A stretch of DNA of 64,000 nt from an uncultured Methanolobus sp. (GCA_963675495.1 OY776215.1:2304001-2368000); one strand, 5' to 3'. Numbered from the stretch's first letter, positions 1 through 64,000 are shown. The notes: generated by a model not told the origin, from the sequence alone. Numbers and translations: made by a program.

Positions 1-1
1 C

Positions 2-376
2 AGCGGTGCATTCATTCCTGTGAGTGAGGACGAAGGTATGATCCGGGCTGTACAAAGAGGCTCTCTTTCACTGGATAAACTTGAGGCAATGACCAGTGTA
101 TGTTCTGTAGGCCTTGATATGATCGCAGTCCCAGGTGATACTCCATCATCAACTCTTTCTGCTATAATTGCAGATGAGATGGCAATAGGAATGATCAACA
201 GGAAGACAACTGCTGTAAGGGTGATACCTGCACCAGGGACAAATGTAGGAGATATGATCGAGTTTGGCGGTCTTCTTGGAAGTGCTCCGGTTATGCCGGT
301 ACACAAGTTCAGTTCAGAGCAGTTCATCTCAAGAGGCGGTCGAATACCTGCTCCGATACAGTCACTTACAAATTGA
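2..376 (+). CDS. UPF0210/DUF711 (PFL-like) family protein, 3' part (5'-truncated by window)
   Basis: Frame open from base 2: [13 protein letters not shown]...[13 protein letters not shown]...[12 protein letters not shown], typical UPF0210 C-terminus. Confidence 0.85.
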
Positions 377-411
377 ATCCCTGACCTTTAATTAGTACAG
401 GAGGCGTTCAC

Positions 412-933
412 ATGATAATCACTCTTATAGGTATGCCTGGTGCAGGCAAAAGTTCCGCAGGACAGAAGCTTGCATCCTTTCTGGGGTATGGGTTTATCGA
501 TACAGATAAACTTGTGATAGATGGATCAGGTACAGGTCTGCAGAACATTGTCAATGATATGGGTGATGTGGCTCTTGTACGTGCAGAAGAGCAAAGTATT
601 CTTGGACTTGAACTAAAGAACAACTGTATAATTGCAACAGGTGGAAGTGTAGTTTATTCTGAAAAAGCAATGCAATTTCTGAAATCAAGGTCAGTTGTTG
701 TGTATCTGGATGTTCCCTTTGGTACTATTGTAATGAGGTTGTCCAATCTTGCTACAAGGGGTGTAGTAGGTCTGAAAGAAAAAGGATTGAACGGTTTGTA
801 TGAAGAAAGAACTGTCCTTTACAGGTCATTTGCAGATCACATTATCGAAGTTGATAGAAAAGATAAAGTAGTGGACGTTGCAAAAAAAATAATGGCAAAG
901 GTTCTGCCCGAACACGAAGCAAATACCAGATGA
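412..933 (+). CDS. aroK: Shikimate kinase (AroK type)
   Basis: P-loop GMPGAGKS, FIDTD, IIATGGSVV motifs. Confidence 0.85.
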   Translation: MIITLIGMPGAGKSSAGQKLASFLGYGFIDTDKLVIDGSGTGLQNIVNDMGDVALVRAEEQSILGLELKNNCIIATGGSVVYSEKAMQFLKSRSVVVYLDVPFGTIVMRLSNLATRGVVGLKEKGLNGLYEERTVLYRSFADHIIEVDRKDKVVDVAKKIMAKVLPEHEANTR

Positions 934-936
934 ATA

Positions 937-1779
937 TCAGTCATTCTGTGTGTTCCACCACATCTTCACTCTTGTGGAACGTGCATCATAAATGTAATTG
1001 CCATTCTCCTTTCTGAGATTCTCTTCCAGGTATTGTTCGAGTATCTCCCGCTGTTTTTCTGTTGTTAGTGAAAAATGATTTGCCAGATCATCTATTGCTT
1101 CATCCATATCTGTGTATATCTCAGTGCGTCCAAGTGTAAAAGTTTCCATGCTAGGGTAGATTCCCATCTGATACAGCAAGTTATAGATTATATTGCACTT
1201 AGGTGTGCAGTGGTATTCCTTTCCGTGTAGTTGGGGCCAAATTTTCTTTGAATGCACATCCCATGATGTATCACCTGCAAACCAGTATAGGTAGATATGT
1301 CCTGAAGATGCCGACTGCATATCCTCAATTGCTTTGCGGATGTCTGGCATACTGAGGGAGAATGATGCGATAATTGTATCGTACGGTCCATCGAGGTCAT
1401 TTTCAACATCGATGTCTTCCCATCTCTTTTTGACAATGGAGATATTATCGCGTCCATACTCGGTCATGTTCTCTTCCATGACTTCTATCATACCCTTTGA
1501 AGGCTCAATAGCAGTTACGTGCTTCACTTTTTCAGAAAGGGGAATTGCAAGTGTTCCTGGTCCCGCTCCAATATCAAGCACTCTGGACTGCGGGGTGATT
1601 TGGAGACTTTTGATAGTTTCCCTGGCTCTTTTCTGGTTATCTTTCTGTGACATTTCCCAGAATCTTTTAGCACTCTTTTTATCTTCCCATATGGAGCTCT
1701 TCTTTTTGTTCCCGCTTTCAAGATGTCTTTTCATTTGCTCTATCCAGACATCACTCCAATCTATACTATTATAATCCAT
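937..1779 (-). CDS. Class I SAM-dependent methyltransferase
   Basis: VLDIGAGPG motif I; last gene of the ABC operon. Confidence 0.85.
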   Translation of the reverse strand: MDYNSIDWSDVWIEQMKRHLESGNKKKSSIWEDKKSAKRFWEMSQKDNQKRARETIKSLQITPQSRVLDIGAGPGTLAIPLSEKVKHVTAIEPSKGMIEVMEENMTEYGRDNISIVKKRWEDIDVENDLDGPYDTIIASFSLSMPDIRKAIEDMQSASSGHIYLYWFAGDTSWDVHSKKIWPQLHGKEYHCTPKCNIIYNLLYQMGIYPSMETFTLGRTEIYTDMDEAIDDLANHFSLTTEKQREILEQYLEENLRKENGNYIYDARSTRVKMWWNTQND

Positions 1780-1818
1780 GATGATTCCCTTTTAGTTTTT
1801 GCTGATTTATTTTTTTTC

Positions 1819-2571
1819 TTAAACTGGTATTACCACTGACATATTCTGGTAGTTTTGTATAGTTACAGGTACCCCATACACCTCTTTGATAATTTCCGGT
1901 GTAATGTCTCCCATATTGCCTGCCGCAAAGATGGTACCATTTTTCAGGAACAGGAATTTATCAGAATACCTGAAAGCAAGGTTAAGGTCGTGCATTGTCA
2001 TGATGGCAGACACATTTTCCTCTCTGACAACATCCCTTACAGTGTCCAGTATTTCAAGCTGGTTCTTAAGGTCCAGGCTACTTGTGGGTTCGTCCAGCAA
2101 AAGCAGTTTTGGATTCTGTGCGATTGCACGTGCGATGCCAACTTTCTGAAGCTCTCCTCCGCTGAGTTCATCTATGTACCTCAGGGCAATGTCTTCAAGA
2201 TGTAATTTCTTAATAGTATCTTCTACTATCATTACATCTTCCGGGCTAATGTTCCATTTCATATGCGGCATCCTTCCAAGAAGTATTGCATCAAAGGCAG
2301 TTAGTCTGGCGGGCTCGCATCTCTGTGGAACATATCCAAGTCTTCTTGCAATCTCTATCTGCTCCAGCTTAAGGATATCCTCGTCTTCTATAAGCACTGT
2401 TCCTCTTTTTGGCTTGAGGATAGCATTCATGCATTTGAGCAGTGTGGTTTTACCTACACCATTAGGTCCTAGTATTGATAATATCTCATTCCTTTTGAGT
2501 TGGAATTTGATATCCTTCAATACTTCCTTGCTTTTATATTGGAATTCCACTCCGTCCACATCAAGTATCAT
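1819..2571 (-). CDS. FecE/BtuD-type ABC transporter ATP-binding subunit
   Basis: GPNGVGKT, LSGGE, LLLDEPT, H-loop MHD. Confidence 0.95.
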   Translation of the reverse strand: MILDVDGVEFQYKSKEVLKDIKFQLKRNEILSILGPNGVGKTTLLKCMNAILKPKRGTVLIEDEDILKLEQIEIARRLGYVPQRCEPARLTAFDAILLGRMPHMKWNISPEDVMIVEDTIKKLHLEDIALRYIDELSGGELQKVGIARAIAQNPKLLLLDEPTSSLDLKNQLEILDTVRDVVREENVSAIMTMHDLNLAFRYSDKFLFLKNGTIFAAGNMGDITPEIIKEVYGVPVTIQNYQNMSVVIPV

Positions 2572-3644
2572 ATTCTTCTCCCTCCGAGTATCAGGTAAAT
2601 AAATGTAGGTGCACCCAAAAATGACGTAAGAACCGCAACCGGTAATTGGTATGGTTCAATCATCACCCTTGCTACGGTATCTGCACAAAGCAGAAGTAGT
2701 GCCCCTATAAGAAGACTTCCTGTTATCAGGAAACGATGGTCATCACCGATTATCCGGCGTGCCATATGTGGGCATATAAGTCCTACAAAACCGATAACAC
2801 CAAGGAATGCAACAATGATAGCCGTTACCAGAGAGGCGCACATCATTCCTCTGAGCCTTACTTTTTCCACGTTCACACCCAGACCCTTTGCAGTTTCATC
2901 TCCGGCATCTATGGCATTGTATTTCCATCGGTTCAATATAAAGTAGAGTGTCGACCCTGCCACAATGAGAGTTATCAGTCCCAGTTCTTCCCAGCTTGCC
3001 CTTGAAACATCTCCAAAGGTCCAGAAGACCATGGATGCAAGTTGCACATCATCTGCAAAATATTGCAGGAACATTGTCCCTGCTGTGAATAGGGAACCTA
3101 TAGCTACACCCACAAGGATCATTATTTCAGGTGTGTTCCCTCTGATCCTTGAAAATGCCAGAATGACCACTGTGACAAGGAGTGCGAACACAAAAGCTAC
3201 AACAGTGGTGGTATATGGGTTGCTAATGGTAACTGCATCACCAACATGGCTGTGTGTGGCACCTGTTCCAAGAACCATCACTGAAAAAGCCGCTCCAAAG
3301 GCTGCAGCATTTGATATTCCCAGGGTGAAAGGAGATCCAAGCGGGTTTCTGAGTATTGACTGCATTACCACGCCGGCTACAGACAGGCCGGCACCTGCCA
3401 CGATGGCTGTGAGTACCTGTGGCAGACGTATGTTCCATATGATACTATTCCATCTGTCACTGTGTCCTGTGAGTGTCTGTATAACTTCCAGTAGTGGGAT
3501 GTCTACGGGTCCTACTGAGATAGAGATTATCATCATTACAAACAGAAGCACGGCTGCTGACAGGATGTATTTAGTTTTCCTGCCGGTGTGGTCTCTGTAA
3601 CGACGGGCTATTTCACCTTCTGTTCCAGTCATTCCTTTCACCAT
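2568..3644 (-). CDS. FecCD/BtuC-type ABC permease
   Basis: IRLPQ, LRNPLGSPFTLG, GDETAKGLGV, IGFVGLICPH. Confidence 0.95.
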   Translation of the reverse strand: MVKGMTGTEGEIARRYRDHTGRKTKYILSAAVLLFVMMIISISVGPVDIPLLEVIQTLTGHSDRWNSIIWNIRLPQVLTAIVAGAGLSVAGVVMQSILRNPLGSPFTLGISNAAAFGAAFSVMVLGTGATHSHVGDAVTISNPYTTTVVAFVFALLVTVVILAFSRIRGNTPEIMILVGVAIGSLFTAGTMFLQYFADDVQLASMVFWTFGDVSRASWEELGLITLIVAGSTLYFILNRWKYNAIDAGDETAKGLGVNVEKVRLRGMMCASLVTAIIVAFLGVIGFVGLICPHMARRIIGDDHRFLITGSLLIGALLLLCADTVARVMIEPYQLPVAVLTSFLGAPTFIYLILGGRRI

Positions 3645-3666
3645 TCTCTCTTAGCTGTAAGGATGC

Positions 3667-4839
3667 TCAGACATCCATTTTCGTAAATGCAGGAGTTCCA
3701 GAAGCATTGATCATTTGAGCATACACTTGCTTTCCGAGTTCCTCATCTCCATCGCACACCAGGAATGTGTAGATATCTGTTGTTTTTTCTTCAAGGCCAA
3801 TGTCCTCAAACCTATCAGGATAGAGTAACTTTCCTGCGAAGTACGAATCCGCAAGCACTGACCCAAAGTTCTGTGTGTACCAGTTATAAGGTAGCATTCC
3901 GTACACGTTACCTGCTCGCACTGCCTGAAGTTGTTGATAGGATTTGTCATTCTGCAACTGGTAAAGGGCACTGTTCTCATCTTCTGTTTGCAGTGTGGAC
4001 AGATCAACAAATATGATCTCAGGGTCCCAATCAATTATTTTCTCTCTGGAAACTTCTGCAGTGCTGAGGTCCATGTCATCGTGTGCAACATTCAGCGCGT
4101 TTGTGAAAAGCAGTGGTGGATATGTTGGTTCGGTGGACTGAAGGCCATGTGGTCCTGAGAGTGCAATACCGCCTATATAACATGTAGTTTTTTCATCTTC
4201 AGGCACACTTGCAGTTCGTTCATTGAGGTCTGCTATGTTTTCTTCAAAGAATGAGATTACTTCTTCAGCACGTTCTTGTTTATCCATTACTTCACCCATT
4301 ATCCTCAGGCTCTGGTACATATTTTCCCTGTTGTTTACCATGTCTCCATAATTGAGTACAACCACAGGAATGCCTGTTTTTTCCTGAAGCTCTGCCGGGT
4401 CATAACCTGATGCTGAATATGTTTTGAGTATAACATCAGGTTGCGGGTCGAGTGCAAGTATTCTTTCTGGATTGTCATTTCCCCTGAATTCTCCAAAAAC
4501 TGCGTAATCCGTACTGAACTGTGGATTTGCAAGGGCATAGGGTCTTGGGTCGTATGTCGATTCTCTTGTTTCGCGACTGTCCACGGCAATTATTTTGTTT
4601 TCTTCTTCAAGATATGTCAGAAGCCTGAGTGCTCCGGAACCTGAACATATTACATGCTCGAGTGATTCCGGGATTTCTACTGTCCTGCCTAGAGCATCCG
4701 TGACGGTTATTGTTGCTACTTGATCCTGTGTATGGATGCTTTGGGATGTTGATGTACTGTCCATGCAACCCGAAACCGATGTTGCAACGCTTATTAGCAA
4801 GAATAAACATGCTATGGTCCTGATTCTGATTCTTTTCAT
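3667..4839 (-). CDS. Iron/cobalamin-type ABC substrate-binding lipoprotein
   Basis: Lipobox-like VSGC, ITVTDALGRTVEIP, periplasmic binding protein type III motifs. Confidence 0.9.
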   Translation of the reverse strand: MKRIRIRTIACLFLLISVATSVSGCMDSTSTSQSIHTQDQVATITVTDALGRTVEIPESLEHVICSGSGALRLLTYLEEENKIIAVDSRETRESTYDPRPYALANPQFSTDYAVFGEFRGNDNPERILALDPQPDVILKTYSASGYDPAELQEKTGIPVVVLNYGDMVNNRENMYQSLRIMGEVMDKQERAEEVISFFEENIADLNERTASVPEDEKTTCYIGGIALSGPHGLQSTEPTYPPLLFTNALNVAHDDMDLSTAEVSREKIIDWDPEIIFVDLSTLQTEDENSALYQLQNDKSYQQLQAVRAGNVYGMLPYNWYTQNFGSVLADSYFAGKLLYPDRFEDIGLEEKTTDIYTFLVCDGDEELGKQVYAQMINASGTPAFTKMDV

Positions 4840-4894
4840 TTTTGAATCTCTCTTATCATATTATTATGTAAAATAAGCTGATTAAATATTAAAA

Positions 4895-4912
4895 TATTAC
4901 TGTTTAGTAATA
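4895..4912. promoter_or_regulatory. Palindrome upstream of the ABC operon, candidate metal-regulator operator
   Basis: TATTACT-gttt-AGTAATA perfect 7-bp arms ~55 bp upstream of the SBP start; AT-rich context lowers significance. Confidence 0.35.
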
Positions 4913-5164
4913 CTAAATATTATGTTTTTAAATTTATGTTGCGCAATTACTCGGTGAAAACATTCCTGTAGTGCAAAAAAAGAAGGAACTAAAAGTTTAG
5001 TCTCCATAGCAGATGAAACTGAAGTTTCATTAGGTGTTGATGATAAAGAAAATATTTCGGTGAAGAAATTCTCAGATGGACTGAGATTCAAACTTCTCTA
5101 TGGTTTTAAGAAATGGTTATAGCAATCAGTTAATAGTGGCAGATTGCGAAAAAAGATGAAGATA

Positions 5165-5189
5165 AAAGGTTGGAACAATTCCAACCTTT
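5165..5189. terminator. Hairpin downstream of fmdE
   Basis: AAAGGTTGGAA-caa-TTCCAACCTTT, 15 bp past the fmdE stop. Confidence 0.5.
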
Positions 5190-5204
5190 ATTCAATTGAC
5201 TCAG

Positions 5205-5855
5205 TTACCATCCTCTGTTATAATCCTCAAAGCAAGGGATGCAGACGAATTCTCTATTATGGACCCTTGCACGGGATTCTCCCATCATCTCTCCGCACTT
5301 TGCACATTTGACTGAGTTGAATATCCTTGCTTTTACGGGAATCTTAGCATCAACAAATTTTATGTCAAACATTTCTTCAACGGGGGTGTTCCTCATGGTT
5401 ATGGACACTCCATCCCTGCGCTTTTTGTATTCTTCTGTTTCTTCTTCTGTTGCTGTACCGGCCATAACTTTTGGACGCATTTTGCTCATTTCAGGGTCAA
5501 TATCTTCGATGTTGAAACTTGCTTTCAAGGCAATCCTGACTGCTTTGTTGCTATCTCTGCATATGAATGTGAAGACTTGCTTGGCATGGTCTTTGTAAAT
5601 GAGGTTGCCTTTTCCAATAGTACAACCTGTGAGGACCTGTACTGCATCTACTCCACATGCATCGTTCTCCACAATTGTGACGAGCTCCTCATCTCTGTCT
5701 CTCTCGGTTCCCAGTTTTTCTATTCCTGCTTTAGCAGCAATGTAACCAATAGTAAGTCCAGGGCATACATGTCCATGGAATTTTGCAGCTTCTTCAAAGG
5801 TGGGTATTTGGAGGGGTTTGCTTTGAGTTGAAGTTTTAGATGACATATTTATCAC
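5205..5855 (-). CDS. fmdE: FmdE family protein with C-terminal zinc finger
   Basis: FHGHVCPG, DACGVDAVQVLTGCTIGKGNL, CAKC...CIPC. Confidence 0.9.
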   Translation of the reverse strand: MINMSSKTSTQSKPLQIPTFEEAAKFHGHVCPGLTIGYIAAKAGIEKLGTERDRDEELVTIVENDACGVDAVQVLTGCTIGKGNLIYKDHAKQVFTFICRDSNKAVRIALKASFNIEDIDPEMSKMRPKVMAGTATEEETEEYKKRRDGVSITMRNTPVEEMFDIKFVDAKIPVKARIFNSVKCAKCGEMMGESRARVHNREFVCIPCFEDYNRGW

Positions 5856-6250
5856 GGAGGATAAAGTTGAGTAATATGTTTAATACTTTTCGTGTTATTA
5901 ATTATTCCACAATTAATTTTTTGTAAACATGATTAAAAGTATATAGTGCTAAAATTTTGTGCTAGTAGCTTAGGTATTCTTTACTACCTTAGAATAAGAA
6001 CGAGCTTTCGAAACAACAATATGTTTTTCAGCTAAATACTCGTGAGACGGATTTATCCGAGTGTTTTTCTATATGGTGCCTAATGTTTTTTTCTTCTCTG
6101 GTTCTGCGAATGGGAACCCTTGTTAATGATTCATTGAGGGTAATGTATCATGACCTTGTCTTAAGCAGAACTCAGCTAAGGGGACCTATATATCGCATTT
6201 ACATAAAATTACAACTAGTGTTTGTGAGTTGTATCAAAAAAGTAGAATAG

Positions 6251-6325
6251 TGCTCCGATGGGGATTCGAACCCCAGTCGCAGGAGTGAGAGTCCTGCATG
6301 ATTGGCCGTGCTACACTATCGGAGC
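6251..6325 (-). tRNA. tRNA-Glu(CTC)
   Basis: Reverse complement GCTCCGATAG...CAGGA-ctCTCac-TCCTG...GGTTCGAATCC...TCGGAGCA folds as a cloverleaf. Confidence 0.95.
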
Positions 6326-6411
6326 AGTCTGATTTGCTAACAGCACCCTTGAAAGTAACTCAAGATTTATTAACCTTTCGTTTAGGGTGAAAAAAGGTGT
6401 ATGTTTGGGGT

Positions 6412-7650
6412 TTAGGCAAACATACTATGAGGCATATTTGGATCTTCTTCTTCATCTGCAACTACTTTTTCGTAAGCATCCATCATATCTTGCATGGTGA
6501 CGCTTTCACCGCGTCTTCTCAGGACGAACATTCCTGCCTCTTTAGCAATTATCTTCAGGTCGGCACCGCTAAGGCCATCTGTCATCTTTGCCAACTTATC
6601 AAAGTCTACATCTTCAGCGATGCTCATCTTGCGCGCATGTATCTTCAGGATTTCCAGGCGCCCCTTTTCATCGGGTATTGGAACTTCGATAACACGGTCA
6701 AAACGTCCCGGGCGAAGCAATGCAGGATCTAGCAGGTCTATTCTGTTGGTTGCAGCAATGACCTTTACATTCTGTGTTGCGTCAAATCCATCCATCTCAG
6801 CCAGAAGCTGAAGCATAGTACGGTTAACTTCCGCAGAGCCTGTGGTGCCGTCGTGTGTGCGCATACCGCCCACTGCATCGATCTCATCAATGAACAGGAT
6901 GGATGGGGACTTGTCGCGAGCCATCTGGAACACATCCTTGACCAGTCGTGCACCTTCTCCTACGAATTTCTGCACAAGATCGGAACCTGACATGCGTATG
7001 AATGTAGCATGTGCTCTTGAGGCGACCGCCTTTGCGATAAGGGTCTTGCCTGTTCCGGGGGCACCGTAAAGCAGCACACCGGTTGGTGGTTCGATACCTA
7101 TCTTTTCAAAGAGCTCTGGTTCAAGTAGTGGGAGTTCCACAGATTCTATGACCTCTTTGAGCACGTCATCCAGACCGCCTATCATATCATAGTCGATTCC
7201 CGGGGAGTTGATAAGTTCCATTACCTGGGCGCGCACATCGGCTGCTCTGGATATAATAGATATAATAGAGAATGCGGCATTAACACAAACTCTCATGCCC
7301 GGTTCTACATTCAGGTTGGCTGGTATCTTTGTTACAACTTCCTGGTTATTTCCGTGCTGCCTGATGAGTGCCTGACCGCTGTCAACTTCCATTACTGTGG
7401 CAATGAATAGGGGTGGGGTGGTCAGTTGTTCTATCTGCCTTTTGAATTTGTTAGTTTCTTCAAGGTAATTATTAGCTAACATACTTGCTTCAAGTAACTT
7501 AGCACGCATGTTCTCATTATTGACTTTAAGTATCTCGATTTCGTGAAGTAATGATTCTACACTTTTTTCTTCAAGGCTATCAGATTCGATCTGCGCCTTC
7601 ATTTTTGAGCCATTGGTGTCAATTGGTGATTCAGCACTACTATTTGACAT
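6412..7650 (-). CDS. pan: Proteasome-activating nucleotidase (AAA+)
   Basis: N-terminal coiled coil, GAPGTGKT, FIDEID, DPALLRPGRFD, C-terminal MFA (HbYX-like). Confidence 0.95.
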   Translation of the reverse strand: MSNSSAESPIDTNGSKMKAQIESDSLEEKSVESLLHEIEILKVNNENMRAKLLEASMLANNYLEETNKFKRQIEQLTTPPLFIATVMEVDSGQALIRQHGNNQEVVTKIPANLNVEPGMRVCVNAAFSIISIISRAADVRAQVMELINSPGIDYDMIGGLDDVLKEVIESVELPLLEPELFEKIGIEPPTGVLLYGAPGTGKTLIAKAVASRAHATFIRMSGSDLVQKFVGEGARLVKDVFQMARDKSPSILFIDEIDAVGGMRTHDGTTGSAEVNRTMLQLLAEMDGFDATQNVKVIAATNRIDLLDPALLRPGRFDRVIEVPIPDEKGRLEILKIHARKMSIAEDVDFDKLAKMTDGLSGADLKIIAKEAGMFVLRRRGESVTMQDMMDAYEKVVADEEEDPNMPHSMFA

Positions 7651-8250
7651 AGATTCCTACTATAGTTATCATCGGATATAAAACCAACCGAATTTAAGCA
7701 TAGTGTTTTTGCCTTCTGAATGCCATTTTCTTTATTATTGTGATGTTTTTTCATTTTTAGGCTTATTCACTGAAAACATTGTTAATCTGTTTAATTATGG
7801 TCTTTTTGGTGAAAGAAGCTTTAAAAACAGATTTTTAATATTATTTGTATATAGTTACAGTCTGTTGGTATTATAATGCGTATTATAGTCCTAAATTCGA
7901 CAAATAACGAAATATTTATCTATCATCATTACAGTTGTTCTATTGTAGACGTGTTCTAGGATGTGTTTGCATTGCTTTATGGCTGTGTTAAATGTTTTAA
8001 TTCCAAAAAAAAGCTTTATTAAGGCTTTGATTTATCTCAAAACATTTGCATACTATTATTAGAGCAAATATTTATATAATATTAAATACATGTTAGTAAT
8101 TGTGAGTCACATAGTAACAACGTGTTCCTGATGTGTTCACAAAACAACGGATCAAGATTAAAAAGAGCAACACCATTGTCTGAGGGGATAAATGGTTTGT
8201 GTGTCCATCAAATCTGAGGGGATGGATGGATCCGCAACGAGGCAAAAAAG

Positions 8251-9213
8251 ATGAAGGTTCGGCTTGAGATCATCGATGACGATGGAATTGAAATCGCAAC
8301 TTCAACATTTGGAGGAAAGCACTGGAAAAGGCGCCTTCTTGCATTTATTGACACGGTCGAAGACGAAACAGACATTAATACCGGACCTTCATCTAATTCA
8401 TCTTATTCTGAAGTTCCCGTAGCTGAGCAGCATGCATACCAAGCACAATTTGTTCAGCAACAGGTGCCTAATTTACAACAACCAGGCCAGCAGGCTGCTT
8501 CAACACAACCGTCTCAGGGACCAGTTCAGCAACAACAGGTTCAACAGGCAGTTCCGCAGCATTTTGTTCAACAACAGCAGGTCCAGCAACCGATGCAACA
8601 GGTAACTGTGCCGCTACAGTACAATCAGCAATTCCAGCAATCTCAGATTCCTGCAATGCAACAGAATTTCCAGCAGGCTTATCCACAATACCCTGCAAAT
8701 CAAAATAATCAACAACCTATATACTTACAACCTACTACCCTACCTCCTGTAGGAATGCAGCAGTATGGGCAGCCGGCACAACCTTTGTCATCTACGGTTC
8801 ATCAACCTCTTACTTCTAATCAACAGGTTCCTCTGGCTGTTTCTAATCTTAATCAACCTGTACAGGCAGAAGTACGTTCAGCTCCGACTCGTCGCAGAAC
8901 ACCGATGCTTCAGGACAGGCTAAATGATATGTCTCTGACGATAAGTGAACGTCTTGAGCTTTTCCTTAGATATGAATATCCTCGTGTATGGTTCTCTTCA
9001 CAGGATGTCCAGCAACACTATGAAAGGATATACGGTACAATAAAGCAAAGCACTGTGTCCACATATCTGTCTCGCATGTTCCGCAAGGCTCTTCTTGAAC
9101 GCAGAGGCAACAGGACGCAGCGTGAATATCGTTACATAGCTGACGAACCTGAATCCACTTACAAGATGGAAGAAGTGCCAGGCGCACCAGTGTATCATGG
9201 GATCCAATATTAA
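8251..9213 (+). CDS. Gln/Pro-rich protein with predicted C-terminal winged HTH
   Basis: Low-complexity Q/P middle region; C-terminus WFSSQDVQQHY...STVSTYLSRM...LLERRG...EYRY. Confidence 0.75.
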   Translation: MKVRLEIIDDDGIEIATSTFGGKHWKRRLLAFIDTVEDETDINTGPSSNSSYSEVPVAEQHAYQAQFVQQQVPNLQQPGQQAASTQPSQGPVQQQQVQQAVPQHFVQQQQVQQPMQQVTVPLQYNQQFQQSQIPAMQQNFQQAYPQYPANQNNQQPIYLQPTTLPPVGMQQYGQPAQPLSSTVHQPLTSNQQVPLAVSNLNQPVQAEVRSAPTRRRTPMLQDRLNDMSLTISERLELFLRYEYPRVWFSSQDVQQHYERIYGTIKQSTVSTYLSRMFRKALLERRGNRTQREYRYIADEPESTYKMEEVPGAPVYHGIQY

Positions 9214-9260
9214 TTCGATATTGGCAGCTATTTAATAGTCCTATAGCTATATCTGTTCAT

Positions 9261-9497
9261 ATGCGTTCATCTCAGAATCTTTTCAATATAGGTTTTACTC
9301 TTATTATTCTGGGATTTGTTCTTGTTTTTGTAGGTTTGCTTGTTTCAGCCTTTAGCGGAGCAGGTGAATTCGGTGGCGTTATCCTTATAGGTCCTATTCC
9401 AATAGCATTTGGCTCCTCTCCTGAGATCACTTTATCAATGCTATGGGCAGGTGCTCTTATTACTGTTGTATATCTTCTGCTGCGGAGGCGACTCTGA
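9261..9497 (+). CDS. DUF131/TIGR00304 small membrane protein
   Basis: GGVILIGPIPIAFGS signature between two TM helices. Confidence 0.85.
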   Translation: MRSSQNLFNIGFTLIILGFVLVFVGLLVSAFSGAGEFGGVILIGPIPIAFGSSPEITLSMLWAGALITVVYLLLRRRL

Positions 9498-9817
9498 TGA
9501 TAGGTTCATATCTTGTGATCATTGGTATGTTGATGTTCATCTCCGGCTTTTTCCTGATATTTGTGGCAAGCTTTTATGGGGTTGGAAATTCGGAAAAAGG
9601 GGATGAACACACTTCTTTTCAAGGGGGTCATAATTCATGGACTTCGTCCCCTTACACGGGTCAGGAGTCAATTCCAAACAAAAACAAAGTTCAGGGTAGC
9701 GGAATTATCATGCTTGGTCCTATTCCCATTATCTTTGGTTCGGACAACAAAAGTACTTCGACTATGGTCGTATTGGCAATTGTCCTCATGGTGCTGTACT
9801 TTCTGATATTCATGTAA
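9497..9817 (+). CDS. DUF131/TIGR00304 small membrane protein (paralog)
   Basis: GIIMLGPIPIIFGS; start taken at the ATG overlapping the upstream stop (TGATG). Confidence 0.85.
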   Translation: MIGSYLVIIGMLMFISGFFLIFVASFYGVGNSEKGDEHTSFQGGHNSWTSSPYTGQESIPNKNKVQGSGIIMLGPIPIIFGSDNKSTSTMVVLAIVLMVLYFLIFM

Positions 9818-9932
9818 TGCTGTGGTGAGCCTGTGATTCTGTTAAGCTGTTGTTTGTCGTTAACAGTTCGGGAATCCGTATGCATCTAAGCTGTGAATAT
9901 GTTTATAGGCATTCGGTTCAATACAGATATTA

Positions 9933-11915
9933 ATGCGTCCTTTCAAACTAGTCTCAGAGTATAGTCCAAAGGGTGACCAGCCAAAAGCAATAGCTCAGCT
10001 GACCGAGGGTTTGCTGTCAGGCAAGAAGCACCAGACCTTACTTGGTGTGACCGGTTCAGGAAAAACGTTTACAGTTGCCAATGTCATTCAGAATGTACAA
10101 AAGCCTACTCTTGTGATGGCTCATAACAAAACTCTTGCAGCACAGCTATTCTCAGAGTTCCGTGAATTTTTCCCTGACAATGCAGTGGAATATTTTGTCA
10201 GTTATTATGATTATTACCAGCCAGAGGCTTACATACCTACAACGGACACATATATTGAGAAGGATTCCTCCGTTAACGAAGAAATTGACCGCCTCCGGCT
10301 GTCTGCTACTAAATCTTTGCTGGAGCGCAAGGACGTAATAGTCGTTTCAAGTGTATCCTCCATCTACAACCTTGGTTCGCCTGATGAATGGAGGGCTATG
10401 TCTGTGATGCTTACTCCGGGTGCTGAGATAGACAGGCCTGCTTTTCTTGAGTCTCTTATCAACATACAGTATGAGAGGAATGATATTGACTTCACTCAGG
10501 GTACTTTCCGTTTAAGGGGCGACACGATTGAGATTTTCCCGGCCCAGGAAAAGAATGGTATCCGGGTTGAATTGTTTGGTGATGAGATGGAGAGGGTTGC
10601 TTATTTTGACCCGGTTACAGGAAAGGTGCTGGAGGAAGTGCTTCCCGGTGAGAGTATTGGTATCTATCCTGCAAAGCATTTTGTGATGCCTGAAGAGTAC
10701 ATTGAAAATGCGCTTGTGACCATCGAGGCAGAACTTCAGGACAGGCTGGCTGTGTTGAATTCTGAGAACAAGCTCCTTGAAGCACAGAGACTTGAGCAGA
10801 AGACCAAGTTTGATCTGGAAATGATTCGGGAGCTTGGTTATTGCAGTGGTATCGAGAATTATTCCCGGCATTTTGACGGCCGCCGTCCCGGCGAGCCTCC
10901 ATCTTCCCTTCTGAATTTCTTCCCTGATGATTATCTTGTGGTAATAGACGAGTCGCATGTTTCGATACCTCAGATACGGGGAATGCATAACGGTGACAGG
11001 GCAAGGAAGGAGTCGCTGGTAAATTATGGTTTCCGCTTGCCTTCAGCTCTTGATAATCGTCCCCTGCGTTATGATGAGTTTGAGAGGCGGCTCAATGATG
11101 TCATCTATGTTTCCGCAACTCCTGCAGAGTATGAAGTTAATAAGAGCAAGGCTGTTGTGGAGCAGATCATTCGCCCCACGGGTCTTGTGGATCCTGAAGT
11201 TACCATCAGGCCGGTGGAGAATCAGGTGGACGACCTTATCGGTGAGATCCGTAAGGTGACTGCTGAGGGTTTCAGGACTCTTGTGACAACTCTTACTAAA
11301 AGGATGTCAGAGGACCTTACTGAATACCTGCTTGAGTTGGGTATCAAGGTGCGTTACATGCATTCTGACATTGATACTCTTGAACGCGCAGAGATCATCA
11401 GGGATCTGAGAAAAGGGGAGTTCGATGTGCTTGTGGGTATCAACCTCCTGCGAGAGGGACTTGACCTGCCTGAAGTTTCCTTTGTTGCCATACTGGATGC
11501 TGATAAGGAAGGTTTCCTGCGCTCGGAACGCTCTCTTATACAGACCATCGGCCGCGCTTCCAGAAATTCGGAAGGCCGTGTTATCCTATACGCAGACAAG
11601 ATAACAGGTTCCATGGAGCGCGCCATGAAGGAGACTGAAAGACGTCGCGAGCTCCAGACAAAATACAATGAAGAGCATAATATCACTCCAACCACCATCC
11701 AGAAGTCCCTGCAAAAAGAACTCGTGGAATCTGAAAAATACCACCCAACATCAGGTGTCATGGCAATTGCCGAAGATATGTCCAAAAGAGAGATCTCGGA
11801 TGTCATCATCGATCTTGAAGCTGATATGCACCTCGCCGCCAAGAACCTTGAATTCGAAAGAGCCGCAGAACTCCGCGACAGGATAAAGGAGTTACGTGAA
11901 AGTTACTCCTTATAA
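9933..11915 (+). CDS. uvrB: Excinuclease ABC subunit B
   Basis: [23 protein letters not shown]-terminal UVR domain [11 protein letters not shown]. Confidence 0.98.
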
Positions 11916-11982
11916 CCTCACAATATTCATCATCAGGCGAAAACGTTATATCTTAAAAAAGACTGTATTGGTTGTTCACCAT

Positions 11983-12054
11983 GCGCTGGTGGTTTAGTGG
12001 CTATGACTGAGGCCTTCCAAGCCTTAAACCCGGGTTCGAATCCCGGTCGGCGCA
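11983..12054 (+). tRNA. tRNA-Gly(TCC)
   Basis: GCGCTGG...GAGGC-ctTCCaa-GCCTT...GGTTCGAATCC...TCGGCGCA. Confidence 0.95.
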
Positions 12055-12140
12055 TTCAACTTTTTTTAATTGTTTTTTAACACTCGTTAGATGTATCTTT
12101 TTTGTAATTTTATGTTGCTGCTGTGGTTTGATTAAGTATT

Positions 12141-12302
12141 TTTTTCATCACTCAAATGCAAAGAGCAGGGATGCAGGAAGTTTATATAAAATGGCTCAGG
12201 GGAGATTCATTAAAGAAAAAGACCTGGGCTAATAATTACCTGGAATTTGATCCGGAATTGGTGAGGAAAGAGTATTTGTCATGTGTTCCGGAATTGATAT
12301 AA
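12141..12302 (+). pseudogene. C-terminal remnant of an archaeal tyrosine integrase
   Basis: Reads FFITQMQRAGMQEVYIKWLRGDS...NNYLEFDPELVRKEYLSCVPELI*, resembling the GM...I..LRGD...Y...E.R..YL.C.P.L tail of Methanosarcinales integrases; no N-terminal part upstream. Confidence 0.7.
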
Positions 12303-12365
12303 ATTTCCTAAAATGAATAATCTTGCTTAAATAACATACTAAACAAAGAGGAGTGTCCTTGGTTA

Positions 12366-13115
12366 TCAAAAATCATCAAACGTAACTAATTTAGAACGTT
12401 TTGGTACGTTGTTAAAATTAGTTATATTTTGAGTTAATTTATGAGATATTTCATTATAGATACTAATCATATCTAAGTTACTTAGCTTATTTTGGGTTGA
12501 AATTCTGCCTTCTGAATTCAGAATTAGCTGAACTGTTTTTTCCTTATATTCATAATCAATATTCATAGAAGTAATTGATGGATATTCATCATCAGCTATT
12601 TCAGTAGTAACATCTTTTCCAAATCTTGCTATTTTGGTAATGGCACCATCTGATGTTTCCCAAAAACCCCATGCACTAATAAGTTTTTCCAGATGTAAAA
12701 TCGATGAAAAGTTAAAAGGTATGTCACTGCACGATAGCTTCTTTTCTTTATTTGCTAATTTAGTAAAGCTACTAGCAACTTTTTTTGGTGCAAATAAGTA
12801 AACATACTTATAATCAGAATCAATTAATAATTGAAAAGAATCAACTTTAGAATAGCCTCTGTCATAATATTCGAAAAAGTTTTCAATTTTGTCAAGGACA
12901 TAAATTGGTTCCTTTATCAATCGTGAAGCCGAACTAACGTTATAACGTATAAATCCAAATTTTTTACCTTTGTATTCTACACTTGTTTTGGGAATAGAAC
13001 CGTGATCTTCACTCCAGTCGCTTAAAGCTTTCTGATTATCGAATGCAAAATCAAGTAAATTTTTGAATTCAGAACAAATATTCTCAATTCCATGTACTGT
13101 TAAACTGTTCGACAC
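12366..13115 (-). CDS. Hypothetical protein (AT-rich island)
   Basis: 249-aa open frame in AT-rich DNA; no recognised motif. Confidence 0.65.
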   Translation of the reverse strand: MSNSLTVHGIENICSEFKNLLDFAFDNQKALSDWSEDHGSIPKTSVEYKGKKFGFIRYNVSSASRLIKEPIYVLDKIENFFEYYDRGYSKVDSFQLLIDSDYKYVYLFAPKKVASSFTKLANKEKKLSCSDIPFNFSSILHLEKLISAWGFWETSDGAITKIARFGKDVTTEIADDEYPSITSMNIDYEYKEKTVQLILNSEGRISTQNKLSNLDMISIYNEISHKLTQNITNFNNVPKRSKLVTFDDF

Positions 13116-13173
13116 AAAACTAATTATGAAAACATTACTTAAAAGCGTAATGTTTTTTTAACCATATTTGCAT

Positions 13174-13860
13174 CTAATTGAAAGATTTTACAACACTTAA
13201 TACGTCATTTTTTTGTACTGAAGTGATTTTCATATAATTGCGATTAAGAATTATTTTACTTGTAGAAGGAGTATGAATCATAGATAATTCATAAGAATTC
13301 ACATCAACATTTTTAGGGGCATGAAATTTGAAATAGGCATTTTCAAAAGAAAAATACAAGTAGAATGTATAACTGTTGACATTGATTCGCCAGCCATTTA
13401 AAGAAACATCTCTTTGAAAATTATCTAAATACTCAATTATACTATTTACATCACTATCTTTTGTTTTCATTGTAGATTTTCTCTGACTCATTTGTATGGT
13501 GAAAGAGTCTTCAGATGCTGAATCGATAATGACATGAAATGAATCATTTACAATAACATCTAATTGGTATTCAGTATCTTTATAAGTTCGGAATTTACAA
13601 CCTGTGTTTGACAGACTACTTAAAATAATATCTTTCAAATCATTAAATGGTATATCTGAATTATAAGATACAATAGGTTTCAAAGATAACTCAGATCTGT
13701 AATGTTTTAATCTTATGATTTTCTCTGATATATTCCATTTGTATTCTATGTAGAGGGAAAGAATAAAAGATGTTAAGGCAGCAGCTACAATAGCATAAAT
13801 ACTTTCTAATAACAGGCTGCCAGTACCATTAACTATATTCGTTGCGTTCACTCTTAGCAC
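13174..13860 (-). CDS. Hypothetical protein with N-terminal TM helix (AT-rich island)
   Basis: 228-aa ORF, hydrophobic SIYAIVAAALTSFILSLYI. Confidence 0.65.
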   Translation of the reverse strand: MLRVNATNIVNGTGSLLLESIYAIVAAALTSFILSLYIEYKWNISEKIIRLKHYRSELSLKPIVSYNSDIPFNDLKDIILSSLSNTGCKFRTYKDTEYQLDVIVNDSFHVIIDSASEDSFTIQMSQRKSTMKTKDSDVNSIIEYLDNFQRDVSLNGWRINVNSYTFYLYFSFENAYFKFHAPKNVDVNSYELSMIHTPSTSKIILNRNYMKITSVQKNDVLSVVKSFN

Positions 13861-14243
13861 TCTTTGTTTAATTAATAACTGTTCTTACGCTTTTTATTCT
13901 AAGGTGATTTATATTTTGGACAGATTGTAGGCAATATTCTATTTTTAACGCGTGGAATCCACTCATGACCACATCTTTCACATTTGAAACCATCAACCAC
14001 AATTTTTATTTTTACCATTAGTTTATACCATCAAGTAGAATATTTAAAATTAATTAACTTTAACGTTTTTCATGAGTAATGTTTAAAGCAATCTTTTTCT
14101 TCTCTAATATTCAATAAAAAATCAATTAACATCACGACTCCATACGTCGCATTATCCTTCGGTATAAAGAGCATAGGGGAGCCAGCCTGAAGGCCGGCTT
14201 CCTAGAGTTAAATACAGCCTTATTTTTCCATAGATAAAAATGA

Positions 14244-14987
14244 CTAATAAACAGGATCTTCTTTTAAATTCGATTGATAGACACCTTTGTTCAAATTGTA
14301 CTTTTCCACAATAGACTCTGTTAACTCAAAAAACCAATCAGGAGCAGTCGGTGACACGTATATTTTGTCAATAAGCATATCTAAATCAACAGGCACATAG
14401 GTTCCCATTTCTGGTATATCTCCTCCAAGAGTAGGAATCCCTTCTTCATCGTCTGAAACCTTTAACGTAATAGCCCTAAGCTCTTTTTCATATTCATAAC
14501 TTTTTCTTTTATGAAGAAAAGGTTGGAAAATATCAATTTCTGGAATTAAATCCGACTCATAATCTATATATTTAACAGCACCGACAGAAACATTATCAGG
14601 CGCTTTATCAAAACTGTTTTTAAATCTACTTAGGGTGGATTGAATTGCAATTCCCTCATTATTGGTTAAAAAAAGACTCCACATAGCAGCAGATTCAAAA
14701 TCGTTAATATGCCAACAATTCACATAAAACTGATTTCGAAATATGCGTAAAGTGTTACTTATTTCATCTGCGAAATCGGGAGATAACTCTTTCTTTTTTG
14801 TAAAATCAATTCTTTTTTTTATATTAGCTTTTGGTGTAGATCCTTCAAAGGGATCAGGCAGCTTATCTGTTCTGCAAAAAAAGAGACACCCAGTATCCAA
14901 TAAAGAGACAAATTTAGTAAAATCTAGATATCTCCAGATTTTAGATGAATCACTGGGCTGATCTAAAAAAAATTGTTCAAAATACAT
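14244..14987 (-). CDS. DUF2971-like protein
   Basis: IWRYLDFTKF, DPFEG, CWH...ESAAMW, HKRKSYEYEKELR, IYVSP. Confidence 0.75.
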   Translation of the reverse strand: MYFEQFFLDQPSDSSKIWRYLDFTKFVSLLDTGCLFFCRTDKLPDPFEGSTPKANIKKRIDFTKKKELSPDFADEISNTLRIFRNQFYVNCWHINDFESAAMWSLFLTNNEGIAIQSTLSRFKNSFDKAPDNVSVGAVKYIDYESDLIPEIDIFQPFLHKRKSYEYEKELRAITLKVSDDEEGIPTLGGDIPEMGTYVPVDLDMLIDKIYVSPTAPDWFFELTESIVEKYNLNKGVYQSNLKEDPVY

Positions 14988-15488
14988 GATTGAGCCTCAC
15001 AAGCCTAAATAAAACAGATTTATGATAAGCATTTCTAAAACCCACAACTATTTTATTCTTGCCCATAATTTTATTTAGAACTAGATTTGGATGCAACAGC
15101 TAATCACAGATGCTTTTTGACATGACTTCTCCTTTCTTTTATCTCATCTGAATAGATCAGGAATATAGAAGTAAGCCCACATCCCATGGTAAAACCTATC
15201 AAGAACATAAAGAGAATTACCTTCAGGTATTCCATAGTAAAAGCATGGGAAAGAAAGACCTGATCATTTGATAACAGGAAATCATTTCCATATTGTACGA
15301 GTGTAGTGTTTTGATACATTTTATTCCACAATTGTTATTTCTAAATCGTTGTCCTTGGTTTCCTAGGCGTTGAGCTTATCTAGGCCATGCTTGGAATGAA
15401 ATCCTCTTTTCCATTTGCACATAAACGCAACGTTAATATCAGTAGCAATATATTAATTAATTATATATTTTCAAATAGAGGATTTAAG

Positions 15489-18400
15489 ATGAAAAATTTA
15501 ATGCTATTGGATAAGTTGCTTCTTATATGTGGGCTTGTGCTGATCTTAGCTGCAATTCCCGCGAACGCAGCAGAGCTTGATGTGGATGTTGGGTTTAATT
15601 CCACCGGGGTTAATGTTGGGTCGCAAATATCCGTAGCGCCTCTTAATCCTGCATTCGTACAATATCAGGAAGAGATGGAACAGAGTCAAAACGATGTTTC
15701 CGCTGGTGTTGATACAAACACCGATAATAACACATATTCTCCTTCAAGTGTCATATTGCCGAATAGTTCCGAGGAGAACTCACATCTGAACCTTTTGAGC
15801 AACATTTCTTTTTTGCAGGAAGATGGTTTGGCTGATGAGTTCACACATCCCATGGGGTTGATGCCATCACCTGTGGACCTTTCTCATTTATCTCCTGTGA
15901 ATATGGAAGAACTGTTGGCAAGTGAAGGATCTGGTTTTAGTCCTTCCGGTGTCATGCCAACAGGTTTTATGGGATATCCGTCCCGTTATGATCTGCGTGA
16001 TGTTAATGGTGTTACAGCAGTAAAGGATCAGGGTTCTTCCGGGAGTTGCTGGGCTCACTCATCAATTGCTTCTCTAGAGTCCTATCTTCTCCACAACAGA
16101 TCTGAAACCTGGAATTTTTCCGAGAACAATGTTAAGAATGTTCTTGTATCAACTGATCCAGATGGGTATGATCGTCCCCACGATGGTGGGGGATTTGATT
16201 TGTTCCCAGCTGCGTATCTCACCAGATGGAGTGGTCCTGTGCTGGAATCCGATGATTCATATGATGCTACATCCGGTGTGTCTCCAGACAACCTTCCAGT
16301 GGCAAAACATGTTCAGGAAATCATGATCCTGCCAGGATTTGAAGGCAATGATACTCTTCACAAATGGATGCTTACCAATTATGGCGCTGTGTCCGTAGCT
16401 TTATGGTATGGTAATTCATATTTCGATTCAAATAATAGCAGCTATTATTACAATGGTACTGTTCGCTATGCGAATCATGCTGTAGCTCTGGTAGGCTGGG
16501 ATGACAATTACTCTGCTTCCAATTTTACACCTAAAGCACCGGGAAATGGAGCTTATATCATTAAGAATTCATGGAGTGACAGCTGGGGCGAGGATGGATA
16601 TTTCTATGTTTCTTATTATGACACTGTGATGGGAAACGATGAAGGTATAAATGGTCTGAATACTAAGCCATATGGTGGTAACTTCATGTTCACTGCAGAG
16701 AATGTCAGTGATTACGATAGCATATATCAGTATGACGGACTTGGATGGACCGCCTGTACGGGTTATAACAATACCACCTCCTACGGAGCTAATATCTTCA
16801 CTGCAAGTTTTAATGAGACTCTAAAAGCTGTGAGCTTCTACACAGTGGATTCGAATGCTCTCTACAACATTTCTGTTTATCTGGAACCTGAATCTGGTCC
16901 AATCAATAGTTCGGGTCCGGTTTCTATGCAGAATGGATCAATTGCAATAGCAGGATACCATACCATAGACCTTGATACAAATGTTTCATTTAATGCCGGA
17001 CAGAAGTTCTCGGTAGTTGTAAAATTCACAACACCGAATTATACTTATCCAATAGCTATTGAAATGCCTATAGATTATTACAGTAGTAATGCTCATGCAG
17101 AAGCAGGGCAGAGTTATATGAGTCTCAATGGTAGCCAGTGGGACGATATTTCTGAATCTGATAATAATGTGTGCATCAAGGCTTTCACAAAAGAGGAAAA
17201 AGAACCTGAAGCAGCATTTGTAGCAAGCACAAGGTACATTCATGTTAATGAAACAGTGAATTTCCATGATGCCAGTCTCTTTTCTCCAACTATGTGGGAA
17301 TGGGACTTTGGAGACAACAATAGCTCCACGTTGCAGAATCCATTGCACACTTATACAAACCTCGGAGTCTATAATGTTTCTCTCAATGCAACGAACTCTG
17401 TTGGCAGTAATGTTTCAGTAAGAAGTTCTTTAATTCATGTACTCAATTCGACCATTATTGTGAACAGCAGTGGAACTGCTGATTTTATGACAATTAAAGA
17501 TGCTCTGAGTGCTGCATCTGATGGTGATACGATATTGGTTGAGCCAGGAGTTTATAATGAAAGCCTGCAGGTCAAGAATGATAATATTAGTCTTGTTTCA
17601 TCTACTGGCAACCCTGCAGATGTCAGTATTATTTCTCTGGAATCCTATAATGCTGCTATTACCATAATGGCAGATAACATCTCTATTTCGGGAATTAATG
17701 TTTCAGGTAGTAATATAGGCATAGAAGTTTTTTACTCAAGTGGATGTAACATAATTAACTGCTATGCTGCGGATAATTTAGTTGGTATCTATCTCTATTA
17801 TTCACAAGGTACCAATATATCGAATTGTACCATGAGCGATAATGTATATGGATTATATGTGCTGGAATCCAGCAATAACTATCTTGCAGACAATTCCATT
17901 GAGAACAATACCTTTAATTGTCGTTTTGGCACAGAATCAAATGTCGTGGGCACAAGCAATACTGTGGATGGCAAGCCTGTCTACTATCTTGTAAACAGTT
18001 CTGACATGACCCTTAATTCCAGTTCAAATGCCGGACTTGTACATCTCATTAATTGTTCAAACATAACTTTACAGGATCTGGATGTTGAAAGTAATTACTA
18101 CGGACTTTATCTTTACAACAGCAGCAACATCACTATCACGAATTGCACATCCACTGAGAACAGATATGGTGCTTACCTTTCATCTTCCGACAACAATACT
18201 ATTTACGGTTGCAATATCAGTGATATTGCCAGTTATGGTATCTCACTCACAGGATCCAGTGACAACCTGATCTATAATAACTATTTCAACAATAGTCACA
18301 ATGTCCGTGTTTCCGGTGGAGCATCCAATGAATGGAACACCACAATGATAGCTGCTAACACTAGCAACAATATCATCAATGGAACTTACCTTGGCGGCAA

Positions 18401-19274
18401 CTTCTGGGCAAAGCCAGACAGTACGGGTTGGAGCCAGACACATTACTCAGTTGGAAATGGTTTCTGTCAGCAGTATGAGATAACAGATGACGGTAACAAC
18501 ACTGACTATCTTCCACTGACCAATAATGGACAGCAACCAGAACTTGTTGAGAGTACTGCTCGCAGTGATGATGATGGGATACATGTTCGCATTGGTGCAA
18601 GTTCTGTCTCAACTTCAAAAGTAGCTGCAGTGGATTCAAGTATTCGATTCGTAGGTCGGGGTGCTGAGGTACAGTATATTTTCACAGATGAGAAAACCCC
18701 TGTAACCGACATAAGATTTGAATCAGAAACCAACGAAGGGTATGTTATGGCGACTGTCAATTTGTTGGATGAGCCTTCAGAGGAAATGCCTGTGTCTCCT
18801 ATGGTAAAACAATACCAAAGTATGGACATAGTTGTGGGAGATGAGAGATTATCATCTTCAGGCTGCATGGAAGGTGCAGTAATAGGATTTACTGTCTCAA
18901 AAGAATGGATCTTATCTAACAATATAGACAAGACAAGTATTCGTATGGAACACTATTCTGGCAGTGCTTGGGACAAATTACCCACTACTGCAATTAGTGA
19001 GGACGATGAGAATCTCTATTTAGAAGCTATAACAACCAGCTTCTCACCTTTTGTTATATGTGCAGATACAATTGATACAAATGTAAATGTTGGAAGCCCG
19101 GATACAGAAATCCCTTCGAGGGATGATTATGAAGTATTCTCAGTAACAGACGAAAATGTTCAGGATACTGATAAGAATGGGCAAGGGAAAAAAGCATTGA
19201 TTTTACCTTCCTTTGGTCTTGTCGTATTCCTTGGTTTGGTTTATTGGAAGAAGGGGTCAAAAGGAAAACTTTGA
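15489..19274 (+). CDS. Secreted C1A (papain-like) cysteine protease with lectin-like, PKD, NosD beta-helix and PGF-pre-PGF domains
   Basis: Signal peptide from ATG 15489; DQGSSGSCWAH, NHAVALVGW, KNSW catalytic motifs; WDFGD (PKD); LGGNFW; TTSFSPF; C-terminal TM plus basic tail. Confidence 0.9.
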   Translation: MKNLMLLDKLLLICGLVLILAAIPANAAELDVDVGFNSTGVNVGSQISVAPLNPAFVQYQEEMEQSQNDVSAGVDTNTDNNTYSPSSVILPNSSEENSHLNLLSNISFLQEDGLADEFTHPMGLMPSPVDLSHLSPVNMEELLASEGSGFSPSGVMPTGFMGYPSRYDLRDVNGVTAVKDQGSSGSCWAHSSIASLESYLLHNRSETWNFSENNVKNVLVSTDPDGYDRPHDGGGFDLFPAAYLTRWSGPVLESDDSYDATSGVSPDNLPVAKHVQEIMILPGFEGNDTLHKWMLTNYGAVSVALWYGNSYFDSNNSSYYYNGTVRYANHAVALVGWDDNYSASNFTPKAPGNGAYIIKNSWSDSWGEDGYFYVSYYDTVMGNDEGINGLNTKPYGGNFMFTAENVSDYDSIYQYDGLGWTACTGYNNTTSYGANIFTASFNETLKAVSFYTVDSNALYNISVYLEPESGPINSSGPVSMQNGSIAIAGYHTIDLDTNVSFNAGQKFSVVVKFTTPNYTYPIAIEMPIDYYSSNAHAEAGQSYMSLNGSQWDDISESDNNVCIKAFTKEEKEPEAAFVASTRYIHVNETVNFHDASLFSPTMWEWDFGDNNSSTLQNPLHTYTNLGVYNVSLNATNSVGSNVSVRSSLIHVLNSTIIVNSSGTADFMTIKDALSAASDGDTILVEPGVYNESLQVKNDNISLVSSTGNPADVSIISLESYNAAITIMADNISISGINVSGSNIGIEVFYSSGCNIINCYAADNLVGIYLYYSQGTNISNCTMSDNVYGLYVLESSNNYLADNSIENNTFNCRFGTESNVVGTSNTVDGKPVYYLVNSSDMTLNSSSNAGLVHLINCSNITLQDLDVESNYYGLYLYNSSNITITNCTSTENRYGAYLSSSDNNTIYGCNISDIASYGISLTGSSDNLIYNNYFNNSHNVRVSGGASNEWNTTMIAANTSNNIINGTYLGGNFWAKPDSTGWSQTHYSVGNGFCQQYEITDDGNNTDYLPLTNNGQQPELVESTARSDDDGIHVRIGASSVSTSKVAAVDSSIRFVGRGAEVQYIFTDEKTPVTDIRFESETNEGYVMATVNLLDEPSEEMPVSPMVKQYQSMDIVVGDERLSSSGCMEGAVIGFTVSKEWILSNNIDKTSIRMEHYSGSAWDKLPTTAISEDDENLYLEAITTSFSPFVICADTIDTNVNVGSPDTEIPSRDDYEVFSVTDENVQDTDKNGQGKKALILPSFGLVVFLGLVYWKKGSKGKL

Positions 19275-19623
19275 TTTCCCTTTTTTTTAGAGGTTTTGTG
19301 CAGCTATTATTTGAAAGGTCGATTGGCTCGTAGAAAACCTCTGAAAATCAACATATTCTAAATGAAATTGACACATTTTTTCCAATATCAGGTCATATAT
19401 TTGGAATGATTGTATGCCAGGATTCTCGTTAAAAGATTGAGGTTTTGTCCTTTTTAAATTATGATGTTAGAATAACATAGAAGATTGGCTTTCTATAGGG
19501 TCAATTTCATATCAGTAGTAAAACAAGTTGCATCAATCATCACAAACGTCGCGATCTATTGGAAACACAACTATGAAGGTGCTGCCTAAATAAAAAAAGT
19601 ATTAAAAGGACAGATAACTGTCC

Positions 19624-22600
19624 TTAATCTGATTTCAGTTTTCTGATCACAAGGAAGGCAATAGATACAATTACAATTCCTGCAAGACCGGCAAATCCGG
19701 GAGTATCCTTTGTTTCTGTGTTTTCTGGTTCAGTATCTTTATCTGCAGGTATAGAATATCCTGTTTCTTTCTCTGCGACCACTTCACCTTTTTTATAGCC
19801 CACTACGTTGAAAATTGAGAATCCGGGTGTTTCAGCTGTGAAGTAGATGAACTCATCGTCTTCTTTTGCCTGGATTGTCGGGAGGTTCTGCCACTGCTGA
19901 TCATGGAATCTTGTCATGTGTATGGTGGATACATCAATATCATTCTCTTCTATCCATTCCCTGCTTACCTTGAAATTGATAAGAACATTGTCGGCATTAT
20001 CTGTTGAGATAGTACCTTCGGTTCCGATATCGATGCTCATTAACTGATAGGAAGTTCCTGAGGGAGATGGTATCTCTTCAGGTGAATCCGATAGTACCTG
20101 AACTTTGGCAACAACAAGACCTTCATCATTCTTCGCATCAAAACTTACACCAAGAACAGGAGTATCGCTGTCAGAGAAGTCATAGTTTACTTCTGTTCCC
20201 TTAGTAACACGCAATGTAGATGCTGCGGTCGTCTTAACTATAGCAGGATCCTGACCCTGGCTGACTGATGCACGACTTCCTGAGCTACCGGAACTTGAAC
20301 TGGAACTTGAAGACGATTCTGAGGTTTTGAAAAGTCCAAATGTACCGAATTCAGAAAGGGTTGCAGACAAATAATTTCCACTTGTGTTGAGTGAAGTATT
20401 TGGAACTTCTGCCCATGTAGAACCGTCCAACCTGTACAGAGCCACAGAAGATTCACCTGAACTGCTCATTCCGGAATCATCGTAGAAGAAAGTAACATTC
20501 AGATCACCTGACCGGTCAATACTTGCATAGCCATTTACATTTGTTTTTCCGGAAAGGGCATTAGCATTTGTTTCAGATCCACTTATACTGGTCGATGATG
20601 AATCTGCGAAGAAAGAGAGTTGTGCCAAATTATTGGTTAGTACAAATCGGTCTACTGTGCAACTAGCAGAGTAGCGCACATAAAGATCTTTTTCATTGTT
20701 ATTATTGGCAGTGTTGTTCGTCAGATTAGTGTAGTCTGAAGACTTAATGTAAACACCGTAATCATTGTTATTGTTGGCATTATTGCCTGTCAAATCATTA
20801 TAATCTGAAGCCCAAAGATGAATGCCATCATCATCGTTATTATTGACATCATTACCTGTCAGTTCATTGCTGTGTGAGAAAGAAAGGCCAATACCATTAT
20901 TATTGTTAGTATCGCAGGTATTGTTAATCAGATCATTATACTCTGAATATTGAAGGTCAATGCCATTATTATTGTTATTGTTTGCATCATTGCTTGTCAG
21001 ATTATTATAGTCTGAATGCTTAATGTAAATACCGTAATTACATTCCGATGTTGTAACATTTTCTATTGTTGAATTAGTGGTGTATGCAAACGTAATTCCA
21101 TTGTATTCATTTGTCACTTCAATATCTTTTACAGTAACATTGATGGAATTGACCACATACACAACTCCTGCCGAGGAAGGTACTTCTTCATCTGCACGTT
21201 TTGTCCAGTAGTAAACAGGTTTATTATCAACCGTATTGCTATCATCAATATCATTAATGTAATCATCCAGATTTGAACTTGATACATAGAGATTATAGAC
21301 ATTTGATGACATTGTATTACTTGTAAGATTATTGTTGTTTGAAGAATAAAGCCATATACCTCTATTATTGTCACTGGCATTATTGCCTGCCAGATTGTTG
21401 TTGTCTGAATATCTAATGTTAATACCTTGATTATTATCATTGGCATTATTGTTTACTAGATTGTTATCACTCGAAGAAGAAAGATAAATTCCGTCTTCAT
21501 TGTTATTACTGGCATTATTGCTTACTAGATCATTGCTGCTTGCCGAAGCAAGGTAAATACCGTAATCATTGTCGCTGCTAATATTATTGCTTGCCAGTTC
21601 GTTGTTGTCTGAGTTAGAAAGGTAAATGCCATGTTCATTGTTACTGGCATTATTGTTTGTCAGATTGTTGTTGTCTGAGGAGGAAAGGCGAATACCACGT
21701 CCATTGTCACTGGCATTATTGCTTGTTAGGTTATTATTACTTGATGACGAAAGATAAATTCCGTAATTATTGTCACTGGCATTATTGTTTGTCAACTCAT
21801 TGACATTTGAGTTATAAAGGTAAATACCGCTAGCACATTCTGATGTTGTGGTATTTTCTATTGTTGAATTAGTTGTATATACAAAATTAATCCCACTGTA
21901 ACCATTTGTAACTATAGTGTCTTTTACAGTGATATTGGTAGAGTTCACCACATACACAAGCCCTGCATCAAAGGGCACTTCTTCATCTGCACGGTTTGTC
22001 CAGTAGTAAATAGGCTTACCATTGACCTTATTGCTATCATCAATGTCATGAAGTAGATCATTTAGATCTGAATCAAATACATTAACATTAAAATTATAGG
22101 TATTTGCTGACATCACATTCCCTGTCATGTTGTTACTATTTGAGGAAAAAAAGCGAATCCCGAAATCATTGTTACTGGCATTATTGTTTGTCAGATTGTT
22201 GTTGTCTGAGGAAGAAAAGAGAATCCCACAGTTATTGTCACTTGCATAATTGCTTGTTAGGTTACTGCTGCTTGAAGAAGTAAGGTAAATTCCATAAGAA
22301 GGGTTATCCACTGCAGTATTGCCTGTCAGTTCATTGTTGTTTGAACTAGAAAGAGCAATACCGTGAACATCATTACAACTGGCATTATTACCTATCAGTT
22401 CATTGCTATCTGCGTAATAAAATTGAATGCCATAATAATCGCCACTGGCGTTATTACCTGTTAGTTTGTTGTCACTTGAGCGTGAAACAGAAATCCCATA
22501 ATTATGGTTGTCTATTGCATTGTTTCCTGTCAAATTGTTGTTGCTTGATGAATCAAGGACAATACCTGATTTATCATTACTGTTCACATTATTGCCTGTC

Positions 22601-23073
22601 AGACTATTGTTGTTTGCCGAATCAAGAACAATGCCATAATAATTTCCAGTCACTATATTATTTGAAATAGTACAGTTAGAATTTGAGTTCAAATAAATAC
22701 CAACCAGAGAAGAGGCAGATGCACCTGTGATAGTAAATCCATTGATAGTGACATTGCTGGCTGTAATATTGACTGCATCGCTATCTGATGATGAATTTAC
22801 AATCGTGTCTGCTGCACCGCTCTGAGAACGTATGGTCACTTCATGGTCGACAACTATGTTCTCATTGTAAGTACCGTCACTTACAGTAATGATGTCACCA
22901 TCAGTTGCATTTGCAAGTGCAGAACTGATGCTCGAATAGTCTTCACCAGCAGAGCCTACTGTAATCTCTGCAGCTGAAACAGTTGCTACGCATGAAAATG
23001 ATAATAAAAAGATAATTGCTATTATCCGATATTTTAAACTGGGGAACTTGATCTTTTTCATAGTGAACACCAT
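19624..23073 (-). CDS. Cell-surface NosD/right-handed beta-helix protein with PGF-pre-PGF and PGF-CTERM
   Basis: Many GIYLxxSxNNxLTxNxAxxN repeats, ETPGFSIF, terminal TPGF-TM-RKLK. Confidence 0.9.
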   Translation of the reverse strand: MVFTMKKIKFPSLKYRIIAIIFLLSFSCVATVSAAEITVGSAGEDYSSISSALANATDGDIITVSDGTYNENIVVDHEVTIRSQSGAADTIVNSSSDSDAVNITASNVTINGFTITGASASSLVGIYLNSNSNCTISNNIVTGNYYGIVLDSANNNSLTGNNVNSNDKSGIVLDSSSNNNLTGNNAIDNHNYGISVSRSSDNKLTGNNASGDYYGIQFYYADSNELIGNNASCNDVHGIALSSSNNNELTGNTAVDNPSYGIYLTSSSSSNLTSNYASDNNCGILFSSSDNNNLTNNNASNNDFGIRFFSSNSNNMTGNVMSANTYNFNVNVFDSDLNDLLHDIDDSNKVNGKPIYYWTNRADEEVPFDAGLVYVVNSTNITVKDTIVTNGYSGINFVYTTNSTIENTTTSECASGIYLYNSNVNELTNNNASDNNYGIYLSSSSNNNLTSNNASDNGRGIRLSSSDNNNLTNNNASNNEHGIYLSNSDNNELASNNISSDNDYGIYLASASSNDLVSNNASNNNEDGIYLSSSSDNNLVNNNANDNNQGINIRYSDNNNLAGNNASDNNRGIWLYSSNNNNLTSNTMSSNVYNLYVSSSNLDDYINDIDDSNTVDNKPVYYWTKRADEEVPSSAGVVYVVNSINVTVKDIEVTNEYNGITFAYTTNSTIENVTTSECNYGIYIKHSDYNNLTSNDANNNNNNGIDLQYSEYNDLINNTCDTNNNNGIGLSFSHSNELTGNDVNNNDDDGIHLWASDYNDLTGNNANNNNDYGVYIKSSDYTNLTNNTANNNNEKDLYVRYSASCTVDRFVLTNNLAQLSFFADSSSTSISGSETNANALSGKTNVNGYASIDRSGDLNVTFFYDDSGMSSSGESSVALYRLDGSTWAEVPNTSLNTSGNYLSATLSEFGTFGLFKTSESSSSSSSSSGSSGSRASVSQGQDPAIVKTTAASTLRVTKGTEVNYDFSDSDTPVLGVSFDAKNDEGLVVAKVQVLSDSPEEIPSPSGTSYQLMSIDIGTEGTISTDNADNVLINFKVSREWIEENDIDVSTIHMTRFHDQQWQNLPTIQAKEDDEFIYFTAETPGFSIFNVVGYKKGEVVAEKETGYSIPADKDTEPENTETKDTPGFAGLAGIVIVSIAFLVIRKLKSD

Positions 23074-23417
23074 AAATAAAAAAAACTAATATATTTTGAC
23101 TGAAATGCATATCGGTGTGAATATTATATATGCATTATCCTGTTATGTTGTGTTTTTCTTTTATTGTGGGTGCTATTTTCAAGAATTGCTAATTTTGTTT
23201 CCTGTTATTCTTGTTAATCTCCTCAGGAGGTACAATGTGTTTCTTTCTCTCTCATATTCTTCACTTTCTCTGTTCCTTTGTATCGCTACCCCGCTCCTTA
23301 TATAACTACAAATCCGTTCGAAGTTTAGACAATTCTTTAATATGTGCATGTCATACTCTATATTATGCGATAACCGGTCAAATCACCGGCAAAACATCGA
23401 ACAAGGAGAATGTGAAA

Positions 23418-24158
23418 ATGTCACAGGAAAATAAAATATCATATTTAGCTATTATTGCATTATCAGTAGTATTGGTGGTGATGTCGTTAACGATATACGC
23501 CATCTCACAGGATGGGTCTGAAACAGACTCAATGAACACAATATCCATGAGTGGTTCCGCTGAACAGAAGGTCGTTCCCGACACCGCAAGCATTAGCATC
23601 GGTGCCGTTATCCAGGCTGACACCTCAGAGCAGGCAACCAGCGAGAACGCAGCCATCATGAGTGTCGTCATAGAAGAACTCAAAGCCCTCGGTCTTGAGG
23701 ACAATGAGATACAGACATCCTATGTATCCGTGTATCCTATCTACAACTACGATAAGGAAAGAACCATCACAGGCTACTCAGCCTCCAACAGTGTAGAGGT
23801 CACAACCACAGACCTCGATGTCCTGAGTGATGTCATTGACAAGTCAGCAGCTGCCGGGGCCAATCAGATTGGAAGTATATCCTTTTCAGTATCTGATGAC
23901 CAGCAAAAAGAGCTTCGTGAAGACCTCATGGACGAAGCCGTAGCTGATGCATCCTCAAAGGCTGACTCTCTTGCAAGCAGTCTGGGAGTTAAGATAACCG
24001 GCGTGAAGACCTCATCCATATACGAAGGTGGAAGTCCCAGAATCTATTACGCAATGGCAGATGAAGCAATAGAGGAAGAAGCAGCATTTGAAACTCCGAT
24101 CCAGCCGGGAGAGTCCACAGTATCAATGTCAGTAGAGGTCACATACTACATTGCATAA
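23418..24158 (+). CDS. SIMPL (DUF541) domain protein
   Basis: N-terminal TM, VVPDTASISIG, GANQIGSISF, PIQPGE...VEVTY; start at ATG 23418. Confidence 0.9.
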   Translation: MSQENKISYLAIIALSVVLVVMSLTIYAISQDGSETDSMNTISMSGSAEQKVVPDTASISIGAVIQADTSEQATSENAAIMSVVIEELKALGLEDNEIQTSYVSVYPIYNYDKERTITGYSASNSVEVTTTDLDVLSDVIDKSAAAGANQIGSISFSVSDDQQKELREDLMDEAVADASSKADSLASSLGVKITGVKTSSIYEGGSPRIYYAMADEAIEEEAAFETPIQPGESTVSMSVEVTYYIA

Positions 24159-24340
24159 ACTCACCGGACAGAACGAGAATTGAAACTTAATGCTTAAAAA
24201 CAATATCTAAAAAACGTCCACTCTAAAAACGACCTGAAGCTGCAGATGACATGTATTATGACGAGTATGTTGTCTGCAACTTCTCCGGTGTACACGACAA
24301 CCAAGCACAAACCAACTTCTTTATCCGTACACCAATCCTA

Positions 24341-24373
24341 ACCACCGGTAGATGCCGGTGGTCTTTTTTCTTT
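24341..24373 (+). terminator. Hairpin plus T-tract
   Basis: ACCACCGG-tagatg-CCGGTGGT followed by CTTTTTTCTTT. Confidence 0.55.
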
Positions 24374-24831
24374 ATTCCTGTTTGTTTTTTCTCTGTAAGT
24401 TTCCATAAGCTGCAAATTTGTTGTAAGAAATGATTATAAAAATAATGATTACAATAATAATCATTACGTGATTTTACGGTTCTGTAGAGATCCTGCTAAT
24501 TGCAAATTTGAACACGGCAATTTCAAACAACTTCATTATTTCAAGAGTCTTGGTGGTATCGAAGTAATGTGCCGCCTGCGGCGTGTGGTCGCATTGTTCT
24601 TTGTTTGTCAATGATCATTGCAGACCTATCAGAAACACAGGGACACAGGAGACAATAAGTTAGATCAACCGCAAGTCGTGAATAACTAAGATCATCCCGG
24701 AGGGTCCCGGCGAAGCCGGCACGATCCGAAAAGATGAAAAAAGAATATGTTTCCTTCAGCTCTTTTTCTGCAAGTACAATTTCACGCAGATAAATTGTGT
24801 TTTTGAGTTTTTGTACCAGCTGTACTTAAAT

Positions 24832-25983
24832 TCAGGGATCTGGAACTATTTTCTCTTCAATCATCTTCCTAACAGCCCCCGCTCCGTCCAGCTCCAATGC
24901 CATCTCCTGCATCTCAGCAAGCCTATTCCTGTATCTCTCGTCGTCAATAAGCAATTTTATATTCTCAAGTATATCTTCAGGAGATGCGGAGTAGTCCAGT
25001 TTCTTTCCCAGTTCATCCTCTTCGATAACAATGGCATTGTTCTGCTGTTCGCTATGGTTCTTGTCGGGGATGGTGATCATGGGAACTGCGAAGCTCATGG
25101 CTTCCATCATGGTGCTGTGACCGCCAGGGGCTATAATAACATCAGAAGCCTTCAGGTATGGGAACTGGTTGTCTATGAACTTGAGGATCTGTACATTATC
25201 AGGGATTGTGCCAAAGTCTGAAGGATCAATACTTGGTCCGCAAAGAAGGGTGTAATTGATATTGCTATCTATGCCAGCGGCTTCAATGACCTTCCTGAAA
25301 ATAGGTTCCCTGTGGCCAAAACCTCCGATGGTGCAGAGCACATGGGGCCGATTCAACTCTTTGGCAATAGTTTCTTCAAAGCTCTTACCGACTAGTGGAC
25401 CACTAAAGGAAACCTTCTTCCACATCTGTTCCTTGAATTTCAGGTTCTTCCGACATACTGTATGCGGAAGTGGGTAATCTGGAATGATCACTCCATCTGC
25501 CAGCTTGAACATACCCGTGCAGAACTGTTTGACGATCTCAGCCAGAATCTTGTTTAAGACTCCTTTTGCTTTAAAGAAATTTTCCATGTCAGACTGGTTT
25601 ACTATTATATAGCAAGGTATGCTGTGTAATCTTGCGCTCAATATTCCCATGAAATAACTGTCTGATATAACAACATCTGGTCTTTCTTTTTTGAGAAGCC
25701 TTCTGAGTTCGACCAGACCCCACCTTGAAGGGCTGTACTCCCATTTCTTAAAAGTTGCAATAATAGACTTTTTTATATTCAGGGAACCTGCATTGCCTAC
25801 AAGTGTTATCTCAGGAGGAATCTCCTGTGTGATGAAACCGTTGCGTTCAATAAGCTTTCTGGAATACCCATAAGCACCAAAGTAAACCTCATTCCCGGTA
25901 GATGCCAATTCTCTTCCTATTGAAATACATCTGCTTGTGTGGCCAAGTCCCTCACCACAGACTATTATCATTACTCTCATCAT
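24832..25983 (-). CDS. GT-B glycosyltransferase (MurG/GT28 C-terminal-like)
   Basis: CGEGLGHTSR, GGHSTMMEA, HSEQQNNA. Confidence 0.88.
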   Translation of the reverse strand: MMRVMIIVCGEGLGHTSRCISIGRELASTGNEVYFGAYGYSRKLIERNGFITQEIPPEITLVGNAGSLNIKKSIIATFKKWEYSPSRWGLVELRRLLKKERPDVVISDSYFMGILSARLHSIPCYIIVNQSDMENFFKAKGVLNKILAEIVKQFCTGMFKLADGVIIPDYPLPHTVCRKNLKFKEQMWKKVSFSGPLVGKSFEETIAKELNRPHVLCTIGGFGHREPIFRKVIEAAGIDSNINYTLLCGPSIDPSDFGTIPDNVQILKFIDNQFPYLKASDVIIAPGGHSTMMEAMSFAVPMITIPDKNHSEQQNNAIVIEEDELGKKLDYSASPEDILENIKLLIDDERYRNRLAEMQEMALELDGAGAVRKMIEEKIVPDP

Positions 25984-26626
25984 AACACCAAAAAATAGCT
26001 ATATCAAAAAAATAGACTGGCATTCATATGTTTTTATCTTTTAAAAATACTTTTATCACAATTATTTATATGTTTTTCAAAAAAGCCATGTTGCAAAGCA
26101 TTATACTCAACTTTTAATGATGCACCCAATTCTGGATACCTATGGCTGTTTTGATATCCTGTATGGCAGGAAGGGCAATCCTGAAGCAGAGAACTGCTGC
26201 GCCAGGTGCATTATCATATTGTTGAAATGTGTATGTTTCTCCATTTTTTCGGTGCCATCTTTTTCATAATATTTTGTGGATTTGTACACGTGTTGGGGGT
26301 ACATCACATGAGCAACTGGTATGCACGTGCAGATCAGCTTACACCAGCCATCTCCAAGGAATTCTGCCGCTTTGTCGGACGAAATTATTTTTTGTTTTGC
26401 ATTGTCCAGTTTCTGAAACAATTTATCGCATCCGTGATGTTGGTTTATTTTACTTCCTTCTCGATATGTATATTTTTCAAGTCTGAAATAAATATTTAAC
26501 CACATATATATAGATATCTCTATTTTCTATATAATAAAGACCTAAATATTACTGGCATAAAGTTATCAATATGTCTATATTCTCGCACGTAGTTAGATTG
26601 TATGGAAGCATTTTCTTAGAGGTTGA

Positions 26627-27754
26627 ATGAAATTCCTTATTTTCGTATGTGGAGAGGGTCTGGGACACACCGGCAGATGTATCTCGCTGGCAAATGAGTT
26701 GCTGGCTGCAGGGCATAGTGTACACATTGGTGCATATGGTTATTCTAAAGAGCTGATCGAAAAGTCAGGCCATAAGGCAACAGAGATTCCGCAGGAACTT
26801 CAGCTAGCAGGAAAGAATGGTTCTCTGGACTTGAAAAGTTCCATATTGTTAACAGTAAAAAGCATTTCTCCTGATAAAATAAGGACGGTTCAGAACCTGC
26901 TTAAAAAAACCAACCCGGATTTTGTTATCTCAGATGGCTACTATCTGGGTATCATTGCTGCAAAACTGAAAGGCGTGCATAGGTCTATGATAGTGAACCA
27001 GTCCAGTATGCAGGACTTTTTCAAGGGCAAAGGGTTTGCCGTAGGATTGGCAGGGTCTGTTGTCAAAGGATTCTATACGTGGATCTATAATAACATAGAC
27101 ATAATCTTCGTCCCTGACTTCTCTCCTCCATTTACAATATGTGGCTCTAACCTTGCGTTTCCTTTGGGAGTTGAGAAGAAAGTTGAGTTCAGTGGACCTG
27201 TATTAAGAAAAAGATTCGATGAAGTGGTCCCAAAGGAAAATGTAAAAAGACCCCATGTACTTTGCAGTATCGGGGGCTTTGGATATCGTCTCCAGATATT
27301 CAAAACCATAATTAAAGCTGCAGCAATGGATCAGAATATCAATTACACTCTAATAGGAGGCCCGGATCTTGATTACGATGTGCTGGAAAATGTGCCTGAG
27401 AATGTGGACATTTGCAGGTTTGTGGCAGATCCGTTCCCTTACTACAGATCAAGTGACCTTATTATTTGTACAGGAGGGCATGGAACGCTTACAGAGTCCC
27501 TTAGCTTTGGATTACCGGTCATTTCCTTCCCGGATCAGTCACATAATGAGCAGGAGAACAATGCCAGTCTTTTAGAAAAGAATGGATGTGGGCTGGCATT
27601 TTCATACTCTGCATCTCCTGGTGAATTAATGGATTCAATTCATTTTCTTATAAATGATGAAAAATTCAGGTCAAACACGTCTGAATTGAAAAAGCAGGCA
27701 CAACTAATGGATGGTCCTGCTTATATCAGAAAAAGACTGGAAAAATATGGGTGA
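26627..27754 (+). CDS. GT-B glycosyltransferase (paralog of 24832-25983)
   Basis: CGEGLGHTGR, GGHGTLTES, HNEQENNA. Confidence 0.88.
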   Translation: MKFLIFVCGEGLGHTGRCISLANELLAAGHSVHIGAYGYSKELIEKSGHKATEIPQELQLAGKNGSLDLKSSILLTVKSISPDKIRTVQNLLKKTNPDFVISDGYYLGIIAAKLKGVHRSMIVNQSSMQDFFKGKGFAVGLAGSVVKGFYTWIYNNIDIIFVPDFSPPFTICGSNLAFPLGVEKKVEFSGPVLRKRFDEVVPKENVKRPHVLCSIGGFGYRLQIFKTIIKAAAMDQNINYTLIGGPDLDYDVLENVPENVDICRFVADPFPYYRSSDLIICTGGHGTLTESLSFGLPVISFPDQSHNEQENNASLLEKNGCGLAFSYSASPGELMDSIHFLINDEKFRSNTSELKKQAQLMDGPAYIRKRLEKYG

Positions 27755-27781
27755 TATGTAAAATATGAATCATGCGTCAGT

Positions 27782-28301
27782 TCATATCCGTATTAATAGC
27801 TCCATAAATTTGGTCAATTCCTCGTGATTCTGCAGAACAATATCTGCATGTACAAGCTCTTTTCTATCAAGATGTGTGGGCAGCCCTACAGAAAAAACCC
27901 CTGCATTTTTAGCAGATGTGACACCAAGTATGGCATTTTTTATAACGATGCATTTCTCATTTTCAGTTCCCAGCATCTTCACATCTTTATTATAAGGGTC
28001 TGGGACTGGTTTGCCGTTGATGGTGTCATCACCGTTGACAATTACATCAAAAGTTTCCGGGAAACATTTGTCCATCATGTTTTCCACGGTAGTTCTGTCT
28101 GAACTGGGAACAATGGAAAGTTCAAATCTCTTTTTCAATGAATGAAGACATATATCCATTTCCTTGAACATGGTAACAGCATATCTTTCAAAGATCGATA
28201 CCTATTCCTTTTTCCATAAAAGCAATTTTCCAGGCTATTGCATGCTGGTGCATTGAATCAATTAGCACGCCATCCATATCAAATATCAGGGCTTCGATCA
28301 C
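27782..28301 (-). pseudogene. Disrupted HAD-family phosphatase
   Basis: GTG at 28301 gives VIEALIFDMDGVLIDSM...GIDL* (motif I, then stop); the C-terminal half (GKPVPDPY, IKNA in place of ENA) follows in another frame with most of the cap domain missing. Confidence 0.8.
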
Positions 28302-28466
28302 ATTCAAGAACAGGGTAAATTTGCATATTTAATTAATCGAGGGAATTAATATAGATTTGTGATGGATTATAATATCTATATAGTGATTATATTTAGTTAT
28401 CTTTGGATTTTCTTTTCTTGATTGTGATTAATAAAAGATTTTTAAACCTCAGGGTAATCTATTATT

Positions 28467-29051
28467 ATGGATAAAATGGGAGCCATTTTTGCAATGCTGG
28501 TAATAGCTAGTGTAGTAATTGTTATGTGGTTTATATATGGGGTGTATGTTTCTATGGCATCAGAACAAGTGGAATACGATGTAATTAATGAATTAGACAA
28601 TGATGTGGAAATACGACAGTACAGGGAAGTAACTGTGATATCAACAGTAGCAGACGATTCCGGAAAGGCTTTTTCAAGGCTTGCGGGCTATATTTCGGGT
28701 ACTAATAAAGAAAACTTGAAAATAAATATGACTGCACCTGTGCTTTCCACAAAGGATAAATTGTCTGTCAATCTGTCCTTTGTGCTGCCGTCTGGTTACA
28801 ATATGAGCAATGTTCCTGAGCCAGAAAGAAGTGATATTTCAATTCATACTATTCCTTCCCGGAAAGTGGCAGCAATAAAGTTCCCGGGTTACGCCAATGA
28901 TGCTGCAATTGAAAATAACAAGGCTATTCTCATGGCTCAGCTAGATGAGCATGGTCTGGTTACTAAAGGGGACTTTTTCCTGATGCGTTATAATCCTCCA
29001 TGGATACCTCCAGCTCTTATGCGCAATGAAGTCGCTATTGAGGTGGAATGA
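28467..29051 (+). CDS. SOUL heme-binding family protein
   Basis: VEIRQY, AFSRLAGYISG, INMTAPV, YNPPW...RNEV. Confidence 0.9.
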   Translation: MDKMGAIFAMLVIASVVIVMWFIYGVYVSMASEQVEYDVINELDNDVEIRQYREVTVISTVADDSGKAFSRLAGYISGTNKENLKINMTAPVLSTKDKLSVNLSFVLPSGYNMSNVPEPERSDISIHTIPSRKVAAIKFPGYANDAAIENNKAILMAQLDEHGLVTKGDFFLMRYNPPWIPPALMRNEVAIEVE

Positions 29052-30434
29052 TTGGTAAAAAAATACAAGCGTTCTCTTTTCATATTCAGGCGTGACCTTC
29101 GTGTGGACGATAACACTACTTTGAACAAGGCACTGGAATTCTCTGATGAGGTGATTCCTTGTTTTATATTCGACCCGAGGCTTGCGGACGAGAAAAGGAA
29201 ATATTTTAATTACAATTCTTTCCAGTTCCTGCTGGAAAGCCTGGAAGACCTTAAAGTACAATTGGAATTAATTGGTGGGAGGCTGTTCATTTTCTCCGCC
29301 CTACCTGAAAATGTCATTGTGGAGCTTAAGCAAAACAATGGTATTGATGCTGTCTTCTTCAACAAGGACTATACCCCATTTAGCAGGAAGAGAGACTATC
29401 TAATAAATGTGGCATGTGCTGATGCAGGAATCGATGCAATAAGTTTTCATGATGCTCTCCTTCATGAGCCGGGCACTGTGCTTACTAATGAAGGAAAACC
29501 TTATCGTGTGTTCTCCCAGTTCTTCAGGAAAGCTTCAAAAATAGAAGTACCTCTGCCGGTTACGCAAGAAGGGGGAAGATTTTATTCTCATAATCTGGGG
29601 CAGAAGGAGATCAAGCTTTCAGACTTCTCTTCCCTTAGCAAAAATCAGTTCCTCTTTACCAAAGGTGGCAGAAGCTATGCTCTATCTGTTTTGCAGGAAC
29701 TTCGGGATTACAGAAATTATGATGATGAACGTAATTTTCCATCAATACAGGGGACGACCGGGCTATCAGCACACAATAAACTAGGTACCGTCTCAATACG
29801 GGAATTCTATCATTATGTTAGGGATGAGCTGGATGTGGGTCATACTCTTATTAATGAACTTCACTGGCGTGACTTTTTCACTCACATTGCCATCGATTTT
29901 CCTTATGTTTTCCAGAAGGCTTTCAAACAAAAGTTCGATGCTCTTTCATGGTCTGATAATAAAGAACTCTTTGATGCGTGGTGCAAAGGGCAAACTGGCT
30001 TCCCGATCGTCGATGCTGGCATGAGGGAGTTGAACACTACCGGGTATATGCATAATCGTGTAAGGATGATAGTCGCTTCCTTTCTTGTGAAGGATCTGCA
30101 TATCGACTGGCGCTGGGGAGAGAGGTATTTTGCAAGCAAGCTTGTGGACTATGATCCCTCTGTGAATAATGGTAACTGGCAGTGGGCAGCATCTACTGGT
30201 GCAGATTCACAGCCATACTTCCGTATTTTTAACCCATGGACCCAGCAGAAGAGGTTCGATCCTGAATGTCTGTATATTAAAAAATGGATTCCTGAGTTGG
30301 CAGATGTTCCTCTTAAAACAATTCATTCCCTGAACACAGGGCAACAGCTTCTGGGAGTGGATTATCCACAGCCGGTCGTAGATCATTCTAAGGAGAGGAA
30401 TGCAGCACTTGTGGCATTCAAGTCTGTAGGCTGA
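29052..30434 (+). CDS. phr: Class I CPD DNA photolyase/cryptochrome family
   Basis: FRRDLRVDDN, WCKGQTGFPIVDAGMR, YMHNRVRMIVASFL, NNGNWQW. Confidence 0.93.
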   Translation: MVKKYKRSLFIFRRDLRVDDNTTLNKALEFSDEVIPCFIFDPRLADEKRKYFNYNSFQFLLESLEDLKVQLELIGGRLFIFSALPENVIVELKQNNGIDAVFFNKDYTPFSRKRDYLINVACADAGIDAISFHDALLHEPGTVLTNEGKPYRVFSQFFRKASKIEVPLPVTQEGGRFYSHNLGQKEIKLSDFSSLSKNQFLFTKGGRSYALSVLQELRDYRNYDDERNFPSIQGTTGLSAHNKLGTVSIREFYHYVRDELDVGHTLINELHWRDFFTHIAIDFPYVFQKAFKQKFDALSWSDNKELFDAWCKGQTGFPIVDAGMRELNTTGYMHNRVRMIVASFLVKDLHIDWRWGERYFASKLVDYDPSVNNGNWQWAASTGADSQPYFRIFNPWTQQKRFDPECLYIKKWIPELADVPLKTIHSLNTGQQLLGVDYPQPVVDHSKERNAALVAFKSVG

Positions 30435-30536
30435 TAGTTTCTACAACTTTGATTTTTTCCATTGTTTTTCTATTTTCAATTCAAAAAATACTTATTTATT
30501 GAAACAGCTAACACAGTAAAGACTGAGAGGGTTGAT

Positions 30537-30989
30537 ATGAGCAAAGAACTGGTCAGGAGAATATTTGATAAGCATCTTGAACATGATTGTTTTTTTGATA
30601 AAAAGGCAATTAATGCTGTTGAAGATTCCTCTTCTGTGACGTTTAATACTCTGCCAAACAAGGCCATAAGAGTTATTCACTTTAAAAAAGGGATAAATCC
30701 TTCTAAACTGGGAAAAATATTGGGTGTTGGGAAAAGTACCATTACTTCTACGATAGATACCCTTGAAAAAAATGACCTTGTCATTAGAAAAAACGACCCG
30801 GATGATATGAGAAAACAGATAATCTCACTGACTCCTGCCGGGGAGAACTATCATTTGGAGCTTATGGATATAATTACAGAGCGAGTTGCTTTGCTTTCGG
30901 ATTCTTGTGGGATCAGTGAATCAGAACTTGGAGAGTATCATGAGCATCTGTCTCAAATGGTTTCCATTCTGGACAAGCATATTTCCTAG
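30537..30989 (+). CDS. MarR family transcriptional regulator
   Basis: PSKLGKILGVGKSTIT...LEKNDLVIR..DPDDMR...ISLT. Confidence 0.88.
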   Translation: MSKELVRRIFDKHLEHDCFFDKKAINAVEDSSSVTFNTLPNKAIRVIHFKKGINPSKLGKILGVGKSTITSTIDTLEKNDLVIRKNDPDDMRKQIISLTPAGENYHLELMDIITERVALLSDSCGISESELGEYHEHLSQMVSILDKHIS

Positions 30990-31157
30990 TACTTTTTTGT
31001 AGTTTCCTGAACTCGATGGTTTTATAATTATTTCAGTGATCTGTTATGTATTTCTCTATTTTAGATTACATATGTTAAATTTAATAGTTTTTTAGTTCAC
31101 ACTGAGAACACAATTCTTTCTTTTACAATTCCATCTGTAAACCAATTAGCTTATATA

Positions 31158-31177
31158 ATAGTTCATATATGAACTAT
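31158..31177. promoter_or_regulatory. Perfect 20-bp palindromic operator directly after a TATA box
   Basis: TTATATA then ATAGTTCATATATGAACTAT, upstream of the second ABC operon. Confidence 0.7.
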
Positions 31178-31225
31178 GTTGTAGATTCAATTGTCATAAA
31201 TCAAGTAATATTGAGTAGTGGTGTT

Positions 31226-32038
31226 ATGAACATAAAATATATGTCAAAAAGAGCATTTTTCTTATCCATGCTGATGCTTGTGTTATTTGCCTTTACTGTT
31301 TCCTCAGTTTCGGCAAATGATTCAGAAGTCAGTGATGTGACCAGAACACTACCTGATTCAGTTACACCAAACACTGTATTTACTGTGGTACTGGATATTG
31401 AAGGTAGTACTCCGCTAGTTGTTGGGATTGTTGAAAACATTCCTCAGGGATTGTCTTTCCCGGATGATGACGAAGATATAAGTTCTTCATGTGATTTCAC
31501 AGTAGACCGGAATAATATGACAATCGCTTTTTCAGTAATAGATGTTGATACAATAAGTTACAATCTGGTTTCTTCTTCAACGGGTGTTTATGATTTTTCA
31601 GGCCAATGGGTTGATCTGCTTTACCAGGATGTAGAGATTGATGACTCTGCAGAGCGTCTGGATGAACTAAGTGGGGATAGTGTTTTTGAAGTTGCAGAAA
31701 ACTCCGTCACCGATTCAGATAGCAATTCCGGTAGTAGTTTTTCCGGAAGCAGCACTGGCTCCAGCTTACCGGCAGTTCCGGCAGATGGAACTGAAACAAC
31801 AGAAGTTGTCACAGTAGATATGAGTGCAGCATCTGAGGATGAAAAAGATGTTCTAAAGAACACAGATGAGTCAGGTGAAGGTGTTGAAGATGGTACCGGA
31901 AGTTCTGCTGATAAGTCTGCAGAAAGCAATGCAGGTGTGGAAAGCTCTGTAAACTCTGCTCCTGGTTTTAGTATTGCATTGAGCTGTCTCGCATTCGTGC
32001 TGGCTTTAGCAATTGTTGGTAGCAGGAGGAAATGGTGA
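31226..32038 (+). CDS. Secreted PGF-CTERM-anchored protein with a beta-sandwich (cohesin-like) domain
   Basis: Signal peptide, VTRTLP...FTVVL...ENIPQGLSF beta-rich domain, Ser/Asp/Glu linker, APGF-TM-RRK; start taken at ATG 31226. Confidence 0.75.
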   Translation: MNIKYMSKRAFFLSMLMLVLFAFTVSSVSANDSEVSDVTRTLPDSVTPNTVFTVVLDIEGSTPLVVGIVENIPQGLSFPDDDEDISSSCDFTVDRNNMTIAFSVIDVDTISYNLVSSSTGVYDFSGQWVDLLYQDVEIDDSAERLDELSGDSVFEVAENSVTDSDSNSGSSFSGSSTGSSLPAVPADGTETTEVVTVDMSAASEDEKDVLKNTDESGEGVEDGTGSSADKSAESNAGVESSVNSAPGFSIALSCLAFVLALAIVGSRRKW

Positions 32039-33270
32039 TTATCATGAATACTAAAGGTATTTTTACAAAAGCGGTTCAGATCCTTCTGGTTATTTCATCT
32101 GTCCTTGCGCTTATGTGTCTACCAGCGGCAGCTGTTTACCACAATGAACTGCCGTGCGATGCGAATAGCGATGATCTTATAGGTGAGGATGAATTATCTG
32201 ATGCAATTTGCGATATCATGCTTGGTTCAGGCGATCAGTCTCTTGATGATGTAGGCGATGCCGCTTATATTTACACTTACTGGAATGGTGAACCTTTGAC
32301 AGTTACCGATCACTATGGAAGCAGAGAAGTGACACTGTACCGCCCGGTAGAAAGGATTGCACTTGCATCGACCCCATCTGCCAGAATAATTTCATCACTG
32401 GGTGCGGCAGATAAGGTCGTGGGAGTTTACAATAGTATCAAGACCGATGATAATCTCATAGTAACAAAGGCATATCCGGAACTTAAGAGTGCAACTGATA
32501 TAAGTGACGGATATGGTGCCAACGTGGAAGCAGTTATTGGATTAGAACCCGATGTTGTGTTCTATTCTGCCTCAAGTACAGCAGCAACACTTCAGGATCA
32601 GACAGGAGTCCCGGTTGTAGCTCTTAGTGCTACATACGGTATTGATTTTAATGATGATGTAGGTGCCTATAACGTCTGGAGACTCGCAGGCGAGATCGTG
32701 GGTGAGGAAGAGAGAGCCGAGCAGTTGATCGAATATTCCCAGGCCAAGATGAACACAGTATCATCAATTTCATCAACCATTCCGTCTGATAATATATCGG
32801 TTGCATACATTGCCTCTGGTGGGGACAATGCTATCATTAAATGCGCACCAACCTATTACGCACTGGATATTGCCGGCGGTGTAAACCCGGCAGACGGTTT
32901 GCCTTCCAGCTGGGGATCAGCCGAGGTTACAAAAGAGCAGATCATCGCATGGAATCCTGATGCGATGTTTATAAGGTTCTACAAGACTGACCAGACCCTA
33001 ACAAAAGATGCTGTAATGGCTGATTCGGCCCTTGCTACTGTTTCAGCTGTTAAGGATTCAAAGGTATATTACATAAGAGGCTCATCCAATGGAATGGATC
33101 CTGCAATATCCATATCCGACTCAATGCGTATGGCAAAATTGCTATATCCTGATTTCTTTGTAAACCTTGACGTCGAAGCAGAAGGCGATGATATCTACAA
33201 TGAATTCTATGGTGTTGACGGCCTTTATACCGATATGCTGAATGATTTTGGAGTATTTGAGAGCTGGTAA
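32032..33270 (+). CDS. Fe/B12-type ABC substrate-binding protein with N-terminal dockerin/EF-hand-like module
   Basis: Signal peptide, CDANSDDLIGEDEL, then LTVTDHYGSREVTLYRPVERI SBP start. Confidence 0.85.
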   Translation: MVIIMNTKGIFTKAVQILLVISSVLALMCLPAAAVYHNELPCDANSDDLIGEDELSDAICDIMLGSGDQSLDDVGDAAYIYTYWNGEPLTVTDHYGSREVTLYRPVERIALASTPSARIISSLGAADKVVGVYNSIKTDDNLIVTKAYPELKSATDISDGYGANVEAVIGLEPDVVFYSASSTAATLQDQTGVPVVALSATYGIDFNDDVGAYNVWRLAGEIVGEEERAEQLIEYSQAKMNTVSSISSTIPSDNISVAYIASGGDNAIIKCAPTYYALDIAGGVNPADGLPSSWGSAEVTKEQIIAWNPDAMFIRFYKTDQTLTKDAVMADSALATVSAVKDSKVYYIRGSSNGMDPAISISDSMRMAKLLYPDFFVNLDVEAEGDDIYNEFYGVDGLYTDMLNDFGVFESW

Positions 33271-33376
33271 TAAGCAAGATATAAAGTATTTGTTGTGTTG
33301 GGTTTTATCTCAACACACAGCCTTTTTTTATTTCAATTCACATTAAGATGACCTAACAGTGTTGTGAGTCAAAAAA

Positions 33377-34456
33377 ATGAAAGCTATTCCAAACGGTACA
33401 CGTGGCACATCAGACATAAAAGAGGAATACAGTTCCCTGGTCGGGAGAAAAGTACTATTCATAGTGATTCTCATTTTTTCCCTTATTGCGATAATTGGAA
33501 TAGCGTCAACAATCGGTGTTCTTGAATTTACGGTCAGGGATGTGTACCTTTCGATCTTTAATGCGGTCTTCCCGGGTCATTTTGAGGTGCCCGAAGTCGT
33601 AGATCTTGTCGTGCTGCAGATAAGGCTTCCGCGTATCTGTCTTGGAATATTGGCAGGTATGGGTCTTGGTATTGCAGGTTGTGTGATGCAGGGTATACTT
33701 AGAAACCCGCTTGCATCCCCCTACACACTTGGCATTTCATCTGGTGCTGGTTTTGGTGCCGCAGTTGCAATAATCCTTGGAGCAGGAGTTGTGGGCGGCG
33801 AATACCTGATAATAGGAAATGCTTTTATCGGGGCTCTGCTGTGTTCCTCTATAATCCTGCTCCTTTCAAGCAGGAGAAATGCAACCCCTGAATCCATGCT
33901 GCTTGCCGGCATAGCTTTGATGTACCTGTTATCCGCAAGCACATCATTATTGCAGTATTTTGCAGACGATGAAGCAACAAAGGAAGTAATGTTCTGGATG
34001 ATAGGTAGTCTTTCATATGCAAGCTGGAGTAAAATATCTGCGATCGCGGTTGTACTTATTTTTACATTCCCCTTGCTTCTGTGGAAATCAACAGATCTCA
34101 ACCTGATAAGTGCAGGCGATGAAACAGCCAAGAGTCTGGGAGTAAACGTCAAACAAACAAGAATCCTGTTGATGGTAGTGGCATCCCTTCTTACAGCCAG
34201 CATTGTCTGTTTTACAGGAACAATTGGCTTTATAGGTCTGGTTGCCCCTCACATGACCCGCATGATAATCGGAGGAGATAACAGATTTGTATTCCCCATA
34301 TCCGCTCTTTTGGGTGGTGTTCTTCTGACCGTGGCAGACATGGTTGCAATAACGATCATAGAACCTACTATTATTCCGATCGGCATAATGACGGCTTATA
34401 TGGGAGTTCCGCTATTTCTGTACCTCATAATAAATAGAAGAAAAGATTACTGGTAA
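33377..34456 (+). CDS. FecCD/BtuC-type ABC permease
   Basis: IRLPR, LRNPLASPYTLG, IGFIGLVAPH. Confidence 0.95.
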   Translation: MKAIPNGTRGTSDIKEEYSSLVGRKVLFIVILIFSLIAIIGIASTIGVLEFTVRDVYLSIFNAVFPGHFEVPEVVDLVVLQIRLPRICLGILAGMGLGIAGCVMQGILRNPLASPYTLGISSGAGFGAAVAIILGAGVVGGEYLIIGNAFIGALLCSSIILLLSSRRNATPESMLLAGIALMYLLSASTSLLQYFADDEATKEVMFWMIGSLSYASWSKISAIAVVLIFTFPLLLWKSTDLNLISAGDETAKSLGVNVKQTRILLMVVASLLTASIVCFTGTIGFIGLVAPHMTRMIIGGDNRFVFPISALLGGVLLTVADMVAITIIEPTIIPIGIMTAYMGVPLFLYLIINRRKDYW

Positions 34457-34493
34457 ACACTCACAAAAGAATGGCGCAGAGAAGGGAAAGGAA

Positions 34494-35276
34494 ATGAAAT
34501 TGACAATAAATGATCTGGATTTTAGTTATTCAAGTACTCCTATTCTCAAAAATGTCAAAATGGAACTAAATCCTGGAGAAGTCGTAAGCATCCTTGGCCC
34601 CAACGGGGCAGGCAAATCCACACTCATAAAGTGTATAGACCGCATACTGAACCCTCACAGTGGAGAGATACGGTTAGGTGACAGAGATGTTGAAAGTATG
34701 AGCAATATGGAAATTGCCAGGCACATGGGTTATGTCCCACAATCAGCAGGACGTATGTTCCCTGCCACGGTTCTCGATACGGTCCTGATGGGGAGAAGAC
34801 CCCACGTAACCTGGAGATTCAACGATAAAGATATCGATAAAGCATTAAATGCCCTTGAATTGATGGGAATTGAAGGTTTTGCTTTTCGTGACTATGGTGA
34901 ACTTAGTGGAGGACAACAGCAAAGGGTAATTATTGCCCGTGCGATCGCCCAGGAAACAGACATTCTGCTCCTGGATGAACCCACTAGCAATCTTGATATA
35001 AAGCACCAGATCGAAAGCATGGAGATTGTAAAAAAGATGGTCAAGGATACAGGTATCTCCGCGATAATGGCTATTCACGATCTGAATCTTGGTGCGAGGT
35101 ATTCGGACAGAATAATAATGATGTCCGAGGGAAATATTGTTGCAATGGGTTCTCCGTTCTCGGTGCTGACCGCAGAGAACATTGCATCTGTTTATGGTGT
35201 TGAAGCCGCAGTAAAAGAGGAAGAAGGAATTCCTTATGTTGTTCCTTTGAGATCGAGCGGATTGCAAGGTACGTGA
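34494..35276 (+). CDS. FecE/BtuD-type ABC ATP-binding subunit
   Basis: GPNGAGKS, LSGGQ, LLLDEPT. Confidence 0.95.
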   Translation: MKLTINDLDFSYSSTPILKNVKMELNPGEVVSILGPNGAGKSTLIKCIDRILNPHSGEIRLGDRDVESMSNMEIARHMGYVPQSAGRMFPATVLDTVLMGRRPHVTWRFNDKDIDKALNALELMGIEGFAFRDYGELSGGQQQRVIIARAIAQETDILLLDEPTSNLDIKHQIESMEIVKKMVKDTGISAIMAIHDLNLGARYSDRIIMMSEGNIVAMGSPFSVLTAENIASVYGVEAAVKEEEGIPYVVPLRSSGLQGT

Positions 35277-35742
35277 GTTCAGCACAATGACAATACCAAT
35301 GCTTGCCTATGAAGTCTTCTTGAAATGACATTATTTGAGCACAAGGTACTGCATTTGACTGTAAAATTAATAATCAGACTATAAAAATTATTTGTTGGAA
35401 TAGTGAATATTTCTATTCAATGACCTTTTTAACCCAAGTTTGAGAGTTTTCACTCTTTGATGGAGACAATGTCTTCTCTTTCAACCCAAAGTTTCCATTT
35501 TTTGTCCGGAAAATCTATTTGACAGTTTAAACAATTTAGTACAAATTACTACGATTTGACCCATTTTTGCTCTATAAGCAGTGTATTTTTCGCATCAAAG
35601 TTGGCATAAATGTACTTTTTTGTCTGAACATCCTGAATATAATATTCACAGATTCTTTTCAATTTTACTTTTTTAAAACCACATTAATTTATTGATTTTT
35701 GAGATACTTACTGCAACTTTAGTTCTATTGAAAATCTGCAAG

Positions 35743-35760
35743 TGCGTAATATTAATATGT
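35743..35760 (+). promoter_or_regulatory. Promoter (BRE/TATA-like) of the host tRNA-Leu
   Basis: TGCGTAATATTAATATGT ending 30 nt before the tRNA 5' half; near-identical copy at 35882-35899. Confidence 0.65.
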
Positions 35761-35790
35761 AAAGTATATGTTTACAACATGTTCTTTTGT

Positions 35791-35833
35791 GCGGGGGTTG
35801 CCCAGCCTGGCCAAAGGCGCAGGGCTTAGGACC
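35791..35833 (+). pseudogene. 5' half of host tRNA-Leu(TAG), interrupted at attL
   Basis: GCGGGGGTTGCCCAGCCTGGCCAAAGGCGCAGGGCTTAGGACC, then non-tRNA sequence; joined to 50637-50678 it gives an 85-nt cloverleaf. Confidence 0.92.
35821..35833 (+). repeat. attL core
   Basis: AGGGCTTAGGACC identical to 50624-50636. Confidence 0.9.
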
Positions 35834-35881
35834 ATATTCATAGGGCTTCATAGTATTTTCATCTAAAAATAGACTTGTGAA

Positions 35882-35899
35882 TGCGCAATATTAATATGT
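35882..35899 (+). promoter_or_regulatory. Promoter of the element-borne tRNA-Leu
   Basis: TGCGCAATATTAATATGT, 17/18 identical to the host promoter, same 30-nt spacing. Confidence 0.65.
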
Positions 35900-35929
35900 G
35901 AACAATATCTTTAATGATTATTCTTTTAT

Positions 35930-36014
35930 GCGAGGGTTGCCCAGCCAGGTCAAAGGCGATGGGCTTAGGACCCATTATCGTAGGATTTCGTGTGTTCGAA
36001 TCACACCCCTCGCA
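35930..36014 (+). tRNA. tRNA-Leu(TAG), element-encoded, intact
   Basis: GCGAGGG/CCCTCGC acceptor, ATGGG-ctTAGga-CCCAT anticodon arm, variable arm ATC-gtag-GAT, GTGTG-TTCGAAT-CACAC. Confidence 0.95.
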
Positions 36015-36066
36015 CTTGTTTTTAGGGATATAGGTAACGTAGCACTTGTTTTTTGGGATATAGGTA
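36012..36066 (+). repeat. Tandem 25-bp direct repeat (30-bp period) after the element tRNA
   Basis: GCACTTGTTTTTAGGGATATAGGTA and GCACTTGTTTTTTGGGATATAGGTA, one mismatch. Confidence 0.85.
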
Positions 36067-36091
36067 TCCTGAAAAACAGATACTCAGGATT

Positions 36092-36988
36092 TTACAATGT
36101 TAATTGTTTAATTGCTTCGTTTAATTTAGCAATTTGATCTAATTGATCAAAAATTCCTCCTTCCTGTAAGAATTTTAGAAGAAGGTAACAATAAAATCCA
36201 TAAAGATTGGACAAAATATCTCTGATAGCGTCCATCTCATAAACCTTATTTCCAAAAATTAATTCTTTTGTGTCACTATCATAGTAATAATCAGAATGGG
36301 CAATTTTATTTCTAATAAAAGAGTTTTGAACAATATCACAGTTCCATCCATTCAAGAACTCTTGTGTGTTAAAATAATTAATTAATTCACCTCTGGAAAT
36401 TGTCATCCCTTTCATTTTTGTTTTTCGATATGTTTTACAGAATTTCTTTGATTTTTCATCTTGCCTTCTTTGTTTGTAAGCTATTTTCACTGTAATATCT
36501 GTCAAAAAGAGGATTGTTAATTCATAAATCTGCACATATGTCGTTAATACCTGATTTAATCTGAATTCAATAGAAAAATTTTCATGATTTATCTTCTCCA
36601 TATCACTTGCAATTTGCTGCAAATTCCATACTTTAGGAAAATGTGACCATAAATCATTACCAAGTCCTTTTCCTTTTGTTTCTTTATAGAGTTGAGTTAT
36701 TAATCTATCAATAAAATCTATGCTTTGTGCGTCTAGTTTTTCACTCTGTGAAAGCAAGTCTTGCAAAAAACCTACAAGTTGGTCATGAGTGCTTGACATT
36801 TGGTAACAAAAATCTTCCAGATTATTGGGATATTTTGTTTCAAATTCCTCGTTAACTAATTGCATAAATCCAGTTGGAATTTTAGTATTCAATTCGGATT
36901 CGATATTGTAAAAACGTCTATTAATCTCATCCTTAGCTTTTGGTTTAAAGTTTTTAAAGACATTTGGATCAAGAGTCATACTTCCCAT
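36092..36988 (-). CDS. Putative HEPN-domain protein (candidate RNase/toxin)
   Basis: Helical-looking 298-aa ORF with C-terminal R-x4-H motif IRNKIAH. Confidence 0.6.
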   Translation of the reverse strand: MGSMTLDPNVFKNFKPKAKDEINRRFYNIESELNTKIPTGFMQLVNEEFETKYPNNLEDFCYQMSSTHDQLVGFLQDLLSQSEKLDAQSIDFIDRLITQLYKETKGKGLGNDLWSHFPKVWNLQQIASDMEKINHENFSIEFRLNQVLTTYVQIYELTILFLTDITVKIAYKQRRQDEKSKKFCKTYRKTKMKGMTISRGELINYFNTQEFLNGWNCDIVQNSFIRNKIAHSDYYYDSDTKELIFGNKVYEMDAIRDILSNLYGFYCYLLLKFLQEGGIFDQLDQIAKLNEAIKQLTL

Positions 36989-37112
36989 TCACCTTATGTT
37001 TGGTTTAGAAATACTATTCGTTAAGCAAGATTTCATTACATGTAGTATTTATTTATACTTATAAATAGAATATGTTATAAAGTTCGTCTACTATTACTTT
37101 TGAGGATTCACA

Positions 37113-39953
37113 ATGCTTGATCTCAACGAATTCCAGACAAGGAAACAAAAAATCGATGTGCTTCTCAAAGAGCATGGATGGAACGTTTCTGACAGGTCAC
37201 AAGTTATTGTTGAGGTTGATACAAAACAATCTGATTTTAAAAAACAGCTCTACAAACAGGTTAATGAAACCCTGAAGAATGATTTAGAGAGCAAATATGT
37301 AGATTATCTCTTACTTGATAGTCTGGGCAATCCTATTGCTGTCATTGAAGCCAAGAGGACATCAAAAGACCCTATTGTTGGGCAAAAGCAAGCTGAGCAA
37401 TATGCTGATGACATTAAGGCTCAGACCGGAAAGGATGTTTTCATTTATCTTTCCAATGGATATGAAATATGGTTCTGGGATAGGGAACGTTATCCTGTAA
37501 GACAGGTCAAAGGATTCCACACTCAAAAAGACCTTGAAAGAATGGATTACCAGATACAGAGCGGCAAGATAGACCATGATATCGATGTTAATACGGATAT
37601 TGTTGACCGTGCAAAAAGCATTGAGGTTACAAAGAGAGTTGTGGAACATATCCGCAAAGGACATAGAAAAGCTCTTGTTGTTATGGCTACTGGCACAGGA
37701 AAGACCCGTGTTGCAATGGCTATCATTGACCAGCTCATGCGTGAGGGTCGTGCTCAGAAAATCTTGTTTTTAGCTGATCGTAGGGAACTTAGAAGACAGG
37801 CTTACGATAAGGGATTTATGAAATTCTTCCCGGATGAATCCAAGGAGAGAATTCTTTCAGGTAATTATGATCCAAATAAAAGACTGTATGTTTCCACCAT
37901 CCAGACATTTCAGGAGATCTACAGCCAGAAGGATAAGGATGGAAGATACAGAATATCACCGGGAGAGTTCGACCTTATATTTTCGGATGAGGCTCACAGA
38001 TCCATTTATTCCAAGTGGAAAGGAATATTCACCTATCTTGATGCAATCCAAATTGGATTGACTGCAACTCCGGCTGATATGGTTGATAGAGATACCTTCA
38101 GGTTCTTTGAGTGTGATGATGATTCTCCAACCGCTCTTTATTCTTATGAGGATGCAGTCAAAGATGGAGTTCTCTGCGATTTCAGAAAGAATGTTTCAGG
38201 TGCAAGGACACATTTCCAGATGAATGGCCTTAGGCCTGATGATCTTACCGAAAGTGAGCGTGAAGAACTGCTCAATAAAGGTATTGACCCTGATACTATT
38301 GATTTTGAAGGTACGGATCTTGAGAAGAAGGTTGCTTTGAAGGGAACATCTGAAGCGATTGTCCGGGAATTTATGGATTATTGCCTTACTGATCAATCGG
38401 GAACTCTGCCAGCTAAGACTATTTTCTTTGCTATATCTAAACTCCATGCAAAGAGACTCTGGGAAGCTTTTGAAAGGTTGTATCCAGAATATAAAGGCCA
38501 GCTTGCAAAGATGATCACCTCTGAGGATTCAAGGGCTTCACAGTTGATAGATGATTTCAAGACTAAATCATTCCCAAGGGTTGCAATCTCCATTGACATG
38601 ATGGATACTGGCATCGATGTTCCAGAGGTATGCAATCTGGTGTTTGCAAAGCCTGTATTCTCGAAGATCAAGTTCTGGCAGATGCTTGGGAGAGGCACAA
38701 GGGCTGATGGTGCATGTGGGTTTAGGGATTGGTTGCCAAATGGTGAAAAGGAATACTTCAAGGTTTTTGATTTCTGGAACAATTTTGAGTACTGGGACAT
38801 GAACCCGGAAGGTGTGAAGAACGAGCCAACTGAGGCTATCACCAATCGTATATTCCTTTTCAAGCTCAAACAAATGAACGAGTTGATGAGTCGTAGTAAT
38901 TATGAGCTTGTGGATCAGTTGAAGGGGAGCATTATCGAAGATATCAGAACCTTACCTCAGGATTCAGTGAGTATCAAAGAGTATCTTCAAGATGTGGAAA
39001 AGGCATTGTCACCAAAGCTATGGGATAATGTAGGACTCGATCCTCTTGCTTTCCTCCAGAAGAAGATCATGCCACTGATGAAGTTCAAACCTGATGTGAA
39101 TCTGAAGGAAGCCAGCTTTACGCTGATGTGTGAGAAACTTGCTTTTGCAGTGCTTCAAAACAATACTCATGAGATAGAACGCCTGAAGAAGTCCATTGCT
39201 GAAATGGTGGATCATCTTCCAAGGACTCTGGATAAAGTGTGCGATAAAGAGGTGTTCCTGGATGAGATTCTATCCAATGCGTTCTGGAGTGGTGTGGGTT
39301 TTGAGGATGCTAAAAGGATGGTGGATGAAGTTGCACCTCTTATGCCCTATATGTCCAGAGAAGCAAGAGAAACAATTGTTATTGATATGAGTGATACCAT
39401 TGCAGAGAGGAAACAATGGACTATCAAGGATGATGAAGCCGAGTATGTGACCACATACAGAGCGAAGGTGGAAGACTGGATAAAGGAACTTGCAGAAACG
39501 CATCCTGTTATCCGCAAAATAAAGAATGATGGGATACTGACCGAAAGCGACCTCCAGCAGCTTGAGAACACGCTTTTTAATTCAGAACTTACCCTGAATG
39601 AGTCAAAGTTAAAGCAGATCTACCACAGGCAGAACACAAGCCTTGTGGAACTGATAAGAAACATACTCGGACTCTATGAGTTCCCATCTCCCGAAGACAC
39701 AATCAAAGATGCTTTCCAGACCTTTGTCATCGAGAACAACAAACACTACACAGCCGACCAGCTCAATTTTATACGCACTCTCCAGACTGTTTTCCTGAGA
39801 AAGAAACACATTGAATTCTCAACTCTCTGGAATGCCCCCTTCACTAATTTTGGCACAACCGCACCCATGCCCATGTTCTCTCAAGAAGAGTTAAATGCCT
39901 TTGTCAACATCTGCAACGGAGTAGAAAGAGAGATTTTTGGTTCAGAGGCATAA
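37113..39953 (+). CDS. hsdR: Type I restriction enzyme R subunit
   Basis: VDY...IEAKR nuclease, ATGTGKT, DEAH, LTATP, QMLGRGTR. Confidence 0.95.
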   Translation: MLDLNEFQTRKQKIDVLLKEHGWNVSDRSQVIVEVDTKQSDFKKQLYKQVNETLKNDLESKYVDYLLLDSLGNPIAVIEAKRTSKDPIVGQKQAEQYADDIKAQTGKDVFIYLSNGYEIWFWDRERYPVRQVKGFHTQKDLERMDYQIQSGKIDHDIDVNTDIVDRAKSIEVTKRVVEHIRKGHRKALVVMATGTGKTRVAMAIIDQLMREGRAQKILFLADRRELRRQAYDKGFMKFFPDESKERILSGNYDPNKRLYVSTIQTFQEIYSQKDKDGRYRISPGEFDLIFSDEAHRSIYSKWKGIFTYLDAIQIGLTATPADMVDRDTFRFFECDDDSPTALYSYEDAVKDGVLCDFRKNVSGARTHFQMNGLRPDDLTESEREELLNKGIDPDTIDFEGTDLEKKVALKGTSEAIVREFMDYCLTDQSGTLPAKTIFFAISKLHAKRLWEAFERLYPEYKGQLAKMITSEDSRASQLIDDFKTKSFPRVAISIDMMDTGIDVPEVCNLVFAKPVFSKIKFWQMLGRGTRADGACGFRDWLPNGEKEYFKVFDFWNNFEYWDMNPEGVKNEPTEAITNRIFLFKLKQMNELMSRSNYELVDQLKGSIIEDIRTLPQDSVSIKEYLQDVEKALSPKLWDNVGLDPLAFLQKKIMPLMKFKPDVNLKEASFTLMCEKLAFAVLQNNTHEIERLKKSIAEMVDHLPRTLDKVCDKEVFLDEILSNAFWSGVGFEDAKRMVDEVAPLMPYMSREARETIVIDMSDTIAERKQWTIKDDEAEYVTTYRAKVEDWIKELAETHPVIRKIKNDGILTESDLQQLENTLFNSELTLNESKLKQIYHRQNTSLVELIRNILGLYEFPSPEDTIKDAFQTFVIENNKHYTADQLNFIRTLQTVFLRKKHIEFSTLWNAPFTNFGTTAPMPMFSQEELNAFVNICNGVEREIFGSEA

Positions 39954-39956
39954 CGG

Positions 39957-41138
39957 ATGAAAAATGAGTTACCAGATGGGTGGAAGTTAGCAAAATTAAA
40001 AGACATTACTGAATGTTTAGATAATAAGCGAGTCCCGTTGAACGGTGAGGAAAGACTAAAAATTCAGGGAAATGTTCCTTATTACGGTGCTAATGGACAA
40101 TTAGATAACATCAATCAGTATATTTTTGACGAAGAATTGTTACTTGTTGCCGAAGATGGCGGTTCATGGGGGAAAAAACAAATCTGTGCTTATATCATAC
40201 ATGGAAAATCATGGGTAAACAACCATGCTCATGTGCTCAGGATGAAAAAAGATGTTGAGATTTCATTCTTAATGCACTGCTTAAATGAAGCCGATTTAAA
40301 TAAGTACATTACGGGAACAACAAGGGGAAAGCTCAATAGAGCGAATATGGACAAAATAGAAATTCCTCTCCCATCCCTCGAAACCCAACAGAAGATTATC
40401 ACCATCCTTGAAAAAGCCGAAGAGACTAAAAAACAGCGGGCACAGGCTTATTATTTGTCACAGCAACTCCTGCAAAGTGTGTTTTTGGAAATGTTTGGTG
40501 ATCCTGTGAGGAATCCGATGGGGTGGGAAGTTAGGAAGTTGGGAGAATTATCAACAAAAATACTAAGTGGATCTACCCCAAAAGGCGGAGAACAAGTTTA
40601 CGTAAAAGAAGGAATCACTTTTTTTAGAAGCCAAAATGTTTGGAAAAATAGAATTGAATTTAGTGATATAGCATTTATTGATGAAGCGACCCATAATAAA
40701 ATGAAAAAAAGCAGTTTAAAAAATAAAGATATTTTAGTTACTAAAACAGGAAGAATAAATACCGAGAATAGTAGTTTAGGAAGAGCAGCACTATTCTTAG
40801 GAGAAAATAACAGTGCAAATATTAACGGACATGTTTATTTGATACGATTACAGGAAAATAATATACATAAATTTATTTTATTTATTCTAACAACAAATGC
40901 ATATAGAGACTATATTAGAAGTGTATGTGTTGGAGGAATTGATAAAAGACAGATAAATAAACACCATTTAGAAGAATTTCCAATTATTTACCCTCCCCTC
41001 CCCCTTCAAGAAAAATTTGCTGAAATCGTTGAACAAATTGAAAAAACAAAGCAATTCCAACAACAAGCATCCCAAGAACTCGATAATCTCTTCAACACAC
41101 TTATGCAAAAAGCCTTCAATGGAGAATTAGTATCATGA
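39957..41138 (+). CDS. hsdS: Type I R-M specificity subunit
   Basis: LPDGW start, two TRDs, conserved IPLPSLETQQKI and PPLPLQEKF, terminal KAFNGEL. Confidence 0.95.
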   Translation: MKNELPDGWKLAKLKDITECLDNKRVPLNGEERLKIQGNVPYYGANGQLDNINQYIFDEELLLVAEDGGSWGKKQICAYIIHGKSWVNNHAHVLRMKKDVEISFLMHCLNEADLNKYITGTTRGKLNRANMDKIEIPLPSLETQQKIITILEKAEETKKQRAQAYYLSQQLLQSVFLEMFGDPVRNPMGWEVRKLGELSTKILSGSTPKGGEQVYVKEGITFFRSQNVWKNRIEFSDIAFIDEATHNKMKKSSLKNKDILVTKTGRINTENSSLGRAALFLGENNSANINGHVYLIRLQENNIHKFILFILTTNAYRDYIRSVCVGGIDKRQINKHHLEEFPIIYPPLPLQEKFAEIVEQIEKTKQFQQQASQELDNLFNTLMQKAFNGELVS

Positions 41139-42640
41139 GACTCGCACCTGAAATTAAATCAAAGATAGATCTTCTCTGGGATAGGTTCTGGAGTGGTGGT
41201 CTGTCAAATCCTTTACAGTCCATAGAGCAGATGTCTTACATCATATTCATGAAAAGGCTTGAGGATATGGATGTTATGGAGCAGAGGCGTGCTAATTCTA
41301 TGGGGAAGGAGTATAAGTCCATCTTTGAAGGCAACGAAGAGTGCAGGTGGTCTGTATGGAAGCACAAGTCCGCTGAGGATATGCTAAAGCATGTAAGGGA
41401 TGTTGTTTTTCCTTTCATAAAGAATATTCATGACGGAGAGAAGACACTATTCTCACAGCACATGAAAGATGCTGTATTCATGATCCCAAAGCCTACGCTT
41501 TTGCAGGAAGCTGTGAGCATCATCGATGAACTCAATATAGCTGCTCAATCAACAGATGTACAGGGAGATCTTTACGAATACCTGTTAAGCCAGCTAGCTA
41601 CAGCAGGCAAGAACGGACAATTCAGAACTCCAAGGCACATAATCAGAATGATGGTGGAGCTTGTTGATCCCGATATCAATGACAGGATTTGTGATCCTGC
41701 ATGTGGTACAGGTGGTTTCCTGTTCACAGCTCACAAACATATTCTCAGAAAATACACCTCTCCTGATTTGATCGAGCAGGATAAAGAAGGTGACTATCAC
41801 AATCTGATAGGCGACAATATCACAGAACAAGAACACTGGGATAAACTTCATAATGACACATTCTATGGCTTTGACTTTGACTCAACAATGGTGAGGATCG
41901 GACTCATGAACATGGTGCTTCATGGTATCAAATATCCTCATATTGAGCTTGTAGATACCCTTTCAACTCTTTACACTGAAGAAGACCGCTATAATGTGAT
42001 CCTCGCAAATCCTCCATTCAAGGGCAGTATAGACAAAGACGATATCAACGATAAATTGAAGCTTGGAACTAAAAAGACCGAGTTGTTATTTGTTGAGAAC
42101 ATAATCCGCCTGCTTGAGATTGGTGGGAAATGTGGTGTCATTGTTCCTGATGGCGTACTCTTTGGAAGTTCCAACGCACACAAGAACCTGCGTAAGATGC
42201 TGCTTGAGGATTGCCAGCTTGAAGGTATTGTTTCCATGCCATCAGGTGTATTCAAGCCCTATGCAGGAGTGTCAACTGCTGTTATGATATTCACCAAGGG
42301 AGGAAACACGGAAAATGTCTGGTTCTACGACATGGAAGCAGACGGTTACTCTCTGGATGACAAGAGAACTCCAATTGATATGCGGGGCGATATCCCTGAC
42401 ATAATCGAGAGTTATAAGAACAGGAAAACAGGGAATCCTCAAGACCGGAAGGGTAAATGCTTCTATGTTCCATTTGATGAGATTAAAGATAATAACTATG
42501 ATCTTTCAATTTCTCGATATAAGGAAATCGAATATGAAGAGATTGAGTATGAGAAGCCAGAAGTCATTATTCAGAAGATTGATGAATTAGAGGATCAGAT
42601 TAAGGCTAATGTGGCTGAACTGAAAGAGATGTTGAAGTAG
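41135..42640 (+). CDS. hsdM: Type I R-M N6-adenine methyltransferase
   Basis: GQFRTPRHI, DPACGTGGFL, ANPPF. Confidence 0.95.
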   Translation: MRLAPEIKSKIDLLWDRFWSGGLSNPLQSIEQMSYIIFMKRLEDMDVMEQRRANSMGKEYKSIFEGNEECRWSVWKHKSAEDMLKHVRDVVFPFIKNIHDGEKTLFSQHMKDAVFMIPKPTLLQEAVSIIDELNIAAQSTDVQGDLYEYLLSQLATAGKNGQFRTPRHIIRMMVELVDPDINDRICDPACGTGGFLFTAHKHILRKYTSPDLIEQDKEGDYHNLIGDNITEQEHWDKLHNDTFYGFDFDSTMVRIGLMNMVLHGIKYPHIELVDTLSTLYTEEDRYNVILANPPFKGSIDKDDINDKLKLGTKKTELLFVENIIRLLEIGGKCGVIVPDGVLFGSSNAHKNLRKMLLEDCQLEGIVSMPSGVFKPYAGVSTAVMIFTKGGNTENVWFYDMEADGYSLDDKRTPIDMRGDIPDIIESYKNRKTGNPQDRKGKCFYVPFDEIKDNNYDLSISRYKEIEYEEIEYEKPEVIIQKIDELEDQIKANVAELKEMLK

Positions 42641-42795
42641 GATGTATAATTCTGCTTTTTAATTTCAATACTTTTCTTTTGAGTTATTTTTTCTTTATTC
42701 TCATCTCAATAACAATGATATAAAAATATATCAAAAAGCATTATCATTAGCACATTAATCACTCCAAACACTCATAAAAGGAGTAAAGTAATAAG

Positions 42796-43134
42796 TATCC
42801 TTAGGATAGGGACTTTTTGGCGGTGCCGTCCTCGTTCCCTTCGCATTACTGCGGGCGGAGCACCGCCTTGCATTGGTATTTGACGCACTGTCGTCCTGTG
42901 CTCCGGTAGGTGCTCGGACCACAGCGCTCTAATAAAGGCTGGTGCACCGATGCTCACAAGCTCACATCCGTGCATGGTTGATGTTTTCAAAAAAGCGATG
43001 CTGTTTTAGTAGTACGTTCAAACGCCACTGAGGCTTAATGATGCGTTGGAAACGCAGGATGTAGTTGACGCTCATGCGCCACTTAGGCTGTTCTTGGGAT
43101 ACCCTCCGGGACGGGTGTGAGTAGGAGGAGCATC
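42796..43134 (+). other. GC-rich structured non-coding block (candidate single-strand origin or ncRNA)
   Basis: Several hairpins plus long-range pairing of 42949-42971 with 43111-43134, set in AT-rich surroundings. Confidence 0.5.
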
Positions 43135-43159
43135 ATGTAAAAAGAGTATAAATTTTTTA

Positions 43160-45856
43160 TTAGACGAGACCTAACATAGATCCTAATCCAACAATTTTTG
43201 CAATTTTATGTGTCCATTCCCAACTGCTTACTTTTTCAATATTATCCCCTACCTCTACTGCAGTATCAAATGCATTCTTGAATTTAGTAGCAATTCTGGA
43301 AACGTTTGGTTGATCTTTTTCAGATTCTTCAATTGCTGTGTTGATATTACCATTTACAACGCTTAATTCATTATCAGGGAGACCTAATTTAGCAATTTCA
43401 TTTTTAAATATCATTAGGTTTTCATGGAGTTCTTTTCTATCATTTATTGATATATTGGTACTTTTATCAATTGTAATAGAACTATTTTCCCCACTGATAA
43501 TAGCATTTCCTCCAATGTTATATTGATTTACAGGTTGATATGGATGATTTCCCGCCGTTTTTCTTTCTCTTTCATTTTCAACCCCATGTAGTAATTGTTT
43601 TACACTATAGTTCTTATTTAATTGCCACACAAAGTATTCATCTTTGCTAGCTTTTTCGAAAGCAACCAACTCTTTATAGTCAATAGTGATTATGGGATTG
43701 TCTGGTAACGGTACTAACTCTTTGACAGGCATATTCTCAAAACCCGCATTAATTTCTCTAAAAGATTTCCGTATAATCGAAAGATATTCTTTCTTTGATT
43801 CTCCGTCAACATAGATGTATATTTTTTTGTCTTCCTTGTCCACTTTTATGATAGACATAGAATTAATTGATTTATCTTCTAGTACTACTCCATTTCTCCA
43901 TTGGAGTCCTTTTTTAATGTCAGTATGATTTCTCACAATAAATCTTGGCATTATGGAATTAGGTAAAAAATTGTATTCAATAATAAATTTCAATGAGTTT
44001 GGATTATCTAATTTGAAATCAGGTTGTTGGATTTCCAATAGGTCAGGAATGAGTATGGTATTTTTATTAATAAAGTAACACAACTCAAATTTTTCCATTA
44101 GATCAATGATAAATTTATGTGTATTGCGTGGATATTGGTAATCAATTTCGTTTTTTTTCTTTAGAATTTCAGTTAATAACTTAGTTTTTAACATCCCTTT
44201 CTTGTTTTGTAACTTATCAGATGTTATGATTTTGTAAACTGCTTCTGTGACCCACTTTGGATTCAATACGTGAGTGTCCAGTAAATTGTCGTCAGAAAAG
44301 TGTAATACAACTCCTAAGTCGTTAAGAAAATCAACAAGTGTTTCTTGTGATTCTTCTTTTGTAATTCCTTCAGATTCACATATTTCTTCATACTTTTCAA
44401 ATTTTATGTAGTGATCCGTTGATTTCTCTAATTGTGTTTTTACTTTGAACCAACTTTTTGGCCAAACCGTTTTGAGATGGTCAATGCTTGTTAGTTGCTC
44501 AACCAAGTTTTCTTTGAAATCCTCGATACCTTTTCCGCTTTTACAAGATAATCGATAAAATCCTTTTATTGATGGATATTTTTCTTGTAAGAATTTTCTG
44601 TCTACTTCAAACATCGGGTTTTCATCTACTTTATTAAGAACAATTAATACAGGGGAATTTCCGCCAAAGCTTTGAACGTGTTTAAGCCAGTATTCCGTTT
44701 TTTCTTCTTTCCTTCCGTCTAAAACTAAAATATAAAGACTTCTTTTTGACAAAAAGAATTGATGGGTTGCATGCATTATTTCTTGGCCGCCAAAATCCCA
44801 AAAATTGACTTTTATTTCTTTTTTTCTCTCCTTTATGTCCCACTCATTAATTTTTATACCATGTGTTTGTAATTCATGTGGGTCAAATTCATTTTTGATG
44901 AGCCTTTTTGACAAAGAAGTTTTACCTGAGCCTCCATCCCCAATTAACAACACTTTTACTTCATTCAGCGCTTGTGTTTCTCCTTCCAGCGATTTAAAAT
45001 ATTCTTTGACTGCTTCTTTACCCTTTTTTATGATATCTATTGGAGGGGTTTCAATAGGGTTGCCTCTTACAAAAATTCCATAAGGTGTATATTCGTCGTC
45101 CAATAGTATTTCTAAATTTAGTTCTGTAATCGCTGGTGGTAGGGCTGTTAGCTGATTACCGGTCAGGTCAAGTGTAGTAAGGTTCTTTAGTTCTGCAATC
45201 GCCGGAGGCAGTGATGTGAACCAGTTACGGAACAGGTTAAGTTCAGTAAGGTTCCTTAGTTTCGTGATATTCGGCGGCAGGGCTGTGAGCCGGTTCTTGG
45301 ACAGGTAAAGTCTAGTAAGGTTCTTTAGTTCTGCGATCTCCGGTGGTAGTGATGTTAGCTGGTTGCTGGCTAGGTCAAGTGTAGTAAGGTTCTTTAGTTT
45401 TATGATTTCCGGTGGCAGTGATGTGACCCAGTTATGGAACAGGGTGAGTTCAGTAAGGTTCTTTAGTTCTGCGATCTCCGGTGGCAGTGATGTTAGCTGG
45501 TTGCTGGCCAAGTTAAGTTTAGTAATGTTCTTTAGTTTTATGATTTCAGACGGCAGTGATATGAACCAGTTATCGTCCAGGTTAAGTTCAGTAAGGTTCT
45601 TTAGTTCTGCAATCTCAGGTGGCAGGGCTGCAAGCCGGTTATCGGACAGGTTAAGTTTAGTAATGTTCTTTAGTTCTGCAATCTCAGGTGACAGGGCTGT
45701 GAGCCGGTTACTGGCCAGGTTAAGTTCAGTAAGGTTCTTTAGTTTTGCAATCTCCGGCGGCAGTGATGTTAGCTGGTTATCGGACAGGTCAAGTGAAAAG
45801 TTATTATTTCTAGCGGCTTCTTTGATAAGTTGCAAAACAGTTTCTTTCATACCCAC
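43160..45856 (-). CDS. Roco protein (LRR-Roc GTPase-COR plus C-terminal helical domain)
   Basis: 10 LRRs; Roc motifs GDGGSGKTS, THG, WDFGGQ, NKVD; COR motifs LNDLGVVLHF, LNPKWVT, WRNGV. Confidence 0.93.
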   Translation of the reverse strand: MGMKETVLQLIKEAARNNNFSLDLSDNQLTSLPPEIAKLKNLTELNLASNRLTALSPEIAELKNITKLNLSDNRLAALPPEIAELKNLTELNLDDNWFISLPSEIIKLKNITKLNLASNQLTSLPPEIAELKNLTELTLFHNWVTSLPPEIIKLKNLTTLDLASNQLTSLPPEIAELKNLTRLYLSKNRLTALPPNITKLRNLTELNLFRNWFTSLPPAIAELKNLTTLDLTGNQLTALPPAITELNLEILLDDEYTPYGIFVRGNPIETPPIDIIKKGKEAVKEYFKSLEGETQALNEVKVLLIGDGGSGKTSLSKRLIKNEFDPHELQTHGIKINEWDIKERKKEIKVNFWDFGGQEIMHATHQFFLSKRSLYILVLDGRKEEKTEYWLKHVQSFGGNSPVLIVLNKVDENPMFEVDRKFLQEKYPSIKGFYRLSCKSGKGIEDFKENLVEQLTSIDHLKTVWPKSWFKVKTQLEKSTDHYIKFEKYEEICESEGITKEESQETLVDFLNDLGVVLHFSDDNLLDTHVLNPKWVTEAVYKIITSDKLQNKKGMLKTKLLTEILKKKNEIDYQYPRNTHKFIIDLMEKFELCYFINKNTILIPDLLEIQQPDFKLDNPNSLKFIIEYNFLPNSIMPRFIVRNHTDIKKGLQWRNGVVLEDKSINSMSIIKVDKEDKKIYIYVDGESKKEYLSIIRKSFREINAGFENMPVKELVPLPDNPIITIDYKELVAFEKASKDEYFVWQLNKNYSVKQLLHGVENERERKTAGNHPYQPVNQYNIGGNAIISGENSSITIDKSTNISINDRKELHENLMIFKNEIAKLGLPDNELSVVNGNINTAIEESEKDQPNVSRIATKFKNAFDTAVEVGDNIEKVSSWEWTHKIAKIVGLGSMLGLV
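45113..45799 (-). repeat. Ten 69-bp (23-aa) LRR-coding tandem repeats
   Basis: Recurrent GTAAGGTTCTTTAGTT...GGCAGTGATGT units on the + strand. Confidence 0.9.
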
Positions 45857-46166
45857 ACGCCTATTTTCTTAATTTATATGATTGGGATTTAGCGACTCAA
45901 ATATCGAATAATTATAATTTATAATGTGACTAAACCTTCAAAGTCATTTCTATTTAAGCTTTTCATTTTTGTAGGGTTATGCCACTTTTAAGAACCACAT
46001 TTTGATTATTTGTATGGTTTTAAAATGAAGTATGGAGAGTAATAGTTACATTTCCTTAAACAAAAAAAGAGTGGAAGTCAGAACAGCAGTTGCTTCCTAG
46101 AACACTTTTGTTAGAAGTGGTTAAAATGTCGATGTATTCACAATTGAATTAGCCACCTCCTGAAAC

Positions 46167-48056
46167 TTACTTTGTTATGGGTAAATTCTCCCTTAGTTTC
46201 ACATAACCATTCATAATATCCTCTAAATTACCCCCGTGTTTTATCCTGTATCTTCCTCTTTTCATTCTCTCGAAGTCATTGGATTTGCTTACATTCTTAT
46301 CAAAGAATCTGTTACTCCATGGGTGGAAGAACTTTCGGGTCACAAATCCCTTTGTTCGAAGTTCGTTTACCAGATTGTTAAAGAAGGAAACATCCTTGAA
46401 AGATTCGTGCAGGTCTGTATATTTTAGGTATGCAACAAGATAATGCTTTTTATCTTCATCGTTTGGGTAGGAGCTCTTTTTTGTAAATTGGTGATAGCCA
46501 TGCTGGTATTTTTCTTTATCAAAGCCTGATGTCCTTCTGGTGAAATGGAAAAGAAGTTTTGCATACAGGTAGCGTTTCATCTGCTCAGGATCGGTGAAGA
46601 ACTGGGTGTGAATGGGTTTACGGCCTGTTCCAATATCGGCAAAGAGCTTTAGTTCCTTTCCCAGGACAATTTCATTTCTCAGGTTCTTCTTTGTCTTTTT
46701 GTACATTTTGTGTGAGAACCTTGCAGTATTGGGTTCTATGTCTGACATGTATTTTGTGACAAGCAGAGGGGTGGTGTCGTGCAGGCTGGAATCCATAATA
46801 CCACAGCAATGGTAGTTGTCCATCACTTCTTTTAGGTATTCAAGTGGGTCTAGTGGAAGTGCTGTGTTCCAGCAGATCTCTATCTGGCTGATGTTAAATT
46901 CCATAGGTGCTTTCCTGATCTCGTCCTGCTCAAAGCCTTCTCGTTCAAGCATTTTGCGGTATGCTTTTTTGGCTTTGTGTTTCAGTTCTTGGAAGGCTTG
47001 CTGTTCGTATTTATGATACTCTTTTTCATACCCTATTGGAATGAAGTTGTTCTCGTCCAGCAGTTCATTATTGAATGCTTCCTCTACTTCTGGAATGTCT
47101 TCCTTCATCTTTTTGTAGACTATCCTTTGCATATTCGCATAGATAAAAAGTGATACAGGAGCACCTTTTGGAGGATTGTTTCTAAAACGATAGGTTATTC
47201 CCTCCGTTTCCCATAGGTAGGAATCTTTGTAGGACTTGGGTATTGATGTCAGGCTATAGTCTGGAAGTATAGAACGATGTTTCATGAAATCATATTCTTC
47301 ATCCAGATTAGTAGGCAAAAATTGTTCAACATAATCTTCTATGTCTTCAATATCGTAGCCTTTATTGGATAGTTCTTGTTTATGGCGCATCAAACGCTCA
47401 ACAAGGACTTCCTTTTGGAACCTGGGGGCTGTAGTTTTTATGACCTTCTTAACGTCGCCTTTGAAAGTGAGGTAATCCTTGGAGTAAACCTGTAGGCTTA
47501 TCCTGTCGACCATCAATGTGGGGTATTCGATATGTTCTGAGTCCTGTTTGTAAAAGTCGTCCATCAGAAGAGTATCCCATTCAAGGTATTGATCTCTGAC
47601 AAACTCCCTTTTAAAGTTTGAGAATTTTGAATTTTCGTTCTTTAAGAATCTGTCAATCCGTATTCTATAACCATTTTCCCTATAGTAATCACATATCTTA
47701 TCGTTGAACTCACTTAATCTGTCAATGGATCCAGGATTGGAGTAATAGTGGTCAATGCTTTCTTTTTCAGTGAGTCCAAGATGCCTTCTTACGAGTTCAC
47801 AGAAAGGAGTAGGTCCATCTTTAAGGATATAGTCAAATAAACAGATGTCTTCTTGAAAGCGGTCAAAAAGGTCAATGTCATATTTGCTCTGTTTGTAATC
47901 TTTGATTGCTGATTCAATTGACCTCCAGAAAGAGGTTGGTAGTTCATAAGACTTAACATCAGCAATTGGGATCTTACTTTCATCTCTAAAAAGCTCATCA
48001 ATAATCTTTTTGTTTGCCTTCTTGTCAACTGTGAAGTTGGATGATGTGTTCATCAT
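46167..48056 (-). CDS. Putative replication initiator (weak Rep_trans/CRI-like motifs)
   Basis: MVDRISL, ISQIEICWN, KMYKK...LRNEI in the order expected for Rep_trans-type proteins; sits in the element backbone. Confidence 0.5.
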   Translation of the reverse strand: MMNTSSNFTVDKKANKKIIDELFRDESKIPIADVKSYELPTSFWRSIESAIKDYKQSKYDIDLFDRFQEDICLFDYILKDGPTPFCELVRRHLGLTEKESIDHYYSNPGSIDRLSEFNDKICDYYRENGYRIRIDRFLKNENSKFSNFKREFVRDQYLEWDTLLMDDFYKQDSEHIEYPTLMVDRISLQVYSKDYLTFKGDVKKVIKTTAPRFQKEVLVERLMRHKQELSNKGYDIEDIEDYVEQFLPTNLDEEYDFMKHRSILPDYSLTSIPKSYKDSYLWETEGITYRFRNNPPKGAPVSLFIYANMQRIVYKKMKEDIPEVEEAFNNELLDENNFIPIGYEKEYHKYEQQAFQELKHKAKKAYRKMLEREGFEQDEIRKAPMEFNISQIEICWNTALPLDPLEYLKEVMDNYHCCGIMDSSLHDTTPLLVTKYMSDIEPNTARFSHKMYKKTKKNLRNEIVLGKELKLFADIGTGRKPIHTQFFTDPEQMKRYLYAKLLFHFTRRTSGFDKEKYQHGYHQFTKKSSYPNDEDKKHYLVAYLKYTDLHESFKDVSFFNNLVNELRTKGFVTRKFFHPWSNRFFDKNVSKSNDFERMKRGRYRIKHGGNLEDIMNGYVKLRENLPITK

Positions 48057-48250
48057 ACCAACCCCCTTGATCTTTTGAGTTCCTCAAGGGTGATTTTTCC
48101 ACATCTAACAGGTTCCAGAAGTTCATCCAATTTTTCATTTGCCAGCTCATCTATCCTGAACATCATTTGGAAGGACTGTGGCATATGTTCAATGATCTGT
48201 TCGTCTACTTTTTCAAGAGAAGGTTTAATACCTGATACATTACTATTCAT
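48053..48250 (-). CDS. Small protein translationally coupled to the putative Rep
   Basis: ATGA overlap with the downstream gene; GAGGTG RBS ahead of ATG 48250. Confidence 0.6.
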   Translation of the reverse strand: MNSNVSGIKPSLEKVDEQIIEHMPQSFQMMFRIDELANEKLDELLEPVRCGKITLEELKRSRGLV

Positions 48251-48433
48251 AAATGTACACCTCAAGGTGTGCGCTTATGCATCGGTTCAAGATCTTGCAG
48301 GATTTGTCGGACCGGTGCACATTCTGCTTTTTTGTTTAATTGTCTGTACTGTTTACTCGTTGTTGAGTTTCAGAGGGAATTGTTCCTCAGATACAAGAAT
48401 GGAGTACTGTTATAAATAGTGTCATAAGTGGTA

Positions 48434-48488
48434 GGCAATCGGTAACAAATCCCTACTAGTGGGCAATGGAAATCAAATCCCTACTAGT
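48434..48488. repeat. Two 27-bp direct repeats between divergent backbone genes (operator/iteron candidate)
   Basis: GGCAATcggtaaCAAATCCCTACTAGT and GGCAATggaaatCAAATCCCTACTAGT, 28-bp period. Confidence 0.75.
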
Positions 48489-48526
48489 TAGATGTCTTCA
48501 AATAGTTTGTATTAAAATCATCTAAT

Positions 48527-49450
48527 GTGATTAATATGGATTCAGATTATACCTCAGATGACTATGCTAAAGAATGTCTCCTTAATAGAACAGATGAAAA
48601 GATCATCATGTATCTCATTAGCAATAACAATGAGCCATCATATGCTGCAGAAATTGCGCGTGAGTTTGAAGCTGATAAGTCATGGTTAAAAGACAAATGT
48701 GAAAAGTTGAAAGATCAGGGTATTTTGTTATCAAAAGACAAATGTCCTAATCGATCTAGATATACGGAGCACTACTACTTGGGTGATATCGTAGATGTTT
48801 TAAATTATTTATATGAGCATCAATCTGAAAACACCCTGCTTGATCATGTCATGACAAAGGAATATTACAGGGGACAAATTGATCACTTGATATCCAATTT
48901 TGAAAATAAACGGGTATCTTCAGGCTACAAGGCCTTTTCAGCAAATGAAAAAGAAGCGATACAACTATGCCTTAAATATTCCAGCAAGGCTCTATATGTT
49001 GTACTGGGAATCTATGATTGTGAGAAACTTTCTGGATATCTTGCTTATGAATACAAAACTTTGGCCAACCACATAAAGGAAGGTCGGTTTATATCGGTGT
49101 CCGCAATAGCTGCCGCCATAGTCAAAACAAAGATAGTTGACGAGGATAAAAAAGTTCAACTATTGGATGAAATTCATGATACCGCTTTAAATTCTTTGAG
49201 TTCAAGAGTTGAGCATTTTGGGAATTTACTTGATAAAAGTAAAGTACCTATCTTGTTTGAACAATTCTTGTTGGATAATCCCTTGATAGAGTTTTTAACA
49301 GCAGAAGAAGACCGTGAACAGCTTAGATTGGATATTAAAAGAGTTAATTTCTTAGTTAGTGACATCATAGATCCATCACTAAATCCTATTTTAGCGAAAG
49401 ATGAAAAAGATAGGTATGCACATTTACCTTCCCTTAATCTGAAACGCTAA
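48527..49450 (+). CDS. N-terminal winged-HTH regulator
   Basis: EKIIMYL...AAEIAREFEADKSWL...KLKDQGIL...YYL. Confidence 0.7.
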   Translation: MINMDSDYTSDDYAKECLLNRTDEKIIMYLISNNNEPSYAAEIAREFEADKSWLKDKCEKLKDQGILLSKDKCPNRSRYTEHYYLGDIVDVLNYLYEHQSENTLLDHVMTKEYYRGQIDHLISNFENKRVSSGYKAFSANEKEAIQLCLKYSSKALYVVLGIYDCEKLSGYLAYEYKTLANHIKEGRFISVSAIAAAIVKTKIVDEDKKVQLLDEIHDTALNSLSSRVEHFGNLLDKSKVPILFEQFLLDNPLIEFLTAEEDREQLRLDIKRVNFLVSDIIDPSLNPILAKDEKDRYAHLPSLNLKR

Positions 49451-50573
49451 TCTTCTTCAATACTTCATTTATCCGAGCTTCCACCAATTCATCAACCTTT
49501 GATTGCATAAGTTGGGTGAGCTTCTCATCCGTCGTCTTTATTTCAGTATCCATCTTAATTGCAGTTTCCATGTCAAGGACCATTGAACAACTACTACAAT
49601 ACTTGGAGTCATGTGGGTTGAGGCTTTTACAACGTGGACATTCGATTGGTTTGAGTTCAAGTTTCTCTTTTTTGACCTCATCCTCTATAATGCCGTAAGA
49701 GGCCAGTAATTTCTTTTCAACATCCTCTCCTGATAGGTGGATGTATGTAGCGGGCATCTTGGAATCAGCTTCCCAGCCTGCAATGATCCTCAGTTCTGTT
49801 TCCTTGAAACCACGCTTGACAAGGTCGGTGAGCTTCCCATGCCTAAATGCATGTGGGTGTATGTTCTTCTTGACTCCTGCATCATTTGCTACTGTCTTTA
49901 GCATGTTCTGAACTGTACGGATATCAAGTTTTTTTGGTTCTTTTCCGTTATTTCTGAATGTGACAAATAAAGGAGCATTGGGGTCATCTTTGTTAGGGTG
50001 CTGATTGATCCATGCTTGAAGGTCAGGAACTGCTTCAATGAGTCTTATTCTTCTCATTCCTGTCTTACCTTCTACAACTATCACAGCTCCATATTTGTCT
50101 ATCTCTACATGTCCTAGGTTCAGGTTGAGTATTTCGTTAGCTCTTGCGGCACTATCCCAGAAGGTCATGACAATAGCTCTATCACGTTGAGTCTTGCAGG
50201 CGGGTACTAGTTTCTTCACATCCGCCGGCACAATTATTTCCTTAGTGGGCAAGTGGTTCTTAGGACTGCGGGTCTTGATATCTTCGAAAAAAGCATTATC
50301 TGGATTTAACCACTTGAAGAAAAGCCTCAGGTCAACTATGTCGTTGTGGACTGTTTTTGGCTTATTGTTTTTTCTTCTATGCAGAATATAGCTTTCTATA
50401 TCTTTTTTTGTGATTTTATTAATGTTTTTGTTATTGTGGTATTTTAGGAAGGTGTAAACTTTCCATAGTTTTGTGTTGATAGTTGTTTCTTTGAAGTTGT
50501 TGAGACCAAGGCTCCTGGCATAGTCATCCAGTATCTCTTTGTTCTCTCCTTCAGTTTTGGGTGCATATTTCAT
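49434..50573 (-). CDS. int: Tyrosine integrase with C-terminal zinc ribbon
   Basis: RDRAI...DSAARANE, GKTG, HPHAFRH, GW...MPATYIH, CPRC...CSSC. Confidence 0.95.
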   Translation of the reverse strand: MKYAPKTEGENKEILDDYARSLGLNNFKETTINTKLWKVYTFLKYHNNKNINKITKKDIESYILHRRKNNKPKTVHNDIVDLRLFFKWLNPDNAFFEDIKTRSPKNHLPTKEIIVPADVKKLVPACKTQRDRAIVMTFWDSAARANEILNLNLGHVEIDKYGAVIVVEGKTGMRRIRLIEAVPDLQAWINQHPNKDDPNAPLFVTFRNNGKEPKKLDIRTVQNMLKTVANDAGVKKNIHPHAFRHGKLTDLVKRGFKETELRIIAGWEADSKMPATYIHLSGEDVEKKLLASYGIIEDEVKKEKLELKPIECPRCKSLNPHDSKYCSSCSMVLDMETAIKMDTEIKTTDEKLTQLMQSKVDELVEARINEVLKKISVSD

Positions 50574-50623
50574 ACTATGTAGTATGCTTTATACAGTTAT
50601 AAATATTACGTGACCCTGTAAGT

Positions 50624-50678
50624 AGGGCTTAGGACCCTGTCTCGTAGGAGTTCGTGCGTTCGAATCGCACCTCCCGCA
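50624..50678 (+). pseudogene. attR core plus 3' half of host tRNA-Leu(TAG)
   Basis: AGGGCTTAGGACCCTGTCTCGTAGGAGTTCGTGCGTTCGAATCGCACCTCCCGCA; no D-arm or 5' acceptor strand upstream. Confidence 0.92.
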
Positions 50679-50729
50679 TCATACTTTTCATTTTAGTAGT
50701 TCAATTCCATCTTTAGTTTCTATTCATTC

Positions 50730-51923
50730 TCATGAGATATGCATATCAAGACAGATTGAATCTACTATATTCATATCTTCATCAAAAAGCGCTAGTTCGA
50801 TACTATAATCTTCATAAGATAGAGTCTCAAGCTGATTGGAGTAATTAATTCCTTTTGATACATTACTAAATGGGGTTACACTTAGGCTTATTTTAAAAAA
50901 GAATTTTTCTACTACTTCTCCAGTGGCTTTATTGATTAGATTGCTTTTGACAAAGTAATCTTTTTGTGTTGCTGTAGGATTCGATACTGTGAAGTAGATA
51001 GACATAGAATCAAGAGAGGAAGTTTCTCTTTCCATCTCTGTATTTCCTTTTTGAATTATGTGGTACCCACCTTCATATCTGCCATCGAAACGTAGTAAAC
51101 CGATGTCTTCCGGATTCTTTCTGTTTGCAAAGTTCAGGCAGCTATAGTTATTGTTGGTGCGGTCGGTTACATATATGGACCCTTTTGGTGAGCTATCTGG
51201 TGCTTCATCCATTATCTCTATTGTAAAGGCCATATTTGTCGGCGCTATATTACTGACAAGTTTGTCATTAAAATCGCGCCAGTTGACAGGTACTGAAATA
51301 TGCCCTCCATCGAAGCCAAACAGATCTCTGGTAGTTGCACCGCTTGGGTCTGTGAGGTAGATGTATTCTTCATCGTATCCTACTGCAATAATTGCATGAC
51401 CTTTTTTTATACCTTCGGAATTTTCATACTGGAAAGCCATGAGTATTGGCTGATCTCTGTCTATATTGTCCTTTATAGCATTATTGAATTTTTCAACATT
51501 GAAATCACCAATGTTATATCCCCATACTATTTTCCTGGTTTTCAATGAAGAGAATTGCTTTGCACAATCTTCCAGTGAATTGTCATATGGGTTATATTGG
51601 CCTGAAAATGTGTCATTGTGGCCGGAATCAAAATATTCTGCCATCTCCCATGGTTCTATCTGGTAATTATTGTAGTTGAGAATCATTGAAAGGCAGTAGT
51701 AAAGGCACCAGTTTGTATCTCCTTGATTGTAGTATGGCACTGCCAGGACGGTATTTTCATATGGTGTTAGCTCAGAATTTCCGGATGAGTTTTCGGTTAT
51801 TCCTTCGGTTGGTGCAATATTGCATATAAGCAGTATAATAACAAAGGCTATTGTAGCTGTTACCTTTGCTGTAAAAGCAAAGCTAATTCTCCGAATAATG
51901 TCTGGATCCCCCGATCCGCTCAT
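50730..51923 (-). CDS. Secreted/membrane-anchored C39-like cysteine peptidase
   Basis: VPYYNQGDTNWC, GHAIIAVGYD...LTDP; N-terminal TM. Confidence 0.8.
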   Translation of the reverse strand: MSGSGDPDIIRRISFAFTAKVTATIAFVIILLICNIAPTEGITENSSGNSELTPYENTVLAVPYYNQGDTNWCLYYCLSMILNYNNYQIEPWEMAEYFDSGHNDTFSGQYNPYDNSLEDCAKQFSSLKTRKIVWGYNIGDFNVEKFNNAIKDNIDRDQPILMAFQYENSEGIKKGHAIIAVGYDEEYIYLTDPSGATTRDLFGFDGGHISVPVNWRDFNDKLVSNIAPTNMAFTIEIMDEAPDSSPKGSIYVTDRTNNNYSCLNFANRKNPEDIGLLRFDGRYEGGYHIIQKGNTEMERETSSLDSMSIYFTVSNPTATQKDYFVKSNLINKATGEVVEKFFFKISLSVTPFSNVSKGINYSNQLETLSYEDYSIELALFDEDMNIVDSICLDMHIS

Positions 51924-52206
51924 ACTCCATTTGACTCCTGGTCTTGTTTTTAAGGTTATATGTTAAGATCCATCACAGGATGGTCTGCAAACATAATTCT
52001 ACAATGCAGATACACATTGCACACCTGTCTTCAATTTTTTCAATCATGTTTGTTGTTATATATAGCTTGTTGCTAGTGAAAATCTACTAATTATTATTAT
52101 CATAAGATTGATTATTTACCACTATGCAACTGTTGCGTATCAATGGGTTATTTATGGTTTTGGGGAATAGAAAATATTATGTATAAAGGTGTTTTTCTAA
52201 CTTAGT

Positions 52207-54453
52207 GTGTCAGGAGATAATGAAATACGTGTAAGTCTGAGCAGAGACTTAACCCTCTTTGATATAACAATGATAGGTATTGCCGGGATGATAGGGGCCG
52301 GTATCTTTGCTCTGACTGGCATTGCCACCGGAATTGCAGGTCCTGCAGTCCTTCTTGCGTTTCTGCTAAATGGTATCGTTGCAACTTTTACAGGGCTTGC
52401 CTATGCTGAACTTGGTTCTGCCATTCCTGAAGCTGGTGGGAGTTATCTCTGGGTAAAAGAGGGTATTGGAAATCATTTCGGATTTCTGGCAGGCTGGATT
52501 GACTGGGCGGCTCATACAATTGCATGTTCTCTATATGCCGTCACATTCGGCGCATTTTTTTCCGAGTTTATAATTCATTTTTTAGGATATGATGGGATCT
52601 CACAGGGCACTTTGATCAGCAGCTCTGCATTTATGATTGTTACCCTTATGGCGTACCTTAATTATCTTGGTGCAAAAGAAAGCGGACGGATTGGTGGTAT
52701 GGTTACTCTTTTCAAAGTTGCTATCCTTATAGTGTTCGCTTTTTTTGGTATTTATAAAACATTCCTCACACCTGACTGGTCTGCTGCATTTCTTGCAGAT
52801 CCCTCATTCCTGCCTAATGGCTTTGGTGGTCTTCTCGTTGCAATGGGTCTTACATTCATAGCATTTGAAGGGTATGAGATAATTGCTCAGAGTGGTGAGG
52901 AGGTCAAGAATCCGGAAAAGAACATACCTCGAGCTATATTGTTGTCGCTGTGGGTTGCTGTTATTATATATATACTGGTGGCATTTGCTCTTATAGGTGC
53001 CATTCAAGTGGATGGACCAAGCTGGATATATCTTGGAGAGCTTGGTGAATTCAGTATGATACGGGTTGCAGATCAGATAATGGCATTCGGGTCTGTCCTT
53101 ATTCTTGCAGGTGGTTTTGTTTCTACGATAAGTGCCATGAATGCTACTGTTTATTCTTCTTCCCGAGTTGCGTTTGCTCTTGGAAGGATGGGTTATCTGC
53201 CAGAAGCTCTTTCCAGGATCAATGAAAAGAGAAGAACGCCTCATTATGCTATTCTTTTCAGTTACTTCATTATTGTATCTATGACGCTTGCACCTATCGA
53301 AACTGTTGCTTCTGCGGCGAACGTAATGTTCCTTATTCTCTTTATTCTGGTCAATTCCGTACTTATTATACTACGGTTTAGGCGACCTGATCTTAAAAGG
53401 GCCTTTAAGATGCCTTTTGCTCCTTATCTTCCTATAATTGCAATAGTTGTTCAGATTGCTATTGGTTATTATCTTGTAACTGCGATAGAACACACTACTT
53501 TTATTGCAGGGATAACTATATTCTGGATACTTGCTGGTTCATTTTTCTATTTCTCTTATTCTGAAAAAGAGATGAAGAAGCGCGTAAAAGGTCTCAGAAG
53601 GAAGGTCTATGAGGAAAAACCATTTGCTGAAATGGGTTATAAGATCCTGGTTCCTGTGAAAAATATCGCTACTGCAGGGGACCTTGCTAAGCTTGCCGCT
53701 ATGGTTGCAAAAGAAAAGAATGGTCACGTCGTTTTCCTTAAAGTGCTAACATTTCCGGAACAGACTCCTCTTTCAGCAACCGATTCTTATGTAGAGAATA
53801 AAAGATCTTTGATAAGGGGCCTTATTGATTCGGTGGATGTGCCTGCTGGTGGTATAATTAAAGTAGGGAGGGATGCTTCAGATTCGATTCTTGATACGAT
53901 CGAAGAGGAAAAGCCGGATATGATAATTATGGGTTGGAGAGGCAGGACATTCCGCCATGATTTTGTGCTTGGAAGCACGCTGGATCCTATTCTCCTAAAA
54001 GCTCCATGTGATGTTGTTGTTGCCAGATTTGAATCTGGTCGTAGTCTTGGGAATGTTAAAAAGATATTGTTGCCTACTGCAGGTGGCCCGCATGCAGCTC
54101 TGGCTGCTGAGTTGGCAAAGGACCTGGCAGTTGCTGAAAATGCCAGTGTTACACTGCTTAATGTGGGTAAGTCAGCTGATGATGAAGCCAGGGCATTTGC
54201 AGCATTCAGGAATCTTGTGGGCTTCTTTGAAGGGGTAGAGACTACTGAGAAATTCGTAGTTTCAGGCAATATCGAAAAAGGTCTGTCTGCTGAGGCTGAA
54301 AAGCAGGATGTTGTGTTCATAGGTGCTACTACAAGGCCTTTCCTGAAGAATTTCCTGATGGGTGTTTTCCCTGAAAAGATAATTAGCAATACTGATAAAA
54401 CTGTGATAATGACTCGTAAATGGATTACACTCAGGGATGTCCTCAAAAAATAA
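52207..54453 (+). CDS. APC-family amino acid permease with C-terminal universal stress protein domains
   Basis: MIGAGIF, YAELGSAIPEAGG, FIAFEGYE; USP-like KILVPV and ILLPTAGGPHA. Confidence 0.92.
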   Translation: MSGDNEIRVSLSRDLTLFDITMIGIAGMIGAGIFALTGIATGIAGPAVLLAFLLNGIVATFTGLAYAELGSAIPEAGGSYLWVKEGIGNHFGFLAGWIDWAAHTIACSLYAVTFGAFFSEFIIHFLGYDGISQGTLISSSAFMIVTLMAYLNYLGAKESGRIGGMVTLFKVAILIVFAFFGIYKTFLTPDWSAAFLADPSFLPNGFGGLLVAMGLTFIAFEGYEIIAQSGEEVKNPEKNIPRAILLSLWVAVIIYILVAFALIGAIQVDGPSWIYLGELGEFSMIRVADQIMAFGSVLILAGGFVSTISAMNATVYSSSRVAFALGRMGYLPEALSRINEKRRTPHYAILFSYFIIVSMTLAPIETVASAANVMFLILFILVNSVLIILRFRRPDLKRAFKMPFAPYLPIIAIVVQIAIGYYLVTAIEHTTFIAGITIFWILAGSFFYFSYSEKEMKKRVKGLRRKVYEEKPFAEMGYKILVPVKNIATAGDLAKLAAMVAKEKNGHVVFLKVLTFPEQTPLSATDSYVENKRSLIRGLIDSVDVPAGGIIKVGRDASDSILDTIEEEKPDMIIMGWRGRTFRHDFVLGSTLDPILLKAPCDVVVARFESGRSLGNVKKILLPTAGGPHAALAAELAKDLAVAENASVTLLNVGKSADDEARAFAAFRNLVGFFEGVETTEKFVVSGNIEKGLSAEAEKQDVVFIGATTRPFLKNFLMGVFPEKIISNTDKTVIMTRKWITLRDVLKK

Positions 54454-54850
54454 AGGCAAAAAGAGGAAATATTCTCTCGATTTCCTCTTATTTTGCCTAA
54501 TATTTTCGTATTTTTACTAGAATAGTCTTTTTTTATTGCAAGTCACAATTGTTATTCTATGTTTGTCCGCAACCTTTTTATATTAGCCTTGACTTGTAGG
54601 GGTGCTCTCACTGAGCCCAATGATGCGGCCAACGCATCAGGAAAATATGCTCTGTGGGAACAGATCGATGAAGTACTAATTTCATTTCATCAGGCAGGTG
54701 TTACAAAGGTTCCTTCTTTGTCTTCGAATCTCTTGATTCGGAAGGTATATATAGGATGGCGACCTTTGAAGGAGTCCGCGTGAATGCGCGAAAACACTTA
54801 CAATCACCGCCTTTTATTAAGTGGAGGCAAGAGTTCTTTCTTGTCTGACG

Positions 54851-54887
54851 TTGGATTTGGCAGTTCGATTAATTCTGGCCGGTAGTG
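54851..54887 (+). other. 5' strand of the pre-16S processing stem (bulge-helix-bulge)
   Basis: TTGGATTTGGCAGTTCGATTAATTCTGGCCGGTAGTG pairs with ~56520-56556 (CACTAACCGGTCAGAAATCGAAAAACTGTCAGATCCG). Confidence 0.7.
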
Positions 54888-55017
54888 TATAATATACTAC
54901 CATATAAGGAATTAATCAACTAATGTGCAAAGTAAAGAAATTCTCTAGTGAGAGTTCTTTCCTAAAAATTCCTTAAATGACTTCCAAAATGCATTAAACT
55001 TTTGTGTGAGATCAACA

Positions 55018-56492
<1,475 letters not shown>

Positions 56493-56596
56493 AAGCAAGA
56501 TGGACACAAAGTCCATCACCACTAACCGGTCAGAAATCGAAAAACTGTCAGATCCGAGAAAAATTACATGGATTCACTGTAAAAGGGGTCCAAGAG

Positions 56597-56669
56597 GGGC
56601 TTGTAGATCAGTTGGAAGATCGCCGCCTTTGCAAGGCGGAGGCCTTGGGTTCGAATCCCAACAAGTCCA
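56597..56669 (+). tRNA. tRNA-Ala(TGC)
   Basis: GGGCTTG...CCGCC-ttTGCaa-GGCGG...CAAGTCCA in the 16S-23S spacer. Confidence 0.95.
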
Positions 56670-56797
56670 TTATTAGTGCACCTGAAGAGTAATTTCTTCG
56701 GGGAAGGATGAAGTGGCTGAAGCAACGACAGCTGCAATGAGATCGTGTATATGCATGCATATATCAGACGCTCACTGGACAAAGTGAGATGGACTCT

Positions 56798-59715
<2,918 letters not shown>

Positions 59716-59815
59716 GTCTTGCTTTGTCCAGGCGAAATCTGATATGTGCATGTTTAATATACGCAATCTTATGGTAAAGTATAAATTCAATGGATTCAAT
59801 CATGAATCGCTCATT

Positions 59816-59887
59816 GCCAAGGTGGCGGAGCGGCTACGCAATCGCCTGCAGAGCGATTCCATTCCGGTTCGAATCCGGACCTTGGCT
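59816..59887 (+). tRNA. tRNA-Cys(GCA)
   Basis: GCCAAGG...ATCGC-ctGCAga-GCGAT...CCTTGGCT. Confidence 0.95.
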
Positions 59888-59912
59888 TTACCATTTACAA
59901 TTCATCATGAGA

Positions 59913-60038
59913 GAGATTGGCGGCCATAGCGGCGGGGCAATTCCTGTACCCATCCCGAACACAGAAGATAAGCCTGCCAGCGTTCCTTACTGTACTGAAG
60001 TATGAGAGTCTTCGGGAACTCTGGATCGCTGCCAACTC
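59913..60038 (+). rRNA. rrf: 5S rRNA (ends approximate)
   Basis: TTGGCGGCCATAGC...CCCATCCCGAACAC...CGCTGCCAA. Confidence 0.95.
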
Positions 60039-60209
60039 ACTCAACACTAACTACTAACTTTCTTTTTCTACAATGATTTTAACTTGAACTAATCTATTTT
60101 TTTTCTGGTATTATTGATTCTTACAATCTTTTATTGCTTTTTTGATTGTGCATGCATAGGTATAATTCTTTACATAATACATTTATACAATAATGATCAC
60201 AAATTCATT

Positions 60210-60584
60210 GTGACTGATGAAAAGCAGAAGATATTTCAAAAACTAAAACAATTACTTTCTACTTATGTACCACCTCTAGTTATTACTAGAGATGAGGGCA
60301 AAAGGTTCGATCTTTATGGGGATAAAAATGTTATTATTGATGGCAGGATGTATGAACAGGTCTACTTTGCATCCACGATCATATGGAAACACCATGTAGG
60401 ATTCTACTTTTTTCCTGTTTATTCGTATCGTGAAAAGTTCCTTGATACGCCTGACCGGTTAATGAAATTACTCAAGGGTAAATCATGTTTTCATCTAAAG
60501 AATTATGATGATTCCATTTTCGTAGATATTGAAACAATTCTTGAAAAGGGTCTTCAGATATATGTTGATGAAGGGTGGGTATAA
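60210..60584 (+). CDS. Conserved hypothetical protein (DUF1801-like)
   Basis: YFAS...KHHVGFYFFPVY...LKGKSCFH; GTG start chosen. Confidence 0.7.
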   Translation: MTDEKQKIFQKLKQLLSTYVPPLVITRDEGKRFDLYGDKNVIIDGRMYEQVYFASTIIWKHHVGFYFFPVYSYREKFLDTPDRLMKLLKGKSCFHLKNYDDSIFVDIETILEKGLQIYVDEGWV

Positions 60585-60683
60585 TCGATTTCATCTGTTT
60601 TAATCGTATAAATAAACCAAAACCACGCTTCACGTGGCAGTAATTCATAATCAATTAAATGAGTTGCCAAAAAATGGTTGTTT

Positions 60684-62120
60684 TCATTTCTGCGTGGTAA
60701 CAATGACATCTTCTCCAAGTACTCTTCTTTGTGCCTCACGTTTTGCAACTTCAATGAATTCTTCATTAGCACTTTTCTTTCCGTCCACCCATTTATCCAT
60801 AACAACACATGTGACAAGGTCTCCTGTAACATTGACCGCAGTGCGGCTCATGTCAAGGATTCTGTCAACTCCTATAATAAGTGCGATACCAGCAGTGGGT
60901 ATTCCTACACTGGTTAATATCAGGGCAAGGATAACAATACCTACTCCTGGCGTAGATGGAGTGCCTATCGAGGCTCCTACTACAGTGATCATTATCAGCA
61001 CTAATTCACCGAAGCCAAGGTCTATTCCAAACACCTGTGCAAGGAAAACAGCCGCTATGCTCTGGTAAAGGGCTGTACCATTCATATTTATCGTAGCGCC
61101 AAGGGGAATGACGAATTGGGATATAGATGGTCTGACCCCTATATTTTCCTCAGCCGTCTTTATTGAAAGTGGCATAACTGCAGCAGAACTGGATGTGGAA
61201 AATGCGAGCAACAATACATCTCTTATTGAATTCATAAAATTGACCGGATTTTTCCCAGTTACTATCAAGATGACCATCATATAGAATATGAGCATCATCA
61301 ACAATCCCAACAAAACCGTACCCACATAGACCAACATTCCCATTAAGGCATCAATTCCAAGATTTATTGTGAATTTACTCATTAGTCCAAAAACCGCAAT
61401 TGGGGCAAGCAGCATACTCCATTTGACAACTGTCATGCTTACTTCCTGCAAAGAACCTAACAATTCTAACATCGGTTTTGATTGCACAGGTGACATTGAA
61501 ACAAGAGCCACACCTATGATCACAGAGAACAGGACTACCTGGAGCATATCTCCGGTTGCAAGTGATCCCAATGGATTGGTTGGTACAATGGTAGTTATCA
61601 TGCTAGGAAGCTCAGAAACACCAGGTGTGGTCATGTCATTACCTGCTAGCTGTGTTGTATCTGACATCATTGTATCCTGGACAAGCTCGCTGCTGATGTA
61701 AGTTCCAGGATTTATTGTTAATGCAAGGGTAAGTCCGATGAGTATTGCAAGTGCAGTGGTAACAAGAAAATAGGCAACTGTACGAAGTCCTATCTTTTTG
61801 AGTTGTTGCATATCTTCACCAGATGCAATTCCCCTTATAATGGATGCAAAAACAAGCGGTACAACTATCATCTGGAGAAGTGCGAGGAATAAATAACCAG
61901 GTAATGCCAGCCATTCACCAATGGTGTACGATATTTCCTTGCTCAAAATGCCAGTGGTAGGACCAAGTGCAAGTCCGGTGACAATTCCCAGCATCATCCC
62001 GATGAGGATCTTTAACCATAGTCTGGTTTTTACAAGTTCATGCAGATGATGACTCAAATGCTTTAATGAACGCGGATGAATAAGCGAGAGGGGGTCTGGT
62101 AATTTATACCTGCTTGACAT
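60684..62120 (-). CDS. Dicarboxylate/amino acid:cation symporter (DAACS/Glt family)
   Basis: AFSTSSSAAVMP, GATINMNGTALY, DRILDMSRTAVNVTGD. Confidence 0.95.
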   Translation of the reverse strand: MSSRYKLPDPLSLIHPRSLKHLSHHLHELVKTRLWLKILIGMMLGIVTGLALGPTTGILSKEISYTIGEWLALPGYLFLALLQMIVVPLVFASIIRGIASGEDMQQLKKIGLRTVAYFLVTTALAILIGLTLALTINPGTYISSELVQDTMMSDTTQLAGNDMTTPGVSELPSMITTIVPTNPLGSLATGDMLQVVLFSVIIGVALVSMSPVQSKPMLELLGSLQEVSMTVVKWSMLLAPIAVFGLMSKFTINLGIDALMGMLVYVGTVLLGLLMMLIFYMMVILIVTGKNPVNFMNSIRDVLLLAFSTSSSAAVMPLSIKTAEENIGVRPSISQFVIPLGATINMNGTALYQSIAAVFLAQVFGIDLGFGELVLIMITVVGASIGTPSTPGVGIVILALILTSVGIPTAGIALIIGVDRILDMSRTAVNVTGDLVTCVVMDKWVDGKKSANEEFIEVAKREAQRRVLGEDVIVTTQK

Positions 62121-62186
62121 AGCAGTAAATTAAACTCAATCTTTAAATGGGTTTACGTTTTCTTCCTAAGAGCAAAATATTTTTTT

Positions 62187-62720
62187 TTATTTTTTTCGGA
62201 GTATACTTTCATCTATTGGATAGTATTCTGTGGCTGAGTTGATTAGTTCCACTGCTGTGTTTCTTTCAAAAGAATGGACTTCAACACGCACTCCACAGGC
62301 TTTAAGGTGATTTACAAGGGCTGTGAAATCCCCATCACCACTGACAATCACAACAGTATCTACTTTTTCGGATATGGCTATTGCATCAATAGCTATTCCC
62401 ATATCCCAATCACCTTTAGTTGATCCATCTGGTCTTATTTTGAGTTGTTTGGATCTTAGTTCCCATCCAAAGTTTCTTAAATGGTATTTGAATCCTGATT
62501 GATCAATGTCCTCAGTTTCGACCAGATAGGCAATTGCTCTTACAAGTTGTCTGCCTTTGAGTACTGTGGCGAGTAATTTTTCATAATCCAAGCGGCTGTC
62601 TGAATAATTGTTTCTTGCAGAATAGAACATATTCTGTACGTCAGCAAACACGGCAATTCTCTGGCTTCTGAATATATTTTCTTCATCGTAATCTGTATTA
62701 ACCATGGTTTGCTTCTCCAT
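62187..62720 (-). CDS. NYN (LabA/DUF88) domain protein
   Basis: VFADVQN, KGDWDMGIAID, VSGDGDF. Confidence 0.92.
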   Translation of the reverse strand: MEKQTMVNTDYDEENIFRSQRIAVFADVQNMFYSARNNYSDSRLDYEKLLATVLKGRQLVRAIAYLVETEDIDQSGFKYHLRNFGWELRSKQLKIRPDGSTKGDWDMGIAIDAIAISEKVDTVVIVSGDGDFTALVNHLKACGVRVEVHSFERNTAVELINSATEYYPIDESILRKK

Positions 62721-62867
62721 CAGAAATTCTGTATGTTATCCTATATATCGTACTCCTATCTAAAAGTATAGTTGCCTTCATATATTGTAGTGATATTTGA
62801 ATTGGGAAAGCATTTATGCCATTTGAACTTTATATCTTTATCTTCTTTACTTTTTAGGAGGAATAAT

Positions 62868-63566
62868 ATGGGATTATTCAACAGGATGGGAACAGTAATT
62901 AAATCGAAAATGAATAAATTAATGGATCGGGTAGAAGATCCCCGGGAAACACTGGATTATTCGTATGAAAAACAACTGGAAATGCTACAGGATGTTAAAA
63001 GAGGTGTTGCAGAAGTAACAACATCAAAAAAGAGGCTTCAATTGCAGCGATCGAAATTATCAAAGAACATTGAGAAACTCGATGGGCAGGCAAAGGAAGC
63101 TATACAGGCTGACAGAGAAGATCTGGCACGTCTGGCCCTTGAAAGGAAGAGTGCTCTTGCAATACAGGTTCAGGGTCTTGACCAGCAGATCGTTGACATT
63201 GAAAAAGAACAAGAAAAACTTGTTGCAGCCGAGAAGCGCCTTTCGACCAAAGTAGAAGTATTCAGGACAAAGAAGGAAACCATCAAAGCCCAGTATTCTT
63301 CAGCTGAAGCTCAGGTCAAGATAAATGAATCCGTGTCAGGTATAAGTGAGGAGATGGCTGACGTGGGTATGGCAATAGAAAGAGCTGAAAACAAAACAGA
63401 CCAGATGAAAGCTCGTGCATCTGCACTTGATGAGCTCATAGAAGTGGGTACACTCGATGATCTTACAAGCAGTGGAGATGATATTGACAGAGAACTTGCA
63501 AAAATAAATGCCAATTCAAGTGTTGACCTTGAGCTTGAGAAACTCAAAAAGGAGGCAGGCAAATGA
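62868..63566 (+). CDS. pspA: PspA/IM30 family protein
   Basis: MGLFNRM...EDP, EDLARLAL, coiled coil; AGGAGG RBS before ATG 62868. Confidence 0.93.
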   Translation: MGLFNRMGTVIKSKMNKLMDRVEDPRETLDYSYEKQLEMLQDVKRGVAEVTTSKKRLQLQRSKLSKNIEKLDGQAKEAIQADREDLARLALERKSALAIQVQGLDQQIVDIEKEQEKLVAAEKRLSTKVEVFRTKKETIKAQYSSAEAQVKINESVSGISEEMADVGMAIERAENKTDQMKARASALDELIEVGTLDDLTSSGDDIDRELAKINANSSVDLELEKLKKEAGK

Positions 63567-63841
63567 TCATAAGGATAGTTAGTGAAGGCCAGTATAAAGT
63601 ACCGAGCAGTCTTTTCGACGAACTGAACGTGATAGATAACAGAATAGTGGAACTTGTGTCTAAGGAAAATGAAGAGGAATACAGGGAAGAACTCTCAAAG
63701 CTCATTGGCATGATAAAAACCAATGGAAAGCAGCTTGATGACTCTGATATTGTGGAATCTGATATTATTGTACCACCCAGCGACCTGACATTCGAGGAAG
63801 CAAAGGAGATCTTTACGGGTGTAGGGGTATTTGAAGATTGA
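63563..63841 (+). CDS. PspA-associated protein PspAA
   Basis: MIIRIVSEGQY...ESDIIVPPSDLTFEE; overlaps the pspA stop. Confidence 0.85.
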   Translation: MIIRIVSEGQYKVPSSLFDELNVIDNRIVELVSKENEEEYREELSKLIGMIKTNGKQLDDSDIVESDIIVPPSDLTFEEAKEIFTGVGVFED

Positions 63842-63886
63842 ACTCAATGTCCTAAATGGTATTGATTGAACGCATTTGTTTCTGGC

Positions 63887-64000
63887 TTAAAAAGGCATAC
63901 TCCAGAGGGGATACCATTTCCCCACTTCATTTTCGATTGGTAGTTCTTTTTCCATCAACGATTTGAGCCTAAGTTCCATTGGATTATCCCTTTTGCTCTT
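63887..64000 (-). CDS. C-terminus of a PspAB-like protein (5'-truncated by window)
   Basis: Minus strand reads KSKRDNPMELRLKSLMEKELPIENEVGKWYPLWSMPF*. Confidence 0.7.
   Translation of the reverse strand, partial: KSKRDNPMELRLKSLMEKELPIENEVGKWYPLWSMPF

What the first reader, a model, noticed from the sequence alone, without database searches (positions are those of the whole stretch)
35743..50678. Integrative element that breaks the host tRNA-Leu(TAG) and supplies its own diverged replacement
Seen: the host tRNA-Leu(TAG) is in two pieces, 35791-35833 and 50624-50678, which share the 13-bp core AGGGCTTAGGACC around the anticodon loop. Joined, they form a clean 85-nt cloverleaf (CAGGG/CCCTG anticodon stem, GCGGGGG/CTCCCGC acceptor). 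Neither junction rebuilds the gene. About 96 bp inside the left end is a second, complete 85-nt tRNA-Leu(TAG) with compensatory changes in its stems (ATGGG/CCCAT, GCGAGGG/CCCTCGC, GTGTG/CACAC, ATC/GAT). Known: tRNA-targeting tyrosine integrases normally restore the target from attP. Complementation by a separate element-borne tRNA has been described for some mycobacteriophages; I do not know of an archaeal case. Inference: the host now decodes CUA with the element's tRNA, so loss other than by precise excision would be costly.
Basis: partly seen in the sequence, partly recalled or inferred. Interest (0 to 1): 0.92.

Follow-up and report, generated by a model that had tools for sequence, protein, structure and literature searches.

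The report
Genomic island replacing its target tRNA
A 14.8-kb mobile island in a methanogen's chromosome has cut the cell's only gene for the tRNA that reads the leucine codon CUA in two and carries its own working copy instead, a strategy so far described only for some bacterial viruses.

Summary
The host tRNA-Leu(UAG) is split at its anticodon loop into 35791-35833 and 50624-50678, and both pieces carry the same 13-bp core. Two sister species have the uninterrupted gene at this site. The 14.8 kb between the pieces ends in an intact tyrosine integrase gene. It begins, 96 bp inside the left junction, with a complete tRNA-Leu(UAG), the only intact one in the 2.87-Mb genome.

The design is shared. 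I verified the same architecture in 14 further genomes of five genera, and the equivalent for Leu(CAG) and Leu(UAA) in sister elements. Six contigs from more distant relatives show the unintegrated order: integrase, core, spacer, tRNA-Leu. Cargo differs between elements (restriction-modification, CRISPR-Cas, methyltransferases).

In every case read, the carried tRNA differs from its target by compensatory changes in the anticodon stem, which is the presumed integrase binding site. One clade of six species now has the element-type tRNA as its native gene.

This is an archaeal, non-viral counterpart of "tRNA-dependent lysogeny" (mycobacteriophages, 2024). Expression, excision and dependence are inferred, not shown.

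The parts
35743..35790 (+). Promoter region of the split host tRNA-Leu(UAG), with an AATATTAATATG (TATA-like) motif
   Evidence: With the 5' half (35745-35833) it is 92% identical to the sequence in front of the intact tRNA in G001, and 96% in G003. The motif recurs in front of native tRNA-Leu(UAG) genes of the genus. Promoter function is inferred.
35791..35833 (+). 5' half of the host tRNA-Leu(UAG), forming attL; the shared core is 35821-35833
   Evidence: It matches the 5' part of the intact G001 and G003 genes; the one difference from G001 is at tRNA position 9.
35834..35929 (+). 96-bp spacer, the right arm of attP. It holds a second AGGGCTT copy (35842-35848) and a promoter-like motif (about 35883-35898) for the element tRNA
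   Evidence: It is conserved in position and partly in sequence at the left end of 14 other elements. Roles in integrase binding and as a promoter are inferred.
35930..36014 (+). Element-borne tRNA-Leu(UAG), 85 nt, with anticodon stem ATGGG/CCCAT
   Evidence: ARAGORN; Rfam tRNA model 49.4 bits against a cut-off of 29. It is the only intact Leu(TAG) gene in the genome. All 23 cloverleaf pairs are kept.
36092..36988 (-). ORF of 298 aa, function unknown
   Evidence: No Pfam, NCBIfam or PADLOC match; one weak PHROG match of unknown function.
37113..42640 (+). Type I restriction-modification cargo: hsdR 37113-39953, hsdS 39957-41138, hsdM 41135-42640
   Evidence: Pfam ResIII, HSDR_N and EcoEI_R_C; Methylase_S; N6_Mtase and HsdM_N. 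PADLOC REase_I, E = 3e-129.
43160..45856 (-). LRR-Roc-COR (ROCO-type GTPase) protein, 898 aa, cargo
   Evidence: Pfam LRR, Roc, COR-A and COR-B.
46167..49450 (.). Integrase-proximal block: ORF of 629 aa (46167-48056, -), ORF of 70 aa (48053-48265, -), ORF of 307 aa with a weak N-terminal winged-helix signal (48527-49450, +)
   Evidence: The block is shared with the G109 element (79%, 81% and 75% identity) and partly with G010. No family assignment was obtained.
49434..50573 (-). Tyrosine integrase, 379 aa, intact, with a C-terminal CxxC...CxxC zinc-ribbon extension
   Evidence: Pfam Phage_integrase and SAM-like N domain; NCBIfam XerA-like, below its cut-off. The catalytic R, K, HxxR, W and Y are invariant across 9 clade members.
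50574..50623 (+). Left arm of attP, between the integrase start codon and the core; it contains CCCT inverted relative to the core's AGGG
   Evidence: Conserved in the Leu(TAG)-targeting members. Function is inferred.
50624..50678 (+). 3' half of the host tRNA-Leu(UAG), forming attR; the shared core is 50624-50636
   Evidence: It is 98-100% identical to the 3' part of native genes in most congeners.

Best explanation
The window holds a 14.8-kb integrative genomic island at 35834-50623, flanked by the 13-bp core. Its tyrosine integrase recombined an attP core, identical to 13 bp of the anticodon stem-loop of tRNA-Leu(UAG), with that chromosomal gene.

Because identity ends with the core, neither junction rebuilds the tRNA. 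The island instead carries, 96 bp from the crossover and in the same orientation, a complete tRNA-Leu(UAG) gene with a promoter-like motif of its own. After integration this gene sits just downstream of the orphaned host 5' half. It is the cell's only decoder for CUA.

The compact module of integrase, attP core, short spacer and tRNA-Leu is what defines this element family. Cargo is interchangeable.

Shown:
- the insertion;
- non-restoration of the host gene;
- single-copy status of the replacement tRNA;
- conservation of its cloverleaf;
- recurrence of the design in other genomes.

Inferred:
- the element tRNA is transcribed, charged and needed;
- the crossover lies in the 7-nt anticodon loop, with the stem as integrase binding site;
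- the two changed base pairs in the element tRNA's anticodon stem keep it from being a substrate of its own integrase;
- precise excision would restore the host gene.
For: **Insertion.**
- In G001 and G024 the left flank with the 5' half and the 3' half with the right flank are contiguous, overlap by 13 bp and form an intact tRNA.
- These two species group with the window's genome.

**Sole gene.**
- One Leu(TAG) gene among 50 or 56 ARAGORN tRNAs, 47 Rfam matches, and 1 pattern match.
- CUA makes up 5.9 per 1000 codons, 3214 occurrences in 1059 long ORFs.

**Functional tRNA.**
- In 35 aligned tRNA-Leu(UAG) genes (16 distinct rows), 100% of 368 cells pair, and 6 pairs change on both sides. 0 of 500 shuffles reach the observed covariation score.
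- The discriminator A and the long variable arm are kept.

**Integrase.**
- The reading frame is intact and the catalytic residues are invariant.

**Recurrence.**
- All 23 loci whose integrase is at least about 49% identical have a tRNA-Leu 3' half abutting the integrase start: 12 TAG, 6 TAA, 4 CAG, 1 CAA.
- Of 11 further TAG-type genomes, 10 have 5' half + spacer + own tRNA at the other end, and 1 (G108) lacks the 5' half.
- The census found 4 more such loci.
- The same design holds for Leu(CAG) in G127 and G174 and for Leu(UAA) in G138.
- Among 91 homologue loci from public genomes and metagenomes, 6 contigs show the unintegrated order integrase, core, spacer, full tRNA-Leu.

**Module rather than backbone.**
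- Only the integrase is shared by all five compared elements. Cargo differs.

**Anticodon-stem difference.**
- 16 of 16 element-borne Leu(UAG) tRNAs have ATGGG/CCCAT. The split host halves have CAGGG in 14 of 15 loci; the fifteenth is decayed.
- Among attR sites, 15 have CCCTG, 1 has TCCTG and none has CCCAT.
- Leu(CAG) and Leu(UAA) elements likewise differ from their targets at two stem pairs.
Against: - No RNA evidence shows that the element tRNA is the mature species. The public runs are held only as contigs, and their kind (DNA or RNA) is not recorded.
- No excised circle or restored attB was seen. The single 'joint' carries 15 foreign letters and is a paralogous tRNA-Leu(CAG), not attB.
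- The attP-form contigs come from relatives at most 59% identical, not from this element.
- Essentiality of Leu(UAG) rests on standard wobble rules, not on a test.
- The ATGGG/CCCAT allele is also the native allele of whole genera: 44 of 44 matches in g25, 6 of 6 in g16, 2 of 2 in g15. Its presence on elements could therefore reflect where the tRNA was captured rather than selection for immunity.
- Two relatives have arrangements the model does not explain. G002 has a decayed 5' half, a spacer and a host-type tRNA. G004 has an intact host-type tRNA, an integrase pseudogene and a decayed 3' half.
Confidence: 0.85

Rival explanations
1. Classical restoring integration. The gene at 35930-36014 would be the host tRNA rebuilt from a host 5' part and an element 3' part. 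The piece at 50624-50678 would be its displaced 3' end, and the 5' fragment at 35791 would be an unrelated relic.
For: The usual rule for tRNA-targeting islands is regeneration at one end (Islander abstract, PMC4383910, seen in the listing). All three copies share the 12-bp core.
Against: - The 5' part of 35930-36014 does not pair with the 3' half at 50624-50678: ATGGG against CCCTG, and GCGAGGG against CTCCCGC. The fragment at 35791 pairs with it perfectly.
- The empty sites in G001 and G024 join the 35791-type promoter and 5' half directly to the 3' half.
- The spacer and the tRNA travel with the integrase in other genera and with other cargo.
Confidence: 0.03
2. A split tRNA gene. The two halves would be transcribed separately and joined in trans, as in Nanoarchaeum (recalled, not from a call), so the host would not rely on the element's tRNA.
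For: Both halves are undecayed, and the 5' half keeps its promoter.
Against: - The halves overlap by 13 bp, including the whole anticodon loop. That is the signature of an att duplication, not of complementary half-genes.
- The split coincides exactly with an integrase-bounded insertion that is absent from sister species.
- I did not formally test complementarity of the flanks.
Confidence: 0.03
3. A fixed fossil. The island once integrated as described but can no longer move. The arrangement would then be simply the host's present tRNA locus, with no ongoing dynamics.
For: - No excision product was seen.
- Related loci exist where attL has been destroyed and the element tRNA is fused to the native promoter: G108 and G131.
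- Another relative has a decayed integrase: G004.
Against: - Here the integrase is intact with all catalytic residues.
- Both halves and both cores are undecayed.
- The closest species lack the insertion.
- The contigs laid drop rare variants, so absence of attB or attP there says nothing.
Confidence: 0.2
4. Assembly artefact that joins paralogous tRNA-Leu sequences.
For: tRNA-Leu paralogues are similar enough to produce a false 'joint'.
Against: - Logan contigs of 20,634 bp and 9,141 bp from the three runs X1-X3 (one sample) cover 35000-45343 and 45455-51500 with 0 differences. The fourth run, X4 (second sample), covers the stretch only in short contigs.
- Fifteen other genomes show the same architecture.
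Confidence: 0.01

Closest known systems
tRNA-dependent lysogeny of actinobacteriophages (Fionnbharth/subcluster K4, cluster L; Guerrero-Bustamante & Hatfull, mBio 2024, PMC10865867; abstract and sections 6 and 11 read) and the Lj965 prophage of Lactobacillus johnsonii cited there
   Same: - A tyrosine integrase uses an attB inside an essential tRNA gene.
- The common core is only about 10-13 bp, so no junction rebuilds the tRNA.
- The element encodes a diverged tRNA of the same anticodon, with its own expression signals.
   Different: - The host is an archaeon, and the element shows no viral hallmark genes among those scanned. Its cargo is defence or metabolism.
- The tRNA lies within 26-136 bp of the attP core and next to the integrase as one module. 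In Fionnbharth it lies elsewhere, overlapping gene 37 (section 6).
- One integrase clade covers all five Leu isoacceptors.
- The carried tRNA consistently differs from its target in the anticodon stem.
- The requirement for the tRNA is experimentally shown in the phages and only inferred here.
Classical tRNA-targeting genomic islands and prophages with an anticodon-loop sublocation (reviewed in PMC8371274, passages read; Islander, PMC4383910, abstract only)
   Same: A tyrosine integrase. The attB is centred on the 7-nt anticodon loop flanked by the symmetric stem. The island is bounded by a direct repeat.
   Different: Those elements carry the 3' part of the tRNA in attP and regenerate the gene. 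This one does not.
Methanosarcina mazei MGE1/MGE2 integrated in tRNA-Leu (Krupovic et al. 2016, PMC4779613; section 10 and passages read)
   Same: Elements encoding a tyrosine integrase in tRNA-Leu of Methanosarcinaceae, unrelated to known viruses or plasmids. They may belong to the same integrase clade; I did not test this.
   Different: [quoted passage not shown] The parts I read mention no broken target or replacement tRNA. I could not see the supplements.
SSV-type 'suicidal' archaeal integrases (PMC7253208, abstract; PMC8371274, passages)
   Same: Archaeal integrases that target tRNA genes.
   Different: There the integrase gene is split by integration and the tRNA is kept. Here the integrase stays whole and the tRNA is split.

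Membership tests
tRNA-dependent lysogeny (as defined in PMC10865867) | A tyrosine integrase recombines attP with an attB that overlaps a host tRNA gene | tested here: met
   The integrase abuts attR. Empty sites in G001 and G024 show the insertion point inside tRNA-Leu(UAG).
tRNA-dependent lysogeny (as defined in PMC10865867) | Only a short common core is shared, so no functional tRNA is rebuilt at attL or attR | tested here: met
   The core is 13 bp. ARAGORN finds no tRNA at either junction.
tRNA-dependent lysogeny (as defined in PMC10865867) | [quoted passage not shown] | tested here: met
   tRNA-Leu(tag) at 35930-36014, inside the element. The module is conserved in 15 other genomes.
tRNA-dependent lysogeny (as defined in PMC10865867) | The disrupted host tRNA is otherwise unique or essential | tested here: inconclusive
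   Uniqueness is met: one Leu(TAG) gene in a complete genome. Essentiality is inferred from wobble rules and CUA usage and was not tested.
tRNA-dependent lysogeny (as defined in PMC10865867) | The element tRNA is required for survival of integrants | not testable with these tools
   This needs genetics: integrase-attP constructs with and without the tRNA.
tRNA-dependent lysogeny (as defined in PMC10865867) | The element is a temperate phage or virus | tested here: not met
   No capsid, terminase or other virion gene appeared in Pfam or PHROGs scans of the window element or of three relatives. IMG/VR held only homologues 33-35% identical. Several ORFs remain unknown, so a novel virus is not excluded. 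It works like the phage system but is better called a genomic island.
Tyrosine recombinase / integrase superfamily | A catalytic domain with R, K, HxxR, H/W and the Y nucleophile | tested here: met
   Pfam PF00589, E = 6.7e-18. R130/R132, K170, H241, R244, W267 and Y277 are invariant in 9 clade members. Assignment of these residues to catalytic roles is by recalled motif order.
Classical tRNA-restoring island (Islander-type) | The target gene is regenerated at one end and a displaced fragment lies at the other | tested here: not met
   Both ends carry fragments only.
SSV-type suicidal integrase elements | attP lies inside the integrase ORF, so the integrase gene is split on integration | tested here: not met
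   The integrase ORF 49434-50573 is whole. The core lies 50 bp upstream of its start codon.
Split (trans-joined) tRNA genes | Non-overlapping halves with complementary flanking sequences | tested here: not met
   The halves overlap by 13 bp, including the whole anticodon loop. Complementarity of the flanks was not formally tested.

The most novel reading that the evidence does not exclude
A widespread archaeal family of 'target-replacing' integrases moves as a minimal cassette of integrase, attP core and tRNA-Leu. It has been retargeted to all five leucine isoacceptors.

The replacement tRNAs are alleles resistant to the integrase. Their changed anticodon-stem pairs remove the integrase's core site. 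This protects the element from recombining with itself and closes the attB site to competitors.

By recombination between the orphaned 5' half and the element tRNA (intermediates: G108 and G131), the resistant allele becomes fixed at the native locus. Mobile elements would therefore drive turnover of otherwise ultra-conserved tRNA genes.

One Methanolobus-like clade of six species, and possibly whole genera that carry the ATGGG/CCCAT allele, would owe their tRNA-Leu(UAG) to such an event.
Probability: 0.4. Interest if true: 0.85.

Novelty: new variant of a known kind. Interest (0 to 1): 0.75.

Why it matters
**Reach of the strategy.** Breaking an essential tRNA and supplying a substitute is not peculiar to actinobacteriophages. 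It is used by a large family of non-viral islands in methanogens and methane oxidisers (Methanosarcinaceae, Methanoperedens and Methanomicrobiales, by the record titles). These islands carry restriction-modification, CRISPR-Cas and methylamine-methyltransferase cargo.

**Annotation.** Island finders assume the target tRNA is regenerated. They will misplace the left boundary of these islands and treat the element's tRNA as the host gene.

**Evolution.** The material forms a graded natural series: empty site, split plus replacement, recombined form, and replaced allele. This makes the idea that mobile elements reshape tRNA genes directly testable.

**Tools.** A compact integrase-attP-tRNA cassette could serve as a self-selecting integration tool for methanogen genetics, as the phage versions do for mycobacteria. 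That is an inference.

Tried and rejected
- **Excision and expression from public reads.** Only Logan contigs were available. They confirm the integrated form. The one joint reported, 35820 to 50639, has 15 intervening letters and is a paralogous tRNA-Leu(CAG), not attB. Run X4 has many short contigs of very uneven depth, including one over 35625-35994, and may be RNA. Its kind is not recorded, so I draw nothing from it.
- **Function of ORFs 36092-36988, 46167-48056, 48053-48265 and 48527-49450.** There was no Pfam, NCBIfam or PADLOC assignment. The only signals were weak PHROGs and Atlas leads, a winged-helix signal for the 307-aa protein and nothing usable for the 629-aa protein. I ran no structure prediction.
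- **Remnants of an element in two type-A species.** In G018 and G005 I searched for the integrase, the 3' half and the attP arms between the tRNA and the conserved downstream C39-peptidase gene. Only the tRNA itself and the C39 gene matched. The allele-replacement idea therefore has no scar in those genomes.
- **IMG/VR scan with the integrase alignment.** It returned 4 loci at 33-35% identity and no close viral relative.
- **Regex for Leu anticodon loops.** It gave false positives (L162, L203, L204, L174), so I do not rely on the tally. The T-arm count is 77 of 91, plus 5 recognised by eye (variant T-arm or truncated contig), 6 attP-like and 3 with nothing.
- **Two failed regular expressions.** They printed nothing and were corrected.
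- **Supplements of PMC4779613 and PMC10865867.** They could not be seen. They may hold att-site details of the M. mazei MGE1/MGE2 elements that bear on priority.


Full report
**1. The observation**

The window lies in a single-contig genome of 2,874,008 bp that encodes tRNA-Pyl. Reading the sequence shows the 5' part of a tRNA-Leu at 35791-35833 and the 3' part at 50624-50678. Both carry the 13-bp core that covers three pairs' worth of the 5' anticodon stem, the loop and the first bases of the 3' stem.

The 12-mer without the first A occurs exactly three times in the window: 35822, 35961 and 50625. With one mismatch allowed there are 4 matches against 0.08 expected, and 0 of 100 shuffles reached 4.

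ARAGORN finds no tRNA at either junction and one tRNA-Leu(tag) at 35930-36015. When the halves are joined in a script, ARAGORN calls a tRNA-Leu(tag).

The genome holds one intact Leu(TAG) gene by four measures:
- ARAGORN without introns (50 genes) and with introns (56 genes);
- the Rfam tRNA model (47 matches; this gene scores 49.4 bits);
- a pattern census.

Contigs from four public runs (one study, two samples, possibly the source) cover both junctions without a difference.

**2. It is an insertion**

In G001 and G024 the promoter with the 5' half and the 3' half with the downstream C39-peptidase gene are contiguous, with the two matches overlapping by 13 bp. The result is one intact tRNA. 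In an rpoA1 nucleotide tree of 29 genomes these two species and the window's genome form one clade with SH-aLRT 100. The insertion is therefore recent.

Between the cores lie:
- the complete tRNA, 96 bp inside the left junction;
- an unknown ORF;
- a type I restriction-modification operon;
- an LRR-Roc-COR protein;
- three unassigned ORFs;
- a 379-aa tyrosine integrase whose start codon is 50 bp from the right core.

The integrase has the invariant R, K, HxxR, W and Y positions and an extra C-terminal four-cysteine ribbon.

**3. The element's tRNA looks functional**

It differs from the split gene at the acceptor stem, D loop, anticodon stem, variable-arm stem and T stem. Every change in a stem keeps pairing.

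In an alignment of 35 tRNA-Leu(UAG) genes (16 element-borne, 9 host type, 10 native of the other type; 16 distinct rows), all 368 cells pair and 6 pairs change on both sides. 0 of 500 shuffles reach the observed covariation score. Slid controls pair in only 34-53% of cells.

CUA is the rarest leucine codon but is used 3214 times in 1059 long ORFs. By standard wobble rules (established knowledge, not a test) the other Leu tRNAs present (GAG, CAG, UAA, CAA) do not read it.

**4. The design recurs**

A search of 177 genomes of the family found integrase homologues in 112.

The 23 loci fetched at roughly 49% identity or more (one search listed three further matches of 48-52% for which no locus was fetched) all have a tRNA-Leu 3' half beginning at the anticodon loop right next to the integrase start: 12 Leu(TAG), 6 Leu(TAA), 4 Leu(CAG), 1 Leu(CAA). 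I did not analyse the 7 more distant loci (41% or less).

For the Leu(TAG) set, the other end carries host promoter, 5' half, a spacer of about 95 bp, a promoter-like motif and a complete tRNA-Leu(UAG):
- in G010;
- in 9 of 10 further genomes.

These elements range from about 14.6 to 42.5 kb.

The census led to four more such loci, in G043, G046, G095 and G091. Together with the window this makes 15 genomes in five genera.

In genus g18, 6 of 13 species genomes carry such an element.

The same holds for other isoacceptors:
- G127 and G174 have a Leu(CAG) 5' half, a 46-bp spacer and a complete tRNA-Leu(CAG).
- G138 has the equivalent for Leu(UAA).

**5. The unintegrated form exists in relatives**

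Scans of public genome, viral and metagenome collections with the integrase alignment gave 43, 4 and 80 loci. I examined 91 of them:
- 77 have a tRNA T-arm within 170 bp of the integrase start (attR form);
- 5 more are attR forms by eye;
- 3 show nothing;
- 6 show integrase, core, a short spacer and a complete tRNA-Leu (2 GAG, 3 TAA, 1 CAG).

That last order is exactly the attP arrangement predicted by circularising an integrated element. These six come from relatives 42-59% identical, not from this element.

Record titles place family members in Methanolobus, Methanococcoides, Methanosarcina, Methanoperedens, Methanomicrobiales and Methanoregulaceae. The window's genus is therefore probably Methanolobus (inference).

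**6. What is conserved is the module**

Among five compared elements only the integrase is shared by all. Cargo is:
- restriction-modification and a ROCO protein here;
- MttB-family methyltransferases, a corrinoid protein and a transporter in G068;
- a type I-B CRISPR-Cas system in G109; ORFs of the same sizes and order in G107 were listed but not scanned.

I saw no virion genes, and several ORFs are unassigned. I therefore call it a genomic island, not a provirus.

Target does not follow integrase identity strictly. A Leu(TAA) member is 61% identical to the window's integrase, while a Leu(TAG) member is only 51%. This suggests repeated retargeting.

**7. The anticodon stem**

Across the family only two alleles of tRNA-Leu(UAG) exist: CAGGG/CCCTG ('C') and ATGGG/CCCAT ('A'). 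Of the 148 genomes with a match, 143 have a single copy.

- All 16 element-borne genes are A.
- The split host 5' halves are C in 14 of 15 loci, and the fifteenth is decayed.
- Of the 16 true Leu(TAG) attR sites in the wider scans, 15 are CCCTG, one is TCCTG and none is CCCAT.
- Allele A is the native gene of genera g25 (44 of 44 matches), g16 (6 of 6) and g15 (2 of 2). The window's element tRNA differs from the g25 gene at four positions.
- Some element tRNAs (G107, G109, G108; G010 nearly so) equal the host C sequence except for these two base pairs and one D-loop base.
- Leu(CAG) and Leu(UAA) elements also differ from their targets at two anticodon-stem pairs.

The symmetric stem around a 7-nt overlap is the canonical core site of tyrosine integrases (PMC8371274, passages read). 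I therefore infer that the changed pairs keep the carried tRNA, which sits about 100 bp from attP, from being recombined. This is untested. Capture from an A-type host is an alternative reason.

**8. Replacement of host genes**

- In G108 a native-type promoter is fused directly to an element-type tRNA, with the element, integrase and attR still downstream.
- G131 is the same for Leu(CAG).
- Six congeners (G017, G005, G011, G018, G099, G103) have allele A as their only gene; in four of them (G011, G018, G099, G103) it lies behind a native-like promoter.
- These six form one clade (SH-aLRT 99) nested among C-type species.
- In four of the six (G011, G018, G099, G103) the tRNA differs from the genus' C gene at 9 of 85 positions and is identical to the element tRNA of G043 in another genus; in G005 and G017 it differs from that element tRNA at one D-loop position.

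I read this as one replacement of the host gene by an element copy. No integrase or attR remnant remains in G018 or G005, so the reading is an inference.

**9. Comparison with what is known**

The mechanism matches 'tRNA-dependent lysogeny' (PMC10865867; abstract and sections 6 and 11 read) in three respects: a short core, no reconstruction, and a cognate element tRNA.

It differs in host domain, in the non-viral nature of the element, in the tight integrase-attP-tRNA module, in the spread over all Leu isoacceptors and in the systematic anticodon-stem difference.

Of 23 papers that hold the term, none is archaeal by title. Four further searches found no archaeal description. The archaeal recombinase review does not mention non-reconstitution in the passages found. 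Krupovic et al. 2016 describe tyrosine-integrase elements in M. mazei tRNA-Leu in classical terms. Their supplements were not available to me.

**10. Verdict**

The thing is real, recurrent and a new variant of a recently described kind.

Three things are unproven: that the element tRNA is the one used, that the island still moves, and that the stem changes confer resistance to the integrase.

Noticed in passing
window 36008-36075: Directly after the element tRNA, a unit of about 30 bp that starts in the tRNA's last bases (GCACTTGTTTTT, then GGGATATAGGTA) is repeated twice in tandem. The GGG(A/T)TATAG(G/T)TA motif also follows the native tRNA-Leu(CAA) at genome position 787135 and several tRNA-Leu 3' ends in relatives. 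Casposons of Methanosarcina target tRNA-Leu with a 14-bp duplication that starts CGCA (PMC4779613, passages). These repeats may therefore be casposon target duplications or solo terminal repeats.
   Followed up: partly
window 35426-35633: A stretch of about 200 bp upstream of the split tRNA matches many places in congeners at 75-85% identity (for example at least 11 in G009 and 10 in G023), and elsewhere in this genome. It is probably a small repeated mobile element.
   Followed up: no
L030 (G002:C43) 5590-5820: A decayed 5' half and an element-type spacer are followed by a host-type (CAGGG/CCCTG) tRNA. No integrase was found in the genome with this query. This scar is not explained by the model.
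   Followed up: partly
L028/L029 (G004:C1) 1970358-1986757: An intact host-type tRNA is followed 16 kb downstream by an integrase pseudogene in three frames and a 3' half with a 1-base deletion. There are two 3' halves and one 5' half, as in classical restoring integration.
   Followed up: partly
L095/L096 (G138:C21) and L093/L094 (G147:C17): Within single islands there are several extra 'core + spacer + tRNA-Leu' modules for other isoacceptors (CAG twice and CAA in G138; CAA in G147). This suggests that cassettes accumulate or are exchanged.
   Followed up: no
G161:C44:15656-15679: A Leu(CAG) gene has the element-type 5' stem (CCAGA) and the host-type 3' stem (TCCAG). This mismatched hybrid is what recombination at the core between an element tRNA and attR would give.
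   Followed up: no
L088 (G068 element) 1278-2798: Two adjacent ORFs (343 and 147 aa) match the N- and C-terminal parts of the MttB methyltransferase family. This is as expected for one gene read through an in-frame UAG (pyrrolysine). The gene is carried as island cargo together with a corrinoid protein.
   Followed up: no
window 43160-45856 (-): An 898-aa LRR-Roc-COR (ROCO) GTPase lies on the island next to the restriction-modification system. Its role is unknown. Its NCBIfam matches to bacterial LRR effectors are repeat-driven and far below their cut-offs.
   Followed up: no
window 49434-49640 (C-terminus of the integrase): After the catalytic tyrosine the integrase has a conserved CxxC...CxxC ribbon and a helical tail, invariant in 9 clade members. 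I do not recall this on classical Xer or lambda-type integrases.
   Followed up: no
L109, L110 (G020) and L112 (G009): Further copies of the A-type tRNA-Leu(UAG) lie elsewhere in these genomes. They are 5'-truncated or variant, and are probably remnants of other elements.
   Followed up: no
window 35625-35994, run X4: One 370-base contig of high depth spans the host promoter, the 5' half, the spacer and most of the element tRNA. The run's many short contigs of uneven depth resemble RNA data, but its kind is not on record.
   Followed up: no
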